Below are positions 1 through 64,000 of a stretch of 64,000 nt of DNA, in pieces. Positions within the stretch are counted from its first letter, which is position 1. Each line of letters opens with the position of its first letter. The position numbers were made by a program, and so were the translations under genes. The stretch comes from a virus. The DNA is taken from the IMG/VR virus record IMGVR_UViG_3300044991_001301. One strand, given 5' to 3'. The notes below the pieces were generated by a model. The model was given only the letters and a program-made list of their open reading frames with translations, made no database searches and was not told the DNA's origin.

Positions 1-2432
1 GTAATACTAGTCAATCCACTACCGTTTCCAGTAAATACACCTGTGTTCGCGGTAAATGCAACTGCGGTAACTGTTCCATTAACACCAAGTGATGTTAGTG
101 TTCCCAAGCTAGTGATATTTGATTGTCCTGCAATGGTTACGTTACCGGCATATGCAGCATAGTTAGCATTTGCGACTGTACCGGTGATATTTGCCGCGCT
201 GACATTAGCCCAACTTAGTACACCACTGCCATTAGTAGTTAAGAATTGTCCGTCTGTTCCACCAGTGATGCGTACATTAGCAACAGTACCTAAACTTACA
301 TTGGGACCGGTAAAATTAATATTACCCGTAGCATTTACATTGTTAGCAGTTACTAATGTGTTTGAAGTGACATTATTAGCAATTACATTTCCACCAACTG
401 ATACTGTATTAGCTGTACTTAAATTACCACCGGTGATATTACCGGTGGCTTGAATAGTTGTAGTAGTTGATAATGCTGTAAATTGAACTGTGTTAGCAGT
501 ACCAACTGGTTGCCCTATTGCTATTGTGTAATTACCAGAACTTGGTGTTACTGTCACTCCAGTGCCTGCTGTAATGTCATTTACATTAGCAGTCAAGGTA
601 ACAGTGCCACCAAGATTGATTACACCACCACCGGATAATCCTGCACCAGTATTAACAGTGACAGTTGAGTTGACCAGCTTGCTGTTTACAATGGACCCGG
701 CACTTAATGCATTAGTCACATCTCCGCTGGTCAATGTTACTGCACCTATGCGAGTATTGAAACTAGTGACTCCCACAGCACCAGCAGCTACTTTTTGCCA
801 AATTGTTCCGTTGTATACTGCTTCATCGCCAATAGCAAATGTGATTGAGCCGCTACCAAGGTCTTGAGTGCCAGCCACTGATACAATATACAAATCGCCA
901 GCGGTGCCTGTTCCATCTGCCAAGGTAGGAGTATTGGTAAGGGCATCCCATGTGCCTAAATAAACGGGGCCGCCTGATGGCAGATAGATAGTATCAATCT
1001 TGGTTAACGCATTAAGTGGCACCACACCAAGTGCAGCACCTTTTTCACTTGTTGGGATACCTGCATCAGTTTGAATATTCCCACTTGGGAATTTTAAGCC
1101 TGCATTTTGTATTAATGTGGTGCCTGTATCACCAGCTATACCTATTACAATATCTTGTGATGAATCAGTTGAACTAAGTCCAGATTGAGTTAATTGTGTA
1201 TTACCTACTTGAAGTGCATCGATGGTAGTGTCAAATAGCATAACTCCGGTGTCTAGCGACATTGAACCAGTAGTGCCTAAAGTAGTATCCTGTATATAGA
1301 TACCGGCGTTTCCAAAATATGCACCAATCCAACGATTATTGATGTTGCCCAAACTGTATATATTATCAATAGTTGGTAGTAAGTTACCTGTTAAGTTGAT
1401 GCCGCCCAAACCAAAGTCTGCTACTAATCCAATATTTGCTACATCGGTGCCATTTGGAGTAGCCCACATTTGTATTTTACTACCATTGTTTGCTGCTGAT
1501 TGATTTTCAGTAGTAATAAAATCTATTCTTGCAGTAGATACAGTAGGCCATCCGGTGACAGTATCTCCTACATAAGGGGTAGATGCTATCCGACTTACAA
1601 TTTGATTAATTGCTACTGGTGTGGGTGCTGCTGATGTGCCGTTATATCTACGACCAACATATGCGGCGTAACTTGCTGCACTGTCGTTGTATATACGACT
1701 TGGAATTGATTGTTGACCAGTTTGATGTAATAATACACCATAATTTTGCGGAGCTACTTCACTACCATCTGAACTACCTATAATATTAACACTACCTGAA
1801 ATATTTTCAGGAGTTGGTACTAATATTGTTACTCTACCGAGTTTATCTACACTAAAATCAGGTGGTAATTCTAAATTACTTGCGTGTATATTAAATCCAC
1901 CCAGGATATTAACATCAGCATTGCCTTGATAAGTTTCAATATTAACATCTCGTGTGTCAATTGTGCCCGAAAGAGTTTGGTCACTTATTGTGAAGTTGCC
2001 TAAGTTAGCAACATTACTGATTGTGATGTTATTACCAGCAACGTTGCCGGCATAGTTTGCTAGGTAGTTAGCGACATTACTATTACTATACACATTTGTT
2101 AAGTAACCACCATCACCGATAAAATAAGCCGCACTTACATTACCAACAACAACCATACCATTACCAGAGATTGTTAAATTGCTAGAGCCACCAAAGGTGT
2201 CAGATCCTGCATTATATTGAATTGAGTTAGTTGGACCACCGGGAATCCCGGTGCCACCGCCAACTGGTATACCACCGGGCGTTTCACCGTCACTAACATA
2301 AATGGAATTAGTTATAGGATTATACCAAAGCCGCTGTTGTTGTCCTACGTAGGTACTAGCATCGGCGTTGTTATCTCTGCTGGTAAAGAACTTTTGAATC
2401 GCAACCGGATCGTTTGGAATGTTAGCACTCAT
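1..2432 (-). CDS. Tail fibre / virion structural protein, 3'-truncated by the window edge (absent from the ORF track)
   Basis: ATG at 2432 preceded by AAGGAG (ctcctt at 2440-2445). The frame reads MSANIPNDPVAIQKFFTSRD...RLWYNPITNSIYVSDGETPGG (Mtd N-terminal-like), later LGTWDALTNTPTLADGTGTAG, and G/N/T-rich fibre repeats (FTGNGSGLTSI) at position 1. Frame spot-checked at three places. Confidence 0.8.
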   Translation of the reverse strand, partial: MSANIPNDPVAIQKFFTSRDNNADASTYVGQQQRLWYNPITNSIYVSDGETPGGIPVGGGTGIPGGPTNSIQYNAGSDTFGGSSNLTISGNGMVVVGNVSAAYFIGDGGYLTNVYSNSNVANYLANYAGNVAGNNITISNVANLGNFTISDQTLSGTIDTRDVNIETYQGNADVNILGGFNIHASNLELPPDFSVDKLGRVTILVPTPENISGSVNIIGSSDGSEVAPQNYGVLLHQTGQQSIPSRIYNDSAASYAAYVGRRYNGTSAAPTPVAINQIVSRIASTPYVGDTVTGWPTVSTARIDFITTENQSAANNGSKIQMWATPNGTDVANIGLVADFGLGGINLTGNLLPTIDNIYSLGNINNRWIGAYFGNAGIYIQDTTLGTTGSMSLDTGVMLFDTTIDALQVGNTQLTQSGLSSTDSSQDIVIGIAGDTGTTLIQNAGLKFPSGNIQTDAGIPTSEKGAALGVVPLNALTKIDTIYLPSGGPVYLGTWDALTNTPTLADGTGTAGDLYIVSVAGTQDLGSGSITFAIGDEAVYNGTIWQKVAAGAVGVTSFNTRIGAVTLTSGDVTNALSAGSIVNSKLVNSTVTVNTGAGLSGGGVINLGGTVTLTANVNDITAGTGVTVTPSSGNYTIAIGQPVGTANTVQFTALSTTTTIQATGNITGGNLSTANTVSVGGNVIANNVTSNTLVTANNVNATGNINFTGPNVSLGTVANVRITGGTDGQFLTTNGSGVLSWANVSAANITGTVANANYAAYAGNVTIAGQSNITSLGTLTSLGVNGTVTAVAFTANTGVFTGNGSGLTSI

Positions 2433-2443
2433 TAACTAACTCC

Positions 2444-2806
2444 TTAATTATCTAACGGTTCGTCATCACCTAAGCCGTCAAGTGCCACGACATTTATACC
2501 TGCGTTACGCTTGATCTGGTCTAACTCATCATATGAATATTGTTCTTCATCTTCCGGATCAGGCTCATCATACACATTTTCTACACCTGTTGCTTTTTTC
2601 AACAATTCTAACTTCAATTGTAATGGAGGAATGAATATGTCATCCGGCTGTTGAGCAAGTCCGCTACCATCTACTGCACCCAATTTAGGTGCTAGCACTG
2701 GCGCTGCTGGTTGTATTTTGGCAGGCAATCTGCCGGGTTGACCGAGTGATGCTTGTTTAGCATCAATCATATCTGCCAAATTACGTAAAATCTCGCTTGC
2801 TTTCAT
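2444..2806 (-). CDS. Hypothetical protein, probable virion/head protein
   Basis: 120-aa ORF with an MKASEIL N-terminus resembling the leaders of neighbouring head proteins. Late-promoter-like ATAAATA at 2901-2907. Confidence 0.6.
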   Translation of the reverse strand: MKASEILRNLADMIDAKQASLGQPGRLPAKIQPAAPVLAPKLGAVDGSGLAQQPDDIFIPPLQLKLELLKKATGVENVYDEPDPEDEEQYSYDELDQIKRNAGINVVALDGLGDDEPLDN

Positions 2807-2881
2807 AATTTAATCCTGATTAATAGTGAAGTCTTGATGATACTTCTTACCTTGAGGATGGTCATTAGCTACCAGGCAAAA

Positions 2882-2905
2882 AAATACTCTCGTTAGAGAG
2901 TATTT
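2882..2905 (-). terminator. Intrinsic terminator hairpin overlapping a late promoter
   Basis: Minus strand reads AAATACTCTC-TAAC-GAGAGTATTT followed by more T residues, immediately after the methyltransferase stop. Confidence 0.55.
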
Positions 2906-2918
2906 ATCATACAAGAAT

Positions 2919-3614
2919 TTATTTGATATCTAGTGGTCGTTTTTTAACAGCAACTATACAATACACCTGTTCCATTACTTTTTCAGGTTCTTTCTCACCG
3001 GTTGGATCAGCTATCATCAACTCAAAATCAAATGTGTCAAACACTGCAATATCAAATCCGGTACGCTGTAGTAGTGCAGCTAACTGGTGTTCGCCTAAAA
3101 TACTGTAATGATTGTCATTGTATTCGTGTCGGCGAGGACAATTAGGGGCAGGTACTTCAATATAGATCCTACTATTCTGCTTGAGTATGCGGTTGTATTC
3201 TATAAGACTAAAAATCGGAAATGGACTATGCTCTAATGCGTGGCGTAAAAAGATAAAATCCACACTCTCATCATAGTAACCCTCAGATTGGGGCAAAAAT
3301 GATAAATCATATGGCTTAATCACGTGTCCTTTAGATTGACATAGTGCAATGTCACCGGGACTTAATGTAACTCCCACTACGTCAGTGTATTCGCGAGTTT
3401 TCATCTCATCTAGAAAATAGCCCGGGCCGCATCCCAAATCTAAAATCTTAGCGTTCTTGGGCAAATTCAATGGATCAATGTACTTGGCTACTACTGATTC
3501 GGTGAGCGTCTTATGCATTGGGCTATCGCCCTCATCATACACGTGACAATTAACCAAATATTCGTAATAGAATTTTAACTTGACGGAGTCGAAGATGTTA
3601 TTTATATCAATCAT
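2919..3614 (-). CDS. Class I SAM-dependent methyltransferase
   Basis: Motif I ILDLGCGPG, then DFIFLRHALEH and RILKQNSRIYIEVP. Confidence 0.85.
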   Translation of the reverse strand: MIDINNIFDSVKLKFYYEYLVNCHVYDEGDSPMHKTLTESVVAKYIDPLNLPKNAKILDLGCGPGYFLDEMKTREYTDVVGVTLSPGDIALCQSKGHVIKPYDLSFLPQSEGYYDESVDFIFLRHALEHSPFPIFSLIEYNRILKQNSRIYIEVPAPNCPRRHEYNDNHYSILGEHQLAALLQRTGFDIAVFDTFDFELMIADPTGEKEPEKVMEQVYCIVAVKKRPLDIK

Positions 3615-3665
3615 ACGAATATTTATGATGCAACACTCGATTACGAAAATTTTAATAACTCAATC

Positions 3666-4043
3666 TTATTTTCTTTTATAACCTTTAAATGGTTTAACTA
3701 TACTTTGGGTATTTGTATTGGGCAATTCTTCGCTATCCATATCACCATTATTTAAATCTTTATACTCTAACCCGGCAGCTTTATATGCTAATTTTAACAT
3801 ATCTTGTTCTTCTTTAGTGTAGGGTTGTGCAGTATTGTGTTTACCTACCCAACTTTCAGCATTCATCTCTATTGGGTTTATTCCATCACTACAAGCTACA
3901 GCCATCATTAAACGATTTAAATCATATAGTCTATCATAACTGTCTATTTTCTTTGAAAAAATATTTAACCCACGGGTAGATTGTTGATGCCGTTTAGATA
4001 TTTGACCAACTTTAGATTCAGATATAAATTCACTTGCTCTCAT
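3666..4043 (-). CDS. Putative internal head protein with capsid-targeting-like leader
   Basis: N-terminus MRASEFISE resembles the T4 capsid targeting sequence MKTYQEFIAE. Paralog of 4040..4438. Confidence 0.55.
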   Translation of the reverse strand: MRASEFISESKVGQISKRHQQSTRGLNIFSKKIDSYDRLYDLNRLMMAVACSDGINPIEMNAESWVGKHNTAQPYTKEEQDMLKLAYKAAGLEYKDLNNGDMDSEELPNTNTQSIVKPFKGYKRK

Positions 4044-4438
4044 CTAGGATATCCTTTAAAGGCCTTAATCGGGCTATTTTTATCTACAGTTGTGCCTTCT
4101 TCACTAGCGCGGGTACTAATTAGTTTTTTATTATTGCTATCAAGACCTAATTCACGTAATGCATAATCAATGTCATCAACTAGTTCAGGGTCCATATGAT
4201 CGGTTACAACCATATTCTCACCCCACTCGGTAGAGGCGGCATATGGTGCAATCTTATCATCTTGATTGGCACGGGTTCTAGCACCTTTGGCGCCTGCCAT
4301 TGCTACACCAAATCGATATTGTTTATAAAAATCACTATTTGGCAATGCACCAATAGTATAAACCGCCGGCAAAGCGAGGGCAATGTCACTGGTTAATGGG
4401 GTAACTGTTGCTTCAGTAATAAATTCTTTTGCTCTCAT
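4040..4438 (-). CDS. Putative internal head protein with capsid-targeting-like leader
   Basis: N-terminus MRAKEFITE. C-terminus SPIKAFKGYPR matches SIVKPFKGYKRK of the neighbouring gene. Confidence 0.55.
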   Translation of the reverse strand: MRAKEFITEATVTPLTSDIALALPAVYTIGALPNSDFYKQYRFGVAMAGAKGARTRANQDDKIAPYAASTEWGENMVVTDHMDPELVDDIDYALRELGLDSNNKKLISTRASEEGTTVDKNSPIKAFKGYPR

Positions 4439-5406
4439 ATAGGCTCTATTGTAAGTATTAATCCATCTTCAGTCCCCAAAACCGATCCAACTGGATAACC
4501 GTCTAATCCTATATACGGTGGGGAAACATTACCTTGATCTATATATGTAATCTGTGAGGATATAAAGTGTAACAGAACGTGATTTACTATTGGACTTACC
4601 ATTAGTCGCACATTAGATGAAAACACATCCATATTATATCGCGTGAGTACATTGCCCGAAAACATAGTACCGTATGCTGTGTATTTTACATCGTCACTGT
4701 TATTAGTTATCTGTGCTGAAATAGTTACGCTCTGGCTATCGACAGTTTCGATATCGCTAGACCTAATTTGAAAGGTACCCTGAGTAAACTCAGTAATCGG
4801 CACTTCAAATATAACTTGGTCGGCAACATTATCTGCCGTATAAGAAACAGTTGTGTTGAATGTAGTAGAAAATAAATTTGAAAAATTATTATTGATCTTA
4901 CTGAACGCAACTCGTAATGGATCGCCGGTGCCATCATTGGGGACAGCACCAATGTTGATGTATTCTTGATTTCCATATGGGCCACTAGTAATAGCAGTAG
5001 GCGTCACTGTGGTAACAGTTGGCTCAATAGTATGAACTACTGTTTTATTAACCAATACAGCAGCCTTGCTAGTAGATACTATAGCGTTATCTACTGTGGG
5101 AAGTGGATGAATAACATTAACAATCTCAGGAGTACCGGGCGCTATAGCATATGCTACACCCGGCGGAGATGAATTTATATAAATGTTATTTGTCTGTATA
5201 TTAACCGAATTTGAAAAATTATTCGTAGTAACATTCGCAACTATTGTGTTAGCGATAGCTTCAGGAGGTACTTGAAAGGGGTCAACCAGCTCTACATTAG
5301 CTATTTCTACATTGGTAATGGCATTATTTACTGTGGGACGGATGGCGCGGCGAGGATCAGTTGAAGTGGCCGGTGTCTTAACAGTAACAATGGGTTTTTT
5401 TGGCAT
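4435..5406 (-). CDS. Baseplate/tail structural protein with T4 gp9/gp10-like motif
   Basis: INIGAVPNDGTGDPLRVAFSKINNNFSNL is the motif typical of T4 gp9/gp10 N-termini. Late promoter ATAAATA at 5430-5436. Confidence 0.65.
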   Translation of the reverse strand: MPKKPIVTVKTPATSTDPRRAIRPTVNNAITNVEIANVELVDPFQVPPEAIANTIVANVTTNNFSNSVNIQTNNIYINSSPPGVAYAIAPGTPEIVNVIHPLPTVDNAIVSTSKAAVLVNKTVVHTIEPTVTTVTPTAITSGPYGNQEYINIGAVPNDGTGDPLRVAFSKINNNFSNLFSTTFNTTVSYTADNVADQVIFEVPITEFTQGTFQIRSSDIETVDSQSVTISAQITNNSDDVKYTAYGTMFSGNVLTRYNMDVFSSNVRLMVSPIVNHVLLHFISSQITYIDQGNVSPPYIGLDGYPVGSVLGTEDGLILTIEPI

Positions 5407-5439
5407 CTGATAATTTAAAAGTTATAGTATATTTATCAG

Positions 5440-5712
5440 TTACTTTGAGTTTGCAGTTTCAGCTATTTTCTTTTGAGCATCATACCATTCCTGCCACGAT
5501 TCAACTAACGCAACACAAGAATAATATTTCCTATAGTTATTGGTTACGGTCTTCATTAACTCACTAAGAACACTTGTTGGCTTTTCCATAGTGTCTAACA
5601 CTTCACATTTCTCTAGTAATACCTCAGGAACTATAGGAAAGTTATATTTAACTGGCACTACCGTAGAACATCCCGTTAATAATACTGCACAAAATATAAG
5701 TATATTTTTCAT
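5440..5712 (-). CDS. Outer-membrane spanin (Rz1-like lipoprotein)
   Basis: Signal peptide with lipobox LLTG-C, proline-rich N-region, two further Cys. Overlaps the upstream membrane protein by 4 nt. Confidence 0.7.
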   Translation of the reverse strand: MKNILIFCAVLLTGCSTVVPVKYNFPIVPEVLLEKCEVLDTMEKPTSVLSELMKTVTNNYRKYYSCVALVESWQEWYDAQKKIAETANSK

Positions 5713-6149
5713 TTTTTGGGCGCCATGGGTGGCTGTGCAGCCGCATTATGTGCATTGATTACTACCTCGGGTATAGGACAAGTGGTATCATACTTTACTA
5801 CCTCCCGATCAATATAGGTTCTAATCTCGTCACCTTTTTCTTTTATTATTTGCCGTTTAGTCAATATTTTAGTGACTACCGTTGTATTAACCTGCAGGGA
5901 TTGGGCTTTCGCTTCTGCAACCTTAGCTTCCATTTCTTTGACTTTAAGTTGCCATTCAGCATCATTAGCCAAGCCGCCCTCTAAGTAAACAGCTAACGAT
6001 AGCATCAGCACACCTAGTATCTGTATCGGCAATCGGTACTTATTAATTAATGGGATAAATCCCAAGACGAATCCTGCAATTGTCCCCAATACACCACATA
6101 TCAACAGCAAATGAATGCTTGCTACGGGAAGAATAGATAAGATCCACAT
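5709..6149 (-). CDS. Inner-membrane spanin (Rz-like)
   Basis: Likely start MWILSIL at 6149, 4 nt after CTAAATA. N-terminal transmembrane helices, a coiled coil (WQLKVKEMEAKVAEAKAQS) and a C-terminal CPIPEVVINAHNAAA. Coupled to the lipoprotein gene. Confidence 0.7.
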   Translation of the reverse strand: MWILSILPVASIHLLLICGVLGTIAGFVLGFIPLINKYRLPIQILGVLMLSLAVYLEGGLANDAEWQLKVKEMEAKVAEAKAQSLQVNTTVVTKILTKRQIIKEKGDEIRTYIDREVVKYDTTCPIPEVVINAHNAAAQPPMAPKK

Positions 6150-6156
6150 CTTATAT

Positions 6157-7140
6157 TTAGTCGGATGGGTACAGATGTTTGGGTAATATTTTTGGCGCGA
6201 CCATGTCCGTACCACAAAAGCACTGCGGGCTAGTACAAGGTATGTAATCATTCGTAAATTCAATCACCGCATCATCAAGATGCCTTTCGCCACCAACCTC
6301 ACATACGCCTCGATAAATGACATCGTGATCTACTCTCATATTACTGCCGCCTATAGCACAGTCCCAATTTAAGAATTTATTCTGTTGCTTTTTCATCAAT
6401 AATTGAGGATCGATGTTTGTTGAAAAATTCTTGTTATAGGTGATTTTAAGTGTGTGGTTTATTCGGTGATGAGCAAGTAGTGTCGATTTACCTTTAGTCT
6501 CCCGTAGATCCCCGTACTCCCATCCGTGTTTTTTTAAACTAGCTAGTTGATCTGCGGTGTAAAATTCATATATGTCAAAGTTAAAAACCATAGACTTTAA
6601 TGTTATGACCGCGCCGGTGTTCGCAACTATATACTCTCTCGCTTCAAACGCCCGATCTAAACTATTTAACGAGTGGGTTATCAAACAAACTACTTCCAAT
6701 GCAGCATTGTGGAATAAGTTTAGTACCTTAGTAATATGTTGATAATCATTCGTTTGTTCACTGTGGTAGGTTATGAACAAATAATCCAATACGTTTGCTT
6801 CTTGTAGCTCTTTCCACCACCGCAATGTTCTAGAACCATTTGATATTAGGCTTATCATTGCCCCCTTTTCTTTCATATACTGAAGCAACGGGAGCAACTC
6901 GGGATACAGTGTTGGTTCTCCGCCGGTAATTTGTATCCAAAACGGAGATCCATCACAGGCTGCTACCAACTTATCGGCATATTCTTTGTATTTTTCTAAA
7001 CTGAACCACCGTTGGCTTCCGTCTTTGTGTCGAGACCCGCAAAAACTACAATCGTGGTTACACACATTGTGTATTTTCCATTCAATGAATTTTTGATCTG
7101 TCGCAATGGCTTTTTCTACTTTTATAGGAAATAACTTCAT
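6157..7140 (-). CDS. Radical SAM enzyme with C-terminal Cys-rich (SPASM/twitch-like) domain
   Basis: CNHDCSFC, TGGEPT, SNGS, and C-terminal C..G...C...C....C.C. Paralog of 39029..39991. Confidence 0.85.
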   Translation of the reverse strand: MKLFPIKVEKAIATDQKFIEWKIHNVCNHDCSFCGSRHKDGSQRWFSLEKYKEYADKLVAACDGSPFWIQITGGEPTLYPELLPLLQYMKEKGAMISLISNGSRTLRWWKELQEANVLDYLFITYHSEQTNDYQHITKVLNLFHNAALEVVCLITHSLNSLDRAFEAREYIVANTGAVITLKSMVFNFDIYEFYTADQLASLKKHGWEYGDLRETKGKSTLLAHHRINHTLKITYNKNFSTNIDPQLLMKKQQNKFLNWDCAIGGSNMRVDHDVIYRGVCEVGGERHLDDAVIEFTNDYIPCTSPQCFCGTDMVAPKILPKHLYPSD

Positions 7141-7143
7141 TAG

Positions 7144-8223
7144 TTATTTATAAAAGTCCATTACTCTCTCAGCAATATATTCAACGTCTTGATCTGTTAA
7201 TTCAGGATACATTGGCAAGCTCAATACACCTCGACTTAACATTACGCTAGTACTTAATAAGTCTGGTTTAACTAATTTTTTAGCTATTGGTAGATCACCT
7301 AATACATATTCATAATGCACTTTGCTATCAATCCCATTAACTAGTAAATGTGTGTGTAGAGAGTTTCTATCCTCAAGATAGACTACAAATTTTTGATGGG
7401 CGTGAGAGTTCGACCCAGCTGACAAACATCTTAGGGGAAGGTCTTCGAAGGCAGCACACCAATAATTTGCTATGTCCCGTCTGCGCTGTTGCCATTGACC
7501 AATGTATTTGGTTCTGACAAGTATTTGGGCGCAGTCCTGTTCACTCATTTTTGAGTTTGATCCCGACGCGTGGAAGTATGGCTTACAGTTGTCTTTATAT
7601 GAAGCTGCGTGTAAGTACAGTCCTTGATCGTTTGTTACAATGGCGCCACCGTTACCTGACGATGGGAGATTTTTTGTAGGGTCAAAACTGATAGACATCC
7701 CAGCACCAACCTGCCCATTAGCAACTAACCAATGCTGTGCCCCATCAACGATTACTCCGTTATTGTGTGCTAGCATGGTGTCATCCCAAGGTTGCGCACC
7801 ATAAAGACCAACCAAGCATTGGTACGCATTAGCTATTGGTCCATTACGTGATAGTATGCCGTACTTGTCGGTATCTGCTAACTCAACATTCCACCCTGTT
7901 TTTAAAAAAGCATTTAGTGTGGCTGGGTAAGTTAGATTGGGTACACGAATCGTGGGTGTTCCATTAATAACCGGTATATGCGTTGACTTCTTATAGTCTG
8001 CGATAATCTCTAGTGCTTGTGTGCCACTATGAACCGTAACGGCATATTTTGTCTTAGTTCTTTCCCTTAGCCAAGCTTCAAACTCGAGGGTATAACGACC
8101 CCCGACTAGTTGACCGTCTTTGAGAGCATTATGCGTTGCGTCAAGCAATTCATCTTTAAGATTTTTGTATTGTTTTGCTAGCCCAAAATGGGGAATTTGA
8201 TAACCAACCATAATATTTTTCAA
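7144..8223 (-). CDS. DegT/DnrJ/EryC1/StrS family PLP-dependent sugar aminotransferase
   Basis: HSGTQAL, VDGAQH and SFDPTKNLPSSGNGGAIVT (PLP lysine), plus LSLPMYPEL. The true start may be the ATG at 8211. Confidence 0.9.
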   Translation of the reverse strand: MKNIMVGYQIPHFGLAKQYKNLKDELLDATHNALKDGQLVGGRYTLEFEAWLRERTKTKYAVTVHSGTQALEIIADYKKSTHIPVINGTPTIRVPNLTYPATLNAFLKTGWNVELADTDKYGILSRNGPIANAYQCLVGLYGAQPWDDTMLAHNNGVIVDGAQHWLVANGQVGAGMSISFDPTKNLPSSGNGGAIVTNDQGLYLHAASYKDNCKPYFHASGSNSKMSEQDCAQILVRTKYIGQWQQRRRDIANYWCAAFEDLPLRCLSAGSNSHAHQKFVVYLEDRNSLHTHLLVNGIDSKVHYEYVLGDLPIAKKLVKPDLLSTSVMLSRGVLSLPMYPELTDQDVEYIAERVMDFYK

Positions 8224-9136
8224 ATCCTTCTTCTACGTCTATTTGGGGATTATATCCGAAATCTCTACGTGCAGCATCAATGTTCAATGCCCCGCGACTT
8301 GGGAAATCAACATCTTTGTTTTTTACTTCAATCGTTCCCTTGCCAGCATATTTCACTGCTAAATTAGCAGCATCAAGTAAGGTACGACTGCGGCTCTTGG
8401 TGATATTGTATGTTTTGTTGGGTGTGTTGTTAGACAGTGATGCTGCCACGATACCGATTGCCGCGTCTTCTACATAGGTAAAATCTAGGGTTTCATATGC
8501 ACCGTTGACCTTAAGAACCCCGCCACGCATGGCAGTTAACATAAATTTAGCAATAACTCTATCTTCAACATCTAGTGGGCCATACACTGCGCTAGGACGA
8601 ATGATAGTATGAGTAAAGCAATTGCGGCGGCTGTAATCTTTGACCAAATGTTCTCCGGCCAGTTTCATAATTCCATACTGACCTTGTGGCTTACAATCAT
8701 ATTCTTCGTTTACATCATCGTGGAAATCGCCATAGACCATACTGCTACTGATGTAAACAAACTTACGCACCTGATGCGCTTTTGCTACTTCGCACAAGTT
8801 AAGCAAACCTTCTATCATTGTCCTGGCGCCAAGTGTAGGATTAGCGTTGACTACTTTCTGACGGGGGAAACTTGCCAAATGAATAATAATTTCTGGCTTG
8901 TGTTTTTTAACTAACCAGTTGATACTATCCGCATTGCTGATATCAATATTAGATATCTGATCAGTACAAATCTTCTTAAGCCGTTCTTCCATCAGATAAT
9001 CAATCTCAGCTTGAGGGATAATTCCATAGTTGGTTCGAGTGTCCGTAATGACAACATCGTGTCCTAACTCTTCTAACTTGCTAACTACATTGTGTCCAAT
9101 TAATCCCAAGCCGCCGGTTACTAAAATTTTAGTCAT
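8156..9136 (-). CDS. NAD-dependent nucleotide-sugar epimerase/dehydratase (extended SDR)
   Basis: ILVTGGLGLIG, SSSMVYG, YGIMK (YxxxK), RPSAVYGP and DFTYVED. Confidence 0.9.
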   Translation of the reverse strand: MTKILVTGGLGLIGHNVVSKLEELGHDVVITDTRTNYGIIPQAEIDYLMEERLKKICTDQISNIDISNADSINWLVKKHKPEIIIHLASFPRQKVVNANPTLGARTMIEGLLNLCEVAKAHQVRKFVYISSSMVYGDFHDDVNEEYDCKPQGQYGIMKLAGEHLVKDYSRRNCFTHTIIRPSAVYGPLDVEDRVIAKFMLTAMRGGVLKVNGAYETLDFTYVEDAAIGIVAASLSNNTPNKTYNITKSRSRTLLDAANLAVKYAGKGTIEVKNKDVDFPSRGALNIDAARRDFGYNPQIDVEEGFEKYYGWLSNSPFWASKTIQKS

Positions 9137-9434
9137 ACTTTAATTTCCAATAGGTGTAATCTACTTCTGTAAGTTTTGCTCTTATACTATAATGATATCC
9201 ATAATGCATATCCGGTGATCTATGCCAACTTGGGACTTCGACTGCGTGGGTCATTACGAATTTCCCAGGTTCGCTCTCTTGCCAATTCCATAATGGTTCT
9301 GCCGCGAACAAATCCGGATCTTCCACATCACCCATTGTAAATCGATGAACAACACATTCAATTATTTTCATATTAGTATTCTTTTTAGAAAATGAATTGT
9401 AACGATTTCGCAACTGTGTGAAAAAATCCTTCAT
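9129..9434 (-). CDS. Hypothetical phage protein
   Basis: ORF translationally coupled between thyA and the epimerase, with GDVEDPDLFAAEPL and a YWKLKY end. Confidence 0.6.
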   Translation of the reverse strand: MKDFFTQLRNRYNSFSKKNTNMKIIECVVHRFTMGDVEDPDLFAAEPLWNWQESEPGKFVMTHAVEVPSWHRSPDMHYGYHYSIRAKLTEVDYTYWKLKYD

Positions 9435-9438
9435 CCCG

Positions 9439-10323
9439 CTAAACTGCCATATTCATCTTTATGGGAGGGTGCGATTGATACCCGACTAATTTTACATCAT
9501 CTATCGTAACCTTGTCAATGTCCGTTGTGTCGGGGTTCAACCAAAGTGTGGGCGCGGGCAGCGTGTCTCTTTTCAATTGTTCTTTGATAGAGTCAATGTG
9601 GTCGGTGTAGATATGGGTGTCGCCGGTACTGATAACCAATTCACCAACAGTTAACCCACAGCACTGCGCGATAAGATGTGTTAGCAACGCATAGCTAGCG
9701 ATATTAAACGGGATTCCAAGTGCCATATCTACACTACGCTGGTACATATGGCAACTTAGTTCTTTGTTTTTGTTAACATAAAATTGGCTCATAACGTGAC
9801 AAGGTGGCAATGCCATTTGGTCTAGCTCGCCCACATTCCAAGCACTTAAAATGTGCCTGCGCCCATTAGGATCTTGTTTCAGTCCTTCTATGAGTTTCGC
9901 CAATTGGTCAACCTCACTAGTTACATTAAAGCTAGCCGCCATTTCAGGGTGATGAACTACTTTTACGCCGCGCCAATGTCGCCATTGAACACCGTATACT
10001 CTTCCCAAATCGCCATCAAATTGTGCTTTGGGTTTCCAATAAGGTGACAGTGCATTGGGAGTCCAAATTGTCACAGTACCGTTTCTATCACCGTGTGTGA
10101 TTTCTGCCAATCTACGCTCTGAAGATGACCCTTCAATGAACCATAGCAGTTCACCCACGACTGCTTTCCACGCTAACTTTTTTGTAGTTACTGCGGGAAA
10201 GCCTTTCCTGAGATCAAATCGTAGTTGGCGTGCAAAAACAGAGAGGGTGCCCACTCCGGTGCGGTCATCTTTAATTTCACCGTTATCTAAAATATCTTGC
10301 AGAAGGTCGAGGTATTGTTTCAT
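9439..10323 (-). CDS. thyA: Thymidylate synthase
   Basis: DRTGVGT, ELLWFI, LGRVYGVQWR, MALPPCH (catalytic Cys), YQRSVD, PFNIASY and GDTHIY. Confidence 0.97.
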   Translation of the reverse strand: MKQYLDLLQDILDNGEIKDDRTGVGTLSVFARQLRFDLRKGFPAVTTKKLAWKAVVGELLWFIEGSSSERRLAEITHGDRNGTVTIWTPNALSPYWKPKAQFDGDLGRVYGVQWRHWRGVKVVHHPEMAASFNVTSEVDQLAKLIEGLKQDPNGRRHILSAWNVGELDQMALPPCHVMSQFYVNKNKELSCHMYQRSVDMALGIPFNIASYALLTHLIAQCCGLTVGELVISTGDTHIYTDHIDSIKEQLKRDTLPAPTLWLNPDTTDIDKVTIDDVKLVGYQSHPPIKMNMAV

Positions 10324-10784
10324 TTTCTATTCCAAATTTCATATGTGTAGCCGGGATTAACTTCCTCATATGTTAGAGAAAACTCTTTAGGCAATTGTAA
10401 CAGGTCAATGAAAGTATCGCAAGTATATTTGGTAAAGGTGCGAGAAAGATTTACTGATGTGATAAGATGCCACACTGAGTTGATAAGTCTCGCGCCACCA
10501 ATAATACAAGCAGCGTCATTAAAATGTGCCAGAGTGTTTAGGTCTGTGATACCATACAACCCCGGAATGTGTGGAAGAGAGTGGGGATTGGAAGTTACAA
10601 CATAGTTTGTTCTATTAGGTAGTGGTTTTACGGGGAGGCTATCCCAAGTATTACGGCCCATAACAACTATTTTACCGGATGTTAATTTTTTAAATCTCGG
10701 CAAATCGCCTTGGATTCTACTCCAAGGCAATTTGTTGTTGTAGCCTATCCCACCATCGGGATCAGATGCTACTATTAGTTTCAT
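10320..10784 (-). CDS. folA: Dihydrofolate reductase
   Basis: GGIGYNNKLPW, DLPRFKKLT, VVMGRNTWDSL, PLPNRTN, IIGG and CDTF. Overlaps the thyA start. Confidence 0.95.
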   Translation of the reverse strand: MKLIVASDPDGGIGYNNKLPWSRIQGDLPRFKKLTSGKIVVMGRNTWDSLPVKPLPNRTNYVVTSNPHSLPHIPGLYGITDLNTLAHFNDAACIIGGARLINSVWHLITSVNLSRTFTKYTCDTFIDLLQLPKEFSLTYEEVNPGYTYEIWNRK

Positions 10785-11077
10785 AGTTTATTCAGTAAAC
10801 GGTCAGTTTCCGGCTGAACAGTATCAGCGATGCTCTGAACATTCAATACAAATTCTACGCTTGAGATAATATTATCCAGTTCTTGAAGTTTTCTACTTAC
10901 CGCTTCTTCAACTTGATCAGGATCTAGGCCTTGAAGCAAAAACTTTTCAATGTTTATCGTTTGTTGTTTTTTACCGGCTAACTTGATAACTAACTTTTTA
11001 ATAAACTGAACTGGTATTTTTTGTTTTTCTACATCTTCAAGGATATGCTCCCATTTCTCAATGAATTCAGGTGACAT
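10781..11077 (-). CDS. Hypothetical protein
   Basis: 98-aa ORF with overlapping start/stop coupling to both neighbours. Confidence 0.6.
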   Translation of the reverse strand: MSPEFIEKWEHILEDVEKQKIPVQFIKKLVIKLAGKKQQTINIEKFLLQGLDPDQVEEAVSRKLQELDNIISSVEFVLNVQSIADTVQPETDRLLNKL

Positions 11078-11760
11078 TATACTGCTACTTTAGCACGTGT
11101 TTTTCTTATTTTAGGAATAGTATCCACTGCCGATTTTACTGATTTAGTAATCTTCTTAGCGGGTGCTGGATCTAACTGTTTGGCTTCTTGCAACAACCGA
11201 TCAGCTTCTACTATCAGACCATTAGCCTCGAGTTTCATTTTTTCAGCTTGTTGCCTACGCTGTGCTGCTAAAGCAGAATCTCCTAGCACACCATCTGGTG
11301 ACGATTCTAGAGGTTTCTGACCTCGCATTCTACGAGCCACATCTGCGGGCACTTGCATTCCCAAACTGCTATCCATTTCAGCAAGCTTCTTAACTGCTTC
11401 TTCTCCCAACTTCATTTCATTGAGAATCTTGTTTAGATCCTCAAGCTTGATTTTTGTATTGGGTGCCGGTGTCATTATAATTTGTGATGTTTGAACCTTT
11501 TTGATCTGGCCCTCAACGTGTAGCGTTTGAAGAATGGGCTTACCATCTTGCGTATATGACCTATTCAGTGCATCGGCTAAATTCTCACTGGTTTGTCCTA
11601 TGTCACTCTCAATACACTTGATTAGTGGATCGTGAATGTTCTTATTCAACAACTCAGTATGTGTGACTAAGCACATATGCGGTTCGCCCGGCACTTCACG
11701 GAAAATGATTGCAACCTTGCGGTCTCCGTGCTTACCTACGTGTCTTGTAAATTGGGCCAT
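11077..11760 (-). CDS. Hypothetical protein (coiled coil and basic C-terminal tail)
   Basis: AAGGAG SD upstream, 227 aa, C-terminal K/A-rich tail. Confidence 0.65.
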   Translation of the reverse strand: MAQFTRHVGKHGDRKVAIIFREVPGEPHMCLVTHTELLNKNIHDPLIKCIESDIGQTSENLADALNRSYTQDGKPILQTLHVEGQIKKVQTSQIIMTPAPNTKIKLEDLNKILNEMKLGEEAVKKLAEMDSSLGMQVPADVARRMRGQKPLESSPDGVLGDSALAAQRRQQAEKMKLEANGLIVEADRLLQEAKQLDPAPAKKITKSVKSAVDTIPKIRKTRAKVAV

Positions 11761-11820
11761 AAATTATCTCCTTGTGTTGTTAATATTTAATATGATTTGT
11801 ATCTCTACAAATTTATTTAC

Positions 11821-12081
11821 TCAAGACCATGTAAGTTCATACAATACCGCTTCGCTTGGGTCTTCAAATGAAACTAATGAACGCATGGTATACATGTTAT
11901 CCCACCCGTCGCCTCCAGTTGCGGTTACAGGTAAAATAGTAAACCTACCTTTCAATTTATCCATAACCCACATTCTAGCTTCCTCGCTTAACATAGCTTG
12001 AGCTATTACAAAATGTTTAGGGTTACTATTGATTTCACGGTTAGAGAACCAATTTATCGGGTCTATGTTTAATACATCCAT
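11821..12081 (-). CDS. Hypothetical phage protein
   Basis: 86-aa ORF ending FEDPSEAVLYELTW. Confidence 0.55.
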   Translation of the reverse strand: MDVLNIDPINWFSNREINSNPKHFVIAQAMLSEEARMWVMDKLKGRFTILPVTATGGDGWDNMYTMRSLVSFEDPSEAVLYELTWS

Positions 12082-12085
12082 ACCG

Positions 12086-12334
12086 TTAATTATCTTTGGT
12101 GTTGATAAGAGTATATATCATTTCTGCCTTATTAATAGCATCAGCCAAGGTTGGTTCAGTATAGGAGAGCTTTAATATTTCTCTCCAAACCAACCATTGA
12201 CTGTTCCAATGCTCTAGGGCGTTCTCGGTAACTAATGTACGTTCCTTCTGGCCGCTCTTACGAGCATAGACCGTCTTTCCGCCGTCCGGGCTTTCGTAAA
12301 TGATTATTTCTTCAATTGACGTTGTAAGTGCCAC
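12086..12334 (-). CDS. Hypothetical phage protein
   Basis: 82-aa ORF with IYESPDGGKTVYAR, filling the gap in a co-directional gene run. Confidence 0.55.
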   Translation of the reverse strand: MALTTSIEEIIIYESPDGGKTVYARKSGQKERTLVTENALEHWNSQWLVWREILKLSYTEPTLADAINKAEMIYTLINTKDN

Positions 12335-12342
12335 ACTGTTTA

Positions 12343-13680
12343 TTATTTCTCATCATAGATAGCAAAAGTCCCAAACGGGGGACTGGGATCCTTGTCACCG
12401 TGAATGATCCAAGTAGTGTCGCAATAGTCAGCGTCACCCCACGATCCACAGGGATATCCGTCAGTGAATACGATAAGGCGTTTTGGCGACATTGCGTTTT
12501 CTTTAAGATAGTCAAAGATAGCCTCAAAATCAGTGCCACCACCACCCACCGGCTTGTAATCGTCAATCAGGTCCAAGTTTTCACTAGTAAAGTCGGCTGG
12601 GTTGTATATTTCAGTGTCAAAGCAAAAGATATGAATTTTATATCCATCGAACGCATCCATCATTCCCGCTGTTTCAGCTAAGAACTGCCCCGCTTGCTTG
12701 TCAGAAATACTACCTGACATATCAATCGCTATCGTCACTTCGATTTCTTCACCGGGCGTCATACCGGGCATGATAGCATCAATATGCCATCCCTTGCGCG
12801 AGGGCCGCATCCAAGAAAAGTCACTGCGGATAGAACTAGTCAAATTTGATTGAATCAATTCACGCCATGGCATGATTGGATTAGTGTGAGCCTTAATCAA
12901 TCTCTCGACATTAGCGGGCACTGTTCCGGCTTCAGCGCCGCCAGCAGCATTCAAAATAGCCTGCTTAACTTCTTGCCGAATCCGCTCACGTTCTTCATTA
13001 GATACTTTGGGACGCCGGCGACCTCGATTGCCTTGTTCTCCGTCCCCATCCCCACCACCACCACCGCCTTTGCCGGGTTCCCCTTCACCGTCCCGACCAC
13101 CCCCACCATCAGATCCTTCATCGTCCTCTTCCATATGATCATCGATCATCTGGTTGACTAGGTCCGCAATAGAGATAGTCTTGACATTTTTCATCAAGTC
13201 ATCATAGATTTCCTCAGCAGCTTTGCCGTCATATTTTGCTTCATACAAACAGGGCACTGTCTTGATGAATTCCCCGACTTTATGCCGTTTCAAATCGGCA
13301 TTGACTGCATAGTCATCAGCAATGTTCCAAATCTGCGGATCACGATCACCCCGGCGTCCCATGTGATCATACACTACGTGCAACACTTCGTGGCCAACCA
13401 GAAATTCTACTTCTTTGGGTTTTAACATCATAACAAAGCGGCTGTTGTAATAGAATTTCAGTCCATCTGTGCCAGCAGTAGAACACCATTCGTCCGCGTT
13501 AACCAATTGCAGCCTAGTAGCAAGATTACCAAAGAATGAATGACGCAACAAAAGACCAATACGGGCAGTAACCAGTCGCTCGCGGGCTTGATTGTCGATC
13601 TTGGGATCAGTCGGGCCGATCAGTTTGTCGAATTTATCACTACGCTTGCTTTTCTTAGTGGGAGAGAGTACTGCACTCAT
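12343..13680 (-). CDS. DUF2201-type metallopeptidase-like + VWA domain protein (MoxR partner)
   Basis: TAGTDG and HEVLH (HExxH) in the N-domain, an acidic/Gly-rich linker, then VWA MIDAS IDMSGS, FDT, GGGGTDF and VFTDG. Start MSAVLS at 13680 follows AAGGA. Confidence 0.88.
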   Translation of the reverse strand: MSAVLSPTKKSKRSDKFDKLIGPTDPKIDNQARERLVTARIGLLLRHSFFGNLATRLQLVNADEWCSTAGTDGLKFYYNSRFVMMLKPKEVEFLVGHEVLHVVYDHMGRRGDRDPQIWNIADDYAVNADLKRHKVGEFIKTVPCLYEAKYDGKAAEEIYDDLMKNVKTISIADLVNQMIDDHMEEDDEGSDGGGGRDGEGEPGKGGGGGGDGDGEQGNRGRRRPKVSNEERERIRQEVKQAILNAAGGAEAGTVPANVERLIKAHTNPIMPWRELIQSNLTSSIRSDFSWMRPSRKGWHIDAIMPGMTPGEEIEVTIAIDMSGSISDKQAGQFLAETAGMMDAFDGYKIHIFCFDTEIYNPADFTSENLDLIDDYKPVGGGGTDFEAIFDYLKENAMSPKRLIVFTDGYPCGSWGDADYCDTTWIIHGDKDPSPPFGTFAIYDEK

Positions 13681-13747
13681 ATTAGGTCCTTTATTAAAAT
13701 GTATGCTGTAGTATAGCACAAATAGCGTTTACTCGCAACCGAGACGA

Positions 13748-14845
13748 TCAGTTACCAGCTTCAACGATGTATTTGCCAAACTTTTTGTGGAACTCGTCAA
13801 AATTCTTCAACTGCGAGGGCTCAATGGGCAGCTTGTATGTTTTCAGCGCGATTTTGGCGCCCATAACAACCAATTCAGTCTCAAAGTTAGCCATGATGTA
13901 GCTGAAGAAATTATCAGCCATTTCGTGGAATTGCTTGTTATTGACCCGCTTGTTATCCAATGCATCCTTCAACTCATAACACATTGAAATTGTCAGAGAA
14001 TACATCGCCGAGATTTCCTTGACTGCGAGGTCCTTGACTTTCCCTGCAAGAATGTCGCTGGGTTCAGGCATACGACCCGAGACTTTGCGGTGAGCCATAA
14101 ACTTAACAGCAAGTCCCTCGCCAACTGCACCTGCTACGAGATTGAACAGGGTATCGGCATCCGTGTCGTCATCATTCAGCAGATCGCTCACAAAGCACCA
14201 GCTACGCGGGGTAGGGAAAGCGCGGCTGCTTGACTTAGAATCAAGATTGTAGATATCCTGTTTAGCGAACGACAAGTATCCAACCACATCCTTGTGAATA
14301 TTCTTATTCACAGCCCAAGTTTGCCATGATGCAAAGTCGGCTCGCATTTCCAAGTGTAGGAAACGATTAGCGAGGGGCATTGGCATGCGATAAGTAACAC
14401 CCTTGTCGCTATCACGATTGCCAGCCGCGATCAGCACCACATTATCGGGGAGCCTATAATTCCCGATACGACGATTCAAGACCAACTGATACGCGGCCGC
14501 TTGAACAGCAGGGGGAGCCGAATTCAATTCATCAAGGAAGAGAACAATGATTGGATATTTTGAAGCCAACTCATCATCGGGCAGATCGATCGGGGGAGCC
14601 CAATCCATCTTATTAAGATCACGATTGAAGAATGGGATGCCGCGAATGTCAGTCGGCTCCATTTGAGCCATACGCAGATCGATCATAAGACCACCCAGTT
14701 CCTGAGTTACTTCAGAAACAACATCACTCTTGCCGATGCCGGGAGGGCCCCAGAGAAAGATTGGGCGCTTGCTTTTAAACGCCTTGAGGATTGCTTTGCG
14801 CGCTTGGACGCTAGTGATAGTGAGAGTGTCAGAAATTTGAGACAT
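13748..14845 (-). CDS. MoxR-like AAA+ ATPase
   Basis: Walker A GPPGIGKS, Walker B LFLDELN, AAGNR, LANRF and PTPRSW. Adjacent to the VWA gene. Confidence 0.9.
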   Translation of the reverse strand: MSQISDTLTITSVQARKAILKAFKSKRPIFLWGPPGIGKSDVVSEVTQELGGLMIDLRMAQMEPTDIRGIPFFNRDLNKMDWAPPIDLPDDELASKYPIIVLFLDELNSAPPAVQAAAYQLVLNRRIGNYRLPDNVVLIAAGNRDSDKGVTYRMPMPLANRFLHLEMRADFASWQTWAVNKNIHKDVVGYLSFAKQDIYNLDSKSSSRAFPTPRSWCFVSDLLNDDDTDADTLFNLVAGAVGEGLAVKFMAHRKVSGRMPEPSDILAGKVKDLAVKEISAMYSLTISMCYELKDALDNKRVNNKQFHEMADNFFSYIMANFETELVVMGAKIALKTYKLPIEPSQLKNFDEFHKKFGKYIVEAGN

Positions 14846-14878
14846 TTGTTACTCCTAGTGAAAATTTACAATAAATGA

Positions 14879-14907
14879 ATTATAACTGATGTTGGATTTA
14901 TTGTCAA
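14879..14907 (-). promoter_or_regulatory. Consensus sigma70 (early) promoter for MoxR-VWA
   Basis: Minus strand TTGACA-N17-TATAAT, an exact consensus, 33 nt upstream of the MoxR start. Confidence 0.85.
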
Positions 14908-14911
14908 GTTT

Positions 14912-15172
14912 TTAATCCATCAACTTAGCAACCAATATCAGCTTTTGCAGGTGATCAATCGATTGATTGATGCTAGCAAGAGGACCTTCAAGTATGAAGG
15001 ATTGTCTGGACTGCCGGCAGATTACCTCTTTTTTGGAAATATCGGTGAGCATCCCTTCTATGTTTTTCAGCATTTTACGGAGATCAGGGTTATATCTAAT
15101 GCGAGATAGGTCGCGGCGCAACTCATCACACACTGTTCTCCCGTCTATCGCAGTCTTTACATTCATACCCAT
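14912..15172 (-). CDS. Hypothetical protein, probably early and leaderless (start likely at 15166)
   Basis: Helical 86-aa ORF. The second ATG (MNVK) begins at the 7th nt after a perfect -10 box. Confidence 0.6.
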   Translation of the reverse strand: MGMNVKTAIDGRTVCDELRRDLSRIRYNPDLRKMLKNIEGMLTDISKKEVICRQSRQSFILEGPLASINQSIDHLQKLILVAKLMD

Positions 15173-15201
15173 ATTATACTATATAATGGTATTTATGTCA
15201 A
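15173..15201 (-). promoter_or_regulatory. Consensus sigma70 promoter
   Basis: Minus strand TTGACA-N17-TATAAT, an exact consensus. An ATAAATA late motif overlaps the -35 box and spacer. Confidence 0.8.
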
Positions 15202-15220
15202 CCTTGTCGGGCCACCGTGG

Positions 15221-15243
15221 TAAAAGGGGCTTTGCCCCTTTTA
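15221..15243. terminator. Intrinsic (bidirectional) terminator after the porin
   Basis: TAAAAGGGGC-TTT-GCCCCTTTTA hairpin with A/T tracts on both sides. Confidence 0.8.
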
Positions 15244-15261
15244 GTGTGCCTATTCAGTTGT

Positions 15262-16140
15262 TTAGAACCGATGGGTGACACCTACTCCAAACTGAGTAAC
15301 ATCAGCTACTGTGCCAAAACGATTGACATTGCGATAAGCTACATTAATTTCAGTACGCTTGCTTAAAGCATAATCGGCGCCAGCAGAATATGCTTTAACA
15401 TTGCCATTTGTCCTACCATAACTAGCTTTCGCTGTAATGGCACCGAACGTGCGAGCTACCCCAACCAAGTCACCTTTACTCTTAACAACACCGGTGTTGT
15501 CACTATGAGTGTATGCTAATTGAGTTCCCATTACCTTTGTACTTAAGCCTATTACAGTGCTCTTTTCTTTACCGCTTTCAAAGCGTGCCAGTGCAGCATC
15601 AACATTAGCAACCGTTGCAGTCAATGCATAAGCCGAAGCATTAATGCCACCATCACGCGAACGCTCATATGCAATCCCTACATTTTTCATCGGGGTCAAT
15701 GTGATGAACGCAGCATTACCTAAACGTAGGTTGCGAAGATTATGAACATCTCCGGCTACAGAGCCATATAGCGTGCCAAATACATCATTAGATGTGATGG
15801 CCAAGAATTGGCTATGAACATTACGTCCAAGATCAATACTAACTAGCTTAGTTGTCAACCCTACGGTTGCCTGACGATCACCAACCTTAGTACCATTCCC
15901 ATCAATCGTGTTAGCACCTAGACTAGTTTCAATGACTGCCCTTGCGGTTGCGCCATTCCCTATTTTCTCACTTGCAGTCATAGCAAAATTACTAGTTGGC
16001 TCAGTAACTAAGCCGGTAACTCTGCGGGCACCTGTGGTAGAAGTGTCTACAATCTCGCTAACTTTACCCGACAGGGTTAGTTGGGCACTGGCCACGCCAG
16101 TTAACGCCATAAATAATGTTGCCATTACGATTTTTTTCAT
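15262..16140 (-). CDS. Gram-negative outer-membrane porin (Betaproteobacteria-like)
   Basis: Sec signal MKKIVMATLFMALTGVASA-Q, then RQATVGL, SIDLGR, GADYALSKRTE and a C-terminal beta-signal GVGVTHRF. Confidence 0.85.
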   Translation of the reverse strand: MKKIVMATLFMALTGVASAQLTLSGKVSEIVDTSTTGARRVTGLVTEPTSNFAMTASEKIGNGATARAVIETSLGANTIDGNGTKVGDRQATVGLTTKLVSIDLGRNVHSQFLAITSNDVFGTLYGSVAGDVHNLRNLRLGNAAFITLTPMKNVGIAYERSRDGGINASAYALTATVANVDAALARFESGKEKSTVIGLSTKVMGTQLAYTHSDNTGVVKSKGDLVGVARTFGAITAKASYGRTNGNVKAYSAGADYALSKRTEINVAYRNVNRFGTVADVTQFGVGVTHRF

Positions 16141-16263
16141 ATCTCATTCCTTTATTTAAAAATCCGAGACTCGGATTATACAAATATTTATGCTAGCGTA
16201 GGCAGACAAATAATTTATCTGTTTGTGTAAAGTATGATACTATTGGCTGTATTTACCCAAAGA

Positions 16264-16285
16264 AATAGGGACCGAAGTCCCTATT
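16264..16285 (-). terminator. Intrinsic terminator closing the tmRNA
   Basis: Minus strand AATAGGGAC-TTCG-GTCCCTATT followed by TCTTT (UUCG tetraloop). Confidence 0.8.
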
Positions 16286-16565
16286 GCTATTTTTGGTTAC
16301 AAGGCATAACTGCCTCGCTTTCAACCGTTTGAGGCTAAAAGGTATGTATTATCGTTTGCGGATAATGGTTTTATGCGATTTACGGTCGTCATCTACCGTG
16401 TAGATCCTTCAAATAATCCTTTCGCAATCGATACTGTTTCAGGCCCATTATAAAGTACACTGTATGTCGGATACTATTCCGCTCGTAACACTGAAGTGTC
16501 AATGTACTTTATGGTGGACCTGGCCGGCACTGCCCCGGCGTCTTGCAATTGTTTCTTATCTGGCG
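16286..16565 (-). ncRNA. ssrA: Circularly permuted (two-piece) tmRNA
   Basis: The acceptor piece ends GACGCCGG-GGCAGTG-CCGGC-CAGGTCC-A-CCA (CCA end at 16512). An intervening segment (16447-16511) is closed by the inverted repeat ATAAAGTACA/TGTACTTTAT. The coding piece starts GGGCCTG at 16446, giving a 7-bp acceptor stem with G3:U70. A pk1-like element precedes the resume codon GCA at 16359 and the tag ANDNTYLLASNG-stop (16359-16321). The upstream boundary is approximate. Confidence 0.9.
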
Positions 16566-16850
16566 TTAAACTACAATTCTGTTTTGTGGCATGCTCTTTT
16601 TAAGCCTTCCACTAATAAATCCTTTGGTAAAATATCTCTCTTGGTTTTCAATCAGTATATAATGTTATGTAATACCATTATTTACCCAGCATTTTGTAAC
16701 CACATGTCCTTTTTTGCCCTTAACCCAACCATTGGGCATAGCATCATGCATTGTACTACGTTTTACTTCTTTTGTCAATACGTTTGAAATCCAAATTATG
16801 CCGAACTGTGAATTTCGTTCACCTACCTGATGCTGAATCTTTGCAAAGGT
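16566..16850 (-). pseudogene. C-terminal remnant of a free-standing phage homing endonuclease
   Basis: Start-less frame TFAKIQHQVGERNSQFGIIWISN...PNGWVKGK...CWVNNGIT*HYILIENQERYFTKGFISGRL with an internal TAA at 16665-16667. The GxxNSQFG and WxNNG...GxxxGR modules are typical of phage homing endonuclease C-termini. Confidence 0.6.
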
Positions 16851-17561
16851 TTATTTACTATAATTTTTCACAGCACTGATTGCATGAGTAGTCGATGCTA
16901 ATTGATTTTTTGCTGCTTGATGTTTGGCAGGATCTAGATATGATGAGCCTGCTGTAGGATACCCCGCAGAACGAACATTCTTTAGTCTTTCGTCATGACT
17001 TGGATGAGTTTTACTACCTTGACTAAAAAATTTACCCGCTTCATGTATATCGCGCAGAGCCTCATTTACATTATACCCAGCAAGTATTGCTAGGCGTACA
17101 CCATACGTATCTGCTTTTAATTCTGCACCTTTAGGGTCTAGATGGTAGCTGCTAGTTCCATTAACAAAATGCCCTAATTCATGACCCAATGCAAATGCTA
17201 TAGCATCGTCAGATAAATCATAATATACAGTAACATCTAAATATATTAACTTTAGTTTAATATCAGCGGCTGCAACTTGATTTACCCAACCTACTTCTAA
17301 CTCAATATCTTTAGTTTTTTTATAAGTATTCGGATCGTTTCTGGCAATAGTTACTTGTAATTTTCCAAGAATTTGATTAGCCCGAAATTGTAACTTAGGT
17401 TTTTGTTTTTCATAAAATGTCATTTGATCTACTGTGCTTTCACCAGGATGAACATATTGTCCAGCGCGTGATTGACTGGTGGCGCCAAGAGCGGCGGCTG
17501 CCGCCCCTCCCACAAAACCGCGGCGAGTAATATCTTCATGAATTATTTCATTTATACGCAT
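16851..17561 (-). CDS. M48-family zinc metalloprotease with capsid-targeting-like leader and twin-arginine signal
   Basis: AFALGHELGH (HExxH), ELKADTYG and THPSHDERL. N-terminus MRINEIIHE-DITRRGFVGGAAAAALGA. Exact TATAAATA at 17566-17573. Confidence 0.85.
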   Translation of the reverse strand: MRINEIIHEDITRRGFVGGAAAAALGATSQSRAGQYVHPGESTVDQMTFYEKQKPKLQFRANQILGKLQVTIARNDPNTYKKTKDIELEVGWVNQVAAADIKLKLIYLDVTVYYDLSDDAIAFALGHELGHFVNGTSSYHLDPKGAELKADTYGVRLAILAGYNVNEALRDIHEAGKFFSQGSKTHPSHDERLKNVRSAGYPTAGSSYLDPAKHQAAKNQLASTTHAISAVKNYSK

Positions 17562-17565
17562 TCAG

Positions 17566-17573
17566 TATTTATA
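17566..17573 (-). promoter_or_regulatory. T4-type late promoter
   Basis: Exact TATAAATA 4 nt upstream of the M48 ATG. Related xTAAATA motifs precede many other genes (2901, 3620, 5430, 6154, 16185, 28940, 32069, 34024, 34049, 48384, 50628, 51411). Confidence 0.7.
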
Positions 17574-17596
17574 CTAATAGTAATTAAAACAATTCT

Positions 17597-17664
17597 TGGT
17601 GCCCACAGTGTGGGAATCGAACCCCCGTCCAACATGCCTTCTATCCAAAGGAATTACAACAATC
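17597..17664 (-). pseudogene. Orphan tmRNA/tRNA-like 3' end (T-arm + ACCA)
   Basis: Minus strand ...GGCATGTTGGACGGGGGTTCGATTCCCACACTGTGGGCACCA has a canonical GGTTCGATTCC T-arm and an ACCA end, but no matching 5' half or anticodon arm is visible. Confidence 0.45.
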
Positions 17665-17667
17665 TTT

Positions 17668-20600
17668 TTATTTATTCCTAAAATACAATGCGTCGAATTT
17701 CGCTCTCAGCCACGGCCAATCATAGCTTAGCTTTAATTTCTCAAAATCACCATTAACTTCTTTGTAATACTCCACCGCGTGTTGAGCACCATCAATGCTA
17801 TATTGAGCAAAATCACCCATTCCAACTGTCAGCCAGAATTCAAGTCGTTCATTGCTGATATCAGAGGCGTCGTGGACTAACTTTAACGCTTCTCTAAACG
17901 CAGTTCTCCACGTGCTATATGCATCGGTATTGTATACTGCTGTGCCACTCGTAATTTTAACAACCTCGTGCTCGTCATCCATTGTAAAGTCAAGACCTGT
18001 GCCAGGATTAGCAAGTGTCAATTTTTTGTTATATGCAATCATAGCTTGGTGTCCATATACTAACCCATTCACGGGGTTTTTAGCATGAAATACATAATGC
18101 TTGGGTATTTGTAATCTGTCGGGTTGCCAATTCCAATCAAACTTTACCGCAACCTTTAACTTTGCGAAAACTGTAAACATCCAAGCCGTATTACTTGCTT
18201 CAGCAGCAGCGTGATATGCTGCTACTCGACCATTAACGCCGTCAACTCGGGTAATACGATTTGGCAACCCGTGCGTCACCTTAAGCAAATGCTCGTAGTT
18301 CTGTTCCGCACCCAATTCACCGTTACTTAAGAAAACAATGTCCATTGGGGAGGATTTGGTGAGTTTGCTATTAGTGATAATGTATGGATAATCGTATAAC
18401 TCTCTTTTAACATACTTGGCTGCTTCTTTAGGAACAATAATGCGAGTTCCACCCTCACTAGTAATCACGATGTTCTTTGTTTCGCTACTCCACAAACTCA
18501 TTGGTTCAGTGTCAATGACTGTAATGGCAGTGTTGTCATCAGTAGTGAATACTGCATAGGGAAAGTTAAACGGGGTGTTGATACTATCCACGTGAGTGTC
18601 ACTGGTAGTAATAATGATTGGAGCTGGCAACCGTTTGCTACGTTGACTTTGATTGTAATTAATCTTAACAAAATCTTCTAATACTGTCATATCATCACTC
18701 AACTCTCGTAATTTGTTAACATCAATTAAAAATGTATCTCCAAACTTTTGCTTGTCACTGGGGAATACGTGAAGTTGTTCTTTGGTAAAGGGATCGCATA
18801 TGTAAGTAAAGTCAAACCCTGTATAATCACAAATAGTGCTAACTACCCAAACATAATGTTCTGGTTTAACAGGCAAATTGGTCAACATAGTTCTAAATGT
18901 GTTGAGATAGCTGGTATCGTATTTTACAATCAAATTGCCGTAGCTGACATCAGCAAGTTCTTGATTGCCGTGGTCAATATACACTGTATCATACAATATG
19001 TTAGTAGCGGTTGCTCTGCGTTCTTTAACAAAATTCAAGTTAGACAAATGTTCTATGATTTTGATGTACTTGGTATCATTGGCAAATGTTTCCCGATTTA
19101 CCATAAAGGTTGTTCCCCAATGATTCCATTGAGTGCCGAACACGTGAACCATTTTCATTTGCCACGGGCTAGGGTAAAAGTCAAATTCAAAAGTGTTGTA
19201 ATCTAATTCACTATTAATCACCCAAAACAAAGTGGTTTCTGATTTGATAATGCACCTGTTGATAGTGTCAACCCAATTGTTCAAGTAGCGTGTTTTTTGT
19301 AGTTGTGGGTAGCGGAGTTTTAACTCATCGTACCGGTGTGCGCTTTCTGCATTTCTTTTATCTATAAAGAACATACTTAGATTGCTGTCTACCTTCACAC
19401 TAGCACCTTCAACATAATTATATGCTTGGTGCCCTAATATATACATTGGGCCGTTGACATAGTAAGTTTGTGTATTGATACTGTTTTCATTGCCAAACAC
19501 ATTGATGTGTCTGAAGTTTTCTTCTGTGGGTTTCCAACTAAAATCAAATTTAGAATAATTCAAGTCAGGATTGATAGCCCAGAACACCTCATCAGAATGT
19601 TCGGCAATCAACTCTTCCAATGTTGTTTTAATTTTATAACGGTTGACTACTGCTTTCTTTGTTTCGTTAGTTCTAGCCATCAACACAACTTCATTGGCAT
19701 CAGGGACAGAATAGCGTGGCCCATTGTCAGCCCATTGATATATTTGTGGCGGACTGTGTGGGTTAGGTCTCCATGTAAAGTCAAATGTTTCTAAGTCATC
19801 ATTGTTATTGATAGCCCAAAACTGAACCTGTGCTTTAGGGGTAGCAACAGGACTATCCATATACTTAAACTCTGTGGCACCCTCACAATGATACTCAATG
19901 GATGGCTCGATAGTCATATCATTCCACTTGTTACCAAACACATAGATATAGGCGGGGCTATTGGGGTCTGGACGCCAACTATAATCAAACCATTCAATTG
20001 GGATCAATCGTTTCCAATTGTGATCTGTAGCAGTTGACTTTACTACACCAACGATATCTGTTATGTATTTTCTATCACTCGCTCCGGGTGTGTGATACTC
20101 TACAGTTGGTTCGCGTACGCCGTCGTGCCATTGATTACCAAACACATAGATATAGGGACTAGAGTGGGGATTGGGTCTCCAACTATAATCAAAGTTGTCT
20201 ACTGGTATCAGCGTTTTCCAGTGTTTGTGCGTATTAGCAACGGTAGCGACAACATCTGTGACAAAGCTTTTTTCTCTAGCACCTTCTACAATGTACTCCA
20301 CCGTAGGTTCTGTCATAGCATCGTGCCATTGATTACCAAACACATAGATATAAGCGGGGCTATTGGGGTCTGGTCGCCAACTAAAGTCAAAAGACTCAAC
20401 AGGAATTAATATCTTCCAATTTTGCGGTACAGGTAGTGTTTTAGCCACCCTGTCTAGCATATATTTTCGTTCGGTGGCAGAAGGGCAATGGTATTCAATC
20501 GTGGGTTCTTTCTCCGCACCATTAGACTGATTGCCCCATACATAGATGTATGCGGGTTCACGTGGGTCTGGTCTCCAACTAAAGTCAAATGATGACTTGT

Positions 20601-23600
20601 CAACTGGTATTAATAGTTGGTACCTATCCCATTGGGGGACTACGTCAGCCTCACCCACGTATTTGCGCTCAGTCGCCCCATCACAATGAAATTCAAGTGT
20701 CGATTGTAATTCGCCGGCGACATATTTATTGCCCCATACATAGATGTATGCTGGTTCACGTGGGTCTGGTCTCCAACTAAAGTCAAAGTTTTCAACTGCT
20801 TGTAAAATCTTCCAACTTGCGTGTATGGGTGTCACGCTAACATCGTTACCCATGTATTTAAACTCTGTGGCTCCATCACAGTAATATTCCACTGTGGGTT
20901 TCAATTCAGCACTGATATGTTTGTTACCCCATACATAGATATATGCGGGTTCTCTGGGATCCGGTCTCCAACTAAAGTCAAAGTTTTCAACTGCTTGTAC
21001 AATCTTCCATTTGTCAAATTGGGGAACTACTTCCACAGTGTCGTCCATGTATTTGCGCTCAACAGCTCCTTCGCAATGATATTCAAGTGTAGGTATTAGC
21101 TCCCCGGATACCCACTTGTTTCCCCAGACATAGATATATGCTGGTTCACGTGGGTCGGGTCGCCAAGTAAGGTCAAACTTAGTTTTGTCTATAGGCTGAA
21201 TTTCATTCCAACGATTAGTTTCTGGCAAGACGGCAACCTCATCACCCATATATTTTCGTTCTGTGGCATCGTCGCAATGATATTCAAGGGTAGGCTTCAA
21301 GTCGGCGGCGATCCACTTGTTACCCCAGACATAGATATATGAGGGTTCACGAGGATCAGGTCTCCAACTAAAGTCAAAGTTTTCAACTGCTTGTACAATC
21401 TTCCATTTGTCAAATTGTGGCAAGACTTCAACATTGTTGTCCATGTACTTGCGCTCAACAGCTCCTTCGCAATGATATTCCACAGTGGGTTTCAACTCAG
21501 CACTAATGTGTTTATTACCCCATACATAGATATATGCGGGTTCTCTGGGATCAGGACGCCATGTCAAGTCAAACTTAGTTTTATCAACTGGCTGAATTTC
21601 ATTCCAACGATTAGTTTCTGGCAAGACAGCAACCTCATCACCCATATATTTTCGTTCGGTTGCCCCTTCACAGTGATATTCCACTGTGGGTTTCAACTCA
21701 GCACTAATGTGTTTATTACCCCATACATAGATATATGCGGGTTCTCTGGGATCAGGACGCCATGTCAAGTCAAACTTAGTTTTGTCTACTGATTGTATTT
21801 CTTCCCATTTGGCTTGCTCAGGTAGCACCTCAACATCATCTCCCATATATTTAAGTTCAGTCGCACCATCGCAATGATATTCTATTGTTGCTTTTAACTC
21901 AGCACTGATATGTTTATTTCCCCAGACATAAATGTATAGTGGTTCACGTGGGTCGGGTCGCCAAGTAAGGTCAAACTTAGTTTTGTCTATAGGCTGTATT
22001 TCTTTCCATCGATTAAGTTCAGGTAGCACCTCAACGTCATCTCCCATATATTTGCGTTCGGTAGCTCCCTCACAGTGATATTCTATAGTGGGTTTCAACT
22101 CAGCACTGATATGTTTGTTACCCCAGACATAGATATATGCGGGTTCTCTGGGATCAGGTCGCCAAGTAAGGTCAAACTTAGTTTTGTCTATGGCCTGGAC
22201 TTCTCTCCAGCGATTATATTCTGGCAATACCATAACCCCTTCGCCCATATATTTTCGCGCAATGGCTCCTTCACAGTGATATTCAAGAGTTGGCTTCAAG
22301 TCGCCGGCTATCCACTTGTTGCCCCATACATAGATATAAGCTGGTTCGCGTGGATCTGGTCGCCAAGTAAGGTCAAACTTAGTCTTGTCTATGGGTTGAA
22401 TTTCTTCCCATCTATCTTGATCAGGCAATACCACAACATCATTACCCATATATTTAAGTTCAGTCGCCCCTTCACAGTGATATTCTATAGTGGGTTTCAA
22501 CTCAGCACTGATGTGCTTGTTGCCCCATACATAGATATATGCGGGTTCTCTGGGATCAGGACGCCATGTCAAGTCAAACTTAGTTTTGTCTATAGATTGT
22601 ATTTCTTTCCAGTGATTGAGTTCAGGTAGCACCTCAACATCATTACCCATATATTTAAGTTCAGTCGCACCATCGCAATGATATTCTATTGTTGCTTTTA
22701 ACTCAGCACTAATGTGTTTATTACCCCATACATAGATATATGCGGGTTCTCTGGGATCAGGACGCCATGTCAAATCAAAGGTATGTCTATCGATAGATTG
22801 TATTTCTTTCCAGTGATTGAGTTCAGGTAGCACCTCAACATCATTACCCATATATTTAAGTTCAGTCGCCCCTTCACAGTGATATTCTATTGTTGCTTTT
22901 AACTCAGCACTGATATGTTTGTTACCCCAGACATAAATGTATAGTGGTTCACGTGGGTCGGGTCGCCATGTCAAATCAAAGGTATGTCTATCGATAGATT
23001 GAACCTCATTCCAGCGATTGAGTTCAGGTAGCACCTCAACATCATTACCCATATATTTAAGTTCAGTCGCCCCTTCACAGTGATATTCTATCGTTGACTT
23101 TAACTCAGCACTGATATGTTTGTTGCCCCACACATAGATATAGGGAGGTTCATGTAAGTTGGGATCAGGTCTCCAACTAAAATCAAATTTACTTTTATCA
23201 ACTGACTGTACTTCTGTCCATCTATCCCATTCTGGTTCTAACGCAACAATGTCCATGTATTTGTATTCTGTTGCTCCCGGAACTGTATATTCTAATGTTG
23301 GTTTAACTTCAGCCGGATCATATTTGTTTCCCCATACATAGATATATGGTGGTTCACGTGGGTCGGGTCGCCAAGTAAGGTCAAACTTAGTCTTGTCTAC
23401 CGGTTGAACCTCATTCCAGCGATTAAGTTCAGGTAGCACATCAACATTGCCCATATATTTTCGTTCGGTAGCTCCCTCACAGTGATATTCAAGGGTCGGC
23501 TTCAAGTCGCCGGCTATCCACTTGTTGCCCCATACATAGATATATGCTGGTTCACGTGGGTCGGGTCGCCAACTAAAATCAAATGCGTTTTTATTCACCA

Positions 23601-24351
23601 CCTCGATCCCTACCCATTTATCCCATTGGGGCAGTACTTCAACTAACTCAGGCATATGCTTGATTTCAGTGGCATTGGGAGTGTGATACTCTAGTGTAGA
23701 TTGTAGCGTGCCATCAATAAACTTGTTACCCCATACATATATGTAGGGCGGGTCGAGGGGGCTAGGTCTCCAAGTCATATCAAACTTGTCTTTGTCTACT
23801 GTGTGTTCCGTCTCTACCCAATTAGCTGTGTTTGACAGTAATTCCACCGTATCAGCCATATACTTGATAGCTGTAGCACCAGGGGTGTGATATTCTACAC
23901 AGGCTTTTAGGTGCACCGGGAAGAACTTACAACCCCAGGTATAGATATATGGAGGATCGGATGGATCTGGGTGCCAACTAAAATCAAATTTAGTCTCGTC
24001 AACTAAATCTAACAACACCCAACAATCATTCTTTTGATTTTTCCGTTTTATTGGATCAACGTCATTTCGATAGATAATAATTTCGCTAGGTTCAGATGGG
24101 CATAACCAAGTGCCGCTGTCTTTTTGGTGGAGACTGGGCCACACATTATTATGTTCTTCTGCCCAAACATCTTCATCGGGTAAGAATTCAAAATCAAAAT
24201 CCCAATCAAAGTTACGATAATCACAATGTTCGTTGATTATCCAAAAATGCGCAGTGGTACATTGACCTCTAGCGTCATCTATTGACGCAGCAAATTTTTC
24301 TCTTGGGTGAACATTGGGTTTTTTGTTACAGTAAAATACATCGAGGAGCAT
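17668..24351 (-). CDS. Giant tandem-repeat protein with degenerate glycosyltransferase-like domains
   Basis: 2227 aa with about 22 copies of FD(L/F)(T/S)WRPDPREPAYIYVWGNK...EYHCEGATE.KYM. The C-terminal domain (DIVFLSNGE...RVDGVNG..AAYHAAA...WRTAFREALKL) aligns by eye with 45170..46120. Confidence 0.75.
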   Translation of the reverse strand: MLLDVFYCNKKPNVHPREKFAASIDDARGQCTTAHFWIINEHCDYRNFDWDFDFEFLPDEDVWAEEHNNVWPSLHQKDSGTWLCPSEPSEIIIYRNDVDPIKRKNQKNDCWVLLDLVDETKFDFSWHPDPSDPPYIYTWGCKFFPVHLKACVEYHTPGATAIKYMADTVELLSNTANWVETEHTVDKDKFDMTWRPSPLDPPYIYVWGNKFIDGTLQSTLEYHTPNATEIKHMPELVEVLPQWDKWVGIEVVNKNAFDFSWRPDPREPAYIYVWGNKWIAGDLKPTLEYHCEGATERKYMGNVDVLPELNRWNEVQPVDKTKFDLTWRPDPREPPYIYVWGNKYDPAEVKPTLEYTVPGATEYKYMDIVALEPEWDRWTEVQSVDKSKFDFSWRPDPNLHEPPYIYVWGNKHISAELKSTIEYHCEGATELKYMGNDVEVLPELNRWNEVQSIDRHTFDLTWRPDPREPLYIYVWGNKHISAELKATIEYHCEGATELKYMGNDVEVLPELNHWKEIQSIDRHTFDLTWRPDPREPAYIYVWGNKHISAELKATIEYHCDGATELKYMGNDVEVLPELNHWKEIQSIDKTKFDLTWRPDPREPAYIYVWGNKHISAELKPTIEYHCEGATELKYMGNDVVVLPDQDRWEEIQPIDKTKFDLTWRPDPREPAYIYVWGNKWIAGDLKPTLEYHCEGAIARKYMGEGVMVLPEYNRWREVQAIDKTKFDLTWRPDPREPAYIYVWGNKHISAELKPTIEYHCEGATERKYMGDDVEVLPELNRWKEIQPIDKTKFDLTWRPDPREPLYIYVWGNKHISAELKATIEYHCDGATELKYMGDDVEVLPEQAKWEEIQSVDKTKFDLTWRPDPREPAYIYVWGNKHISAELKPTVEYHCEGATERKYMGDEVAVLPETNRWNEIQPVDKTKFDLTWRPDPREPAYIYVWGNKHISAELKPTVEYHCEGAVERKYMDNNVEVLPQFDKWKIVQAVENFDFSWRPDPREPSYIYVWGNKWIAADLKPTLEYHCDDATERKYMGDEVAVLPETNRWNEIQPIDKTKFDLTWRPDPREPAYIYVWGNKWVSGELIPTLEYHCEGAVERKYMDDTVEVVPQFDKWKIVQAVENFDFSWRPDPREPAYIYVWGNKHISAELKPTVEYYCDGATEFKYMGNDVSVTPIHASWKILQAVENFDFSWRPDPREPAYIYVWGNKYVAGELQSTLEFHCDGATERKYVGEADVVPQWDRYQLLIPVDKSSFDFSWRPDPREPAYIYVWGNQSNGAEKEPTIEYHCPSATERKYMLDRVAKTLPVPQNWKILIPVESFDFSWRPDPNSPAYIYVFGNQWHDAMTEPTVEYIVEGAREKSFVTDVVATVANTHKHWKTLIPVDNFDYSWRPNPHSSPYIYVFGNQWHDGVREPTVEYHTPGASDRKYITDIVGVVKSTATDHNWKRLIPIEWFDYSWRPDPNSPAYIYVFGNKWNDMTIEPSIEYHCEGATEFKYMDSPVATPKAQVQFWAINNNDDLETFDFTWRPNPHSPPQIYQWADNGPRYSVPDANEVVLMARTNETKKAVVNRYKIKTTLEELIAEHSDEVFWAINPDLNYSKFDFSWKPTEENFRHINVFGNENSINTQTYYVNGPMYILGHQAYNYVEGASVKVDSNLSMFFIDKRNAESAHRYDELKLRYPQLQKTRYLNNWVDTINRCIIKSETTLFWVINSELDYNTFEFDFYPSPWQMKMVHVFGTQWNHWGTTFMVNRETFANDTKYIKIIEHLSNLNFVKERRATATNILYDTVYIDHGNQELADVSYGNLIVKYDTSYLNTFRTMLTNLPVKPEHYVWVVSTICDYTGFDFTYICDPFTKEQLHVFPSDKQKFGDTFLIDVNKLRELSDDMTVLEDFVKINYNQSQRSKRLPAPIIITTSDTHVDSINTPFNFPYAVFTTDDNTAITVIDTEPMSLWSSETKNIVITSEGGTRIIVPKEAAKYVKRELYDYPYIITNSKLTKSSPMDIVFLSNGELGAEQNYEHLLKVTHGLPNRITRVDGVNGRVAAYHAAAEASNTAWMFTVFAKLKVAVKFDWNWQPDRLQIPKHYVFHAKNPVNGLVYGHQAMIAYNKKLTLANPGTGLDFTMDDEHEVVKITSGTAVYNTDAYSTWRTAFREALKLVHDASDISNERLEFWLTVGMGDFAQYSIDGAQHAVEYYKEVNGDFEKLKLSYDWPWLRAKFDALYFRNK
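19730..23990 (-). repeat. Coding tandem repeat, about 201-bp (67-aa) unit, about 22 copies
   Basis: ATTACCCATATATTTAAGTTCAGTCGC recurs at about 22441, 22642, 22843 and 23044 (201-bp period). Central copies are near-identical in DNA and outer copies are diverged. Confidence 0.95.
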
Positions 24352-24358
24352 CTTTTAC

Positions 24359-25834
24359 TTATGACAAAACTTTAACCCCATACAGTTTTTTAAACCTATC
24401 AGCATCTTCTCGGTTGTTAACCATTGGCTCACCGCGAACATTTAAGCTGGTATTCAACAGCATAGGACATCCCGTCAGCACGAACCATTTCTCTAATAAT
24501 TCCCTAATGCCAGAACCATCTTTGGGGACAGTTTGCACTCTGCTAGTACCATCTTTATGAATGATGGCGGGGAACAACTTAGGATGTGCGCAGTCACTTA
24601 TAACCTGCATATAGTGACTGTTGTTCCAGTTTCTAGGCATATTAAAATATTGGTGAACATATTCTTCTAGTATCACCGGGGCAAATGGTCTAAATCGCTG
24701 TCTGCGTTTAATCTCATTTACCCGGTCTTTGATTTCATCCCCTCTAGGATCGGCTAATAAACTACGATTGCCTAATGCTCTTGGCCCAAACTCGGCTCTG
24801 CCATTGGCAACACCTACTATCTTATCAGTCAGTAGTGCATCTAATATGCCATTTACCGGGTAATCACCGGGAATGTTATGGCCAAGATAAGCATCCGTCC
24901 ACTTAACCTGTTTACCGTAACCTAAACACGCGGCACCCAAACTGTTACCAGCGTCTCCGGGGTTAGGCATAATCCAAATATGTTCATAAAAGTCGCCGAG
25001 ACTTCTATTGGCCAAACAATTTAATGCCACACCTCCACCATATACTAGATTTCTACTCCTACCCAGTACTCTAGCTTTAGCCATAACAAAGCGTATCATT
25101 CTTTCTACTAGATGTTGACTAGTACTAGCTATATCCATATGGTTGGCATTAGGTAAGAAATCTAAGCCAGCACCTATATGTAGATTTTTTTTGAAACTTA
25201 AGATGTCAGTGGACGATAGTAACTCTTTATTCATCTCGGTAAGATACTTGGGTGTACCGTATGCTGCCATACCCATCAATATGTATTCTTCATCCAGCGG
25301 TCTTAGACCAACTCGTTCAGTCATCGCTGAATAGAATAGCCCAATGCTGTCTGGATAGCGTTTACTCCATAGTTTTTTATACTTAGCGACACCGTTCTCA
25401 TACCAGGCATCCCATATGGTTATCGTGTCAAACTCGCCGATAGCATCAATCACTACCACTGTAGCATCTTGAAACACGCTTGTTTGAAAGCCGGCGGCGG
25501 CGTGACATAGGTGATGTCCGTGCGTATGAATTTTAGGAGAGCCCATTTGAGAATAGCTGTCACCTAATAGCTTATCCCATGTTGGCCAAGTAAAGCCCTC
25601 ACCACTACGTAGTTGACGCAGTGACTTAAGCCAGGGCCGTTCATAGTAATGATATGACAGTTGGTCAGAGTTTGTAAATGTCAATGCGTCTACTAATAGT
25701 TCTTCACAGATATCTTTATCGTGTTTTTTCTTACTATAGCGTTCACTGTGTCCGGCAAATAGAATATTCCCGGAACTATCTACCACACTTAGTGCGGCAT
25801 CGTGAAACCCGGCTGATATACCTATATAGTTCAC
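24359..25834 (-). CDS. O-carbamoyltransferase (NodU/CmcH/TobZ family)
   Basis: GISAGFHDAA, ERYSKKKHD, HHLCHAAA, DAIGE, GGVALNC, PGDAG, EFGPRALGNRS, FRPFAP and LNTSLN. Confidence 0.95.
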   Translation of the reverse strand: MNYIGISAGFHDAALSVVDSSGNILFAGHSERYSKKKHDKDICEELLVDALTFTNSDQLSYHYYERPWLKSLRQLRSGEGFTWPTWDKLLGDSYSQMGSPKIHTHGHHLCHAAAGFQTSVFQDATVVVIDAIGEFDTITIWDAWYENGVAKYKKLWSKRYPDSIGLFYSAMTERVGLRPLDEEYILMGMAAYGTPKYLTEMNKELLSSTDILSFKKNLHIGAGLDFLPNANHMDIASTSQHLVERMIRFVMAKARVLGRSRNLVYGGGVALNCLANRSLGDFYEHIWIMPNPGDAGNSLGAACLGYGKQVKWTDAYLGHNIPGDYPVNGILDALLTDKIVGVANGRAEFGPRALGNRSLLADPRGDEIKDRVNEIKRRQRFRPFAPVILEEYVHQYFNMPRNWNNSHYMQVISDCAHPKLFPAIIHKDGTSRVQTVPKDGSGIRELLEKWFVLTGCPMLLNTSLNVRGEPMVNNREDADRFKKLYGVKVLS

Positions 25835-25929
25835 CGGTAGATAAAAGGATCGCGTTTACGGAGTTCTTTGATACGTTTTCGATATTTATATTCTCTTAGT
25901 AGATATCTAAACCAGTTAACTATAAACAT
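25831..25929 (-). CDS. 32-aa microprotein coupled to the carbamoyltransferase (DPFIY motif)
   Basis: MFIVNWFRYLLREYKYRKRIKELRKRDPFIYR*. Its TGA overlaps the GTG start of the carbamoyltransferase (GTGA). Too short for the ORF track. Confidence 0.7.
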   Translation of the reverse strand: MFIVNWFRYLLREYKYRKRIKELRKRDPFIYR

Positions 25930-26663
25930 TTTGTTTCCTCTAAGAAGTTACATAATTCATCGGCATACAATGAGTGGGGGATTTCATTATGGTGCCAATA
26001 TTTTGCTTTGGGGTTTGTGTACCCTGCGTTTTTATACTTAGGGTAGAAAGATTGTTCACTATCTTCCATGTGATAATATTTTGAAGTATCAATTTGCTCA
26101 AAGTAAAAACTAGTATGAGTGTCACGTGGTTGAAACATATACATTACGTTAGACATCAGATAGTTGCTATTTTTTGTTTGTAGGAAATATTGAAGTTGAA
26201 GTACACTATTAGCACTTACAATTTCCAAATACTTTTCATTTTTCGCTATAAATTTATGGTAGTCAACAATGAATAATTTTTCTTCGGTGTCGTCGCCAGG
26301 ATACCCCATGTTTATTCTAGCAAAATTGTTTCCGCTAGTGGCGCAGTAGTCACCTGCATTATTATCGTACCAGCTTATTCTGTCGCGCGGGACTTCCATT
26401 CTAGAACTATCTGTCCAACCAATCAACACAAATACGTCCATGGTTTTAGAATCATATTTTTCGCTGAACCATTGCAGTATGCTTCGTGCAATGGTTGGAT
26501 TCGTAGAACCACCTTCTGCTATATTGATAGGCTTATAGCCTAGTTTAGCTGCTAACACATTACCATACGAGTGTTGTCGGTTATAATATGAGTCTTGCAC
26601 TCCATCTATCTCTGCGCCGGCTGAGTGACTGTCGCCGGCTATCAACATTATTTTCTCTTTCAT
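25920..26663 (-). CDS. SGNH/GDSL-like hydrolase or acyltransferase
   Basis: IAGDSHSAG (block I), NIAEGGSTN (block II), IGWT and a C-terminal WHHNEIPH. Confidence 0.7.
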   Translation of the reverse strand: MKEKIMLIAGDSHSAGAEIDGVQDSYYNRQHSYGNVLAAKLGYKPINIAEGGSTNPTIARSILQWFSEKYDSKTMDVFVLIGWTDSSRMEVPRDRISWYDNNAGDYCATSGNNFARINMGYPGDDTEEKLFIVDYHKFIAKNEKYLEIVSANSVLQLQYFLQTKNSNYLMSNVMYMFQPRDTHTSFYFEQIDTSKYYHMEDSEQSFYPKYKNAGYTNPKAKYWHHNEIPHSLYADELCNFLEETKCL

Positions 26664-26670
26664 ATTATTG

Positions 26671-28920
26671 TTATGTGGCTTGGTTTAGTTTTTTTATAGT
26701 AGTGACATCAATTGTCACAAATTCTTTTGCAGTCATCGCGTCTTTTTCAGGGATAATTACGGATGTAGTATCACTCACTTGAACTTCATATTTGATGTAA
26801 TCACTCCAATCACCTGATTCAATCCAATGTAATTTGAATGAGAAATCTATGGTTTCATTTAATAATTGTTCTTCATTGAGCAAGTCCATGAAGTCGGAAC
26901 CACTACGTCCTTCATCAACGTCCCAACTGGGTTTTGCTAGCTTTCTAGCTCGCTTAGCAGTATTGGCTTGAATTCTGCTGTAGTCTTGCGCATAGAAAGG
27001 ACCCTTGCGGCCTTTTGGCGGGGGTTCTCTATCATCAAAATTGTTATCTATTTGTGAAAAGTTTATGTCAAAGTCTGCATCCCATTCTCCCGCATCAGTT
27101 ATAGTAAACTTGTATACAGCGTTATACATACCCGGGCCAAATTGGCTCCCGAATTCTGTTAAGTCAATCTCTGGGTTAAACTTAACTTCCGCTGTATACC
27201 CGCCGCGTGTTTTCCAGAGCATTCTAAAGAAGGGCCACATCTCATTTACCAGTGTGTCGGCAAACGGGTTGATATTTGGTTTTATGATATTGTAATCAAA
27301 TTTTTCATACGCAATCTCTTTAACACATTTAGGATCATTTAATATAATTTTATAATGATCTTTTGCCAAGCTAGGTCTAATCGGATATCCAATCGGCACA
27401 TCGGTGCATCCTTTTAAGAAGTCAGCAAACATATGGAATGTTTTTACACGTGTCATTACGTGTGTGCCGCCCATTGTAAAGTCATTGGTGATCCAATGAC
27501 CTTGATACTTATGCCAACTAATGTTAAACTTATGTGGATTTTGTCCGACGATAGTTTCAGGGCCCATACCGTACCCTACACCAAGACCAGCATTGTTAAC
27601 ATTATTGTTTCTCATTCGCCACAATAGTGTTACGCTATCAGCGTAGTCTTGCAGATCCTCTGTGGGGAATCCAACAATCCAATTGGTAGCGGCCCAAATG
27701 CCTACTTTCTTGCCATCAATAAAGTTTTGCTCCATCTCGGCAATCGTAACTCCCTTAGCCATGTCGTCTAATACTTTTTGACTACCAGACTCAATTCCAT
27801 AGTTGAACATAATACAACCACCATTAGCCAAGTCTTTAAAGTATTCTAAATCCATACGACCGTCACAACGGGCATACCCTGTCCATTTAATGTTTAGGCC
27901 TTTTGCAGCGACACCTTTAACAAATGCTCTAAGTTCTTTTAAGTTACCGTTAACCAAGCTATCAATAAACCAAACTACATCAGTACCTTTGTTATAGTAC
28001 AGCCATTCCAGTTCAGTAATCAAGTCAACCGCTTGCCGTTGCCGATATTTCCAGAAATGAGTTTCTTCACAGAAGGTACATTTTGCTGTACATCCTCTAC
28101 TTATTTCTGAATTAACCCCATTTGGTAACTCATATTGACTGAAGTCGATTGACTCATAGTCCGGCATTGGTAAACCGTTGATATTGATACGTTGGTCTTC
28201 AGGCTGATTTAGTATCTTAGGCTCAGTATGCACTACCCCCTCTTCTATCTCATCTAATAGATATAATAAGTTTGCTTCGCCCTCACCTATCACCACGTAG
28301 TCATAATATGGTTCAACTTTAAACCAGCTTTTATGCACATTAGGACCGCCAACAGCAATCTTTACATTGGGCAGCCTACGCTTTAATTCTCGACACATCC
28401 ACTTACTAGGTTCTTCACTGATATAGTATATACTAAAGCCAACAACCTCAGGATTGAGTGCTACAATTTCATCTACTGCTTTGCTAAGTAAAGGTTCTAG
28501 TACGGGATGGATGTCATTCAAATAGGTGTCACCCAGCCAATGCCAACTGCTACTGGGATCCCATAGCTGGAACGGTAACTTATTATTAGGTTTCCAGTCT
28601 GTCCGATATTCATTGTACGCACGCACATTCAAATCCATGATGTGCGTTTCGTAGCCAGAACTTTTGGCAATGCCGCTTAGCCTAGCTAAACTAAACGGAG
28701 GCATAAATGGGCTCCATTCAGGACACAATACCAATACTAATTTTGTAGACCTAGTTTTGTAATCTACATAGATTGGAGTTAAATTTTTCTGTATTGTTTT
28801 TTTTGCATATGGGGCAATAGCCTCCATCATACTACGGTGTCTCGCGTCAGCAATGTCTTCCGTAGGGCGTTCCTTAGCTTCCGGTTTATCAACTGCTAAA
28901 TGTCTTAGTGTGAAGTCCAA
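26671..28920 (-). CDS. Cobalamin-binding (class B) radical SAM enzyme
   Basis: B12-binding-type N-domain (PPFSLARL, VGFS, VGGPNV, IGEGE), SRGCTAKCTFC, GIESGSQKVL and IVGFPTE. TTG start after AGGAG. Confidence 0.9.
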   Translation of the reverse strand: MDFTLRHLAVDKPEAKERPTEDIADARHRSMMEAIAPYAKKTIQKNLTPIYVDYKTRSTKLVLVLCPEWSPFMPPFSLARLSGIAKSSGYETHIMDLNVRAYNEYRTDWKPNNKLPFQLWDPSSSWHWLGDTYLNDIHPVLEPLLSKAVDEIVALNPEVVGFSIYYISEEPSKWMCRELKRRLPNVKIAVGGPNVHKSWFKVEPYYDYVVIGEGEANLLYLLDEIEEGVVHTEPKILNQPEDQRININGLPMPDYESIDFSQYELPNGVNSEISRGCTAKCTFCEETHFWKYRQRQAVDLITELEWLYYNKGTDVVWFIDSLVNGNLKELRAFVKGVAAKGLNIKWTGYARCDGRMDLEYFKDLANGGCIMFNYGIESGSQKVLDDMAKGVTIAEMEQNFIDGKKVGIWAATNWIVGFPTEDLQDYADSVTLLWRMRNNNVNNAGLGVGYGMGPETIVGQNPHKFNISWHKYQGHWITNDFTMGGTHVMTRVKTFHMFADFLKGCTDVPIGYPIRPSLAKDHYKIILNDPKCVKEIAYEKFDYNIIKPNINPFADTLVNEMWPFFRMLWKTRGGYTAEVKFNPEIDLTEFGSQFGPGMYNAVYKFTITDAGEWDADFDINFSQIDNNFDDREPPPKGRKGPFYAQDYSRIQANTAKRARKLAKPSWDVDEGRSGSDFMDLLNEEQLLNETIDFSFKLHWIESGDWSDYIKYEVQVSDTTSVIIPEKDAMTAKEFVTIDVTTIKKLNQAT

Positions 28921-28945
28921 AAAATAATCTCCTGTAGACTATTTA

Positions 28946-31348
28946 TTAAGTTGTAATATATCTATCAAATAACTGTAGGACATTTTTAGTTGAATGGTAA
29001 TTTTTATTAGAGTAAAAATGATCTCTGTTGTATTCAACAATGCTCTTAATTTCACCTTGCCACTTGATCCATTCTTCGGGTGTTTTTTGCAATAGTCTAG
29101 ATATTTCTTTCCAAACTGCCTCAAACCGATTATCATCGTTAACTACCGTATCGTAAGTTTCATCAATCATGGGTGAAAATGTTTTGTACCCTATATTTCT
29201 TAGCTCAGCTAATGTTCCCGGATAAGCCAATAACACAAAGGGATGCATCATTGGAAAACATTTAAAAGTTTTTTCAGTTATAAAAATATTAGCCGGTGTT
29301 GAATAATTATGCATTTTTGTCCCCATGTGCAAACTATATTCGTCCCCATAGAATACTGATTCAGTTACTATACTGAAATAACTGTTATCAAAATAGACAA
29401 GGTCTTCACTCTCGGGCATCGCCGGGTTTGGACGTGCAGCGGTAATATTTAAGCGCAGTGGTAGCTTGTCTTCATTTAATTTAATATTTTTAAATTTTTC
29501 GGGGAAGTGAACATGAAGTTGACTTATCCAACCGGGAAGGCCCTCGAATGAGTAGTAACTTCTATCTACTAAGTTATTTTCTAACATTCGGTCAAGTAAC
29601 ATTACTCTATGCTCACGGGGGACTCTATTAAAACATAAAAAAACTTTAGATTTTTCTTTAATTACGTAGTTAATTTGGTCCCTGAGCAGTGAGGGCGCTG
29701 CGTTCTCCTGAGTGGTATTTTGAAAATAATGACCTGATAACATTGAAATTTTATTTCTCCACTTGGTATCGAGAGCCTCTCGGTTGTTAAATATATCTTC
29801 ATACGTTTTTTCTATTTCAATAGAAGAACACATGTAGAATATATCAGATGAGTCAATCTGATTTTCAACTAAATTTACAATACGATTAATTTTATTTACA
29901 ACACAATGTGAATATGCCTCAGCCGCATTCCAAAACAAAAATTTACATTTTCCAAGCTGCTTGGCCTCTAGCATTTGTTCAACAATTAATTCAGTGGGGC
30001 GACTTATGAACTGAGTTGGCCCTAGTTCAGCATCAATTATATAGATAATATCCATATAATTTTCAAGTTCTGGCCATTGATTAACCAACAATTTAAATTG
30101 TTGTCGTTGCCAACGGTAATCTTGTTCTTTTAAGCAGGTGTTGTTCTTTCTAGTATCACCGTACGGTATGTATTCTGTAAATTTACGTCGAGACTGTTCA
30201 TTATTCAGTTTTCGCCATGGGTCTAGTACGACCGAGGCGTAAAGATGTTCATACCCATTCAACACATGTTCTACCCATTCTTCCCAATATCCTATCAGAT
30301 AAACCTCAGTCCATTCTTTTCGTAAATCTAAATCACCTGTGTTTTTATCATAGTAGTTTACAGTGCCGCCGTGTTGTTCAATGTAGTGACCCACTAACAT
30401 ACTAGCACTGCCATTGGTGTAGGAGACCCCTGGCTTATATGCTTTTCCAATGATAGTTACATTTTTTCCATTCTTTAAGCAACGCAACGCCATTCTTTCC
30501 GCTTGAACTTCTCGGGCGGTCATTATACTGTCAAATAAATCATACCCCAACTCTAATCTATCAGCTAGATAACGCAGTGCGATGTTATCTCTAGGGTGGC
30601 AGGCGCCAGCGTCCCCTAAACCTGCTGTCATATATGCTGGTCCCATTATCCGCTGTGTGCTATTTGATAGGGCACGGGTTACAATGTCTACGTTTATGTT
30701 GCCATTTGTTTCAGCAACATCTTGTATCATGTTAACCAATGCTAACTTAGTAGATATAAACGTATTGTAAAAAATCTTTATTGACTCTGCCTCATCCCAG
30801 GTGCCTACTTCATATCTAGGATCATTATGCATGAATACTTTGTAGAAGTCAATTAACTCTGCGGCGTCGCCGGTTATGTTGCCGTCTTCTGTTCCGATTA
30901 TAATCATTTCCGGATTAACCATATCCCATTTGATTGTACCCATTGCAATCAGATAAGGATTGTATATAAATCTCGCGTTAGTAATGCACGGTTCTAATTG
31001 ATTGCGCACTGTGCCCGGCAGCACAGTGCTTATGAGTACTACTAATTGATTTTTATTTACAAATTTGTTAACTTCGGTAAGAATAGCAGTTACGATAGAA
31101 TAATCAAAGTCTTTATTTGGTAAATGACTTGTAGGTTTTTCCCCACCGTACATGGGATCGTGCGGGGTAGGGGCTGCTATGAAAATAAAATCTCTGTCTT
31201 TAACTGCGTTTTCGATTGAAGCAAGCATCGGGAAAGCAGGCGTTCTCGGTGATACGTCGTATCCTACTACATCATAACCTGCTACTGCCATTACTTCCGC
31301 GCAATCTTGTCCTAATTTTCCCACGCCTATCATTGCTACTTTTTTCAT
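28946..31348 (-). CDS. UDP-glucose/GDP-mannose 6-dehydrogenase fused to a GT10-like domain
   Basis: N-half: IGVGKLG, PTP, STVLPGT, YNP, ESIKIFYN, GACHPRD (catalytic Cys) and AYKP. C-half: FLCFNR..REHR, YFSIVTES, FITEKTFK, HPF and GYKTF...IDETYD. Confidence 0.85.
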   Translation of the reverse strand: MKKVAMIGVGKLGQDCAEVMAVAGYDVVGYDVSPRTPAFPMLASIENAVKDRDFIFIAAPTPHDPMYGGEKPTSHLPNKDFDYSIVTAILTEVNKFVNKNQLVVLISTVLPGTVRNQLEPCITNARFIYNPYLIAMGTIKWDMVNPEMIIIGTEDGNITGDAAELIDFYKVFMHNDPRYEVGTWDEAESIKIFYNTFISTKLALVNMIQDVAETNGNINVDIVTRALSNSTQRIMGPAYMTAGLGDAGACHPRDNIALRYLADRLELGYDLFDSIMTAREVQAERMALRCLKNGKNVTIIGKAYKPGVSYTNGSASMLVGHYIEQHGGTVNYYDKNTGDLDLRKEWTEVYLIGYWEEWVEHVLNGYEHLYASVVLDPWRKLNNEQSRRKFTEYIPYGDTRKNNTCLKEQDYRWQRQQFKLLVNQWPELENYMDIIYIIDAELGPTQFISRPTELIVEQMLEAKQLGKCKFLFWNAAEAYSHCVVNKINRIVNLVENQIDSSDIFYMCSSIEIEKTYEDIFNNREALDTKWRNKISMLSGHYFQNTTQENAAPSLLRDQINYVIKEKSKVFLCFNRVPREHRVMLLDRMLENNLVDRSYYSFEGLPGWISQLHVHFPEKFKNIKLNEDKLPLRLNITAARPNPAMPESEDLVYFDNSYFSIVTESVFYGDEYSLHMGTKMHNYSTPANIFITEKTFKCFPMMHPFVLLAYPGTLAELRNIGYKTFSPMIDETYDTVVNDDNRFEAVWKEISRLLQKTPEEWIKWQGEIKSIVEYNRDHFYSNKNYHSTKNVLQLFDRYITT

Positions 31349-32055
31349 GTGCTAACCCCTATAGAAGTGTTATGTATGTGCTCAAACAACCAGTCTGCAA
31401 AAACCGAATGCCCAAGTTGATTCATATGAGCAAAATCATTAGGTGCTAGATTATATTGATCTATTTCTTCACCCGCAAGAACCGGTTCCCGAAAAACATA
31501 AGGAGAGAATTCAGGCAGCATGTCGTCCGAATCTATAGGACCGCCTTGCCGAAATGAGTTTGTAAATATGGTTGGTATGTTATTCCTAGCTAACATTTGT
31601 TGGAACATATAATTTTGTGTTCTAAATTGTTCCATAGCAAAATTTATACTTATAAAATATCTTTCATATCGTTCGAAAAACTCAGATTCCTCTTTATTAA
31701 ATTGCCAAATTTGTGCGCCAAGTTTATACCTTATAATGTTACCGTCTTTTGTTTTATCAATGCACTGTAAATGGTCAATCGTATGCGGGCCATATGCTGC
31801 CGGTGGTTGTTCTAAAATAGACCAAAACTCGTTACGGGTAAATTCAGTATATTGAACTATTAATAAATCATTGGACGTGAGATTTCCGTCTAAAATATGA
31901 TTTGTTATAGTCCTCCATATTCTCCAATTACTTCCGCATCCGGCGCCTTCGTGAATATATTGGTAATCTAATCTGCTTGCCAACAATTTTCCATACGTAT
32001 GTTCAACTTTAGTATAATCACTTAAACTACACCCTGCAACAAACAATTTTTTCAT
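31345..32055 (-). CDS. SGNH-like hydrolase/acyltransferase
   Basis: FVAGCSLS, GAGCGSN, IVQYT and DFAHMNQLGH (DxxH). Confidence 0.65.
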   Translation of the reverse strand: MKKLFVAGCSLSDYTKVEHTYGKLLASRLDYQYIHEGAGCGSNWRIWRTITNHILDGNLTSNDLLIVQYTEFTRNEFWSILEQPPAAYGPHTIDHLQCIDKTKDGNIIRYKLGAQIWQFNKEESEFFERYERYFISINFAMEQFRTQNYMFQQMLARNNIPTIFTNSFRQGGPIDSDDMLPEFSPYVFREPVLAGEEIDQYNLAPNDFAHMNQLGHSVFADWLFEHIHNTSIGVST

Positions 32056-32082
32056 ATATTATCCATTTTATTTACTTTATAA

Positions 32083-32892
32083 TTAAAAGATACTTTTTTG
32101 TTTTTCTCTTCTCTCACTATTCATATTACCAAATGTACTATGTAGATCATCTTGTGTTTTTACTTTAGATAGTAACTTCATTGATTGTTCTGCATATGTC
32201 CTTGATTTATCTGTTAATGGTAATCCTATTTTATTAAGATAATTATAATAATTCAACGGGTGCGGATGATAGTCGTGAAATAACTCAGTCTCGCCCGATC
32301 TAATGTACATATGTCCATATTGAAATTCTCCTCCTAGTTCTAAATCTAATAATGCCGGTGGTGTGATAGTGATAGTATCTGTGTATACATTTAATATCTC
32401 ATTTACTGTGGGCTGTAGATTATCATTCATATCCATCTGATAATGGTACGGGACACTGGCTAGGGTGAACGAGTCACTAACTAAGTTATCAAGATAGTTA
32501 CTAGTAAGGGTGATTATTGCCAAGTCTCTCAATAGATAACCTTTGGGATCGCAGTGTTCCTTCACAAATTTTTCGTTATACACCTGTTGAGTATAGATAT
32601 TGCCAACGCTCATCCATGACCCGTGTTTCCATCTATCCTCTCTGCAAAAGGTAGTCCACATGGGAATTATTAAATCAGTATCATTGAATTTATATCTGCA
32701 ATTGACCTCGACTATTCGGTTGGATATCATTGAATTTCCACTACCGCTATGTCCGAAATTATAAAATTCAGCAGTAGGCATTTCTTTATGCAAAATATTG
32801 GCCCAAGTAGGCCAGGCATATGCAGTGAAACTACATCCAAATGCGAAAAATCTTTTATATTTACTAAAATCTATCTCTTTAAAATTTAACAT
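32083..32892 (-). CDS. SGNH-like hydrolase/acyltransferase
   Basis: FAFGCSFT, WPTWA, NFGHSGSGN, MWT..CRED and DYHPHP. Confidence 0.65.
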   Translation of the reverse strand: MLNFKEIDFSKYKRFFAFGCSFTAYAWPTWANILHKEMPTAEFYNFGHSGSGNSMISNRIVEVNCRYKFNDTDLIIPMWTTFCREDRWKHGSWMSVGNIYTQQVYNEKFVKEHCDPKGYLLRDLAIITLTSNYLDNLVSDSFTLASVPYHYQMDMNDNLQPTVNEILNVYTDTITITPPALLDLELGGEFQYGHMYIRSGETELFHDYHPHPLNYYNYLNKIGLPLTDKSRTYAEQSMKLLSKVKTQDDLHSTFGNMNSERREKQKSIF

Positions 32893-32894
32893 TT

Positions 32895-34016
32895 TTAATT
32901 TAACCTCGTAATAAAATTGGTTTTTTGTACAAGTGTCTGTAAATTATGTCGGCATATTTCTACGGTCCCCTTCAAAAAGTCACGCAATTCTTCAGGGCTC
33001 AAATAGGATAAACGTTTTATTTCTTTTACAATTGTTAACAACCGTTCAGAGTCATCCTCTATGCTATCATATGATTCGTCAATATATGGTTCGAAGGTTT
33101 TGTACCCCAACTCAGTTAGCAGTTTCATTGAATGTGGTCTGGATACCATCATAAAGGGGTGCAGCATCAGTATAGATTTAAATACTTTCTCGCTTAGAAA
33201 TCGGCCTGGTGTGCGAGCATAATAATTGGTTTCAGACACCACGCTGAAATAACTATCATTGTACAAATATCTAGTTTTAGTTGAGTATTCAGCCTGATTA
33301 GTTTCTAAATCAGTAGTGTCTAAATACATGGGTGGCAGTGAGCGTATTTTGTTACCGTATACTTGTAATATGTTGTTGATTTCCACATTGTGATACACTG
33401 TTAAATCATACCATATACTATCCCACGTGTTTCCTTCAACCGGCACCAAGCTCACGTGGCCCTTATCTAATAATTTATTAGCACATAGTAACGCTACTAG
33501 TGCAGGCCGATGTAACCGCCATCTTCTATTAAAATTTAAAAAAGACTTGGTAAATGAGGTGTTTTTCAAGTTAGTAGAGTTAATATTCGCCACGTACCAT
33601 GGCGAATGTCGCATTCCACCCCACTCGAAAATTCTAGTATACACTGTCTTAATTTCATCCATTTGAAGCCTGGTAGCGACCGTTTTAACTTCGGCTAATA
33701 TGTCCGCTGATTCACTTAGGAACAAAATTTTAGCAGCAGGAATTGCCAATTCAATTACCGCCCGTTGATATATTTCAGTAACAATGTCATGGAAGGATTC
33801 ATGGCTATTACACAATATCAAATGCACATTGCCATTCACTATCCTATCTAACATGTTTTCAGGAGTTAAACATTCTACTAATTTACCGAGGGACTGCAGG
33901 AATTCTACGTATACGTAGTCGTGGTCATCAAACGGTGCCAATTCGTGATATGCCGTTACCCCTCGGATATCAACAATATCATTGTTTATATAGTATACAT
34001 TTTTATTTAAAATCAT
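32895..34016 (-). CDS. GT10 (fucosyltransferase)-like GT-B protein
   Basis: FLNFNRRWRLHR, YFSVVSET, FLSEKVFK, HPF and GYKTFEPYIDESYD. Start reassigned to the ATG at 34016 (MILNK), 7 nt after ATAAATA. Confidence 0.6.
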   Translation of the reverse strand: MILNKNVYYINNDIVDIRGVTAYHELAPFDDHDYVYVEFLQSLGKLVECLTPENMLDRIVNGNVHLILCNSHESFHDIVTEIYQRAVIELAIPAAKILFLSESADILAEVKTVATRLQMDEIKTVYTRIFEWGGMRHSPWYVANINSTNLKNTSFTKSFLNFNRRWRLHRPALVALLCANKLLDKGHVSLVPVEGNTWDSIWYDLTVYHNVEINNILQVYGNKIRSLPPMYLDTTDLETNQAEYSTKTRYLYNDSYFSVVSETNYYARTPGRFLSEKVFKSILMLHPFMMVSRPHSMKLLTELGYKTFEPYIDESYDSIEDDSERLLTIVKEIKRLSYLSPEELRDFLKGTVEICRHNLQTLVQKTNFITRLN

Positions 34017-34065
34017 TGTTGAATATTTATGAGGTAGACAATGTTCTAATAAATATTCAACAATG
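34014..34065. promoter_or_regulatory. Perfect 17-bp inverted repeat forming back-to-back late promoter + ATG units
   Basis: CATTGTTGAATATTTAT (34014-34030) is the exact reverse complement of ATAAATATTCAACAATG (34049-34065). Confidence 0.85.
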
Positions 34066-34968
34066 GCGAAAACAGTGTTAATTATAGGAGGGAACGGGTA
34101 CATAGGATCTAGGTTAATACATGATCTGTGTTCAGTATTCCAGATTGAGAGTGTAGATATTTGCTGGTTTGGGAAAAACTTGGACACCAGTGTGGTGCAA
34201 GATTATAATACTCTCACAAAAAAATATATCAGCAAATTTGATGCTATAATTTTATTAGCTGGCCATAGTTCTGTTAAAATGTGCGAGGGGCCACTCACCT
34301 CCAGCTTTAATAACAACATTAACAACTTTATTGACTTAGTTGCTAAAATAGATAAAAAACAAACATTAATCTATGCTAGCAGCGGTAGTGTATACGGAAA
34401 CTCAACTACAAAGTCAAATGAAGATGATACGTTAATTTTTAAACCGATAAACAACTATGATTTGACCAAATATACACTTGATACCCATGCTATCCGTTAT
34501 ATAGGCCTAGGCTATAATATTATCGGGTTTAGATTTGGCACCGTTAACGGATGGAGCCCTAACGTTAGGGAAGAGTTGATGATCAATTCAATGACTAAAA
34601 AATCTATAGAGGATAACGTGATACTGATTAACAATGTAGACATAGTTAGGCCAATATTGGGCATTGCGGATATTAGTAGGGCAGTTCACGCCGTCATTCA
34701 GAATCCCGCCGCGGGCATATTTAATCTAGCCAGTTTTGCTGATACAGTTAAAAATATTAGTTGTGCAGTGAGCAAGGTAACTGCAGCACCTATAAGACTA
34801 CAGCCCGATCAGATCGGTTCTTATAATTTTATAATGGATACACATAAATTTCAACAGGCGTACAACTTTAAGTTTAATGAATCAATAGATTCAATTGTAA
34901 ATGATGTAATATCAAACATAGACCAAACCACCTTTAGTAATAGAAATCAATTTATCAAATATGAATAA
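34063..34968 (+). CDS. NAD-dependent nucleotide-sugar epimerase/dehydratase/reductase
   Basis: IIGGNGYIG, YASSGSVYG, YDLTK (YxxxK) and RFGTVNG. Confidence 0.88.
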   Translation: MAKTVLIIGGNGYIGSRLIHDLCSVFQIESVDICWFGKNLDTSVVQDYNTLTKKYISKFDAIILLAGHSSVKMCEGPLTSSFNNNINNFIDLVAKIDKKQTLIYASSGSVYGNSTTKSNEDDTLIFKPINNYDLTKYTLDTHAIRYIGLGYNIIGFRFGTVNGWSPNVREELMINSMTKKSIEDNVILINNVDIVRPILGIADISRAVHAVIQNPAAGIFNLASFADTVKNISCAVSKVTAAPIRLQPDQIGSYNFIMDTHKFQQAYNFKFNESIDSIVNDVISNIDQTTFSNRNQFIKYE

Positions 34969-36175
34969 TACCATAATCAATCACGTGTGTCTAGCCTGCG
35001 GCAGTAATAAGATAAGCTTAGCCCTTGACTTGGGTCAGCAACCACTTGCCAATAGTTATTTGGCTAACAAAGATAGCCTTGAGGTTACCTATCCATTGGG
35101 TGTTAACTTATGCAGCTACTGTTATCATTTACAATTACTAGTAACGGTTGACCCAAAACTTATTTACCAAAACTATTTGTATGTTAGTGGTACTAGTAAA
35201 ACATTAAAAGATTATTCAGACTGGTTTGCCGGGTACGTGCAAGAAAGTACGAACAAGTTAACTAACTGTGTGCTAGATATCGGGTGTAATGATGGTACCC
35301 AATTAGATAGTTTTAAGGCGCTAGGCTATCATACCTACGGGGTTGATCCAGCTGAAAACATATACCCGACTAGTTCCGCTAACCATATAGTATTATGCGA
35401 TTTTTTTGGGTCTAATAGTGTAGCATCATTGATGAGCACCAGCTATGATGCTATTACTGCGCAGAATGTTATGGCACATAATCCCGACCCCTATTCTTTT
35501 TTAAAAACGTGCAGGCAGCTGATGAGCGATCACACCTTATTGTTCATTCAGACCAGTCAAGCTGATATGGTATTGAATAACGAGTTTGATACCATATACC
35601 ATGAACACGTTAACTTCTTTAATATTAATAGTATGAAGCGTTTGGCGGAAAGAACAGGTCTAAATCTCATTGATGCTATTAAAACCCCCATTCACGGGAA
35701 TAGCTATGTGTTTGTATTAAGTAAAACTATAGAAAGTCCATTCAACATACAAAATAAAATTAAAATGGAGCAATTGTTGTACAATGCAAATACATACACT
35801 CAGTGGAAAAATAATATCAAGAGCAATATGACAGAGTTGAAACACACTATTCTTAAGTATCAACAACAAGGGTACAAGATTGTGGGGTATGGTGCTGCGG
35901 CGAAGGGCAATACGCTATTAAATTTCATTGATGTTAAATTAGATTTAATCATAGACGACAATAGTTTAAAACAAAATCTATTCACCCCGGGTACACGTGT
36001 TCTTATTACAGGACCACATGAGATTTTAAAGTTTAGCACTGATGATAAGATCGTATTCATGCCATTAGCTTGGAATTTCTTCTCAGAAATAAGCACTAGG
36101 ATAAAGAGTATCCGCGATATGAAACAAGATGTTTTCTTAAAATATTTTCCAAAGGTAGAAATAATAAATGTATAA
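34961..36175 (+). CDS. NDP-hexose C-methyltransferase (TylCIII/EryBIII/NovU-like)
   Basis: Zn site CLAC...CSYC, LDLGQQPLAN, LDIGCNDG, FDTIYHEH, IHG, GYGAAAKG and LAWNF. Confidence 0.9.
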   Translation: MNNTIINHVCLACGSNKISLALDLGQQPLANSYLANKDSLEVTYPLGVNLCSYCYHLQLLVTVDPKLIYQNYLYVSGTSKTLKDYSDWFAGYVQESTNKLTNCVLDIGCNDGTQLDSFKALGYHTYGVDPAENIYPTSSANHIVLCDFFGSNSVASLMSTSYDAITAQNVMAHNPDPYSFLKTCRQLMSDHTLLFIQTSQADMVLNNEFDTIYHEHVNFFNINSMKRLAERTGLNLIDAIKTPIHGNSYVFVLSKTIESPFNIQNKIKMEQLLYNANTYTQWKNNIKSNMTELKHTILKYQQQGYKIVGYGAAAKGNTLLNFIDVKLDLIIDDNSLKQNLFTPGTRVLITGPHEILKFSTDDKIVFMPLAWNFFSEISTRIKSIRDMKQDVFLKYFPKVEIINV

Positions 36176-36518
36176 GTTTCCCGTTATTGAGTTAGTAGAC
36201 CGCTATTGTATTGCCAAGTTAAAATTTGCAAAACTTGGCACCAATAAAGAAGAACTAGATTTCTACACTGAGCAACTACACGATATTGATTTTGAACTAA
36301 TTAAAGAAGAATTAGATCAACTCTATGAAGTCCATCGCCGAGTATGGGACTTAGAGGATGACTTTAAAAAGTACCGCGTTGAAAAAATGTATGACTTGGC
36401 TGAAGTTGGTAGGCGCGCCCTAGCGTGCCGTGATATTTTAGAAGAGCGTTATACATTGAAGAATAGTATGGCAGAGAAGTTGAACGACCCCGTGAGAGAA
36501 ATTAAGCGGTACGGTTAG
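36168..36518 (+). CDS. Small helical protein, DUF6165-like
   Basis: ELVDRYCIAKLK...LYEVHRRVWDLED...R..LK pattern recalled for DUF6165 proteins of sugar clusters. Confidence 0.5.
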   Translation: MYKFPVIELVDRYCIAKLKFAKLGTNKEELDFYTEQLHDIDFELIKEELDQLYEVHRRVWDLEDDFKKYRVEKMYDLAEVGRRALACRDILEERYTLKNSMAEKLNDPVREIKRYG

Positions 36519-37650
36519 TATAAGAGTCGATGCGTTGAACAATTGATTTCAAGAACAAATCCGCATGCGGAGCATCGCGGTTCAAGTTAAATAGCTCTCT
36601 AATTTCTGAGGGGATGGATGTCGCGAAAGTAAGTGCTAGTTGTTTGTTATATTGCAGTTTATTAACCAATGAATTATAACTTATTCTCAATTCGTCAACC
36701 GATAATTTAGATATCTTTTTAATATTTTCAGCTATCCCCTCACATCGTTCTTCTACAGTATATGCATCATCAAATGAATAATCAAATATTTCATCATATA
36801 ATTTAAACCCCAATTTTTCTAAGTTTTTATGATAGCCCGGTGCAGCAATTGCTAAAAATGGTTTCATTAATAATAAGGCAGTCGGGGTCTTTTCTGAAAT
36901 AAAAACGGGGTCGCAATATGTTTCTGTTATCAGATGCATAAACGTGTACTCATATTCAATCGGTACTTTACCTCTATAATAGAATGTTTCTCCATCGACA
37001 GCATCAACGTCTAAACGAATAATTTTAGGTATCCAATATTTATATCGGTATCCAAAAGAGGAGAAGGTTTCTATTTGTAACTCCTCGCTGGTTTTCATGT
37101 GAGTTCCATTTTGTAGCCAAGACACTGCGCCGTACCCTAATAGGTTGTGTTTGGCTAAGGTGTCAATCATTTTAACTTTATGAAGATGAGGATGATTGTT
37201 CAAGCATATATAATGATAATTTCTATTACGATGTTGCCCTACTAAGAAGTTGTAATTTGTTAGATATTTACGGAATTCATCTTGTTTAGTAGATTCATCT
37301 AGATTAGTATTAGTAATAGTGCCGGCTAGGATTGTGTTCCATAAGTCAGTAAACCAATAGGTGTCCCAAAAGATAATTTTTAAATTAACTCCTATACTCA
37401 AATCGTTAATAAGAGTTTTTTCATAAGTGGTCAAGTTATTATTTAGAATAAGGTATACCGGGATGTTTAACGGAGCAGCGTATGATATAAAACGTGTCAA
37501 TAAAGTATATGCTTGCCCGGTGGCGTCCCATTGTAATGGCTCTAACTGCCCAAAGTATATTGCACATGTGGCGGGAGCGCAAGTAGATTCGCTATATTTT
37601 AATTGCTCATCAAACAGGTCGGGGCGCCAAACGTTTGCAGTGATAATCAT
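36502..37650 (-). CDS. GT10-like GT-B protein
   Basis: YICLNNHPHLHK, FMHLITET, FISEKT, KPF and GFKLYDEIFDYSFD. Start probably MIITAN at 37650, because the longer ORF overlaps a pseudogene. Confidence 0.6.
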   Translation of the reverse strand: MIITANVWRPDLFDEQLKYSESTCAPATCAIYFGQLEPLQWDATGQAYTLLTRFISYAAPLNIPVYLILNNNLTTYEKTLINDLSIGVNLKIIFWDTYWFTDLWNTILAGTITNTNLDESTKQDEFRKYLTNYNFLVGQHRNRNYHYICLNNHPHLHKVKMIDTLAKHNLLGYGAVSWLQNGTHMKTSEELQIETFSSFGYRYKYWIPKIIRLDVDAVDGETFYYRGKVPIEYEYTFMHLITETYCDPVFISEKTPTALLLMKPFLAIAAPGYHKNLEKLGFKLYDEIFDYSFDDAYTVEERCEGIAENIKKISKLSVDELRISYNSLVNKLQYNKQLALTFATSIPSEIRELFNLNRDAPHADLFLKSIVQRIDSYTNRTA

Positions 37651-37666
37651 TTGCCGATGCCGTCTA

Positions 37667-37804
37667 TCAACTAGCACTCCCGAGTGCCAATGTTTTAAGT
37701 TCATATTCTAGTTTTTTTGAAACTATTTCTGAAAAATGTTTTTCAGTGATTCTAACACTAGGAGTTAAAAAACTATCCCTACATACGTATAAAATTTTTT
37801 TCAT
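37667..37804 (-). pseudogene. Truncated SGNH-like gene fragment
   Basis: MKKILYVCRDSFLTP...HFSEIVSKKLEYELKTLALGSAS*. This is the block I-II region of an SGNH protein with GDS changed to RDS, stopping after 45 aa. TAATG coupling to the upstream gene. Confidence 0.6.
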
Positions 37805-39027
37805 TAGTTTAATCTAGTTATATAATTATTATTTAATAATAAGTTGTCATAATTAAATTTACATATTTCTTTAACATTATTTAAAAATTCAGTCAATTCT
37901 AATGGGGATAACTCACATAATCTTTTTATCTCTGTTGCTATCATTATCATTCTTGTAGAATCATCAGTTACAGCGTCATACCGTTCATCAATATATGGAC
38001 TAAATGTTTTATATCCCAACCCTTTTAATAAAGCTAAAGTATGTGGTCTTGCTGTTATAATAAAGGGATGACGATAAGCAATAGGTTTAAATGTTTTCTC
38101 ACTTAGTAATCTTCCTGGACCAGAATATCCGCCATATGGTCCGGTTGCTAGTGCGTTTGTTTCAGTTATTACACTAAAATAGGTATCGGTATATAGATGA
38201 TCGACATTGGAATTTATATAAGCCAGATCCCCGAGACCAGTAGTGTGTTCATCTAACACTATTCTACCTATTTTTTTTATTTTCTCACTATTATCTTCTA
38301 ATAATTTTAAAATTTCTGCATCATTTTTATGTAATTCTATAATTGCCCATAATAAGTAATCCCAATTAGGGACTACATCGTATGCCCCTATACTTATATG
38401 ACCACTATCTAACAAATTCATTGAACACAATAATGCTAATATGCTAGCGCGATGTTCTCTTGAAACCATGTTACGATTAAATGATAGGAACTTTTTATCA
38501 TACTTTTTATCCACAAGTGTGGTGGCCACTGGCCACTTCAAGTGGTTGCCACTCAGTGCCATCACCTGCTGCTTGGCATTATATTCAAATTCTCGCATCC
38601 ATTCAACTTTTATATGACCAACCTTATATTTTTCGCTTACGATTTCTACTTCTTTAAGTATATCAGGTGATTCACTTAATAATATTATTTGGCCAGGATC
38701 TACATTTCCTCTTAGTATTAAACTTTGATATAATCCTTCAACGATTGAGTGGTATGCCTCATGAGAGTTTGCTATTAATAAAAATAGTTCTTTATTCCAT
38801 ATCCGACGCAATATCGAAAGTGGGATAACTGTTTCTACGGGATATGATTCGAATGAATTACCATGGAAAATATCAATATACCAATAATCTCTATCACTAA
38901 AATCACGTAAATTGAATATAATAGTTCCGTGTACCGTTTTACATTTTGGCGGAGTCCAAAATGTAGAACCAACTGGTTCTAGACTAGTTTCTATGCGATA
39001 GTACGAATCTGTATTAAGTATTGCCAT
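37804..39027 (-). CDS. GT10-like GT-B protein, paralog of 32895..34016
   Basis: ANSHEAYH, FLSFNR...REHR, YFSVITET, LSEKTFK, HPF and GYKTFSPYIDERYD. Ends ITRLN like its paralog. Start at MAILN (39027). Confidence 0.6.
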   Translation of the reverse strand: MAILNTDSYYRIETSLEPVGSTFWTPPKCKTVHGTIIFNLRDFSDRDYWYIDIFHGNSFESYPVETVIPLSILRRIWNKELFLLIANSHEAYHSIVEGLYQSLILRGNVDPGQIILLSESPDILKEVEIVSEKYKVGHIKVEWMREFEYNAKQQVMALSGNHLKWPVATTLVDKKYDKKFLSFNRNMVSREHRASILALLCSMNLLDSGHISIGAYDVVPNWDYLLWAIIELHKNDAEILKLLEDNSEKIKKIGRIVLDEHTTGLGDLAYINSNVDHLYTDTYFSVITETNALATGPYGGYSGPGRLLSEKTFKPIAYRHPFIITARPHTLALLKGLGYKTFSPYIDERYDAVTDDSTRMIMIATEIKRLCELSPLELTEFLNNVKEICKFNYDNLLLNNNYITRLN

Positions 39028-39028
39028 A

Positions 39029-39991
39029 TTAAATAAATTTAGGGATAATAATGTCAGTACCACAGTGACAATGTTCTTTGTTACAAGTAATTTGTTTTGG
39101 GCCGGCTCTAGAAATATCTTTTAAAATATGACCCACATTGCCACCCATACCGCAACTTGCTAAACTCATCTCACCGACAGGATTAATAAAAATAGCATCA
39201 CCTACATTGCATTTCCATCCGCTAAAGAAGTTATTTCCTGCAACAATGACTTCATTACTATTACACACTTCAGTATGCATATCATCATACTTGGTGTAGC
39301 TAACCGTGTAATTCGTTCTTTTGTCTGGTTTAGGTTTAGACTGGTGGTGTTCCGACGTACATTCGTTAATGAACTTGGTTTTGTCTGGGTCAGTGTAATG
39401 CCAGGGGCCGGCATTTACACTCATCTCATCAAATAGTGGAGTCCATTCTAAAAAGTAATTTGGCATTACTGTTTTTAAATGCTTACCAAACTCTACTACT
39501 TCCCAAAATCTTTCTTCGTGCAACAACATCTTAGTGGCCAAGTAGTTTACCTTGTCACACAAGAATATGCTGTTTTCTTCATAGCGTTGTTTATCTGCAA
39601 ACTCCACGTGGAAACTAGCAACAACATCATCAAATAAATGATAATTCTTTTCCCACCACTTTAGAGGACGACTTAGGTTGGTATTGACTGCTAATGTAGC
39701 ATGTGGTAATTCGGTGTACAACCATTCACAAATTGGTATAAAGTTGCGCCAGGCTGTGGGTTCACCTCCACTAAAGAAAAACTTAAAGTTTTTGTATCCC
39801 ACATCCTTGTATCGGTTAATGATAGTTTCTAGATTTTTTATGTACAAATCTGTGTTGCCATCATTAATATCAGTGCCTCCCCAATTGCCAGGGTTACAGT
39901 AACTACACCTGAAGTTACAATAATTTGAAACTTGCCAGGTAACCGCTAGATACGGCTCAGGTGCTTCTATTGCGATTAGCTTTCGGCCCAT
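39029..39991 (-). CDS. Radical SAM enzyme with C-terminal Cys-rich domain
   Basis: CNFRCSYC, SGGEPT, NTNLSR and WKCNVG...ASC...CNKEHCHCGTD. Confidence 0.88.
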   Translation of the reverse strand: MGRKLIAIEAPEPYLAVTWQVSNYCNFRCSYCNPGNWGGTDINDGNTDLYIKNLETIINRYKDVGYKNFKFFFSGGEPTAWRNFIPICEWLYTELPHATLAVNTNLSRPLKWWEKNYHLFDDVVASFHVEFADKQRYEENSIFLCDKVNYLATKMLLHEERFWEVVEFGKHLKTVMPNYFLEWTPLFDEMSVNAGPWHYTDPDKTKFINECTSEHHQSKPKPDKRTNYTVSYTKYDDMHTEVCNSNEVIVAGNNFFSGWKCNVGDAIFINPVGEMSLASCGMGGNVGHILKDISRAGPKQITCNKEHCHCGTDIIIPKFI

Positions 39992-41280
39992 GCATATACC
40001 TCTTTAAGTTCTGGAACAACATCTACCAACTTCTCATTTCTAAATTCATCTAGCTCATCATTGAACTTTTTAAACTCTAGAATGCCACCTTTATTTTCAT
40101 ATGATATCGCATTTTTTCCTGCGTACTCAAAATGCCCACTTTTTAGTGCTTGCTCAATAACTTTAAACCCATCTGATATCTCTCGATGGTAAGAATATTT
40201 TTTAATATATTCTTGATATAATGCTATCAAGCGTGTTTTGACAAAATCTGGCAGTATCATCACATTGGCATACCATGGATTAGTTGCTAGGTTAAATCTA
40301 GGGCTTGACTTGTCGTCTATCAGTCCTTCTGCGAGTAAGTTATCAAAAAATTTAGGGAAACTAAACACGTTCCAACTACTAATAGTAGGTGTGATTTGAA
40401 ACTGAGCGTGTGGAACTTGTTCTTTAAGCGTTTTAATATTCTTTACTACACGCTGCCAATCAGTACCCTTGCGAATCACTTCTGCTACTTGCCCTTCAGC
40501 ATCTAAGCTAGCCCATATTTTAAGTTGCGGGAACTTACTCCAGTAACCAATCAAGTCTTTATCTTTGTATTTCAACGAACTAAAATTAGTTGTATAGGTG
40601 AGTTCAACCTGATCGGTTAACCCATTCTCAATCCAATAGTCTAAGCATTCGTAATGTTCAGGGGTTATAATGATTTCGCCACCTGCAAAATAAACTTCTA
40701 ACACATCTTTTAAATATGGTTTCAACTTATTCATAAACCCCATTTCTGCTGTTGAGTTTATTACAATCTTTCGAGTTTTAAAATATTCTTCATAAACATC
40801 AACGCCACGTTCATCAACCATCTCTTGTGCCCACAGACTACTGCATCCTGGACCACAGCTACGGCACTTCATATTACACATATTACTAAAACGCAGGTCC
40901 ATGTATTTCATCTGAAATTCTGATAGAGTCCCGTCAGTGGCTGTATTTTTTGAAATCATATCTACATATTCAAGCCCTCTGCGTTTATTGTGACTTTCAC
41001 GCATTGTCCAAGTGCCCATGGTCTCTAAATCATAGCACCTCTTACACGCTTCAACGGGTTCATCATTAAGCATTGATGTACGCATTTTCTTGTAAGCTTC
41101 ACTATTCATCATTTGGATGATAGATTCGTCGTTCTTAATATCCGCGACTGGTAAATTACTATCAGCTACACAACAAGGCATTACCCTACCATCTGGCCAA
41201 GAGTGAAAATGCACCCAAGGCAAAACACAAAAGTGTTTGCCCTTTCTAACTAAGTTTTCTACTACGATTGGGTCTTGCAT
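39976..41280 (-). CDS. Radical SAM enzyme with N-terminal twitch/SPASM-like domain
   Basis: FCVLPW...PCC...CKRC, then SNMCNMKCRSC, FAGGE, YTTN and ASLD. Confidence 0.88.
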   Translation of the reverse strand: MQDPIVVENLVRKGKHFCVLPWVHFHSWPDGRVMPCCVADSNLPVADIKNDESIIQMMNSEAYKKMRTSMLNDEPVEACKRCYDLETMGTWTMRESHNKRRGLEYVDMISKNTATDGTLSEFQMKYMDLRFSNMCNMKCRSCGPGCSSLWAQEMVDERGVDVYEEYFKTRKIVINSTAEMGFMNKLKPYLKDVLEVYFAGGEIIITPEHYECLDYWIENGLTDQVELTYTTNFSSLKYKDKDLIGYWSKFPQLKIWASLDAEGQVAEVIRKGTDWQRVVKNIKTLKEQVPHAQFQITPTISSWNVFSFPKFFDNLLAEGLIDDKSSPRFNLATNPWYANVMILPDFVKTRLIALYQEYIKKYSYHREISDGFKVIEQALKSGHFEYAGKNAISYENKGGILEFKKFNDELDEFRNEKLVDVVPELKEVYAWAES

Positions 41281-41282
41281 TA

Positions 41283-42518
41283 TTACTCCGTTGCATCTTG
41301 TAACTTATTTAACTCGGGGAAGGTTTTCCAAAAACTTTCACCGCGTATTCTATCACCTGAACCTGTATGCATCATAAAGGTTTCTTTATTCGCAGCCCAA
41401 GTGTCGTCATCCTTTGCAAAGTTCACGGCGTCAGTTACTAAACGAGACAACGATGTGTGATCCCCTTCATTACTAGCTGCCCAAGCTAGCGCATTATTTG
41501 CTGCTGCAATTTTTAATTCTTTAGGTAAACTCTTACCGCTGTAATAACTAGGATGGACTGCTAGGTACAAGCTATGATACCAATCTTCTGCGCGGATAAT
41601 TCCTTTACTCTTTAAGTAAGTATAAAATTCTCCTATAGTTGAATAATTGAATATTGAAAATACTGTGTTCATTTGAAAAGACACATAGTCTAGCTCACGG
41701 AACTTTAATAGGTTGCTTTCAACTAACCCCCAATCAGTACCATGTCTCAACCATTCTGCACGTTCGCCATAATGATCTACACTGCAACTTAATTCAATTC
41801 GTTTAAAGTGTTTCCACATATCAAGCAGGTCGTAGTCTTTAAACTTGATGTTACTAGCATTGGTATTATATCGCAAGGTGATGTCAGTGCGGCCCTTGCG
41901 TATCATCTCATCTAGCATTATGTAATGCTCTTCCGTTAGGGTTGGCTCTCCCCCGGCAAAGTATGCCAAATCAATATGTTCAATTTGGTCTAATACTTCC
42001 CGCAACAAGTTACCCTTCTCATCGGCATGGATGACAATGGGATGTTTTGGGTCGTGATTGGCCCGCATTTCTGCTCCCCATTGACTAGAAAACTCTGAGC
42101 CGCACGTACGGCATTTGAAGTTGCAAATGTTGCTGAATCTAATATCAAAGTAATGCATTTTGAAATCAGGTACTGTCCCATCGGCTAATGTAGTGGGCAC
42201 AGTTGAATCAAAATGCTTACTAAAATGCTCTTTACTATAGTTTCTAAAACTATGCGGGCCGGCCTCTTCGTGCTTATAGCAAAAGTTACATATCTTGTTT
42301 GGCTTGTCGTTCAGCATATCCAACCGTAACTGTTTCATCTGTTCATTGTTAAATGCATCTTTAAGGCTAGTTTGTTTAGTATTACCAAACGGCACCGTAT
42401 AGTCATTGCTACAACAAGGATAGATGTCCCCTTTAGGAGTAACATTTAAGTGAATCCAAGGAAACATACAGAAATTTTTACTATCATTTAATAAATATTC
42501 TTTATTCAGCGGAGTCAT
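41283..42518 (-). CDS. Radical SAM enzyme with N-terminal twitch/SPASM-like domain
   Basis: FCMFPW...PCC...CNFC, SNICNFKCRTC, FAGGEP and YNTN. Confidence 0.88.
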   Translation of the reverse strand: MTPLNKEYLLNDSKNFCMFPWIHLNVTPKGDIYPCCSNDYTVPFGNTKQTSLKDAFNNEQMKQLRLDMLNDKPNKICNFCYKHEEAGPHSFRNYSKEHFSKHFDSTVPTTLADGTVPDFKMHYFDIRFSNICNFKCRTCGSEFSSQWGAEMRANHDPKHPIVIHADEKGNLLREVLDQIEHIDLAYFAGGEPTLTEEHYIMLDEMIRKGRTDITLRYNTNASNIKFKDYDLLDMWKHFKRIELSCSVDHYGERAEWLRHGTDWGLVESNLLKFRELDYVSFQMNTVFSIFNYSTIGEFYTYLKSKGIIRAEDWYHSLYLAVHPSYYSGKSLPKELKIAAANNALAWAASNEGDHTSLSRLVTDAVNFAKDDDTWAANKETFMMHTGSGDRIRGESFWKTFPELNKLQDATE

Positions 42519-43774
42519 ACAGTATCATCCATTAAGTCAGCAAGTTCGGGAAATGTTTTAACAAAACTCTCTCCACGAATATTATCACGCAGTATTGTGT
42601 TGGTTCTAAATTCTTCCTTATATTTTTCCCACGTATTTTCACTGGGTGCCATAGTCCAATCGATTATGCTGTTAACTGCGGTAAGCGACGGAGTATTAGC
42701 AGAGAATCCGCGTTCCCGCATTAGGTCTAATAGTGATAATAGTTTTAATCTGCCCTCATCTTTGTGATGCTGTGGTAAAACATTTGAAGTAAGGTATTCA
42801 GGACTAGACATATTATATATTGAAAAGTGAGCAGTGACCGGGTACAAGTCTTTATCAAATAGATATTGATAAAACTCTAGAAATGTCTTGTAATTATATA
42901 AACTTAGCACAGTATTCATTTGCAACCTGATGAATGGCGATTTTTTAGCCATTACGAAATTATATTCTATGTCGGCCCAATTGGTGCCATGGCGTATATA
43001 TTCCGCACGTTCGCCGTAATGATCTACGCTAGCATAAACTTGAATATGATGCTTGAACTTCTTCCAAAGACCCATCAAATCTTTATCTTTGAATTTTAGA
43101 TTGCTAAAATTCGTGTTATAGCGCAATGCTATGTCTGTGCGACCTTGCCTTATCATTTCTTCTAACATTATGTAATGTTCCTCTGTGATAAGCGGCTCAC
43201 CACCGGCAAAATAAGCGTCTTCCATATGGGGAATCTGATCTAAGACCTCTTGTAAAAATTCCTTTTTATTATTCTTTAAAATAATGCGGCGGCTGATATT
43301 GTTTTTTAGATTCTCTTGTTCCCATTGACTACTAAAATCGGGTCCGCAAGTCCTACATTTAAAATTACAAATATTACTGAATCTGATATCAAAGTATCTC
43401 ATCTTAAATTCAGTCAGGGACCCATCTTCCCGGGTAGGAGTAACAGCAGTATCAAAATAGTTACCGTATTGTTTGTTAGAGCTAGTTCGAAAACTTCCCA
43501 TATCCATGCTGTCATGCTTGTGACAGGTCGCGCATATTGGATTTTTAACATCACGCAACATATCAACACGCAGTTTCTTCATCTCAGTAGCATTGACAAT
43601 TTCCATCATGCTATCTTTGTTTGAATTGGCAATGACTTTATGATAACCAAACTCATCGATTGGTGTTTTTCCTATGCAACACGGCAGAACATCGCCAGTT
43701 GGACTGGTGTTGAAATGTACCCATGGCAGCATACAGAATGATTTGCTTTCTGTTAATAAATATTCTTTGTTCAT
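42515..43774 (-). CDS. Radical SAM enzyme with N-terminal twitch/SPASM-like domain
   Basis: FCMLPW...PCC...CATC, SNICNFKCRTC, FAGGEP and YNTN. Confidence 0.88.
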   Translation of the reverse strand: MNKEYLLTESKSFCMLPWVHFNTSPTGDVLPCCIGKTPIDEFGYHKVIANSNKDSMMEIVNATEMKKLRVDMLRDVKNPICATCHKHDSMDMGSFRTSSNKQYGNYFDTAVTPTREDGSLTEFKMRYFDIRFSNICNFKCRTCGPDFSSQWEQENLKNNISRRIILKNNKKEFLQEVLDQIPHMEDAYFAGGEPLITEEHYIMLEEMIRQGRTDIALRYNTNFSNLKFKDKDLMGLWKKFKHHIQVYASVDHYGERAEYIRHGTNWADIEYNFVMAKKSPFIRLQMNTVLSLYNYKTFLEFYQYLFDKDLYPVTAHFSIYNMSSPEYLTSNVLPQHHKDEGRLKLLSLLDLMRERGFSANTPSLTAVNSIIDWTMAPSENTWEKYKEEFRTNTILRDNIRGESFVKTFPELADLMDDTV

Positions 43775-45165
43775 AGTGGATTTAATCGGTTATCTGTCTG
43801 ACACATTCTATAGAAGTTTATATATTCAGGGAATATAGATACCATATCTGTGTCTCGCCGCTCATCCAATTCATTAAACCAATTGTAAAAATCGCGGCGT
43901 CCTTCTAGTAGTTTATCATCTGAATACACAGTTTCTGCCATGTAATCAACTACTCGCTTGAACTTTTCATATTCAACGGTAGTGAATTTATTACTAGCAG
44001 TATCATCAACATTCTCCAACATAAACTGTAGAGAATCATGCATATAGGGCATAAATTCTTCTTTGGGAAGAATGTTCATATCATACTGCAGTGGATCCCG
44101 TAAGTATGGAGTATCAAATCTAACACGATGACTCTTTATGTCGTCGTACCATCCATATTGATTACGCCATTCCAGCATCTTCACAAGCAGTTGCTTGAAG
44201 GTAGTTACACTGAAGATGTTGAAGGTAATCATAAATGTGATCGGACTATCTGTGCGTTGTAAGTATGTGTGAAAATTCTTTTCCCACAATTCCAAATCCA
44301 ATCCAGTACGAATATATTCGGCGCGCGGGCCCCATGTGTCTAAGCTGGTGAATAGTTTAAATGAGCGAATCTTTCCGTCATCACACAGTTGCTTAACACT
44401 ATCACTTAACTTTTCAACTAAACTGGTTTTAGTCCCTAGATTACTGTTAATATTCAACTCCAACCACGGCATAGGGTCAGCGGCAATCTTATCTAACAAC
44501 TGCCATGTGCTGCGGTGCATGGTTGGCTCACCGCCAGTAACTCGCATGATATTCAATGTCTTTCGTAATTCAGGCCACCATTCCCAGAATGCATCAACGT
44601 ATGGATTTTCTTCTTCACGTTGGTATAGTTTCATCCAATCAATGTCGCAACGATGATTCTTTACTGTAGTGACTGGGCCATTCTCTTTGATTTCATTATA
44701 GAATCGTGTGCTGTACTTTGGATGACAATATCCACACTTGAAATTACATTCATTACCAAAGTTAATTTCTAAGTATTCTGGATTTATGTTTTGATCCCAC
44801 GGACCCTTAACCGTCTGCTCATACCGTTCTTCAGTAAAAATACTAGCGTTACGAATATGACGGTCACTTATGTAATCTGGGCCCATTGCTTCAATGTTCC
44901 AGCAGTATTGACACCCCTTAGGTTTCTCACCAGCAAGCATTTCTTTACGTTCTAACTTCTTATGCATGGTGTTATGCAACGCAGATGGGTTGTCTTTCAA
45001 TTCACTTAGTGGAATCTTATGTGGCTGCGGGTGATAACAACTATGTGTCTCCCCTGTTTGTAAATACATAGTCACATGATGCCATTTAGCAAGACAGAAG
45101 GTAGGCCCTACTTCATTCTCGATTCGTATTTTAATATCTTTGATTCTTTTTTGTTCTGATGACAT
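43771..45165 (-). CDS. Radical SAM enzyme with N-terminal Cys/His-rich domain
   Basis: FCLAKW...HSCYHP...CQYCW, NECNFKCGYC, TGGEPT and NSNLG. Confidence 0.88.
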   Translation of the reverse strand: MSSEQKRIKDIKIRIENEVGPTFCLAKWHHVTMYLQTGETHSCYHPQPHKIPLSELKDNPSALHNTMHKKLERKEMLAGEKPKGCQYCWNIEAMGPDYISDRHIRNASIFTEERYEQTVKGPWDQNINPEYLEINFGNECNFKCGYCHPKYSTRFYNEIKENGPVTTVKNHRCDIDWMKLYQREEENPYVDAFWEWWPELRKTLNIMRVTGGEPTMHRSTWQLLDKIAADPMPWLELNINSNLGTKTSLVEKLSDSVKQLCDDGKIRSFKLFTSLDTWGPRAEYIRTGLDLELWEKNFHTYLQRTDSPITFMITFNIFSVTTFKQLLVKMLEWRNQYGWYDDIKSHRVRFDTPYLRDPLQYDMNILPKEEFMPYMHDSLQFMLENVDDTASNKFTTVEYEKFKRVVDYMAETVYSDDKLLEGRRDFYNWFNELDERRDTDMVSIFPEYINFYRMCQTDNRLNPL

Positions 45166-45169
45166 TCTC

Positions 45170-46120
45170 TTACCATCCCTCTATTTTTCTAATTACATCC
45201 ATTTCTGTTACTAATGGGCCTATATTGCGGAAGTCAGCTTTATAATGTCGCTTAAAGAATTTACTCTGTGAAAAAGTTAATGTACACATAGGTAAATCTA
45301 ATTTAGCTGCTAGTGATTCTCCCAATAAAGTTAATTCTTTTTCAGGGTCTAGACCTTTATGTTCTTCCCATAAAGCAGTGTAATTATCAAACCATTGAAC
45401 ATTTGCAGGATCCCACTCAGTCAACATGGTCATGTAAGTGCCCAGTCTTGCGCCATAGATAGCCCATAAGCCATTCTCAACATCAGCACCTACATTATGC
45501 CAGATGGTCAAATTGTTTAAATTTCTAGTTGCGACGGTTTCTTTAAATTGCTCTATGCTAGGCCTCGCACCTCTATCTAAACTCATCTTGACACCCTCTC
45601 GGAATCCTGCTCGCCAGGCTTGAAATGGAGTATAGTTAGGATACGTTGTTGAATAACAATCGTGCATTGCCCAATACAAATTGTCTTTGCCGTCCATACA
45701 AAAATCAGCAATGCGTGATACGTCACCATCAGTTTGATGTTCGTGAGTTTTCATATTGGCAACATATTCCTGTGTCCAGGACGACATACCACCGTTACCG
45801 TAGCGCAAACCGTTAATGCTGTTTATTGCTTTCCAACGAAATTGCGCTAGTTTAAAGGTAGGGTCTTTGTTGGTAAAGTCTAATTGTAAATTGAAGAAAC
45901 TTTCTTCAGGCATATTGTCACCGTCAATTAGAATAAATCGTTCAGTATCACTTGCAAGGCCCGCAGCTTTATGTGCGGCGTCACTACCTTTAACATTATC
46001 AACCCGTTTAGCCCAGGGTATCATATTCTTAATCTTAAGCCAAAATTCTTCCTTTTGGGGTTCATCATAGCTTAGATACACAACGTCTAAATCTGCTATA
46101 TCTACTATGTTTGAATTCAT
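45170..46120 (-). CDS. Putative GT-A fold glycosyltransferase
   Basis: DVVYLSYDEP, VKGSDAAHKAA, FILIDGDN (DxD), YGNGG and AWRAGFREGVKM. Confidence 0.6.
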   Translation of the reverse strand: MNSNIVDIADLDVVYLSYDEPQKEEFWLKIKNMIPWAKRVDNVKGSDAAHKAAGLASDTERFILIDGDNMPEESFFNLQLDFTNKDPTFKLAQFRWKAINSINGLRYGNGGMSSWTQEYVANMKTHEHQTDGDVSRIADFCMDGKDNLYWAMHDCYSTTYPNYTPFQAWRAGFREGVKMSLDRGARPSIEQFKETVATRNLNNLTIWHNVGADVENGLWAIYGARLGTYMTMLTEWDPANVQWFDNYTALWEEHKGLDPEKELTLLGESLAAKLDLPMCTLTFSQSKFFKRHYKADFRNIGPLVTEMDVIRKIEGW

Positions 46121-46471
46121 TTAGTTCCTAAGTTCATACGTGTTTAATTTCCATTTAATCGTATCCCCGACATAACCTGCACCAACTACAATGCTTATAT
46201 CTTCTGTCACGCACGATTGCCCGGTAATGGCATCTGGCATCAATTTAGTGACTACGACACATTCTGATAGATTTGATATTTTTCCATCAATGACTCTAAC
46301 ATCAGGTCTTCCCGCGGCATAGCTACTAGCATCGATAATGATGTAGTTTCCATCAAGTTTTTCACAAGTATAACAAATTACCTTGCCAGTGTCGCTATAA
46401 TATAAACGAAACTCAGGTGGGATAATCTTTGGAGCTTCCCATAAAATTATATAATCATCATCATCTTGCAT
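46121..46471 (-). CDS. Hypothetical protein
   Basis: 116-aa ORF coupled within the operon. Confidence 0.55.
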   Translation of the reverse strand: MQDDDDYIILWEAPKIIPPEFRLYYSDTGKVICYTCEKLDGNYIIIDASSYAAGRPDVRVIDGKISNLSECVVVTKLMPDAITGQSCVTEDISIVVGAGYVGDTIKWKLNTYELRN

Positions 46472-47264
46472 ATAAACTCTTACTTATTTTATCACAAAAA
46501 TTCTTCAATTGATAGTGAAATGGGTACAATTGTGGGTTAGTATTTACCCGTAAGGTGTGGGGCAGTATTTCATAAACAAACGTATCTGTCCAATCTGCGG
46601 TGGGCAAATCATTAATAAACTGTTTCATATGCACCATGCTCATTGCTGTAAAGTTAGGCAGTGTTGTTTTTTCTACGCCAACAATGTGACTGGCAATAGC
46701 ATATACCCAATCTGTGGTTGGTAGCTCATCTCTATTACATTTGAGAATAGCAATATATTGATTCCAGTTTTCAAATATATCCCTCACTACTTCAAAAAAC
46801 AAACGAGCAGTATCAGATTTCTTAAAATAGGTGATAGCGTTGTAGCAGTCCGGCAATGCATTGTCGTCAATAAATTTTCTGTATGCTCGCGAAGTAGAAA
46901 TGTCTTGTCTAAAGTTTCTAATGGTCGTGGATATCACAACATCACGCTGCTGTAGAGTGTGCCACCAATGGTCTATAGAGCTAGGTAGATACAAATCTGC
47001 TTCTAACTTAATAGTGTATTCATATGGACTAGCCTCATATACTTGCCAATCATTAGATAGCTTCCAATTGCTAGTAGGATCAATATCACCGTATGGTAGC
47101 TTAATAACCTGATCAAATGCTTTACATAGAGTAGTGTTGTCGCTAATAAGTGATACATTAGCAGATGGCATTTGAGCTTTAATGCTTTGTGCCAAGACCT
47201 CAGCACATTTAACATAGTCAACATCAGCGGTATTTTGAGCGAGGATTACAAATCCTTTAGTCAT
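46461..47264 (-). CDS. Putative nucleotide-diphospho-sugar transferase (GT8-like); ExD variant
   Basis: KGFVILAQN..DYVKCA..LAQSI and YEASPYEYTIKLEAD. Paralog of 47261..48064. Confidence 0.55.
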   Translation of the reverse strand: MTKGFVILAQNTADVDYVKCAEVLAQSIKAQMPSANVSLISDNTTLCKAFDQVIKLPYGDIDPTSNWKLSNDWQVYEASPYEYTIKLEADLYLPSSIDHWWHTLQQRDVVISTTIRNFRQDISTSRAYRKFIDDNALPDCYNAITYFKKSDTARLFFEVVRDIFENWNQYIAILKCNRDELPTTDWVYAIASHIVGVEKTTLPNFTAMSMVHMKQFINDLPTADWTDTFVYEILPHTLRVNTNPQLYPFHYQLKNFCDKISKSLYAR

Positions 47265-48064
47265 TTTATTAACTCTAAGAAGTTATCTTTTTGCATAACG
47301 TGAAAGTCCATATCTTTAATAGTCATATATTCTTTTCGGATCTTAGCACGTTGCCAATTATCAAACATCACAGTATATTCAGTATTAAATTCATCAGTAG
47401 AATTTGCATAGATTGAAGTGTTCTTGCCAATATGGGTTAAGTTCCATGGAATGATATCTTCTGCTTGCATTAAATGCCCATTAGCAATCCTAAGTGCTAA
47501 CGTTAACGCATAGTCATTACGATAGACCCCTCCTATAAAACTATGAATATTACCATAATGCTCATAGTTTTTCTGAACCATTTCCAAACACTCAAATATT
47601 TGCTTTGCTCTATTGGTTTTTCTAAAGGCTATCACAGTGGCCCATAGTGTTTTATAGCTGTATGCGCTTAATACTTCTTGCGCTGCGCCCACATTCATCA
47701 GAAAAGTAGTGGCATCGTGACAGCAAAAATCAATTGAAGTCTCAAATGTTTTTAACAGTTTAGATGAATTAACCATATAGTCGGTATCTAAGAGCAAGGT
47801 TTCATCATATGGACTAAGTTCATATGCTTGGTATCTGCCCTTATTAATCCAAATACTATAATCACGAATGTTGCCTTTATCCGGCTTAGTTATTATCACA
47901 TTATCAAATTGATAGTCAACTTGGTCTGGGATTGAACTTTCATCCGTGACTATGGTTACCGGCATTGATAAAAAATGATTTATACGTTTAGCTGTTGCTA
48001 CTGCCATTGTGTAATAGTTATACTTTGGCGAGTTAAAGGCAAACAAGATTGCACCTCTAGTCAT
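47261..48064 (-). CDS. Putative nucleotide-diphospho-sugar transferase (GT8-like)
   Basis: RYQAYELSPYDETLLLDTD (DxD), WATVIAF, YRNDYA and HVMQK. Confidence 0.6.
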   Translation of the reverse strand: MTRGAILFAFNSPKYNYYTMAVATAKRINHFLSMPVTIVTDESSIPDQVDYQFDNVIITKPDKGNIRDYSIWINKGRYQAYELSPYDETLLLDTDYMVNSSKLLKTFETSIDFCCHDATTFLMNVGAAQEVLSAYSYKTLWATVIAFRKTNRAKQIFECLEMVQKNYEHYGNIHSFIGGVYRNDYALTLALRIANGHLMQAEDIIPWNLTHIGKNTSIYANSTDEFNTEYTVMFDNWQRAKIRKEYMTIKDMDFHVMQKDNFLELIK

Positions 48065-48366
48065 CGCTTTCTCTCTAGTTCACTCCATTCATCATACCAT
48101 TCTTGCATGGTTTCATCGTAGATGGATTGTAATTTAGTTAAAAGGTCGCTGCGATTTACTTTAACTGGATTAGCGAATGTGTCTATGAGAATGATTGTAT
48201 CAGAGAGAGTGGCGTTTAAGAAATTGATTGTTTCTAAATTGACTTTCCAAAGACCACCTTGATCAGCAACAATAAGCTTGCTATCATATTTTTCTTTAAG
48301 GTAGGCTTTGGCTGAGCTATGATTGAATCTAGCTCGGGCATCACTAATTAATGTTTGTGTATCCAT
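48061..48366 (-). CDS. Hypothetical protein heading the modification island
   Basis: AAGGAG SD and CTAAATA (48384-48390) upstream. Confidence 0.6.
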   Translation of the reverse strand: MDTQTLISDARARFNHSSAKAYLKEKYDSKLIVADQGGLWKVNLETINFLNATLSDTIILIDTFANPVKVNRSDLLTKLQSIYDETMQEWYDEWSELERKR

Positions 48367-48415
48367 CTAACACTCCTTAAGAGTATTTAGATGGATACAG
48401 GGGAGTAATTAAAAA

Positions 48416-49369
48416 TTACGAGCCAGTAACCGTGCCAGTTACTGCGGGCGCGCCCCACGATGCTGATGGCAAATAAACTGATTCAGGCGGCCGTATAGTC
48501 ACCGTAGTAGCTGATCCAGCAGACGCTGAGAGTCCGTCAGGTACTTCATCCCACAGTGTGTAAATGGTAATTATGCTTCCGGCGTCACCATTTGATCCCT
48601 GAGTTCCATTTGATTTAGTTATTACACGAATAAACGTGCTTAAATAACCAGATGGGCCAGTCGATGCTAGTTGAGTAAACACATTAGCATTTGATGTTGT
48701 TTGCGCATAATAACCAGAGTTAGCACTAATAGTAGGAGTGTTGCCGCCGCCGGCTATTTTAGTCACTCCATTATACGAAGTAGATGCCACTGTGATCGAA
48801 CCTGATGTAGGGGAGCTTAATACCACAGTACCAATGTTACTAGCTAATCCGTTTAATAGTAAATTGATGCCAGTTCCAGCTGGATGCGAACACGTTACTG
48901 CCAACTGCCCACCCGCGTTAAAGAAGTATCTAGCCGCATCACCCGAAGCAAATGTTATAGTATGGACGAAGGTTAAAGCCGAGCTCCAAGTACTTGCGTA
49001 TGTCGCTGTGTTAGAACTAGTACTACCTTGCGTTGCTGCGTTTAGCCGATTGGTATAGATAGTGGTTAGGTTAGTAGGAATAGCTGACAAATATGTTACT
49101 GTTCCTCCCGCACTAGGGGCAACTACACTGGTAATTGAAGAACCCTGATGTGATGCTGAATTTGCAGTATTGTTAATGAGTGAAGCCCACTGAGATGCGG
49201 TTACACTAGTTCCGACGGCGACATTAGCAACAGCAGTTTGCCCATATCCGGCTGCTGTACCACCAGTAGCCCATACGGTATTCAATCTGCCACTAGTAAT
49301 TACAGGGTTTCCACCAACCAAAGTGTTATAATCTGTGGCTTCAATCAAGCCATATTGTGCGTAAGTCAT
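48416..49369 (-). CDS. Virion structural (tail/baseplate-associated) protein
   Basis: S/T/G/A/N-rich, beta-rich composition, ARYFFNAGG motif, located in the tail gene run. Confidence 0.6.
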   Translation of the reverse strand: MTYAQYGLIEATDYNTLVGGNPVITSGRLNTVWATGGTAAGYGQTAVANVAVGTSVTASQWASLINNTANSASHQGSSITSVVAPSAGGTVTYLSAIPTNLTTIYTNRLNAATQGSTSSNTATYASTWSSALTFVHTITFASGDAARYFFNAGGQLAVTCSHPAGTGINLLLNGLASNIGTVVLSSPTSGSITVASTSYNGVTKIAGGGNTPTISANSGYYAQTTSNANVFTQLASTGPSGYLSTFIRVITKSNGTQGSNGDAGSIITIYTLWDEVPDGLSASAGSATTVTIRPPESVYLPSASWGAPAVTGTVTGS

Positions 49370-49378
49370 TTATTATCC

Positions 49379-50605
49379 TTATCTAATCATTACGATGGCT
49401 TCTACTGTCCCGATAGTAGTAGAAGCCTTCTCAGTTAATGATCTGCCGATAGTATTGAATGCGCTTGCTTCACCGACTATGGCTGCTCTAGCAATACCAT
49501 TTCCAGCACTTACTAATCGTTGACCTTTTCTAACTGGACCAGTAACCTTAACTTGAACTCTGCCGCTAACAGCAACTGGCGGGTGAGTAGAATCATTTCC
49601 GGCGCCCGAGTTCATTAAATATGCCGCAGTATTAGAGATTACTCCAAATACATCTTCACTTAAATCGTGTCTGACAGCAGTAATTTCTTTATCACCGCCG
49701 AGTTCAACCACTGTGCCAGGGCTGTATGAATCATCAGCTTCAAATCTTTCAGCCAAGTCAGCGTATGTAGCATTTAGCCGCGAACCTGAACTTAATGTCC
49801 AATTACCAGTGATTACCCCTGCATTTGACGACACGCCGGTCGTTAAGATAGGAGTTTGAATATTTGAAGATAAGATGTTTCCACCAAATACCGGTAGATA
49901 ACTAGCTACGTTCGAATTCGCATAGGTGCCTGCAAAGCTAATAGGGGTGCCATTAGCATACATATATTTGTCTGTCTTAATACCGTATAAATTCGCGCCA
50001 GCAGAATTACTAATGAAAATTCCACCGGTATTAAAAATAACAGCGTTAGCGTTAGCGCCTCCCGGGCCACCATTAATAGTCCACAAACCTGTCAACGTCC
50101 CTGCCGTAGTAGCAGCACCGGTGGTGATCGCAGTAGTAGTAAGCGTACCGATATTAGCAGTCGTTGTAGTTGAATCTACTATACTTGCATTCGCAGATAC
50201 CGTCAAATATGAAGTGAATATCGCATTCGCATTTGAATTATTTACCGCAGATATATTATTCGCCGACAAATTACCAGTGACTGTAACTGCACCAAATGTC
50301 GTTGCACCACCACTACTGGTAGATGTCAACCCCAACCATGCTGCTGCGTTAGACTCTCCGTCAGTAGGGCACACATACAGTGTGCTGTTGTTTGTATTAT
50401 ACCATAGCTGCCCTCTTAGAGGATTGGCCGGTGGCGCCGTGTCAGCGAAGTTCTCAGCCATATGGGTGAAGTTAGTATCTAACGCCTGTCCATAACCTGC
50501 GTAATTTCTACCCGGAAGACCAAGACTTGTACTAGTAGTATTAATAGTACCATCGGCGATGGTCGTTAATACTGTACCGTCACTTTTAACAATCGTATAT
50601 GCCAT
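49379..50605 (-). CDS. Tail fibre-like protein with C-terminal autoproteolytic chaperone-like domain
   Basis: N-terminal GRNYAGYG...ENFA...P.NPL.GQLWY. C-terminal YADLAERFEAD...PGTVV...GVIS...AYLMN...VAVSGRV.VKV.G.V.KGQRLVS (peptidase G2 IMC-like). Confidence 0.7.
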   Translation of the reverse strand: MAYTIVKSDGTVLTTIADGTINTTSTSLGLPGRNYAGYGQALDTNFTHMAENFADTAPPANPLRGQLWYNTNNSTLYVCPTDGESNAAAWLGLTSTSSGGATTFGAVTVTGNLSANNISAVNNSNANAIFTSYLTVSANASIVDSTTTTANIGTLTTTAITTGAATTAGTLTGLWTINGGPGGANANAVIFNTGGIFISNSAGANLYGIKTDKYMYANGTPISFAGTYANSNVASYLPVFGGNILSSNIQTPILTTGVSSNAGVITGNWTLSSGSRLNATYADLAERFEADDSYSPGTVVELGGDKEITAVRHDLSEDVFGVISNTAAYLMNSGAGNDSTHPPVAVSGRVQVKVTGPVRKGQRLVSAGNGIARAAIVGEASAFNTIGRSLTEKASTTIGTVEAIVMIR

Positions 50606-50635
50606 ATTCTTTAACTCCGCTGCCTTGTATTTATG

Positions 50636-51256
50636 TTAAATTGTTACTAAATTCGTTAAGGATTGGATCCTAACGGTGTAATCAATTTGTATCTGTCTGT
50701 TCAAACTTTTTTGTACTGGGTGAAAGATTACGTGGGTTAATAATCTAGTTATAACATTCCCTCCGCTATCTGTACCGTAATTAGCTAATAATCCAAGCTC
50801 ATCAAAAACATATTCGCCTGCTGTCTGCGTACTATTGTCAAACGCAGCTTGTCCTGCAGGCTCACCGTAGTCTAGTAAGCACTGTACCAGAATATCGGTA
50901 TAGACTTTTCCAGTGGTATGAGACACGGTCATTTTATTTCTTGTTGGATCTAAGTTAAAAACGCTAGTATCATCTACAATTTTAACATAAGTTTCGTTGT
51001 ACAATGCCGCATTCTGACCGGTTGTATTAGGTGGTAAATAGGTTATAGTTCCAGTTTCATCAACTGATGCCCCGCCATTTCCAAATGCCATCTGATAGAT
51101 TTCTCCGTAGCCTCGACTGCTTAGCGTGTCCGCGATAGCTTCAGACATATTTTCGTAATTTATACTATTCCTTTTATCTACCAATATTTCTCCGGTATTA
51201 GGGTCGTGTATTTTTAGAAAACCTTCAATTTTGTATGATAAAGTAATGACTGACAT
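50636..51256 (-). CDS. Baseplate/tail-attachment structural protein
   Basis: MAFGNGG, FDELGL, LLTHVIFHPVQKS and IDYTVRI, in the tail gene run. Confidence 0.6.
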   Translation of the reverse strand: MSVITLSYKIEGFLKIHDPNTGEILVDKRNSINYENMSEAIADTLSSRGYGEIYQMAFGNGGASVDETGTITYLPPNTTGQNAALYNETYVKIVDDTSVFNLDPTRNKMTVSHTTGKVYTDILVQCLLDYGEPAGQAAFDNSTQTAGEYVFDELGLLANYGTDSGGNVITRLLTHVIFHPVQKSLNRQIQIDYTVRIQSLTNLVTI

Positions 51257-51408
51257 TAGCTATCGCCTCTTTTTTGTACTAGAATTTCGTTTGAATTAGG
51301 ATCAGATATTTTCAGATGTGACAAAAAATAGAATCCACCAACGTCGTTGGGCTTGGATTCCGGTTTATTTTGCTGTTTTTCTTGACTGGCTGAGGTCTTT
51401 TCATTCAT
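51256..51408 (-). CDS. 50-aa small protein resembling the N-terminus of the downstream gene
   Basis: MNEKTSASQEKQQNKPESKPNDVGGFYFLSHLKISDPNSNEILVQKRGDS*, with TAATG coupling and ATAAATA upstream. Confidence 0.6.
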   Translation of the reverse strand: MNEKTSASQEKQQNKPESKPNDVGGFYFLSHLKISDPNSNEILVQKRGDS

Positions 51409-51424
51409 ATTATTTATTTATCAT

Positions 51425-54400
51425 TTACGATTGATCCTGATTTAAGAAAATTGCAGAAGCAGTTGTGCTAATTTGTAATGGATCGCCATCTACTAGATTG
51501 AAAGTATAAGAATTCCAAGTTTGATTGTATTGTACATCTGTCATACGGTTAGATGATAAGATGCTAAATATTTCGCTGTATAAAGGAACATAAACTTGTT
51601 CACCGGTACCATTTGCCCCGCGTTGTAATCCAGACAGTGTATTATTCACTGTGTCCACTGACGAGAACTTTATTTGCTCTCCGTTAACGTAAATTAAATT
51701 ACCTTCAATTATTGTAATAGTCAACTGATCACCCGGGGCTATCCAAGATCCTGAAGTAATTTGCAAGATTGGAGACAGTTCCTCTATCACAATTTTATAA
51801 TTACTACTGTTTATTTCCGCAGAAGTAGTGTTGTTATACACCGATACATTAGAAATAATCCTCTTATCTGCTGTTAAACCAATACTCATTAGATTTGCCA
51901 CTACCGCAGGAGCAGTTGCTATCTGAGTAACAGTATCTGTCAAACGAGTAATGTCATCAACATAAATTACAGTATCAGTGTTAAATAGTGGCTGAACTAA
52001 CCAAGTTCTTGTCAATGTGTTAGCCCTGTACACCGCTGCAGAATTCTGCTGATTTACGTTTAACAAGTACACTTCCTCATTAGGAGTCGCCGATGGCATC
52101 ATACTGGTTATTATTACTTCATCAGCCGCATCAACAACTGTTAGTATGCCAATTTCATTCGCCGGGTTCAACCGTAAACTTGATGATGGGATTCTGTATC
52201 CGTTTACAGTAACCCACAATCTATTCACATTAGTTTGTTCCCATTGTGTTACATACATTGTTCCAGAATCTGATGTTAATATAAACGGTGTGCCGTTCCT
52301 CTCTTCAGATATTACAAATTCTGTCACACTAGTTATTTCAATAATATAGTATGTGGTGCCAACAACAATACCGCCCAATGTAATATCACCTATTATTGAG
52401 CCTGGCGCAGTAAATATGACGGGCGTATCTACTACTAATAATGCAGTTGAGGGGACTACAATTTTGTTATGCAGAGAGGCAGTGTCACTGGCTGTGGTGT
52501 CTATAATTTCAAAGGAATTACTTAGCCAAACATATCCTCCACTAGTATATGATGACACCGAAGTTATTGGGTAATTTACCGCTGAGTAAGCCGGATCATA
52601 TGGTTGTTCATACAAGTCAAATTGTACGTCATTAATCACATGAACATAATACGTATTGTTGTTTAGTTGAGTAGACCCAACCACGCCGTCTATTCTTACT
52701 ATGTCGTTTTCAGATAAGTTATTAACCATTCCAGTTGTTACACGCACAGCTGGCTGACCGCCAACATACGCGACCAATAGTCCTGTACCTCCAACTAATA
52801 CTACTGCACTTCCGCCGAGCGTTGTACTAATCTGAAATTCGGTGCTTGTAAACCCGGATAGTACAAAATAAACAGTACCGGCTGAGTTAATGCTCGCGTC
52901 AAAACTAGTTCCCTTGAACTCTACCGTTTGATCGGCAACAAACCCACTAGTAGAATTACAAGTGATTAAATTAGTCCCTGCAGTAGTAGCTGTTATGTTA
53001 GTGATTGATATCGGTGGAGTAATAACATTACTAATAGAAGTTATGTCAGATACCGTGACACCAGTAATCCCATATTGCGTATTCAGATACTGTCTATCAG
53101 TTAAATTGTATGATGTAACCGCAATAACGTCATTTAGTAATGGAGCCGTAGTAAATACTATCTCATTTAATGAATTATCAATAATATACTCAGTATCAGA
53201 CTGTCGTAATCCGTTAACTTCAACGATAGCATTTGTCGGGTTATCATCAGCGACATAATTTGCCAATACAAACGTATCGGTAGTTCCGTCACCGGTAAAC
53301 AGTTCTGTTTCCGGGATAGTGTATCCGTATTGTGTAGGGGTAGTTTCCCCGAACAAAGTATAGGTTAAGTAATCTACTGTGTTATTGTATGACGCAGCTA
53401 GCATAATTTTCGCTGAAACCCCATTCTCGGCTATACCAAATGAATAGTCATTTGATATGAATTCTGCTCCACCGGTTGCAGTAGTAAGCACTAACACATT
53501 ACCTGGATTAGCAGGATCCTCTAATGTAAATTCATTAGCATCTACGATACTATAAATGACGTATGTTGTTTGCGGTATAATAATCCCACCAAACATAGTG
53601 TCACTAAAGACTACTACAGTACCTACTACCAACCCACCTGTTGTGTTACAGGTTACTGCATTATTTGTTGCTTTAGTTCTGGTGACTGTTCCAGTTAACC
53701 CGTGCAATAATTTCACACCATTGTGATACATTAATGGTTCAGCCCACGGCGCGCCCGATCCAACAGCAATAACTACATACATCGAACCCACAGCAGTTGT
53801 AACCACAAAAGTAGGACCTGCAGTACCTGAAGTGAAATTATATGAACTTGATACAGTAATACTACTAGTTACTGTGCTAATTGTTTTAACATAATAGGTA
53901 GTATCTTCTAATATGTTGCCAAACGTAGTACCTTGGAATGTTATCGGGTCATTAAGTACAAAATCCTTTACTCCCACGCAAGTAATAGTATTCTCTATCG
54001 CAGTAGTTTTTATTGCTTCAACTGCTATGGGTGCCGTTCCAGGTCTAATAACGCCACTGCCGGAGAATATAGTAGCAGAATAGTTACAATTTACATATAT
54101 TTCATTCCACCCTGTGGTTAGATTAACACGAATTGGATCTGTCTTTGTATTAGCCTTAACCAATTGGTTTCCGTTTCCTGTTTCATACACATCAATTCGT
54201 AATGTATCAGTGATTGGAGTGAAAGATAACGGGATAGCTAAAGTTATCACATTAGTAATCCAATCGATACTGTAATCAGGTTCGTATATCGAGGTGCTCG
54301 TACCAGTAATGCCGTCTATGACAAACACTGCAAGTTGCGCCGGGGTCTGTGCTACTAAATCAAAACTGTAATCAGTCTGAGTGGCTGAGGTTGGTTGTAT

Positions 54401-57400
54401 TTCGATTGACAGCACGTTATAACCCACGTGCTGATATACAGTTTCTGGCCAATTTGTGCCAGGTCTAGTAGCCACTGTCAACGTTATGTTATCGCTTATG
54501 ATGCCGGCTACTAGTTCCTCAGGACCATATCCAGCCTGAAACGGATCACCCTGTACATCATACACAGTGGGTACTACAACAAATATCGAAGAGCTAGTCC
54601 AAGTTACTCCATTATCAGAGCTTAGAATAATAGTGTTGTTATCACCTACCACAGTCCACGTAGCCGCAGTCGCGTTATATACCAAACTATTTAAGTTTTC
54701 TAGCGTACCAGAGACTTGCGTTACCCATACATAACCGTCCACCGATGTTCTAATTAACCCGTCATTACCGACGGCCATAAATATAGAATTATCAAATAAC
54801 ACATCATTTAGATCACTTGTACTTGGATACAAATACATATAAGTTGTTGTGCTTGGATTAACATCATTTAACGTGATTGGCAGTCCACCCAATGAAGTAC
54901 TAATCTGAAGTTGTGATTGGGTAATAATGTTCACCACATAATAGGTGACAGAAGACGATATTACGTTAAAAGAGTTAGAGAATCTAATCTCATCATTTAC
55001 CAAGAATCCATCAGTATTAGAAACGTTGATATTATTAGTGTCAGAATTTACACTAACAACTGCAACTTCATTCACGCCTAGCCAAACAATGCCAGTTTGA
55101 CTAGTGTAAATAACACCGTTCTCTCCAACAGCAACCATAATATTACCGTTGTCCGTTATGCTATAAAACCCATTAAAACTATAAGCCGGGCTTTGTGACC
55201 ATGAGATACCGTCTAAGCTAGTTAGCACCAGATTTACATCTATAGTTTCAGTTAGTCCGGTTGAATAATCAGGAATCTGCCCTTTACCTATGGCTACAAA
55301 TCCATAATATGAGTTTGTACTCACTCCCTTAACGCCGTACAAAGTGTTAACCAATCCATTTGTGAACGTAAATCTATTTGTCCAGATAGATGCGTCAACA
55401 CTTGATGCAATGCTGCTGCCGGCCACAATGTACACTCCGTCACGATACCCAACAGAATTCAATGCCATACCTGATGAGCTTAAGGTTACTGACTCGTTCG
55501 GTAACAAAGCTGTGGGTATATAGCGGCCTCCAGCAGTCCAAGTGATCGCGTTAGTACTACGTAAGATAGGAGTAGCAATGTTAGTAGTCGTGATAAGGTA
55601 TATTCCATTTACATATATAATACCAGTCAGACTTAACACTGAGTTGGCTAGTTTATCAATAACCCAATTTTCACCGTCACTGCCCGACACAACACCCGAA
55701 TACGTTGATGTTTCAGCAGGACTAAAGTAACTTGTTCCGGTCCAGATTATCGCTTTCATATCAACTTCAGTGGGATAGAATGGTTGATCCTGTAAGATAG
55801 TATCTATTTGGAACTGTTCGTCAGGGGCAAACGCATTGCCTTTATACGTGCTGTTTGGATATTGTATCCCGCTAACTAATTGAGTTAAGTCGTAGCCGGG
55901 CATATTAGCAGTCGGTTGATAGTAACCAATAACTCTATCTAAAGCATTTAATCTGCGATCACCTGAATCTAACAACTGCCACTTACCAAATATAAATTCA
56001 GAATCGTGGTTGCTAATTAGACAACTGTAGACTCTATTGTTATACCGAACAATACTCTGATTAAAATAGAACGGTTCCGGTAAGACTGCATATGAGCCAT
56101 ACTTAGCCATTGTGAAATCTTGCAATAAAGTAGTAGACAACACTTCAACAGAACCAACATCGTTGGGAACAGTACCAACAGTTAGCGGTGATACAGTGAG
56201 CACGTAATATATTTGTCCTAATATTAATCCTCCGGCTACTGATCCAGTAAACACCACTGCATCATTAACTGCAAATTCACTTACGCTGTTAACTGTAATA
56301 CTATTTGATCCACTAGTAGTTCCGGTTACCGTAGTTGAGATTATGCCTATATAGGGGAAATCAATACCTGATACCGGTACAGTCATTAACGGATTTGAGA
56401 ATACAGCTAATTCAGTAGATGAAATTACTCGCAAATAATAGCTGTCAGAAATACCAGGCACTGTGCCTGATCTGATAACACTTGTTATTTCACCGCTAGT
56501 CCCGATTGCCACAACAGTTAGGGTAAGATCATTATTCGGAGTTGTTCCTCCCACGCTACTGCCTGATATTAAGATGGTATTATCAATAGCATATCCTGTA
56601 CCCGAATCAGTGATAATAGCCTGATAGCCACCCATACGATAACTAACACTGAATAGTGGTGGTGTTAGCGGATACTGGACTAAATTAACTACCGCAGTCT
56701 CGGTAGTTAATACTTCTACACTTCCACCAAGACTTGTTGATACTTGTATGTACGGTGATCCGGTACCTGTCATTACTCCGTTGTCTACCGTCAGGGTTGT
56801 TATTGCCCCTCCCGGTGTATTAGTCAGCACAAACTGTGTTCCATTAACAATATGTCTAACATAATATTCTACATTGAGATCGATAGTGCCTAGCGGTACA
56901 CCGGAGAATATAATCGGCATACCTATGTATAATGAATCAGTCGTGTCACAAGTTACCGCACTTAGAGAGCAAGTAAGTGTTGAGCTTATAACATTTTGTG
57001 AGTTTGTTACAAAATAAGAGCCTACCCCGCCAGGTGTGCCGGCTATTTGTGAGACCACCTTAGTGCCAGGAATGACGGTGCCGCCGGCCAAAGAACAGCC
57101 CGGAACTACCGCGCCCGATGTGACACCGGTAACTGTTAGTAAGCTTACTGGCGCGCCTGATAGTATGTCTCCGGTAATTACCGCTGACGCAATAGATGGT
57201 GAAGTAGAAGTAACGTCTACCTCAATGTATCCAGAATCTACTACATAGTATGTTGTTCCTGTTACTAGGCCACCAATATTTGTTTCAACCTGTAATGGAA
57301 AATTATCATATATGTTTGTTAATCCACCACTGTAGCTACTGATCGCAACCCTATCTACGGTATCAATAGTTGATTGTATCTCTCGCGTAACTAATGAACT

Positions 57401-60400
57401 AACCGGTCCTGCCAAGTCAGGATATTGCTCTGAAGTGTTGTATAAAGTAAATTGTTGACCGTTAATCTGACCAGGGCTAACCGGGATAGACACATTAATA
57501 GTCATACTTCCTGTTGCGGTAGACAACTGAACAACATTTCGTTGACTGGTTAATACTGCGTTAGTAGGAAGCAAGGGGTCTACGCTAGCAGCCTGATCTG
57601 CTAATGGAAATACTGATCCGTTAACTACAGCAGATAATTGTATTGAATTATTGTTAGGAATGCTAGCAACATAATATGTTGTGCCTGAAACAATGTTGCC
57701 AAACACGGTAACATCCACTCCAAGTATTACCATTGAGTTAAAAATTACAGGATCATTTATTTTTAGAGATTGGGTATCAGTTGATATTGTAACATAGTCT
57801 GTGCTAGCAGCAGTAGCGGACACATCTAACATTGTTGGATCTTTGGACTCAGCGATAGTGAACGTTTGCTCATCGAGTACAGTTGTAACATAATATATTT
57901 CGTTTTCAACTATCCCACCAAATACGGTTCCTGTAAAGAATACCGGTAAGTTAACATAGAAGCCATTAGTGCCACCTGTCCCCACCAAGGTAACCGGAAT
58001 AGTTATAGTGTTAGTACTTGTCGTAGTCGCAGTAACCTCTAAGATGCCTGGATAATTAATCGTAAGTACTGCAAGATTAGTTACTTCGCCAACTGAACAT
58101 TCTAAACCAGCAGCACTAACTGTACCACCTGTCAGAGCAAAGATAGGTCCATCTACTGATTGTGAAATAGTGAAGTCTGTAGCATCTACTATACTATTAA
58201 CATAATACACTGTATCGTTTACCAATCCACCTAACACAGCACCTTTGAATACAATTGGCATATTAACATAGAAACCAATAGTAGAACCCGACGCATTTGG
58301 ATTATTAGAGCCATCATCAAGAGGTGTTAACCGAATAGCGTGATTTAACGCAATTATTTCAGCAACTTGGCGTATCAGTGAAGAATACGAAACTGTTTGC
58401 TCATTCCGAACATCGACAATTTCAAAGCCTACCCCTTGGGCACTGGACAGAATAGTGCTAATAGCCGGTTGTGTACTTTGTAATTGTATAGAAGAACTGG
58501 CTACTGATTGTGGGTCATTGTACGCACCTGCGAATCCGGCAAAGTATGAACCATAATATAGGTCCATCTCCCAATCAGTTACTTGTGAATTGTATGTAGT
58601 TCTGTCAAATCGTAACGCAATATTATTTTCTCTGATAGGGGCCGCACTGGATATGCAAGATGCTTTAGCTCCTACACTTAGTGCGTGAGTAGTTCCTGTA
58701 CCAGTCGAGAATAATACAATTCTATTTTGATCCTGGAGAGCATCTCTGTAATTGGAATACAACGCTACGGTAACAGTAGGTACTGTCTCTAATACATTAA
58801 CATAATACCATTGATTATTTGTCAATCCACCAATCGCAGTGCTACCAATTCCAACAGTATACTTGATCAAGTCTCCGGTTTGTAGCAACGGGGCGTACAA
58901 TTGAATGGTATTATAGCTTGGACTGACTGCTGTACTAGCAAACTCACTTGATATAGCAGAATCAATTATAATCTGAGGTAATACTGCATATCCTTGACCC
59001 GGGTCAATTACGGTTATACTTAATACGGAATCTAATGTCATTACTGCTTCTAATACCGCAGGCTGTGATGGTGCTGGGTAAATTGTCGTATCAATATAAG
59101 CTATTACACGCGGTGGCTCAGAATAGCCTCTTCCGCCATCTAATAACAACACTGCTGGTAAATCAATGTATATTAACTCTCCTGGAATGTGATTGGTGAT
59201 AGGTGTATTGCTAACCCCACGAGTTAGGCCGCTGACCACATTGACTGATCTGTCAACCGTTGCATAAGCGATAAGTTCATTTCCAATTTTAAATACCCCA
59301 TTAATAGGTATTCCCTGAGCGTTTGATATAGCGAATGCTGTTGTATTCAACGCAATATAGGTGTCCAATATAGCTATCTGAACATTGTCTTGTCCAGTAA
59401 TGCTTACCCCATAATTATTATACCAAGAAATATAACTTGGATCAGACCAAATCGGACTACTAGGTAAAAACTGTGATACTAAGCTAGGGTTAGAGTATAC
59501 CAACTCAGGGGTGATGAATTGTTGAACTGATGAATCAAAAATTGCAGGCAAATCAAAATCAGTGATATCTCCGGCATAGACATCAGCACCGGTGTATTTA
59601 AATAAGAACTCTTTAATTACCACGTGGTAAGGTTTTACTTCATTTAAATATCCTGCCAAAAAGTCTTGGTTATCTGATTGATATATACTGATAGGACGCA
59701 ATTCACGAATGGTGTGTGACACATCAATGAATGAGGTTTTATTCAACCAAGGCAAATAGTTTTGTGAATCAATAGTCTCGCTTTGGATATACTCAAACAT
59801 CAATATTAGACTCTTATTTCTAAAGACTAGTAAATCGTTTATATAAATTTGTTCGTTCAATCCTCGTAAGATATTTCTAGTCTCTTCACTCGGATATGCA
59901 TCATATGGATTGGTATCATAGAAGTTATCTCCAAATCCTATCCGTGCAGTGGCATAATCCCACAAATCAGATTTAAATTTAATAGTACCGTTCGTTAATC
60001 CAATGCGAGTCCAAGTCCCATCAGTATTGTAAATATAAGTCTCTGCATTACCAGTACTGTTTGCAGCGACGGTAACAATAGTATTAACAGCTACTGATAG
60101 CGTGAGTAGATTGGCATAGAGTGGCACTTGCAGTGCAGACTTAGTGTTATCATTGTAACCAATTGCCCACCAATTTGCATATTCCCAATAATCAGCAGTG
60201 ACAAAGAATGGAGTACCGGTTGATGGGTTTATTGGACCCTCAGTAAATAAGAAAGAATATTGTCTTGTTTCAGTAATTGGAAACTGTGCTAAAATAGTGT
60301 TAGCATATGTTAGATAATTTTTAAGCGCAAGAAATCTATTGATAAAGAAGCTTTGTCTTGGTCGAGCTAGCACTCCATTTTGAACTGCTTTGGGTAGATA

Positions 60401-63400
60401 TGGATTGGGTACAACTGCTCCAAATTCATCTACTCCACACAATCCATCTAGCAATCGGTCGTATAATGATTCAGGAATTAATGTTCCACCTATGCCCGGG
60501 AATCCCGGTAAGAAATCATCAGCGTAGTTGGCTCTAATTAAACTATATTGACTGTGTGCTACATCATCATTCGTGCCGGTGCTAAATCCCATTTGAAGAA
60601 CACTGTCATTTGCGTTAATATAGGCCGCAGAGTTATACAATCCAAATGCGCTAGGCAACAATGGTGCAAACCAACTTATGCCTGAATTTCTAGGCTGAGC
60701 AATATATGATTCAACAACTGAATCTGCTAAGGTCTTTCCAGTCTTCTCAAAAATGATATTGGTATTTCTCACCCAATAATAATATATCGGTGATAATGTA
60801 CCACTAGCTGTCTCTACATACTGTATAGCATATGAATCTACATTAAACACAGTACCAGGGCCATTATAATTTACCGGTAGATTTGGGCTTGCAATCCAAC
60901 TATACACCGTGACATTACTCCCCGGGAAGACTGCGCCCCAGTATCTACTATTGTAGGTTACATCATTTTGGTGATAATTTACAAATCGCGTTGTTGATGT
61001 GTTAAACCACAGTTGACCAACGTGCTCAGCTCCCCAGATTATCCCTCTACGAACCGTAGTGTTATTGTAATGAGCCGGATCTGAGTTTGATATGACATCA
61101 ATATTTTCGCGGGCCGCACCTAATATTTTCCCTTGAAGCGGATCAATGAAATCTAAATTAATTAGCGTGTTGTTAGTTTCTGCGCTAAACAACTGTATGT
61201 TTTGAATTCGGTTGATGTCAACTACTGCTGCTGAGCTTCTATATACAGACCAATCAGTGATTCCTGAACTATTAGTGTACAATGTTACTAGCCCATTGTC
61301 ATAACCAGGTCTAAATGCAGGGGTACCAACAATAACGTGATAGTTGTTGAAATCCATTGCTTGACCATACATTGGCTGAGCACCGTACTCTAGATTTACG
61401 TCATTCACACTTTGCGAATATACAAACTTACCAGTGTTGTCTAGATTTTCACCAAACACCGCTAGATAGTCAAACATATACGCCGCACCTGCATTAACAA
61501 ACTGGTCTATCCATTGCGTTGCGTTATTATCAAACACCGTGTCATTGTCTAAATTTTCATCATCAGTGAAATCAAAGGTCGTAGCCGCATATCTAGTACC
61601 AGTCGGGGCACTAGCTACGAAGGAATCAAATTCATTGAATTTAACTACTGTACCAAATTGTGTAGGTCCAGTAATGTGTGGGCAGTTGATAGTTTGTGTC
61701 TGAGTATAAATTGAAATACCTAACTCAGTTAATGTGGTAGTATCCACCACAGCTATCAATAGCTTTTCATTTGGGATAGCTAAATCATAATTTATTAATG
61801 ATATAATCAGTTTACCATTGCTAGCAGTTGCCACAATGTTTGGTATACCTGCTTGAGAAATAGAATTAGCAGCAACTGTCGCATTTCCGATCGGAATATA
61901 TACAGCAAAATTATTAATTAACAGTGTTCTGGTAGAGGTAACATTGGTGTCAGTAGTACCGATTACCATTCCATATTTTCCACCACCATTGGTATAGCGA
62001 TACACAGCGCCTTCTTCTGTCTGCGTAGTCAATTCGAACGGTGCGCCAATGATAACTTCAGATGCGTGGGTGGTAGTATCTACGCTATTTCCAAAATGAA
62101 CTCCGACTTTTGGTGTTACCTCTGAAGTTAGAGTTTGAACTAATGTAAACTGATCTCCGCTTATAGTAACAATATCGCCGGCTGACAATGTGCTAGGATA
62201 TACTAATGTATTACCTATCACTCCATAATTACTGTTGTCTACTAATGTACCATTAACTGATACATAGATAGGAGTAGACTGGACGTTAGCTATCATCCCG
62301 CTCCCACTACTAGTGCCTAAAGCTAACGGGATTATAGCATCTACCGAAGTTTTAATACGGAACTCAGTTGCACTAACAACACTTTCAATAAAATAGATTG
62401 TGCTTGGAGAAATGTTGCTGCTAGCATACACAGTTCCGGAGAATAGTACCGGCATGTCAACTACAAATCCACTAGTGCTAGTGCAAGTTATGACATCTGT
62501 TGTCGCATCTGTTGCGCTAACATCAGTAACTGTGGTGCTAGGTGTCCATACCAATTGAAATATTTGTGCAACATCAGGAATACTATTCTGCGATGTTTCT
62601 ATATTCTGCACCGCCCTAGAAAACACATATGTATATCCCCAATTATCAATTGTAGGGCTATAGTCTTGGTTAGGGGTACCTATGATAACAGTATCACCGT
62701 AATAATCAGTTGCAATAGAGTAACCAAAATTATCACCCGCGACTAGCCCACTTGTTGTGATGGTAGTTGACAATTCATACTCATCCGTTGTCTGTGATTT
62801 TCTGTATACATAGACTAAGTTAGGTGTCGAAGGATTATCATAGTCAGATATGTATACCCAATTTGTATCACCTGACACAGCTATAGCCTTACCCCAGTTG
62901 ATTGAACTTGCAGGGGCAGCAATAGCAGTTTGGAACAAGGTTAAATCATCATTAGTGAGTGTTGAGCTTAACTGATAGGCATATACTTTAGGAGCCGCGC
63001 TGCTTGGTTCCGATATGAAGAACATATCACCGGCATATGCGATTGTTGCTCCAAATGAAGTATCGTGCGTGATTGTTTGAATCAATTGGTAGTCGTTAGC
63101 CAAATCGTTAAAGGTGTATCTATAGACTTCACCTGCTTGAGCATCGCCAACCAAATATCCTAGTGTTGAAGTGTATGCTACCGCACTACCAAAGGTCACG
63201 CCTGTTGGGCGAATGGTTTCAGTATCGTACTGGTAATTAATACTCTTTCTATATACAGCCCAATCACCATCAGTGTTCGTATCTACCCATACTGTATTTT
63301 TTGTGAACTCTGCGCTTAAGAGTGGGAGTGTGGCGATGTCGGCTGGGGTAGCTACACGCTGAGATTGGAACAACAGTCCAATACCTTGCCCAGTGATGTT

Positions 63401-64000
63401 TCTAGTATTTGCATCAAGAGTTAGATTTACTAATACTCGCTGTGGATCAACAATTAGTGATGCTAAGAAATATCCATTAACTGCTGGATTGAAGTTTACG
63501 ATTGCGAATGGTTGATATTGAACTAAGTTATGCGCCTGATTGAATGTTATTGTAGCAGTACCATTCAAATTATTCTTTACATAAATTACTTGACCAATAG
63601 AAGCAGGTGTGTATACTTGCCATTGTTCGAGATAATTTGCTAACCAAAGATAATCTCGAACATAAAAATCTTGTATAGGCACAACCTTACCGTTTTTATC
63701 AACTGCGCTAGCTAACTGCGAGTAATAAAAAGCTGACATTTTTACATCATTAAAATTGACATAGCCTGCATCGGGCAATAAAGTTGGTGGCAATGCTGAT
63801 GAAATCTGTGGTAAAACATTTGGATCAAAGACTGGTCTACCATAGTTATACAGTGAGTACAGTGGTACTTCTTGTTGCACACCATCCGTGTATACACCAT
63901 TAGTTAATCCCACAATTGAGGGATTACCGGTCATATAGTTTTCATTAATCTTAAACTCTACGAAATTGCTGTTGAGAACCCCGCCAAACTCGCCAGATTT
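51425..64000 (-). CDS. Giant virion structural protein (baseplate wedge/tail-associated, >4190 aa; 5' end outside the window)
   Basis: The frame stays open from 63934 to 64000 (KSGEFGGVLNSNFVEFKINENY-M). It contains FG-GAP-like repeats (FGSAVA, FGYSIA, FGNSV), BNR-like repeats (TSxDGxxW), YLNEVKPYH and about 14 TYYV-type beta modules. Confidence 0.8.
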   Translation of the reverse strand, partial: KSGEFGGVLNSNFVEFKINENYMTGNPSIVGLTNGVYTDGVQQEVPLYSLYNYGRPVFDPNVLPQISSALPPTLLPDAGYVNFNDVKMSAFYYSQLASAVDKNGKVVPIQDFYVRDYLWLANYLEQWQVYTPASIGQVIYVKNNLNGTATITFNQAHNLVQYQPFAIVNFNPAVNGYFLASLIVDPQRVLVNLTLDANTRNITGQGIGLLFQSQRVATPADIATLPLLSAEFTKNTVWVDTNTDGDWAVYRKSINYQYDTETIRPTGVTFGSAVAYTSTLGYLVGDAQAGEVYRYTFNDLANDYQLIQTITHDTSFGATIAYAGDMFFISEPSSAAPKVYAYQLSSTLTNDDLTLFQTAIAAPASSINWGKAIAVSGDTNWVYISDYDNPSTPNLVYVYRKSQTTDEYELSTTITTSGLVAGDNFGYSIATDYYGDTVIIGTPNQDYSPTIDNWGYTYVFSRAVQNIETSQNSIPDVAQIFQLVWTPSTTVTDVSATDATTDVITCTSTSGFVVDMPVLFSGTVYASSNISPSTIYFIESVVSATEFRIKTSVDAIIPLALGTSSGSGMIANVQSTPIYVSVNGTLVDNSNYGVIGNTLVYPSTLSAGDIVTISGDQFTLVQTLTSEVTPKVGVHFGNSVDTTTHASEVIIGAPFELTTQTEEGAVYRYTNGGGKYGMVIGTTDTNVTSTRTLLINNFAVYIPIGNATVAANSISQAGIPNIVATASNGKLIISLINYDLAIPNEKLLIAVVDTTTLTELGISIYTQTQTINCPHITGPTQFGTVVKFNEFDSFVASAPTGTRYAATTFDFTDDENLDNDTVFDNNATQWIDQFVNAGAAYMFDYLAVFGENLDNTGKFVYSQSVNDVNLEYGAQPMYGQAMDFNNYHVIVGTPAFRPGYDNGLVTLYTNSSGITDWSVYRSSAAVVDINRIQNIQLFSAETNNTLINLDFIDPLQGKILGAARENIDVISNSDPAHYNNTTVRRGIIWGAEHVGQLWFNTSTTRFVNYHQNDVTYNSRYWGAVFPGSNVTVYSWIASPNLPVNYNGPGTVFNVDSYAIQYVETASGTLSPIYYYWVRNTNIIFEKTGKTLADSVVESYIAQPRNSGISWFAPLLPSAFGLYNSAAYINANDSVLQMGFSTGTNDDVAHSQYSLIRANYADDFLPGFPGIGGTLIPESLYDRLLDGLCGVDEFGAVVPNPYLPKAVQNGVLARPRQSFFINRFLALKNYLTYANTILAQFPITETRQYSFLFTEGPINPSTGTPFFVTADYWEYANWWAIGYNDNTKSALQVPLYANLLTLSVAVNTIVTVAANSTGNAETYIYNTDGTWTRIGLTNGTIKFKSDLWDYATARIGFGDNFYDTNPYDAYPSEETRNILRGLNEQIYINDLLVFRNKSLILMFEYIQSETIDSQNYLPWLNKTSFIDVSHTIRELRPISIYQSDNQDFLAGYLNEVKPYHVVIKEFLFKYTGADVYAGDITDFDLPAIFDSSVQQFITPELVYSNPSLVSQFLPSSPIWSDPSYISWYNNYGVSITGQDNVQIAILDTYIALNTTAFAISNAQGIPINGVFKIGNELIAYATVDRSVNVVSGLTRGVSNTPITNHIPGELIYIDLPAVLLLDGGRGYSEPPRVIAYIDTTIYPAPSQPAVLEAVMTLDSVLSITVIDPGQGYAVLPQIIIDSAISSEFASTAVSPSYNTIQLYAPLLQTGDLIKYTVGIGSTAIGGLTNNQWYYVNVLETVPTVTVALYSNYRDALQDQNRIVLFSTGTGTTHALSVGAKASCISSAAPIRENNIALRFDRTTYNSQVTDWEMDLYYGSYFAGFAGAYNDPQSVASSSIQLQSTQPAISTILSSAQGVGFEIVDVRNEQTVSYSSLIRQVAEIIALNHAIRLTPLDDGSNNPNASGSTIGFYVNMPIVFKGAVLGGLVNDTVYYVNSIVDATDFTISQSVDGPIFALTGGTVSAAGLECSVGEVTNLAVLTINYPGILEVTATTTSTNTITIPVTLVGTGGTNGFYVNLPVFFTGTVFGGIVENEIYYVTTVLDEQTFTIAESKDPTMLDVSATAASTDYVTISTDTQSLKINDPVIFNSMVILGVDVTVFGNIVSGTTYYVASIPNNNSIQLSAVVNGSVFPLADQAASVDPLLPTNAVLTSQRNVVQLSTATGSMTINVSIPVSPGQINGQQFTLYNTSEQYPDLAGPVSSLVTREIQSTIDTVDRVAISSYSGGLTNIYDNFPLQVETNIGGLVTGTTYYVVDSGYIEVDVTSTSPSIASAVITGDILSGAPVSLLTVTGVTSGAVVPGCSLAGGTVIPGTKVVSQIAGTPGGVGSYFVTNSQNVISSTLTCSLSAVTCDTTDSLYIGMPIIFSGVPLGTIDLNVEYYVRHIVNGTQFVLTNTPGGAITTLTVDNGVMTGTGSPYIQVSTSLGGSVEVLTTETAVVNLVQYPLTPPLFSVSYRMGGYQAIITDSGTGYAIDNTILISGSSVGGTTPNNDLTLTVVAIGTSGEITSVIRSGTVPGISDSYYLRVISSTELAVFSNPLMTVPVSGIDFPYIGIISTTVTGTTSGSNSITVNSVSEFAVNDAVVFTGSVAGGLILGQIYYVLTVSPLTVGTVPNDVGSVEVLSTTLLQDFTMAKYGSYAVLPEPFYFNQSIVRYNNRVYSCLISNHDSEFIFGKWQLLDSGDRRLNALDRVIGYYQPTANMPGYDLTQLVSGIQYPNSTYKGNAFAPDEQFQIDTILQDQPFYPTEVDMKAIIWTGTSYFSPAETSTYSGVVSGSDGENWVIDKLANSVLSLTGIIYVNGIYLITTTNIATPILRSTNAITWTAGGRYIPTALLPNESVTLSSSGMALNSVGYRDGVYIVAGSSIASSVDASIWTNRFTFTNGLVNTLYGVKGVSTNSYYGFVAIGKGQIPDYSTGLTETIDVNLVLTSLDGISWSQSPAYSFNGFYSITDNGNIMVAVGENGVIYTSQTGIVWLGVNEVAVVSVNSDTNNINVSNTDGFLVNDEIRFSNSFNVISSSVTYYVVNIITQSQLQISTSLGGLPITLNDVNPSTTTYMYLYPSTSDLNDVLFDNSIFMAVGNDGLIRTSVDGYVWVTQVSGTLENLNSLVYNATAATWTVVGDNNTIILSSDNGVTWTSSSIFVVVPTVYDVQGDPFQAGYGPEELVAGIISDNITLTVATRPGTNWPETVYQHVGYNVLSIEIQPTSATQTDYSFDLVAQTPAQLAVFVIDGITGTSTSIYEPDYSIDWITNVITLAIPLSFTPITDTLRIDVYETGNGNQLVKANTKTDPIRVNLTTGWNEIYVNCNYSATIFSGSGVIRPGTAPIAVEAIKTTAIENTITCVGVKDFVLNDPITFQGTTFGNILEDTTYYVKTISTVTSSITVSSSYNFTSGTAGPTFVVTTAVGSMYVVIAVGSGAPWAEPLMYHNGVKLLHGLTGTVTRTKATNNAVTCNTTGGLVVGTVVVFSDTMFGGIIIPQTTYVIYSIVDANEFTLEDPANPGNVLVLTTATGGAEFISNDYSFGIAENGVSAKIMLAASYNNTVDYLTYTLFGETTPTQYGYTIPETELFTGDGTTDTFVLANYVADDNPTNAIVEVNGLRQSDTEYIIDNSLNEIVFTTAPLLNDVIAVTSYNLTDRQYLNTQYGITGVTVSDITSISNVITPPISITNITATTAGTNLITCNSTSGFVADQTVEFKGTSFDASINSAGTVYFVLSGFTSTEFQISTTLGGSAVVLVGGTGLLVAYVGGQPAVRVTTGMVNNLSENDIVRIDGVVGSTQLNNNTYYVHVINDVQFDLYEQPYDPAYSAVNYPITSVSSYTSGGYVWLSNSFEIIDTTASDTASLHNKIVVPSTALLVVDTPVIFTAPGSIIGDITLGGIVVGTTYYIIEITSVTEFVISEERNGTPFILTSDSGTMYVTQWEQTNVNRLWVTVNGYRIPSSSLRLNPANEIGILTVVDAADEVIITSMMPSATPNEEVYLLNVNQQNSAAVYRANTLTRTWLVQPLFNTDTVIYVDDITRLTDTVTQIATAPAVVANLMSIGLTADKRIISNVSVYNNTTSAEINSSNYKIVIEELSPILQITSGSWIAPGDQLTITIIEGNLIYVNGEQIKFSSVDTVNNTLSGLQRGANGTGEQVYVPLYSEIFSILSSNRMTDVQYNQTWNSYTFNLVDGDPLQISTTASAIFLNQDQS

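Follow-up and report, generated by a model that had tools for sequence, protein, structure and literature searches.

A conserved family of two-piece tmRNA tags in large phages that carry residues beyond the Leu-Ala core

Background

To our knowledge, tmRNA tags almost always end in Ala-Ala, an ending that ties ribosome rescue to the destruction of the rescued protein. A departure from this pattern is known from Mycoplasma and Mesoplasma, a bacterial lineage that reportedly lacks ClpXP and carries long ssrA tags, and for which dependence on Lon is said to have been shown experimentally, the re-targeting of Mycoplasma ssrA tags to Lon being attributed to Gur and Sauer in 2008. The tag described here likewise departs from LAA at its end, but its carrier is a phage and the tag is short, and in the bacterial lineage it is the protease partner that has changed.

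Recognition by the ClpX of E. coli depends chiefly on the terminal Ala-Ala-COO-, and KM rises when one of the two alanines or the carboxylate is altered (PMC7652416). The optimum obtained from a screen of random C-termini is [L/F/Y/W]-[L/A/R]-L-A-A (PMC10862746). The determinants for SspB are taken from Flynn et al. 2001, as cited in PMC7652416. Relative to the E. coli tag AANDENYALAA, which is read by SspB and ClpXP, the tag of our locus keeps A1, A2, N3, D4 and Y7 together with the Leu-Ala core, but is without the free Ala-Ala-COO- and has two or three residues extra after the core.

Among phages, two-piece tmRNAs are represented by 53 ARAGORN calls in the 402 tmRNA-bearing phage genomes of Buchholz et al. 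2022, and aquatic phages with such a gene include OM43 phage Melnitz and pelagimyophages (PMC9004378). Here, we present a two-piece tmRNA gene from IMG/VR virus record IMGVR_UViG_3300044991_001301, of which a stretch of 64,000 nucleotides was analysed (hereafter, the window). As in Melnitz and the pelagimyophages, a circularly permuted ssrA resides in a large, lytic-type aquatic phage in which no phage smpB is seen, and a pore protein gene lies nearby both in Melnitz (a curli pore) and in the window (a porin). In contrast to these phages, the window has no glutamine riboswitch or other Rfam element upstream of the gene, and the tags of its family end in S-N-G or A-N-A instead of Ala-Ala. The best-scoring model is that of the betaproteobacterial two-piece tmRNA (RF01850; Sharkady and Williams 2004), which the gene matches in the message part, the 3' loop element and the terminator layout, whereas its tRNA-like domain is of alphaproteobacterial type (GGCAGUG, AUCGA) and the RF01850 consensus tag ends in Ala-Ala.

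While two-piece tmRNAs of phages are thus already known, the family of tags with additional terminal residues, referred to here as capped tags, is the new part. No report of this family was found in full-text searches of the literature or in the supplements of two tmRNA papers, and a blastn search with the window gene and the gene of a relative against 50,697 deposited phage genomes returned no similar gene, the sole match being one of 73 nt in the acceptor part to Stenotrophomonas phages.

Methods

Relatives of the tag were searched for in IMG/VR and a metagenome collection as tags starting with AND[DN]T[YF]LLA, with the end left free. Bacteria were scanned using one genome per species (185,579 species) with a pattern that required the GCAAACGA start and CGAGG after the stop.

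Results

The gene is encoded on the minus strand, a point left unspecified in the preliminary description, and is matched above threshold by two Rfam models, RF01850 beta_tmRNA at 16616-16261 (-) (93.3 bits, E 6e-27, threshold 84, model positions 1-331) and RF04321 tmRNA_permuted at 16575-16327 (-) (91.5 bits, E 2.5e-16, threshold 47, model positions 1-213). It is ordered as an acceptor piece with encoded CCA, a spacer and a coding piece (Table 1), and the acceptor stem has 7 bp with the alanine identity pair G3:U70 and discriminator A. By analogy with known two-piece tmRNAs, the spacer should be cut out when tRNA-processing enzymes trim the precursor. The minimum-energy fold of the gene has z = -6.3 against 100 shuffles and recovers the T arm, the acceptor stem, the spacer hairpin and the terminator.

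These results bear out the permuted tmRNA that had been proposed in the preliminary description, through the two Rfam models as well as the order of the pieces, and every feature that had been named is present, including G3:U70, ACCA, the GGCAGUG loop, the 65-nt hairpin spacer, the terminator and the tag ANDNTYLLASNG. The extent given there, 16286-16565, marks the right locus but cuts off about 10-50 nt of the 5' end as well as the terminator. Of the checks named there, the Rfam models responded; ARAGORN, run on the window, did not call the tmRNA gene, and its silence as evidence against a tmRNA was overruled by the models and by direct reading.

Table 1. Coordinates of the tmRNA gene parts, of neighbouring features in the window and of the clp genes in a family member
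Feature	Position	Strand	Description	Basis
Acceptor piece	16512..16616	-	paired 5' strand (partner in the coding piece), T arm, acceptor 3' strand, ACCA	Rfam and direct reading
T stem	16539-16535 with 16527-16523	-	5 bp	direct reading
T loop	16534-16528	-	GGCAGUG, 7 nt, alpha-type	direct reading
Acceptor 3' strand	16522-16516	-	CAGGUCC	direct reading
Encoded ACCA end	16515-16512	-		direct reading
Spacer	16447..16511	-	65 nt, closed by a 9-bp hairpin	direct reading and fold
Coding piece	16261..16446	-	GGGCCUG, AUCGA D-like region, hairpin, tag frame, helix 5, conserved 3' element	
Acceptor 5' strand	16446-16440	-	GGGCCUG, start of the coding piece, gives G3:U70	direct reading
Tag reading frame	16321..16359	-	resume codon GCA (16359) to TGA stop (16323-16321), encodes ANDNTYLLASNG	
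Helix 5	16318..16341	-	tag nucleotides 19-25 with nucleotides 36-42, stop codon in the 3' strand	
Intrinsic terminator	16259..16285	-	9-bp stem, UUCG loop, U tract	Rfam, reading and fold
Candidate sigma-70-like promoter	16750..16778	-	TTGACA, 17-nt spacer, TACAAT	consensus match, 11/12
Porin gene	15262..16140	-	Gram-negative porin, Porin_4 (E 1.6e-19), directly downstream of the tmRNA	
M48-like HExxH metallopeptidase ORF	16851..17561	-	236 aa, twin-arginine-type signal, weak Peptidase_M48 match	
Orphan acceptor fragment	17597..17675	-	5' portion of an older acceptor piece, 95% identity with its counterpart in contig L001, degenerate T-arm/ACCA-like end	
clpX/clpP locus of G004	L117:1423-2676 and G004:C1:67544-68089	-	same jumbo-phage fragment has a capped-tag tmRNA	

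Both the T loop and the AUCGA D-like region conform to the alpha_tmRNA consensus (RF01849: GGCgGUA, AGGAUCGAC), and the earlier remark that the T loop is of the type known from alphaproteobacterial two-piece tmRNAs was therefore right. Judged by the consensus matches, the window gene is a chimera in which a tRNA-like domain of alpha type is joined to a message part of beta type. In the 39 distinct tRNA-like domains that were tabulated, acceptor and T stems are fully paired through many compensatory changes, and G3:U70 is kept in all of them (39/39) while such changes occur elsewhere in the acceptor stem; in the nearest relative, U6:A is swapped to C6:G. About 135 nt separate the candidate promoter from the start of the tmRNA, downstream of it, that Rfam assigns. 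A 154-nt stretch with the best promoter-like site (window 16674-16846) is missing from the otherwise 97-99% identical contig L088, and the candidate may therefore not be the promoter of the tmRNA.

Including the charged alanine, the tag that would be added is AANDNTYLLASNG. Its TGA is an ordinary stop codon in this phage, ending 9 of the 37 long ORFs in the window, and sister tags stop with TAA then TAG, by which a lengthening of the tag through readthrough was ruled out. Helix 5, which pairs part of the tag frame with the region of the stop codon, is paired in 84/84 cells across 12 distinct family sequences, and one of its pairs occurs as A-U, C-G and U-A. In its own right, this covariation speaks for a functional message domain, and part of the conservation of the tag stems from the RNA helix and not from the peptide. 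An alternative helix, GCCUC/GAGGC, was not kept in relatives when judged by eye, without a formal count, and helix 5 was retained.

The identical tag ANDNTYLLASNG was found in four independent contigs, namely the window, L088, L001 and L004, of which L001 has a tRNA-like domain that differs from that of the window despite the same tag, and L004 begins inside the gene. Sister tags, ANDDT[YF]LLAANA or ...LLASNA, are present in about 35 further contigs. True tmRNAs in the scan with the free end comprised 33 contigs with A-N-A, two with S-N-A and four with S-N-G, and none of them, across IMG/VR and the metagenomes, has a stop directly after LLAA. Two other matches of that scan (L096 and L109) were due to chance, as were six loci without a tmRNA from a first DNA pattern scan. 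Altogether, 10 distinct tag coding sequences were recovered from about 39 contigs, all ending in A/S-N-A/G. Codons vary synonymously at Asp3, Tyr6, Leu7, Leu8 and Ala9, and the only replacements are D/N, Y/F, A/S and A/G, with Asn11 invariant and position 12 being A or G. Conservation within the gene is highest in the message part, and the 30 nt ahead of the resume codon vary freely from one of these family genes to another. From these comparisons, ANDNTYLLASNG is best described as a tip variant of a conserved family, (A)ANDDT[YF]LLAANA, in large phages.

In line with the earlier claim of a missing degron, the tag does not end in Ala-Ala with a free carboxylate, the ending being S-N-G in the window and A-N-A or S-N-A in the sisters. 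The accompanying claim that the SspB-binding part is intact also stands as far as the residues themselves go, since A-A-N-D-N-T-Y fits AANDxxY with all five matching positions kept. A comparison of tag ends among relatives had been suggested, with the thought that relatives ending in LAA and a single recent mutation or assembly error would speak against the claim. Syntenic relatives do end in LAA, but the tag belongs to a family that is conserved in about 39 contigs, and it is therefore not a single recent mutation or assembly error. In the common family tag, YLLAA or FLLAA, which is the optimal ClpX motif of E. coli although the ClpX of the host may differ, is followed by N-A; in the window variant, YLLAS is followed by N-G.

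Regarding the syntenic relatives, homologues of the porin, 49-67% identical, were found in 16 further viral contigs, and a permuted tmRNA lies upstream of the porin in nine of these (9/16; one is cut off by the contig end), so that the order of tmRNA and then porin is conserved in related phages. The tags of the nine porin-syntenic tmRNAs end in ALAA, SLAA or KLAA. As the syntenic relatives carry LAA tags, the capped tag is the derived state, with the canonical tag ancestral in this group of phages.

The bacterial scan returned four matches, of which three were chance matches in protein-coding sequence and one was true. The true match resides on a contig of 12.6 kb that had been binned with a UBP17 metagenome-assembled genome; this contig has phage-like genes downstream of the tmRNA (homing endonuclease, virion structural protein) and, in addition, a one-piece tmRNA that uses the same acceptor arm and encodes a canonical ...YALAA tag. 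Across the 185,579 species, as seen through this restrictive pattern, the tag family is apparently phage-only. The pattern could miss a host with a similar tag, and the absence from bacteria is therefore suggestive, not proven.

Within the gene, parts appear to have been exchanged as modules. Capped tags were seen with at least five T-loop types, canonical as well as alpha-type, and canonical tags were likewise seen with both T-loop classes. Near-identity between the window and L001 extends as far as the 3' strand of the T stem (16527), beyond which the two sequences diverge, and the orphan acceptor fragment of L001 type lies directly after the stop of the 2227-aa ORF. Based on this divergence and this fragment, the segment 16528-17611 looks like a module that was recombined in, with the break inside the T arm. 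It contains the alpha-type T loop, the new 5' part of the acceptor piece, the leader and the M48-like peptidase ORF. The layout of L088 is the same as that of the window, and the window leader is 78% identical to the leader of three other family members. A link of the M48-like peptidase to the tag family was ruled out, the peptidase being confined to the window and L088.

A single long array of minus-strand genes makes up the window, with genes for thymidylate synthase, DHFR, a MoxR-type ATPase with a VWA/metallopeptidase partner, a carbamoyltransferase, many sugar-modifying enzymes and radical SAM enzymes. The gene had been taken to be phage-borne, which is upheld by PHROG and Pfam matches among its neighbours and by relatives that are IMG/VR contigs. 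The nearest record is an IMG/VR contig with 97.5% identity over 14700-16527, and larger relatives are fragments of 138-178 kb with an estimated completeness of 39-51% (178 kb at 51%), which would put the phages at about 350 kb. Since smpB was not found in the window ORFs or in the related 138-178 kb fragments, the tmRNA must use the SmpB of the host. Further features of the window include five tandem radical SAM and/or SPASM paralogues at 39029-45165 (-), of which three have SPASM (39976-43774), set amid a block of sugar-modifying, methyltransferase and carbamoyltransferase genes (about 2900-36200). Two ORFs are giant, one of 2227 aa at 17668-24351 (-) with a single small YdaS-like match, and one of more than 4169 aa at 51425-64000 (-) that is open at the window edge.

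Among the members of the tag family, G004 has genes for a full ClpX (TIGR00382, 497 bits) and a ClpP (262 bits). In an alignment to the ClpX of E. coli, the G004 protein is full-length, has the zinc-binding N-domain and keeps Y153, V154, T199, V202, R228 and H230, and with all six ssrA-contact residues kept it looks like a canonical reader of Ala-Ala. A re-specified phage ClpX as the partner of the tag was rejected, as these contact residues are canonical. SspB and S41/Tsp-type peptidases were searched for in four related fragments and not found.

Discussion

Our preferred reading, to which we give a probability of roughly one half, is that the window encodes a functional phage two-piece tmRNA that would rescue ribosomes while giving the released chains a poor mark for ClpXP or none; the steps of processing, charging and tagging, and the escape from ClpXP, are inferred. 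The whole gene would be transcribed into a single precursor, from which host tRNA-end processing enzymes would trim the spacer hairpin away, and the acceptor and coding pieces would remain base-paired. Host AlaRS would charge this RNA with alanine by way of G3:U70 and the discriminator A, and, together with host SmpB, the charged RNA would enter ribosomes that have stalled at broken mRNAs in the course of infection. Translation would resume at GCA and append the tag, whose extra residues (N-A, or S-N-G in the window) would take away the free Ala-Ala-COO- while the SspB part AANDxxY would stay. A capped degron is the simplest reading of the tag, by which ribosomes would be rescued and the products would be poor ClpXP substrates, although the tag might still be acted on by ClpAP, Lon, FtsH or Tsp. 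The purposes suggested in the preliminary description, to counter host defences that cleave mRNA or tRNA or to titrate SspB/SmpB, are conjectural. The ClpX and ClpP that G004 itself encodes complicate a simple story of avoiding ClpXP.

What simple loss of the degron does not explain is the strict conservation of the two extra residues, which suggests that they are recognised. The tag could accordingly still be a degradation signal, either because a host or phage ClpX tolerates N-A or N-G, because ClpAP, Lon, FtsH or Tsp read LLA-x-N-x, or because a carboxypeptidase unmasks YLLAA, which would make it a conditional degron. An invariant Asn and a position 12 that is only A or G favour such recognition over mere loss, and the optimal ClpX motif [YF]LLAA underneath the cap, the occurrence of clpX and clpP in a family member, and the precedent of Mycoplasma, where ssrA tags were reportedly re-targeted to Lon, are consistent with it. 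We nevertheless regard this alternative as less likely: the contacts of the phage ClpX are of E. coli type and fit Ala-Ala-COO-, for which substituting either terminal alanine raises KM, the four related fragments yielded no S41/Tsp-type peptidase or SspB, and residue 10 in the window is Ser, so that even an unmasked tag would end in ...LLAS.

It has also to be considered that the RNA acts mainly as a decoy that soaks up host SmpB, or whose tag soaks up SspB, damping trans-translation or ClpXP delivery in the host. The tag with SspB-binding residues kept and the ClpX-binding end altered would suit this role, as would the related fragments in which smpB was not found, and a phage tmRNA with a tRNA-like domain only has been reported to inhibit tmRNA (PMC4131195). 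A decoy, however, needs no intact resume codon, in-frame stop, covariation in helix 5 or synonymous bias in codon change, and the message part would hardly have to be the most conserved part of the gene, which makes this role improbable.

At least as improbable is a tag that copies the host tmRNA's own, in an ordinary host-derived passenger gene whose ending is read by host proteases. The scan of representatives of 185,579 species gave a single match, on a phage-like contig together with a one-piece tmRNA carrying a canonical ...YALAA tag, the syntenic phages have LAA tags, and the beta and alpha consensus tags of Rfam both end in Ala-Ala; these observations outweigh the general resemblance of phage tmRNAs to those of host lineages (PMC9004378) and the restriction of the scan to one pattern. 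Finally, a decaying copy or assembly artefact, with the lost stop codon as damage, might be suspected from a bit score below that of relatives (93 vs 131 bits), the silence of ARAGORN and the past rearrangement marked by the orphan acceptor fragment nearby, but is largely refuted by the intact helices, the alpha-type T loop and matching D-region that recur together in many relatives, and the conserved family with the same tag in independent metagenome contigs.

Returning to a tmRNA that rescues ribosomes with little or no marking for ClpXP, we tentatively put forward a broader reading, which we hold with less than even confidence. Jumbo phages may maintain a dedicated lineage of tmRNAs with a 'capped degron' ([YF]LLAA followed by N-A, here S-N-G), which would uncouple rescue from ClpXP or would make proteolysis conditional on a reader or trimming enzyme, with modules exchanged by recombination in the T arm and with at least one phage having canonical and capped messages on a shared acceptor arm. 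Conserved and apparently phage-restricted capped tags represent a natural experiment on the separation of rescue from proteolysis and on what a virus gains from it. Further, the tag could serve as a natural ssrA-like sequence that would be expected to bind SspB while engaging ClpX in an altered manner.

Module swapping, together with a composite gene that has two messages, also bears on how permuted tmRNA genes arise. This composite gene was observed at L114:1501-2110 (contig of L070, DITF01000195.1), on a phage-like contig. There, a single T arm and acceptor end belong both to a complete one-piece tmRNA (RF00023, 136.8 bits, tag end YALAA) and to a permuted tmRNA (RF04321, 108 bits), and the gene continues with a spacer, a second 5' half and a second message coding for a capped tag, ...LLAANA. 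One acceptor arm would thus serve two alternative messages, and the composite could be a snapshot of the origin of a permuted gene.

Follow-up and report, generated by a model that had tools for sequence, protein, structure and literature searches.

A phage M48 protease with a candidate capsid-targeting leader in front of a twin-arginine signal: a possible variation on the T4 internal-protein system

Injected phage proteins act either in the cytoplasm, as do IPI* and Alt of T4, or in the envelope during ejection, as in T7 and P22. We know of no virion protein that, once delivered, is passed on by an export pathway of the host and, to our knowledge, no T4 internal protein has a twin-arginine (Tat) signal; full-text literature searches turned up no phage protein, virion-borne or injected, described as bearing such a signal. 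The Tat system operates post-translationally and takes finished proteins. The capsid-targeting sequence of T4 is MKTYQEFIAE (PMC8442874). The first ten residues of IPIII are enough for head targeting, processing depends on residues 8 and 10, and the gp21 protease cuts after the motif L/I-x-E (PMC9026906). In T7, gp16, and in P22, gp7, gp16 and gp20 (the P22 ejection proteins are covered in PMC8402733), are virion-borne and eventually act in the envelope of the cell just infected, as is proposed here for a phage protease. They differ from this protease in going directly into the envelope, whereas the latter would use host export after delivery to the cytoplasm.

The window, that is, the whole 64,000-nt stretch of viral DNA analysed here, contains on its minus strand an ORF of 236 aa for an M48 protease (16851..17561). 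The three-part layout put forward in a preliminary description of the gene was borne out, residues 1-33 being exactly as quoted. Residues 1-9 (17535..17561) form the leader M-R-I-N-E-I-I-H-E, a putative propeptide resembling a capsid-targeting sequence, with I-x-E at its end. A predicted twin-arginine signal peptide follows (residues 10-33; 17463..17534), comprising the segment T-R-R-G-F-V, with the codons for R13 and R14 at 17520..17525, an Ala/Gly h-region and S-R-A before G34. The remainder (residues 34-236; 16854..17462) is the mature M48-type minimal gluzincin domain (Pfam M48), with the zinc-binding and catalytic motif HELGH (residues 127-131; 17169..17183) and ELKAD (residues 147-151; 17109..17123), whose E147 is the likely third zinc ligand. 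The end coordinate of the preliminary description, 17573, needs correction: it took in a promoter-like 8-mer, and the gene ends at 17561. The interpretation given in that description is partly supported, and comparisons with relatives back it more strongly than did the evidence first offered for it. On balance, we give an even chance to the proposal that this gene encodes an active M48 protease with two serial address labels, a leader of the capsid-targeting type that would be cut by a gp21-type protease and a Tat signal that would direct export after injection.

Among the PHROG matches within the window are proteins of the tail and the baseplate wedge, a virion structural protein, a CobS-like ATPase and a carbamoyltransferase. 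By the CobS-like ATPase, the closest cultured phage is the Pseudomonas jumbo phage PA5oct (48% identity), followed by Phosso and Atu_ph07. These matches together with the relatives of the ATPase point to an uncultured jumbo relative of T4 as the source. The locus, the M48 protein and two other leader proteins had no match in 50,697 GenBank phage records (megablast and tblastn). Two very long reading frames also lie on the minus strand: an ORF of 2227 aa (17668..24351) in which a unit of about 65 aa, with the motif W-R-P-D-P-R-E-P...Y-I-Y-V-W-G-N-K, is repeated in tandem about 25 times, and a giant ORF, longer than 4169 aa (51425..63934), occupying the final fifth of the window.

A set of 1.8 billion representatives, searched exhaustively without a profile, yielded only 69 homologs of the M48 protein. 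Among these 69, the majority of phage M48 homologs start with M[RK]xxE[FI][IL]xE, whether or not a Tat signal is there. A leader of the type M[RK]AxEF[IL]xE heads dozens of unrelated ORFs in the phage clade as well, and in 30 IMG/VR loci, retrieved using the M48 family alignment, such ORFs cluster around the M48 gene, with up to nine in one locus. A back-translated search found the strict leader pattern at the head of at least 120 IMG/VR stretches; 108 leader ORFs in 21 sequence clusters were recovered among the matches listed. The frequency of the leader is far over chance. On the minus strand of the window itself, an unrelated 132-aa ORF (4040..4438) with the consensus leader M-R-A-K-E-F-I-T-E is a member of the largest leader-protein cluster among the matches listed (41 members); in tandem with it lies a 125-aa ORF (3666..4043) with the consensus leader M-R-A-S-E-F-I-S-E, and a 120-aa ORF (2444..2806) starts with the looser version M-K-A-S-E-I-L. 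All 32 strict leaders have Glu at residue 9, and all but one have I, L or V at residue 7. The leader of the M48 protein closes with I-H-E (residues 7-9), which corresponds to the gp21 motif L/I-x-E. PA5oct gave no match to the strict pattern.

Like the gp21-processed capsid-targeting sequences of T4 IPI, IPII, IPIII and Alt, the clade leader is short and N-terminal, ends in [LI]xE and has the core E-F-I-x-E, identical to that in the T4 sequence. As with the T4 internal proteins, it is common to many unrelated small proteins encoded in variable gene arrays. The T4 leader has 10 residues and begins M-K-T-Y-Q, whereas that of the clade has 9 and begins M-R-A-x; furthermore, the cargo described here bears a second address, the predicted Tat signal, which is not known from any T4 internal protein. 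By these comparisons, the leader appears to behave as a shared targeting and cleavage propeptide, in keeping with the capsid-targeting role suggested for it in the preliminary description.

The first 27 nt of the leader genes are conserved too (ATG AGA GCA ... GAA TTT ATT ... GAA), and the genes are tightly packed and devoid of Shine-Dalgarno sites. Because of this nucleotide conservation and the missing Shine-Dalgarno sites, a translational or recombinational role of the leader is possible. The same features favor an alternative in which the protease is a late protein of the ordinary sort that Tat exports from the producing cell, for example to aid lysis or strip receptors, its leader serving not for packaging but as a conserved n-region or as a translation or recombination cassette common to many genes. 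Tat n-regions of ten residues or more are normal, which also agrees with this alternative. Nonetheless, the leader heads many proteins that have no export signal, and we regard a plain late export protein as an unlikely, if serious, contender.

As in T4, related genomes of the clade carry a protease of the gp21 family. Peptidase_S77 (gp21) was found in one roughly complete related genome (340 kb) and in four of five further large leader-bearing contigs; a gp21-type protease is present in five of the seven related contigs that are at least 50% complete, and PA5oct encodes one also; one gp21 homolog of the clade is L158 9399..10046. Head genes were absent from the 64,000-nt window, and a gp21 homolog in the source phage itself is assumed. 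The capsid protein of the 340-kb genome has four [LI]xE sites, none of them beyond residue 42, and the scaffold protein of that genome has 15, a layout that a T4-like specificity predicts. Again as in the T4 system, the clade leader resembles the maturation site of the capsid protein: leader proteins of about 65 aa align, leader included, over the presumed maturation junction of the related capsid protein, with 11 of 21 positions identical and the two Glu residues superposed. Such an alignment argues against the late-protein alternative. In T4 gp23, residue 65 is the known cleavage position. The gp23 sequence (NC_000866) has L-T-E at this residue, and the aligner puts it eight alignment columns upstream of the L-K-E of the related capsid protein, so that the two are not superposed. 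The family of ~65-aa leader proteins is widespread (for example L050 2514..2714, minus strand, and L027 11981..12178, plus strand). Past the leader, its members mimic the part of the major capsid protein's N-terminal arm that comes right after the presumed cleavage site; judging from this resemblance, these proteins may be capsid-associated decoys or assembly factors.

[LI]xE was rarer than expected in leader-protein bodies (observed/expected 0.73, CI 0.52-0.96, 33 clusters) as compared to the other ORFs of the same loci (1.18, CI 1.11-1.26, 319 clusters; cluster-level bootstrap in both cases). The control motifs [LI]xD, [VM]xE, Ex[LI] and [LI]xQ showed no depletion in leader proteins, although a further control, [FY]xE, was low as well (0.73 in leader proteins versus 1.00). 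The depletion of [LI]xE lends indirect support to packaging in the head and N-terminal processing, and is a further point against the notion of an ordinary late protein. Counting against the processing reading, the mature M48 domain of the window protein contains one I-H-E, at residues 172-174.

Eight long proteins of the representative set have an internal Tat-M48 module. In uninterrupted IMG/VR ORFs of 508, 1477, 1509 and 1516 aa, the twin arginines occur at about aa 296, 510, 610 and 616, respectively, each time with L-x-E before them; the internal Tat segments of the 508- and 1516-aa ORFs score 20.8-22 bits with the Pfam TAT_signal model. In all of these long ORFs, [LI]xE sites flank the Tat-M48 module and none lies within it, and the C-terminal flanking site, H-L-A-E, is at the position where stand-alone M48 proteins end. 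A Tat signal buried inside a protein can work only once proteolysis has placed it at the N-terminus, so that this arrangement provides the strongest argument for the two-stage reading. For the same reason it speaks against a late protein simply exported from the producing cell: Tat signals placed 300-600 residues into uninterrupted ORFs need proteolysis, and [LI]xE is kept just before the twin arginines even in unrelated upstream contexts.

In relatives of about 1500 aa (L020 1337..5887, L023 8474..12907 and L028 8114..12643), the modules are separated by clusters of [LI]xE sites and include nucleotidyltransferase, SprT-like, Tat-M48 and amidoligase domains, so that one polypeptide holds several effector domains. 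These proteins look like polyvalent proteins (Iyer, Burroughs, Anand, de Souza, Aravind 2017, PMC5512222) that would be cut by the prohead protease. Here too, the M48 relatives occur as modules within multi-enzyme proteins of 1500 aa, which are probably delivered along with the DNA and cleaved into units. They depart from the published description in that the cut sites of the clade fit a prohead protease and not self-processing; the text of PMC5512222 contains neither "signal peptide" nor "periplasm". The window protein, by contrast, stands alone as a single domain and lacks the polyvalent feature.

Another interpretation has the protease undergo packaging and processing but act inside the head or the cytoplasm, either as a processing peptidase for polyvalent and leader proteins or as an effector on cytoplasmic host proteins, the RR segment being a linker or a membrane-association segment. 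Metallopeptidase domains of polyvalent proteins have been proposed to be processors or effectors (PMC5512222), and the M48 module of the relatives shares its polyproteins with nucleotidyltransferase, SprT-like and amidoligase domains; there is also a weak local similarity to the Lit protease. Yet the flanking sites match gp21 specificity rather than self-cleavage, and the RR segment has the attributes of a genuine export signal (see below). We consider a site of action in the head or cytoplasm rather improbable.

The window protein shares with bacterial Tat substrates (TIGR01409/PF10518) the motif S/T-R-R-x-F-[LV], a weakly hydrophobic h-region of Ala and Gly, a c-region bearing a basic residue and a small-x-A cleavage site. 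It differs from them in that the signal sits behind an acidic leader that is conserved and contains a protease site, in that the signal of its relatives lies hundreds of residues inside a polyprotein, and in that the presumed phage substrate arrives by injection and not from host ribosomes. With TIGR01409 (cut-off 16.7), the protein scores 14.5 bits with the leader and 18.4 bits once the leader is removed; with Pfam TAT_signal PF10518 (cut-off 22.7), it scores 14.4-14.8 bits, and homologs reach up to 22.7 bits, equal to the cut-off. The overall layout of the signal is common to 42 non-redundant relatives, in 39 of which [LIVFM]xE ends 2-4 residues ahead of the twin arginines. R13 and R14 are invariant among the aligned members picked for bearing a Tat signal. 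The Tat signal is absent from ~30% of phage homologs, which weakens the preliminary interpretation. The joint conservation of the twin arginines, Ala/Gly h-region, basic c-region and small-x-A site, along with the homologs that attain Tat cut-offs, is difficult to reconcile with an RR segment acting as a mere linker.

In about 14 representative homologs, the leader is joined straight to the mature N-terminus, the Tat signal being cleanly missing. The existence of these Tat-less homologs indicates that the enzyme is not obligatorily periplasmic, and agrees with a role in the head or cytoplasm. That they share the same mature N-terminus would also suit a scenario in which the packaged protein is released directly into the periplasm at ejection, in the manner of T7 and P22, the Tat signal being a relic or of use in the producing cell only; wall hydrolases are known among podovirus ejection proteins. 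This scenario seems to us highly improbable. The RR motif and the signal-peptidase site are clearly conserved, and T4-type internal proteins go to the cytoplasm (PMC9026906).

The combination of leader and Tat signal is found on other cargoes too: a GH19 hydrolase encoded immediately downstream of the M48 gene in one locus (L005) and a LysM-SLT transglycosylase in another (L039). GH19 and LysM-SLT enzymes act on the cell wall. As exported wall enzymes they could be secreted endolysins, a point for the late-protein alternative. Conversely, the restriction of the Tat signals to envelope-acting cargoes argues against a cytoplasmic function. All 17 leader ORFs flagged as having RR before a hydrophobic stretch look like bearers of cleavable Tat signals, and a Sec-type signal was seen in none of the 23 flagged leader ORFs that have no RR. 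This Tat-only pattern fits the requirement for a post-translational pathway. In one M48 homolog (P0039, 290 aa), G-G replaces R-R after an L-D-E site and the h-region is more hydrophobic; its Tat signal may have turned into a Sec-type signal or membrane anchor.

The preliminary description held that cleavage after E9 exposes the Tat signal. For a leader of nine residues this is overstated; the masking argument holds for the polyprotein relatives only. Because the short leader hardly masks the signal, export of the precursor from the producing cell may compete with packaging.

The protease domain itself looks like an intact minimal gluzincin, as predicted from both sequence and structural model. 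The protein matches Pfam PF01435 Peptidase_M48 with an E-value of 1.5e-8 (35.1 bits versus a cut-off of 20.3) and has HELGH (127-131), ELKAD (147-151) and THP (185-187) all in place. In the alignment of 22 sequences, H127, E128, H131, E147, D151, P187 and R192 are invariant, HExxH and the downstream Glu zinc ligand thus being kept throughout. An AF2 model built on the family alignment has an overall pLDDT of 75.7 and a pTM of 0.72; residues 41-200 reach pLDDT 83-98 save for one ten-residue block at 66, and residues 1-31, the leader and most of the Tat signal, are disordered. Foldseek matches were all weak (E no better than 4e-3, TM no higher than 0.36 on the query), the best being M48 or minigluzincin structures; they comprised 3c37 (a soluble M48-like peptidase), selecase, other minigluzincins, ZMPSTE24 and BepA. 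ESM Atlas neighbours were M48 clusters throughout.

With BepA/YfgC, LoiP/YggG, 3c37, selecase and the minigluzincins, the phage protein shares HExxH and the Glu in E-x-x-A-D, along with the weak fold matches, and an extracytoplasmic location is predicted for it as for BepA and LoiP. Distant bacterial M48 homologs bear Sec or lipoprotein signals, which suggests that the family acts outside the cytoplasm; that bacterial relatives are exported is one more argument against an enzyme confined to the head or cytoplasm. Unlike BepA and LoiP, the phage protein has no TPR domain, lipobox or membrane helices, and its spacing from HExxH to Glu (16 residues) is much shorter than in exported M48 peptidases. 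The phage enzyme is not orthologous to any named enzyme. BepA was ruled out as an ortholog by the missing TPR domain and by an NF052400 score of 18.9 bits against a cut-off of 570, seen in a homolog only; LoiP was ruled out by an NCBIfam score far under cut-off, likewise seen in a homolog only.

Among possible functions, the preliminary description had listed BepA-like handling of porins. This idea found no support: Pfam detects no TPR domain, and among more than 100 related loci there is none in which the porin is linked to the M48 gene. The porin, an outer-membrane protein with a Sec signal encoded by the phage, lies nearby in the window (15262..16140, minus strand; Pfam Porin_4 E 1.6e-19), with a weak PorB-like match and ATAAATA 45 nt upstream. 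No homolog of it was found in any of the >100 related loci, which rules out the porin and the M48 protease as a functional pair. The 710-bp gap between the two genes holds a permuted two-piece tmRNA (16261..16616, minus strand) of betaproteobacterial type (Rfam RF01850, 93.3 bits versus a gathering score of 84, E 1.7e-28) that was missed by ARAGORN. A beta-type tmRNA borne by the phage is a clue to a betaproteobacterial host; judged by this tmRNA and the Porin_4 gene, freshwater Betaproteobacteria are the probable hosts. On the other side of the M48 gene, between it and the 2227-aa ORF, the end of which it overlaps, is a T-arm-like tRNA/tmRNA element with a CCA end (17596..17696, minus strand; Rfam tmRNA 15.6-24.7 bits, sub-threshold) that may be a relic or mimic. 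A tRNA beside the M48 gene was rejected, ARAGORN finding none and Rfam giving the weak T-arm-like match only.

The M48 gene is preceded on its strand by an exact copy of TATAAATA (17566..17573), which ends 4 nt upstream of the ATG and which is the T4 late-promoter consensus. The exact late promoter claimed in the preliminary description is present as an 8-mer, although its occurrence is not above chance (five copies on the strand versus about five expected from shuffles) and its geometry is odd. Because TATAAATA ends 4 nt before the ATG, there is no space for a 5' leader or ribosome site. A second copy (7145..7152, minus strand) likewise ends 4 nt before an ATG start, at 7140, and these two start-proximal sites are hints of leaderless late mRNAs or of a start-proximal element. 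On account of its count, which equals the shuffle expectation, and its distance from the ATG, the 8-mer was not taken to prove that the gene is expressed late. The shorter ATAAATA has 17 copies on the coding strand versus 5 on the other, about nine of these copies lying within 50 nt upstream of starts; this strand bias and proximity to starts make late-type promoters plausible in general.

We envision the following sequence of events. Residues 1-9 would act as a T4-type capsid-targeting sequence, causing the protein to enter the prohead core, where a gp21-type prohead protease would cut after the I-x-E ending at E9. The processed protein, starting at D10, would exit the head with the DNA and reach the cytoplasm of the next host. 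With the Tat signal now N-terminal, the protein would be exported by the host Tat system, and signal peptidase would cut after S-R-A. Finally, and more speculatively, the periplasmic protease could cleave envelope proteins in an early takeover of the envelope, beside the injected wall hydrolases of related phages. That such two-stage addressing is clade-wide, with head loading by leaders of the capsid-targeting type, release at [LI]xE sites that uncovers cryptic Tat signals, and re-export by the host Tat system, is a proposal we make more tentatively, putting it slightly short of an even chance.

The two-address protease would be a variation on the internal-protein system of T4, in which the second, Tat address is new. 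If this is true, the phage would place folded enzymes in the periplasm within moments of infection: virion-delivered periplasmic effectors (M48, GH19, SLT) acting before phage gene expression, with superinfection exclusion, receptor removal and wall remodelling as possible uses. The nine-residue head tag and the Tat signal would constitute a compact, portable tag pair, and [LI]xE depletion together with site-flanked modules would offer a sequence-only predictor of head-packaged proteins in uncultured T4-like phages. Two-stage addressing would, in addition, account for the arrival of polyvalent-protein modules in different compartments.

Follow-up and report, generated by a model that had tools for sequence, protein, structure and literature searches.

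The 64,000-nt stretch analysed here (the window; IMG/VR record IMGVR_UViG_3300044991_001301) comes from an uncultured giant lake phage of the T4-like jumbo type and contains a real block of enzyme genes at 17668-48366, for which most of the originally predicted functions stand. Its putative product is most likely an unusual decorated sugar, probably carried by the phage's own fibre proteins, which are candidate acceptors. The reading that we favour, late cytoplasmic building and editing of a glycan on a phage-made protein, probably the fibres, has a probability of about 0.45.

As predicted, the ORF list showed a contiguous block (~31 kb) of mostly overlapping or abutting genes, although it held 23 ORFs of at least 100 aa (20 on the minus strand and 3 on the plus strand, the latter at 34063-36518) instead of about 27 genes. 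The island was organized as two fixed ends and a middle with swapping cassettes. The near end comprised the fibre genes, two GT8-like proteins, one GT-A protein, the N_Twi_rSAM genes and a short radical SAM, and the far end a B12 radical SAM, an SGNH-like protein, a carbamoyltransferase and a giant repeat protein. The predicted position behind S/T-rich tail genes was also recovered, with S/T-rich structural genes immediately upstream:

51425..63934, minus strand: giant virion structural protein, 4169 aa, S+T 21% (phrog_10938 'virion structural protein', E 1e-51)
50636..51256, minus strand: conserved 206-aa fibre-block protein (phrog_11259, E 7e-68)
50628..50635, minus strand: CATAAATA, conserved motif of the late-promoter type ahead of the fibre gene
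49379..50605, minus strand: fibre-like protein, 408 aa, whose C-terminus carries a Peptidase_G2-type intramolecular chaperone domain (PF11962, E 6e-6)
48416..49369, minus strand: ST317, S/T/G-rich (29% S+T), candidate acceptor or fibre subunit by composition

The 4169-aa protein bore traces of FG-GAP and CBM5/12, the 206-aa protein was 85-92% identical in related loci, and the N-terminus of the 408-aa protein matched phrog_14394 'virion structural protein'. More than 4538 homologs of ST317 were found, none with a functional name, and a PDB search with ST317 returned no match.

Late transcription had been proposed from T4-type motifs at five sites. Three of these (28940, 34024 and 34049) were NATAAATA variants, the latter two lying 7 nt from the ATG, while those at 32069 and 48384 were poorer matches. 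None of the five was an exact TATAAATA; against a chance expectation of 10 copies, the window contained only 5. Two motifs had been missed, CATAAATA at 50628..50635 and an exact TATAAATA at 25883..25890 (minus strand) before the carbamoyltransferase and giant-protein gene pair. Of 51 genes, 10 had ATAAATA within the 60 nt ahead of them, which is more than chance (0.016 expected per gene). In related loci it preceded the fibre gene in 15/15 cases, and each core gene in only 0-1 of 30-51. At this motif level, CATAAATA is the probable promoter of a fibre and core operon, and the near core, devoid of a promoter motif of its own, appears to be co-transcribed with the fibre genes. The sole minus-strand terminator-like site of the core fell within the 37804-39063 coding sequence, a count at chance level. 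The island is physically tied to the fibre genes, and probably transcriptionally as well. The near core encoded:

48061..48366, minus strand: h101, small conserved protein opening the enzyme core, kept in 34 loci
47261..48064, minus strand: GT8-like GT-A protein a, with a DTD motif (family profile A4 against glycogenin, E 2e-4)
46461..47264, minus strand: GT8-like GT-A protein b, paralog of a (same family profile, glycogenin (GT8), E 2e-4)
46121..46471, minus strand: h116, small protein conserved in related loci
45170..46120, minus strand: GTA316, GT-A fold with an invariant D-G-D motif (AF2 model, pLDDT 86; Foldseek and VIA)
43771..45165, minus strand: N_Twi_rSAM paralog, 464 aa (NF033640, 314 bits)
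42515..43774, minus strand: N_Twi_rSAM paralog, 419 aa (NF033640, 354 bits)
41283..42518, minus strand: N_Twi_rSAM paralog, 411 aa (NF033640, 364 bits)
39976..41280, minus strand: N_Twi_rSAM paralog, 434 aa (NF033640, 349 bits)
39029..39991, minus strand: short radical SAM, 320 aa, closing the fixed core (PF04055)

All three predicted GT-A-like proteins were retained, those at 46461 and 47261 by the glycogenin profile match and that at 45170 by its model and fold search. The nearest named atlas clusters of protein a were Nucleotid_trans/GT8 (0.95-0.96). GTA316, in which D68 was invariant together with D66/G67, always adjoined the first N_Twi_rSAM gene. The 50 VIA-align matches listed for its model were all glycosyltransferases or nucleotidyltransferases (Z 8.9-6.5), which we read as one GT-A-like fold class. 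A family search with h116 gave no match, and an h101 homolog was present in locus L117.

Besides the B12 enzyme, the five expected radical SAMs were all present with an intact CxxxCxxC, and the four N_Twi_rSAM paralogs exceeded the NF033640 cut-off of 170 bits; the one at 43771..45165 shared 34% identity with gp349 of the Ralstonia phage RsoM2USA. The nearest solved relative of the Twi enzymes was viperin, with a weak score (E 4e-4), and the best PDB match of the short radical SAM, also weak, was MoaA (E 0.005). Viperin and MoaA are both radical SAM enzymes using nucleotides, with nucleoside triphosphates as substrates. Among 79 bacterial loci with Twi genes, the short radical SAM accompanied them in 15.

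The middle of the island encoded sugar-supply enzymes and GT-B-fold transferases:

37804..39063, minus strand: GT-B-fold transferase, 'GT10-like' paralog, probable start 39027 (AF2 model, fold search)
36502..37704, minus strand: GT-B paralog (by paralogy)
34063..36518, plus strand: branched-sugar module, a cassette of SDR, NDP-hexose C-methyltransferase and a 116-aa helical protein
34063-34968, plus strand: SDR epimerase/reductase (profile match)
34961-36175, plus strand: NDP-hexose C-methyltransferase (Methyltransf_13, 23 and 14)
34048-34055: AATAAATA motif ahead of the plus-strand cassette
32895..34016, minus strand: GT-B paralog (by paralogy), 374 aa from its probable start, the ATG at 34016
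32083..32892, minus strand: 269-aa protein, classed as SGNH-like solely from a G-C-S block-I-like motif
31345..32055, minus strand: DUF6071/SGNH-like protein (match below cut-off)
28946..31348, minus strand: NDP-sugar 6-dehydrogenase (residues 1-400) fused to a GT-B paralog (residues 446-776; profile matches, paralogy)

Profile matches upheld the epimerase and the C-methyltransferase, whose cassette was found in 6-8 of 52 loci, and the proposed UDP-Glc dehydrogenase corresponded to the NDP-sugar dehydrogenase domain of the fusion, in which Cys 250, within a GACHPRD stretch, is presumably catalytic. The four GT10-like units (the C-terminal half of 28946, 32895, 36502 and 37804) proved to be paralogs, the AF2 model (pLDDT 90) having a GT-B fold. 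In all, the island held seven or eight proteins with a transferase-type fold.

Searched with VIA, the GT-B model matched the T4 beta- and alpha-glucosyltransferases best (Z 10.8/10.6), in a tie with fucosyltransferases and many others. The T4 enzymes glycosylate hydroxymethyl-pyrimidines, and by this likeness the GT-B proteins could do the same in the phage DNA, followed by carbamoylation and radical editing. Such DNA hypermodification, which the original prediction disfavoured, is extremely improbable: the only ThyA-family gene of the window was a canonical thymidylate synthase (353 bits; PCH, and FNIAS with Asn) with a DHFR gene two genes downstream, and five near-complete relatives possessed exactly one ThyA-family gene each, with no match in a Tet/JBP search whose control was silent.

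The far end of the island, together with a separate module elsewhere in the window, consisted of:

26671..28920, minus strand: B12-binding radical SAM, 749 aa, preceded by a AATAAATA motif at 28940 (Pfam/NCBIfam profile matches)
25920..26663, minus strand: DUF6071/GDSL-like protein with a G-D-S block I (match below cut-off)
24359..25834, minus strand: NodU/CmcH-type O-carbamoyltransferase (both Pfam domains, E 2e-48 and 4e-32; phrog_1601, E 6e-88)
17668..24351, minus strand: giant protein, 2227 aa, the fixed far end
6157-9136: separate module of dehydratase-like SDR, DegT aminotransferase and radical SAM

The B12 radical SAM and the O-carbamoyltransferase were recognized as predicted, and in 45 of 53 loci the giant gene immediately followed that of the carbamoyltransferase. 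Support for the three SGNH proteins was weaker, two being DUF6071/GDSL matches under the cut-offs and the third a motif resemblance. The giant protein, described earlier as a degenerate GT-like repeat protein, did contain 21 tandem repeats of 67 aa (range 65-69 aa; residues 122-1522), near-identical and sharing invariant W, Y, G and N residues, but the repeats were rejected as GT-like (hhalign probability 0.2% against the GT-A family) and only a GTA316-like domain in the non-repeat region behind them (residues 1994-2161) bore out the likeness.

Peptide maturation is the usual role of SPASM and twitch radical SAMs, and the twitch and B12 enzymes might act in a RiPP-like manner on a fibre protein, ST317 or the 21-repeat protein, making methylations, epimerisations or cross-links to which the transferases then add sugars. 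In NCBIfam the B12 enzyme came closest to RiPP C-methyltransferases, far below the cut-offs, the giant protein with its repeats was always co-located with the island, and 77 of the 79 bacterial Twi arrays lacked all of the island's GT families, so the radical SAM chemistry is not strictly dependent on these families, a point that also counts against the favoured reading. We nevertheless consider protein-directed chemistry quite unlikely, as neither an RRE or PqqD-like domain nor a leader peptidase, a small precursor or an invariant peptide of about 33 residues was found, the cores of the Twi enzymes and of the short radical SAM resembled viperin and MoaA and not peptide maturases, and the minimal core of RsoM2USA had a single Twi alongside three or four GT-A proteins.

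No transmembrane or signal-like segment was detected in any island protein, in agreement with the predicted lack of signal peptides, and a soluble pathway of sugar-nucleotide, transferase and tailoring enzymes is supported. The predicted lack of a flippase, Wzy or exporter also extended to relatives: Bac_transf, Glycos_transf_4, Wzx and Wzy_C had no match in five of them (92-100% completeness), with positive controls detected. A C-methyltransferase, a carbamoyltransferase, a DegT aminotransferase, radical SAMs and SGNH proteins together recall the tailoring of deoxysugar natural products, and the product could be an unattached glycoconjugate or a small molecule resembling an aminoglycoside or nucleoside, made in the infected cell against competitors, for instance, or to serve as a signal, and not bound to virions. 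This is very unlikely given the number of transferase-fold proteins, many for a small molecule, the tight coupling of the island to fibre genes across lineages, and the failure to find an exporter or resistance gene within the window.

The survey of synteny recovered the island order in more than 100 related contigs, and the fixed order of fibre gene, ST317, h101, GT8, GT8, h116, GTA316 and Twi was complete in 56 of 58 ST317-anchored loci and seen in 34 Twi-anchored loci, counts that are not independent because most come from one phage lineage. Outside the close phage group, the cassette recurred in RsoM2USA, in the distant phage lineage L052/L053 and in a Bdellovibrionales chromosome, recurrences that do not imply independent origin; in the last it adjoined pheST, was headed by an ST317 homolog (29% identity, E 5e-18) and included an h101-like gene. 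Between phages 92-96% identical in DNA, gene-sized cassettes were gained, lost or replaced: the closest relative (L001) lacked the N_Twi_rSAM gene 42515..43774, a gene-sized indel, and the DUF6071/SGNH-like gene 31345..32055, and carried an SGNH-like gene in place of the GT-B paralog 36502..37704. This turnover fits selection for surface or antigenic variety.

Under the favoured reading of glycan building on a phage-made protein, homology suggests that unusual nucleotide sugars would be supplied by the dehydrogenase-GT-B fusion, a branched sugar by the SDR and C-methyltransferase, and possibly others by the 6157-9136 module. Three GT-A-fold and four GT-B-fold proteins would transfer them, and tailoring would follow by the NodU-type O-carbamoyltransferase, the SGNH-like proteins as esterases or acyltransferases and the B12 radical SAM (methylation type), then by the four N-terminal-twitch radical SAMs and the short one. 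These radical SAMs may take hydrogen from the sugar, nucleotide-linked or already transferred, which would then be dehydrated, epimerised or oxidised. The glycan would land on a co-produced protein, the likeliest acceptors being the S/T-rich fibre proteins upstream, especially the ST317 family, and the swappable middle cassettes may vary it between close phages.

O-antigen glycosyltransferases are normally soluble or peripheral, and the missing transmembrane segments and export genes are therefore also compatible with remodelling of the host envelope, in which the island's transferases and tailoring enzymes would work from the cytoplasmic side, modifying lipid-linked intermediates of the host's O-antigen, capsule or LPS, and the host's own flippase and ligase would export the altered glycan, which could block superinfection or ease release. 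Host O-chain modification is the published reading of an analogous region, the pelagimyophage fibre hypervariable region with its GT8, UDP-glucose-dehydrogenase and radical-SAM cassettes (PMC7029224). Here it seems unlikely, since a core in a late-type fibre operon would be poorly timed for the surface polymer of a cell near lysis, the cassette is accompanied, in phages and in a bacterium alike, by a protein resembling fibres or ST317, and no initiating transferase was found in the five near-complete relatives. Glycosyltransferase and radical-SAM cassettes in a phage fibre region have thus been described before (PMC7029224), and in the cultured RsoM2USA the near core lies behind gp356 and gp361, both identified in virions by mass spectrometry (PMC8504454).

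The enzyme block behind the fibre genes (17668-48366) contained 23 ORFs of at least 100 aa, compared with about 27 contiguous genes in the original prediction, while the predicted contiguity held, neighbouring genes mostly abutting or overlapping. Nearly all genes of the window lie on the minus strand, so that upstream corresponds to higher coordinates. The GC minimum of the window (0.34-0.36) fell in the middle of this island. PHROGs matches in the window (tail, baseplate, thymidylate synthase) fit a large tailed phage, and neither 12 kb nor 24 kb of window sequence had a DNA-level match among cultured phages. A comparison of all small ORFs of 22-75 codons between 16 and 52 kb with 116 related loci brought up only shadow ORFs of real genes.

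A synteny survey, proposed as a check in the original prediction, covered 51 IMG/VR loci anchored on a gene of the radical SAM family N_Twi_rSAM (hereafter Twi) and 80 anchored on ST317, an S/T/G-rich protein (48416-49369). The recurrent order across related phage loci started with a giant structural protein, a 206-aa protein, a Peptidase_G2 fibre protein, ST317 and h101 (48061-48366), and continued with two GT8-like genes (47261-48064, 46461-47264), h116 (46121-46471), GTA316 (45170-46120), a run of between two and five Twi genes and, last, the gene of a short radical SAM (39029-39991). It was complete in 56 of the 58 loci with enough downstream sequence, these counts being drawn mostly from one lineage and hence not independent. 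At the far end, the carbamoyltransferase gene directly preceded the giant repeat protein in 45 of 53 loci, and this pair was usually preceded by genes for a DUF6071 protein and a B12 radical SAM. The middle was variable: besides GT-B paralogs and SGNH-like genes, it held additional radical SAMs and, on the plus strand, a C-methyl cassette. Four gene-sized differences separated the window from its closest relative, L001 (92-96% identical at the DNA level):

Difference 1: a single Twi gene gained or lost
Difference 2: a single DUF6071 gene gained or lost
Difference 3: an SGNH-like gene in place of a GT-B gene
Difference 4 (L001 1540-2232): a 230-aa gene with a GIY-YIG-like motif, inserted in the relative and absent from the window

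The inserted gene separates h101 from the first of the GT8-like genes, and its motif suggests that the product may be a homing endonuclease.

The five further radical SAM proteins announced for the island were all recovered, and four of them, encoded at 39976, 41283, 42515 and 43771, were full-length members of NF033640 (N_Twi_rSAM; 314-364 bits, cut-off 170). They matched this family end to end and kept both the N-terminal twitch cysteines and the CxxxCxxC motif: C17, C36, C77 and C80 were invariant, CxxxCxxC was intact in all four as CN(F/M)KC..C, and a SPASM Pfam match spanned residues 14-85. The N_Twi_rSAM family comprised 4428 clusters at 50% identity (E up to 1e-30), and in the searches made here NF033640 had a name but no reaction or substrate described for it. 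Compared with NF033640 in general, the window genes are distinctive in forming tandem arrays tied to GT-A genes behind fibre genes. Viperin (E 4e-4) was the best match for the Twi profile and MoaA for the short radical SAM, which is weak evidence that their substrates may be nucleotide-linked. Some N_Twi_rSAM homologs were fusions of 800-1200 aa with two to three full copies per chain.

Sugar-building and tailoring enzymes were detected within the island and, for one module, outside the interval first reported:

24359-25834, minus strand: NodU/CmcH carbamoyltransferase (Carbam_trans_N and Carbam_trans_C, family models)
26671-28920, minus strand: B12-binding radical SAM protein (B12-binding and radical SAM domains at 41.8 and 54.5 bits, over cut-off)
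N-terminal half of 28946-31348, minus strand: NDP-sugar dehydrogenase domain (Pfam N-terminal and central domains over cut-offs)
34063-34968, plus strand: SDR epimerase (family models)
34961-36175, plus strand: NDP-hexose C-methyltransferase of TylC3/NovU type (Methyltransf_13, SAM methyltransferase and Methyltransf_14)
6157-9136, minus strand: sugar-nucleotide module outside the reported interval (4,6-dehydratase-like SDR, DegT/DnrJ aminotransferase and radical SAM)

Most of the enzymes originally named were confirmed by family models. Both carbamoyltransferase domains far exceeded their cut-offs (112 and 165 bits for Carbam_trans_N and Carbam_trans_C, cut-offs 24 and 27), both domain models supported the B12 radical SAM, with every subfamily model far under its cut-off, and the epimerase and C-methyltransferase were likewise recovered, the latter with its Zn-binding Methyltransf_13, SAM methyltransferase and C-terminal Methyltransf_14 domains all over cut-off. 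The proposed UDP-glucose dehydrogenase was recovered as an NDP-sugar dehydrogenase domain with the Cys motif present, but its TIGR03026 score of 140 bits fell short of the cut-off (189.8), and the reported matches included no UDP-binding domain at the C-terminus. Its fusion to a GT-B unit suggests that a uronic acid would be made and transferred in one place. The three predicted SGNH proteins showed block I motifs (G-D-S or G-C-S), but their other matches were weak (DUF6071 at 24.8 and 24.6 bits, cut-off 27; Lipase_GDSL_2, E 0.0045), and 32083-32892 is a candidate by motif alone. In the 6157-9136 module, whose logic is like that of DesIV, DesI and DesII, the radical SAM protein (327 aa) was a paralog of the short radical SAM at 39029-39991.

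In Pfam, PHROGs and NCBIfam neither the GT-B paralogs nor the GT-A-like proteins had a match, and the same was true of h101, h116 and ST317; PDB sequence searches with profiles of the GT-B paralogs, GTA316, the giant-protein repeat and ST317 were empty. The four units originally called GT10-like were true paralogs, belonging to a family with at least 343 homologs, none of them functionally named, and with no relative in cultured phages. An AF2 model of one paralog (pLDDT 90) had a GT-B fold, in common with the GT10 alpha-1,3/4-fucosyltransferases H. pylori FucT and FUT9. In VIA-align it matched T4 BGT (Z 10.8), AGT (10.6), H. pylori FucT (10.4) and FUT9 (10.3), and GT10 structures made up four of the best 21 matches (Z 10.4-9.0). 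As T4 glucosyltransferases, GT10 and GT4 enzymes tie, these matches establish the GT-B fold for the model and leave GT10 as just a lead. All four paralogs carried an invariant E...(S/T)-E-K motif, which we take to resemble the FEN..TEK motif of GT10, but the GT10 assignment itself had no sequence match, neither in Pfam (E up to 0.01) nor in the PDB with single sequence or profile.

Among the three proteins predicted to be GT-A-like, the fold was recovered for GTA316, whose AF2 model (pLDDT 86) showed a Rossmann-like GT-A domain with conserved D66-G67-D68. Its best 50 VIA matches were all of the GT-A/nucleotidyltransferase fold, and Foldseek retrieved PcManGT (3e-4) and PBCV-1 A64R (9e-4). By this model, GTA316 is a GT-A fold protein and a putative transferase, a nucleotidyltransferase being also within the fold class. 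The other two, the 267-aa GT8-like pair, are GT8 candidates: the first 104 positions of their family profile matched glycogenin (GT8; E 2e-4); D95 of the DxD motif was invariant in the family, PF01501 gave no match even at E 5, and an atlas lead also points to GT8.

The giant protein (17668-24351) is 2227 aa long with 21 tandem repeats of 65-69 residues each, and it occurred in 63 related loci at lengths of 841-3084 aa. It had been described as a degenerate GT-like repeat protein; this was rejected for the repeats (hhalign probability of 0.2% against the GT-A family), and residues 1994-2161 were the sole part resembling GTA316. Searched against cultured phages, its C-terminal 728 non-repeat residues matched only a GT-A-like gene of Ralstonia phage RsoM2USA. 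Direct radical modification of protein, for which this giant repeat protein would be a possible target, is an improbable alternative use of the radical SAM enzymes.

Other elements were found in the window:

12343-14845, minus strand: gene pair for a MoxR-type AAA ATPase and a DUF2201 metallopeptidase/VWA-like protein (60-84% identity across relatives)
15262-16140, minus strand: Gram-negative porin with a signal-like N-terminus (Porin_4, E 2e-19)
16261-16616, minus strand: tmRNA gene between the porin and M48 genes (Rfam, missed by ARAGORN)
17609-17696, minus strand: tmRNA-/tRNA-like T-arm and acceptor fragment with CCA end (Rfam 15.6-24.7 bits, sub-threshold)

The porin gene was kept after the giant gene in many relatives. 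ARAGORN detected neither tRNA nor tmRNA in the window, but 16261-16616 scored 93 bits for beta_tmRNA (cut-off 84) and 91.5 bits for tmRNA_permuted (cut-off 47). The 17609-17696 fragment, which overlaps the giant gene by about 30 nt at its 3' end and extends past the stop codon into the gap, may represent a relic or a site of the attachment type.

In the cultured Ralstonia phage RsoM2USA (MG752970.1) the cassette was found in minimal form, with two GT8-like genes, one intervening gene, a GTA316 homolog (40% identity), a Twi gene (34%) and a second GTA316-like gene. It lies just after gp355 (fibre-like), gp356 and gp361, the last two having been detected in virions by mass spectrometry (PMC8504454). 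The entire phage-type cassette was also present in the chromosome of a Bdellovibrionales MAG (L117; JABGUH010000022.1, 9953-21271), directly after pheS and pheT, with rimM, trmD and rnhB as further neighbours. It encoded an ST317-like protein (29% identity, E 5e-18), an h101-like protein, two GT8-like proteins, one intervening gene product, GTA316 and two Twi proteins. Close by, the chromosome also encoded another Twi, a GTA316-like fusion of 516 aa and a short radical SAM. Bacterial Twi genes, mainly from Bdellovibrionota and Flavobacteriales MAGs, formed arrays of up to eight, often accompanied by a carbamoyltransferase or by a radical SAM of the short or the B12 kind, and 77 of 79 such loci were devoid of any of the island's GT families. 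For example, a Bacteriovoracaceae MAG (UBA6144; L122, 6055-18051) possessed about eight side-by-side N_Twi_rSAM-like matches (25-37% identity) near obg, and the surroundings of this array contained none of the phage-family transferases. The neighbours of the bacterial arrays were too heterogeneous to indicate a Twi substrate (housekeeping genes, GT2, pilin-like protein, multicopper oxidase, integrase).

For transcription, a T4-type late promoter was taken as TATAAATA about 10-50 nt ahead of a gene. The exact motif occurred five times in the window, compared with 10 expected by chance, and at none of the five positions originally proposed; there, NATAAATA variants were present at 28940, 34024 and 34049 (and additionally at 50628), but 32069 and 48384 were poorer matches. 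The sole exact TATAAATA inside the island, at 25883, heads the carbamoyltransferase and giant-protein pair. The shorter motif ATAAATA, in contrast, is a genuine signal: it was found within 60 nt upstream of 10 of the 51 window genes (expected 0.016 per gene), and it preceded the fibre gene in all 15 related loci, but each core gene (h101 to short radical SAM) in only 0-1 of 30-51 loci. Terminator-like sites showed no excess in the core, the single coding-strand one falling inside a gene, and sigma-70-like promoters and intrinsic terminators were at chance level. Since ATAAATA marks the fibre gene and not the core genes, and terminators are not in excess, the simplest prediction is that core and fibre genes share a transcript. 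The divergent genes at 34016 (minus strand) and 34063 (plus strand) begin with the identical 17-nt string ATAAATATTCAACAATG, so that a promoter-like motif lies just 7 nt from each ATG, and leaderless transcripts at 34000-34075 are a possibility.

TM or signal-like segments were absent from all island proteins, in agreement with the predicted lack of signal peptides. The window contained no initiating phosphoglycosyl transferase, flippase, polymerase or ligase, and five relatives (92-100% complete) were without initiating phosphoglycosyl transferase, Wzx or Wzy_C in searches in which the positive controls rang; the stated absence of a flippase, Wzy or ABC exporter was thus upheld. The composition of the adjoining fibre genes was S/T-rich, as had been noted. 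Because of this absence of membrane and export steps and the operon link to S/T-rich fibre genes, the island is read, with a probability of roughly 45%, as a cytoplasmic late pathway. Its product would be a glycan that is assembled and edited on a protein made by the phage, most probably the fibres or ST317, and that carries methyl, carbamoyl and possibly acyl groups. Remodelling of the host envelope through host export machinery, the published view for pelagimyophages (PMC7029224), is unlikely for this island, though it deserves consideration, and production of a free glycoconjugate is more improbable than direct radical modification of protein. DNA glycosylation is hardly credible, as the original prediction had held: the sole ThyA-family gene encodes a canonical thymidylate synthase (Asn in FNIAS), with DHFR two genes downstream, and the five relatives carry one ThyA-family gene each and no Tet/JBP match, in a search whose Tet_JBP control was itself silent.

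Under glycosylation of a phage-made protein, a self-contained fixed core (ST317, h101, two GT8-like proteins, h116, GTA316 and N_Twi_rSAM) may glycosylate ST317 as its dedicated acceptor, and the attached sugars would then be rewritten by radical chemistry of an undescribed kind. That such an ST317-dedicated core with radical sugar editing is common to several jumbo-phage lineages and predatory Bdellovibrionota, with N_Twi_rSAM as a large new carbohydrate-editing class and swappable cassettes generating fibre-glycan diversity, is a tentative and somewhat doubtful extension. If true, this diversity would be relevant to host range or evasion. If the glycan is on fibres, radical-edited phage sugar coats would add to host recognition a layer that is widespread but has been overlooked (the ST317 family has more than 4500 members), and they could aid defence evasion by abundant aquatic jumbo phages. 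As the minimal core is present in the cultured RsoM2USA, the question is directly testable. Whatever the target, the island links a radical SAM family that has a name but has not been studied to sugar transferases, which provides a defined genetic context for a substrate search.

Virion glycosylation by virus-encoded enzymes is known for PBCV-1, Mimivirus and the mycobacteriophage capsid and tail tube (Freeman et al. 2023, PMC10527164). As here, PBCV-1 Vp54 (A64R), Mimivirus fibrils and mycobacteriophages involve the virus's own soluble transferases and sugar-nucleotide enzymes, with no need for a lipid carrier, and PBCV-1 A64R and Mimivirus R655 were among the fold matches of GTA316. In these three systems the glycans have been shown on virions, whereas the acceptor here is a proposed one. 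Radical SAM arrays, carbamoyltransferases and B12 radical SAM proteins are, to our knowledge, absent from all three. The noviose and desosamine pathways are alike in logic only: their enzyme families co-occur as in the window, where a Methyltransf_13/14 C-methyltransferase accompanies a NodU/CmcH carbamoyltransferase, and a DegT aminotransferase stands beside a radical SAM and an SDR. Noviose involves the C-methyltransferase NovU and the carbamoyltransferase NovN, and desosamine involves DesIV, DesI and the radical SAM enzyme DesII. Unlike these natural-product deoxysugar pathways, the window has no aglycone pathway.

The hypervariable host-recognition region of pelagimyophages and cyanomyophages, likewise T4-like aquatic myoviruses (Zaragoza-Solas et al. 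2020, PMC7029224), also places fibre genes among many GTs (GT8 commonest), a UDP-glucose 6-dehydrogenase and radical-SAM cassettes, and its close relatives also differ cassette by cassette. That work concerned gene content only and proposed host O-chain modification. At this level it already covers the GT, LPS-type and radical-SAM cassettes found in the hypervariable fibre region of T4-like phages from aquatic habitats (PMC7029224). It does not describe the fixed core, the fixed far end, the N_Twi_rSAM identity, the giant repeat protein or the bacterial counterpart. Relative to the papers searched, the previously undescribed features of the island are its two-ended architecture, the coupling of GT-A and N_Twi_rSAM genes, the giant repeat protein and the counterpart in bacteria with an ST317-like gene.
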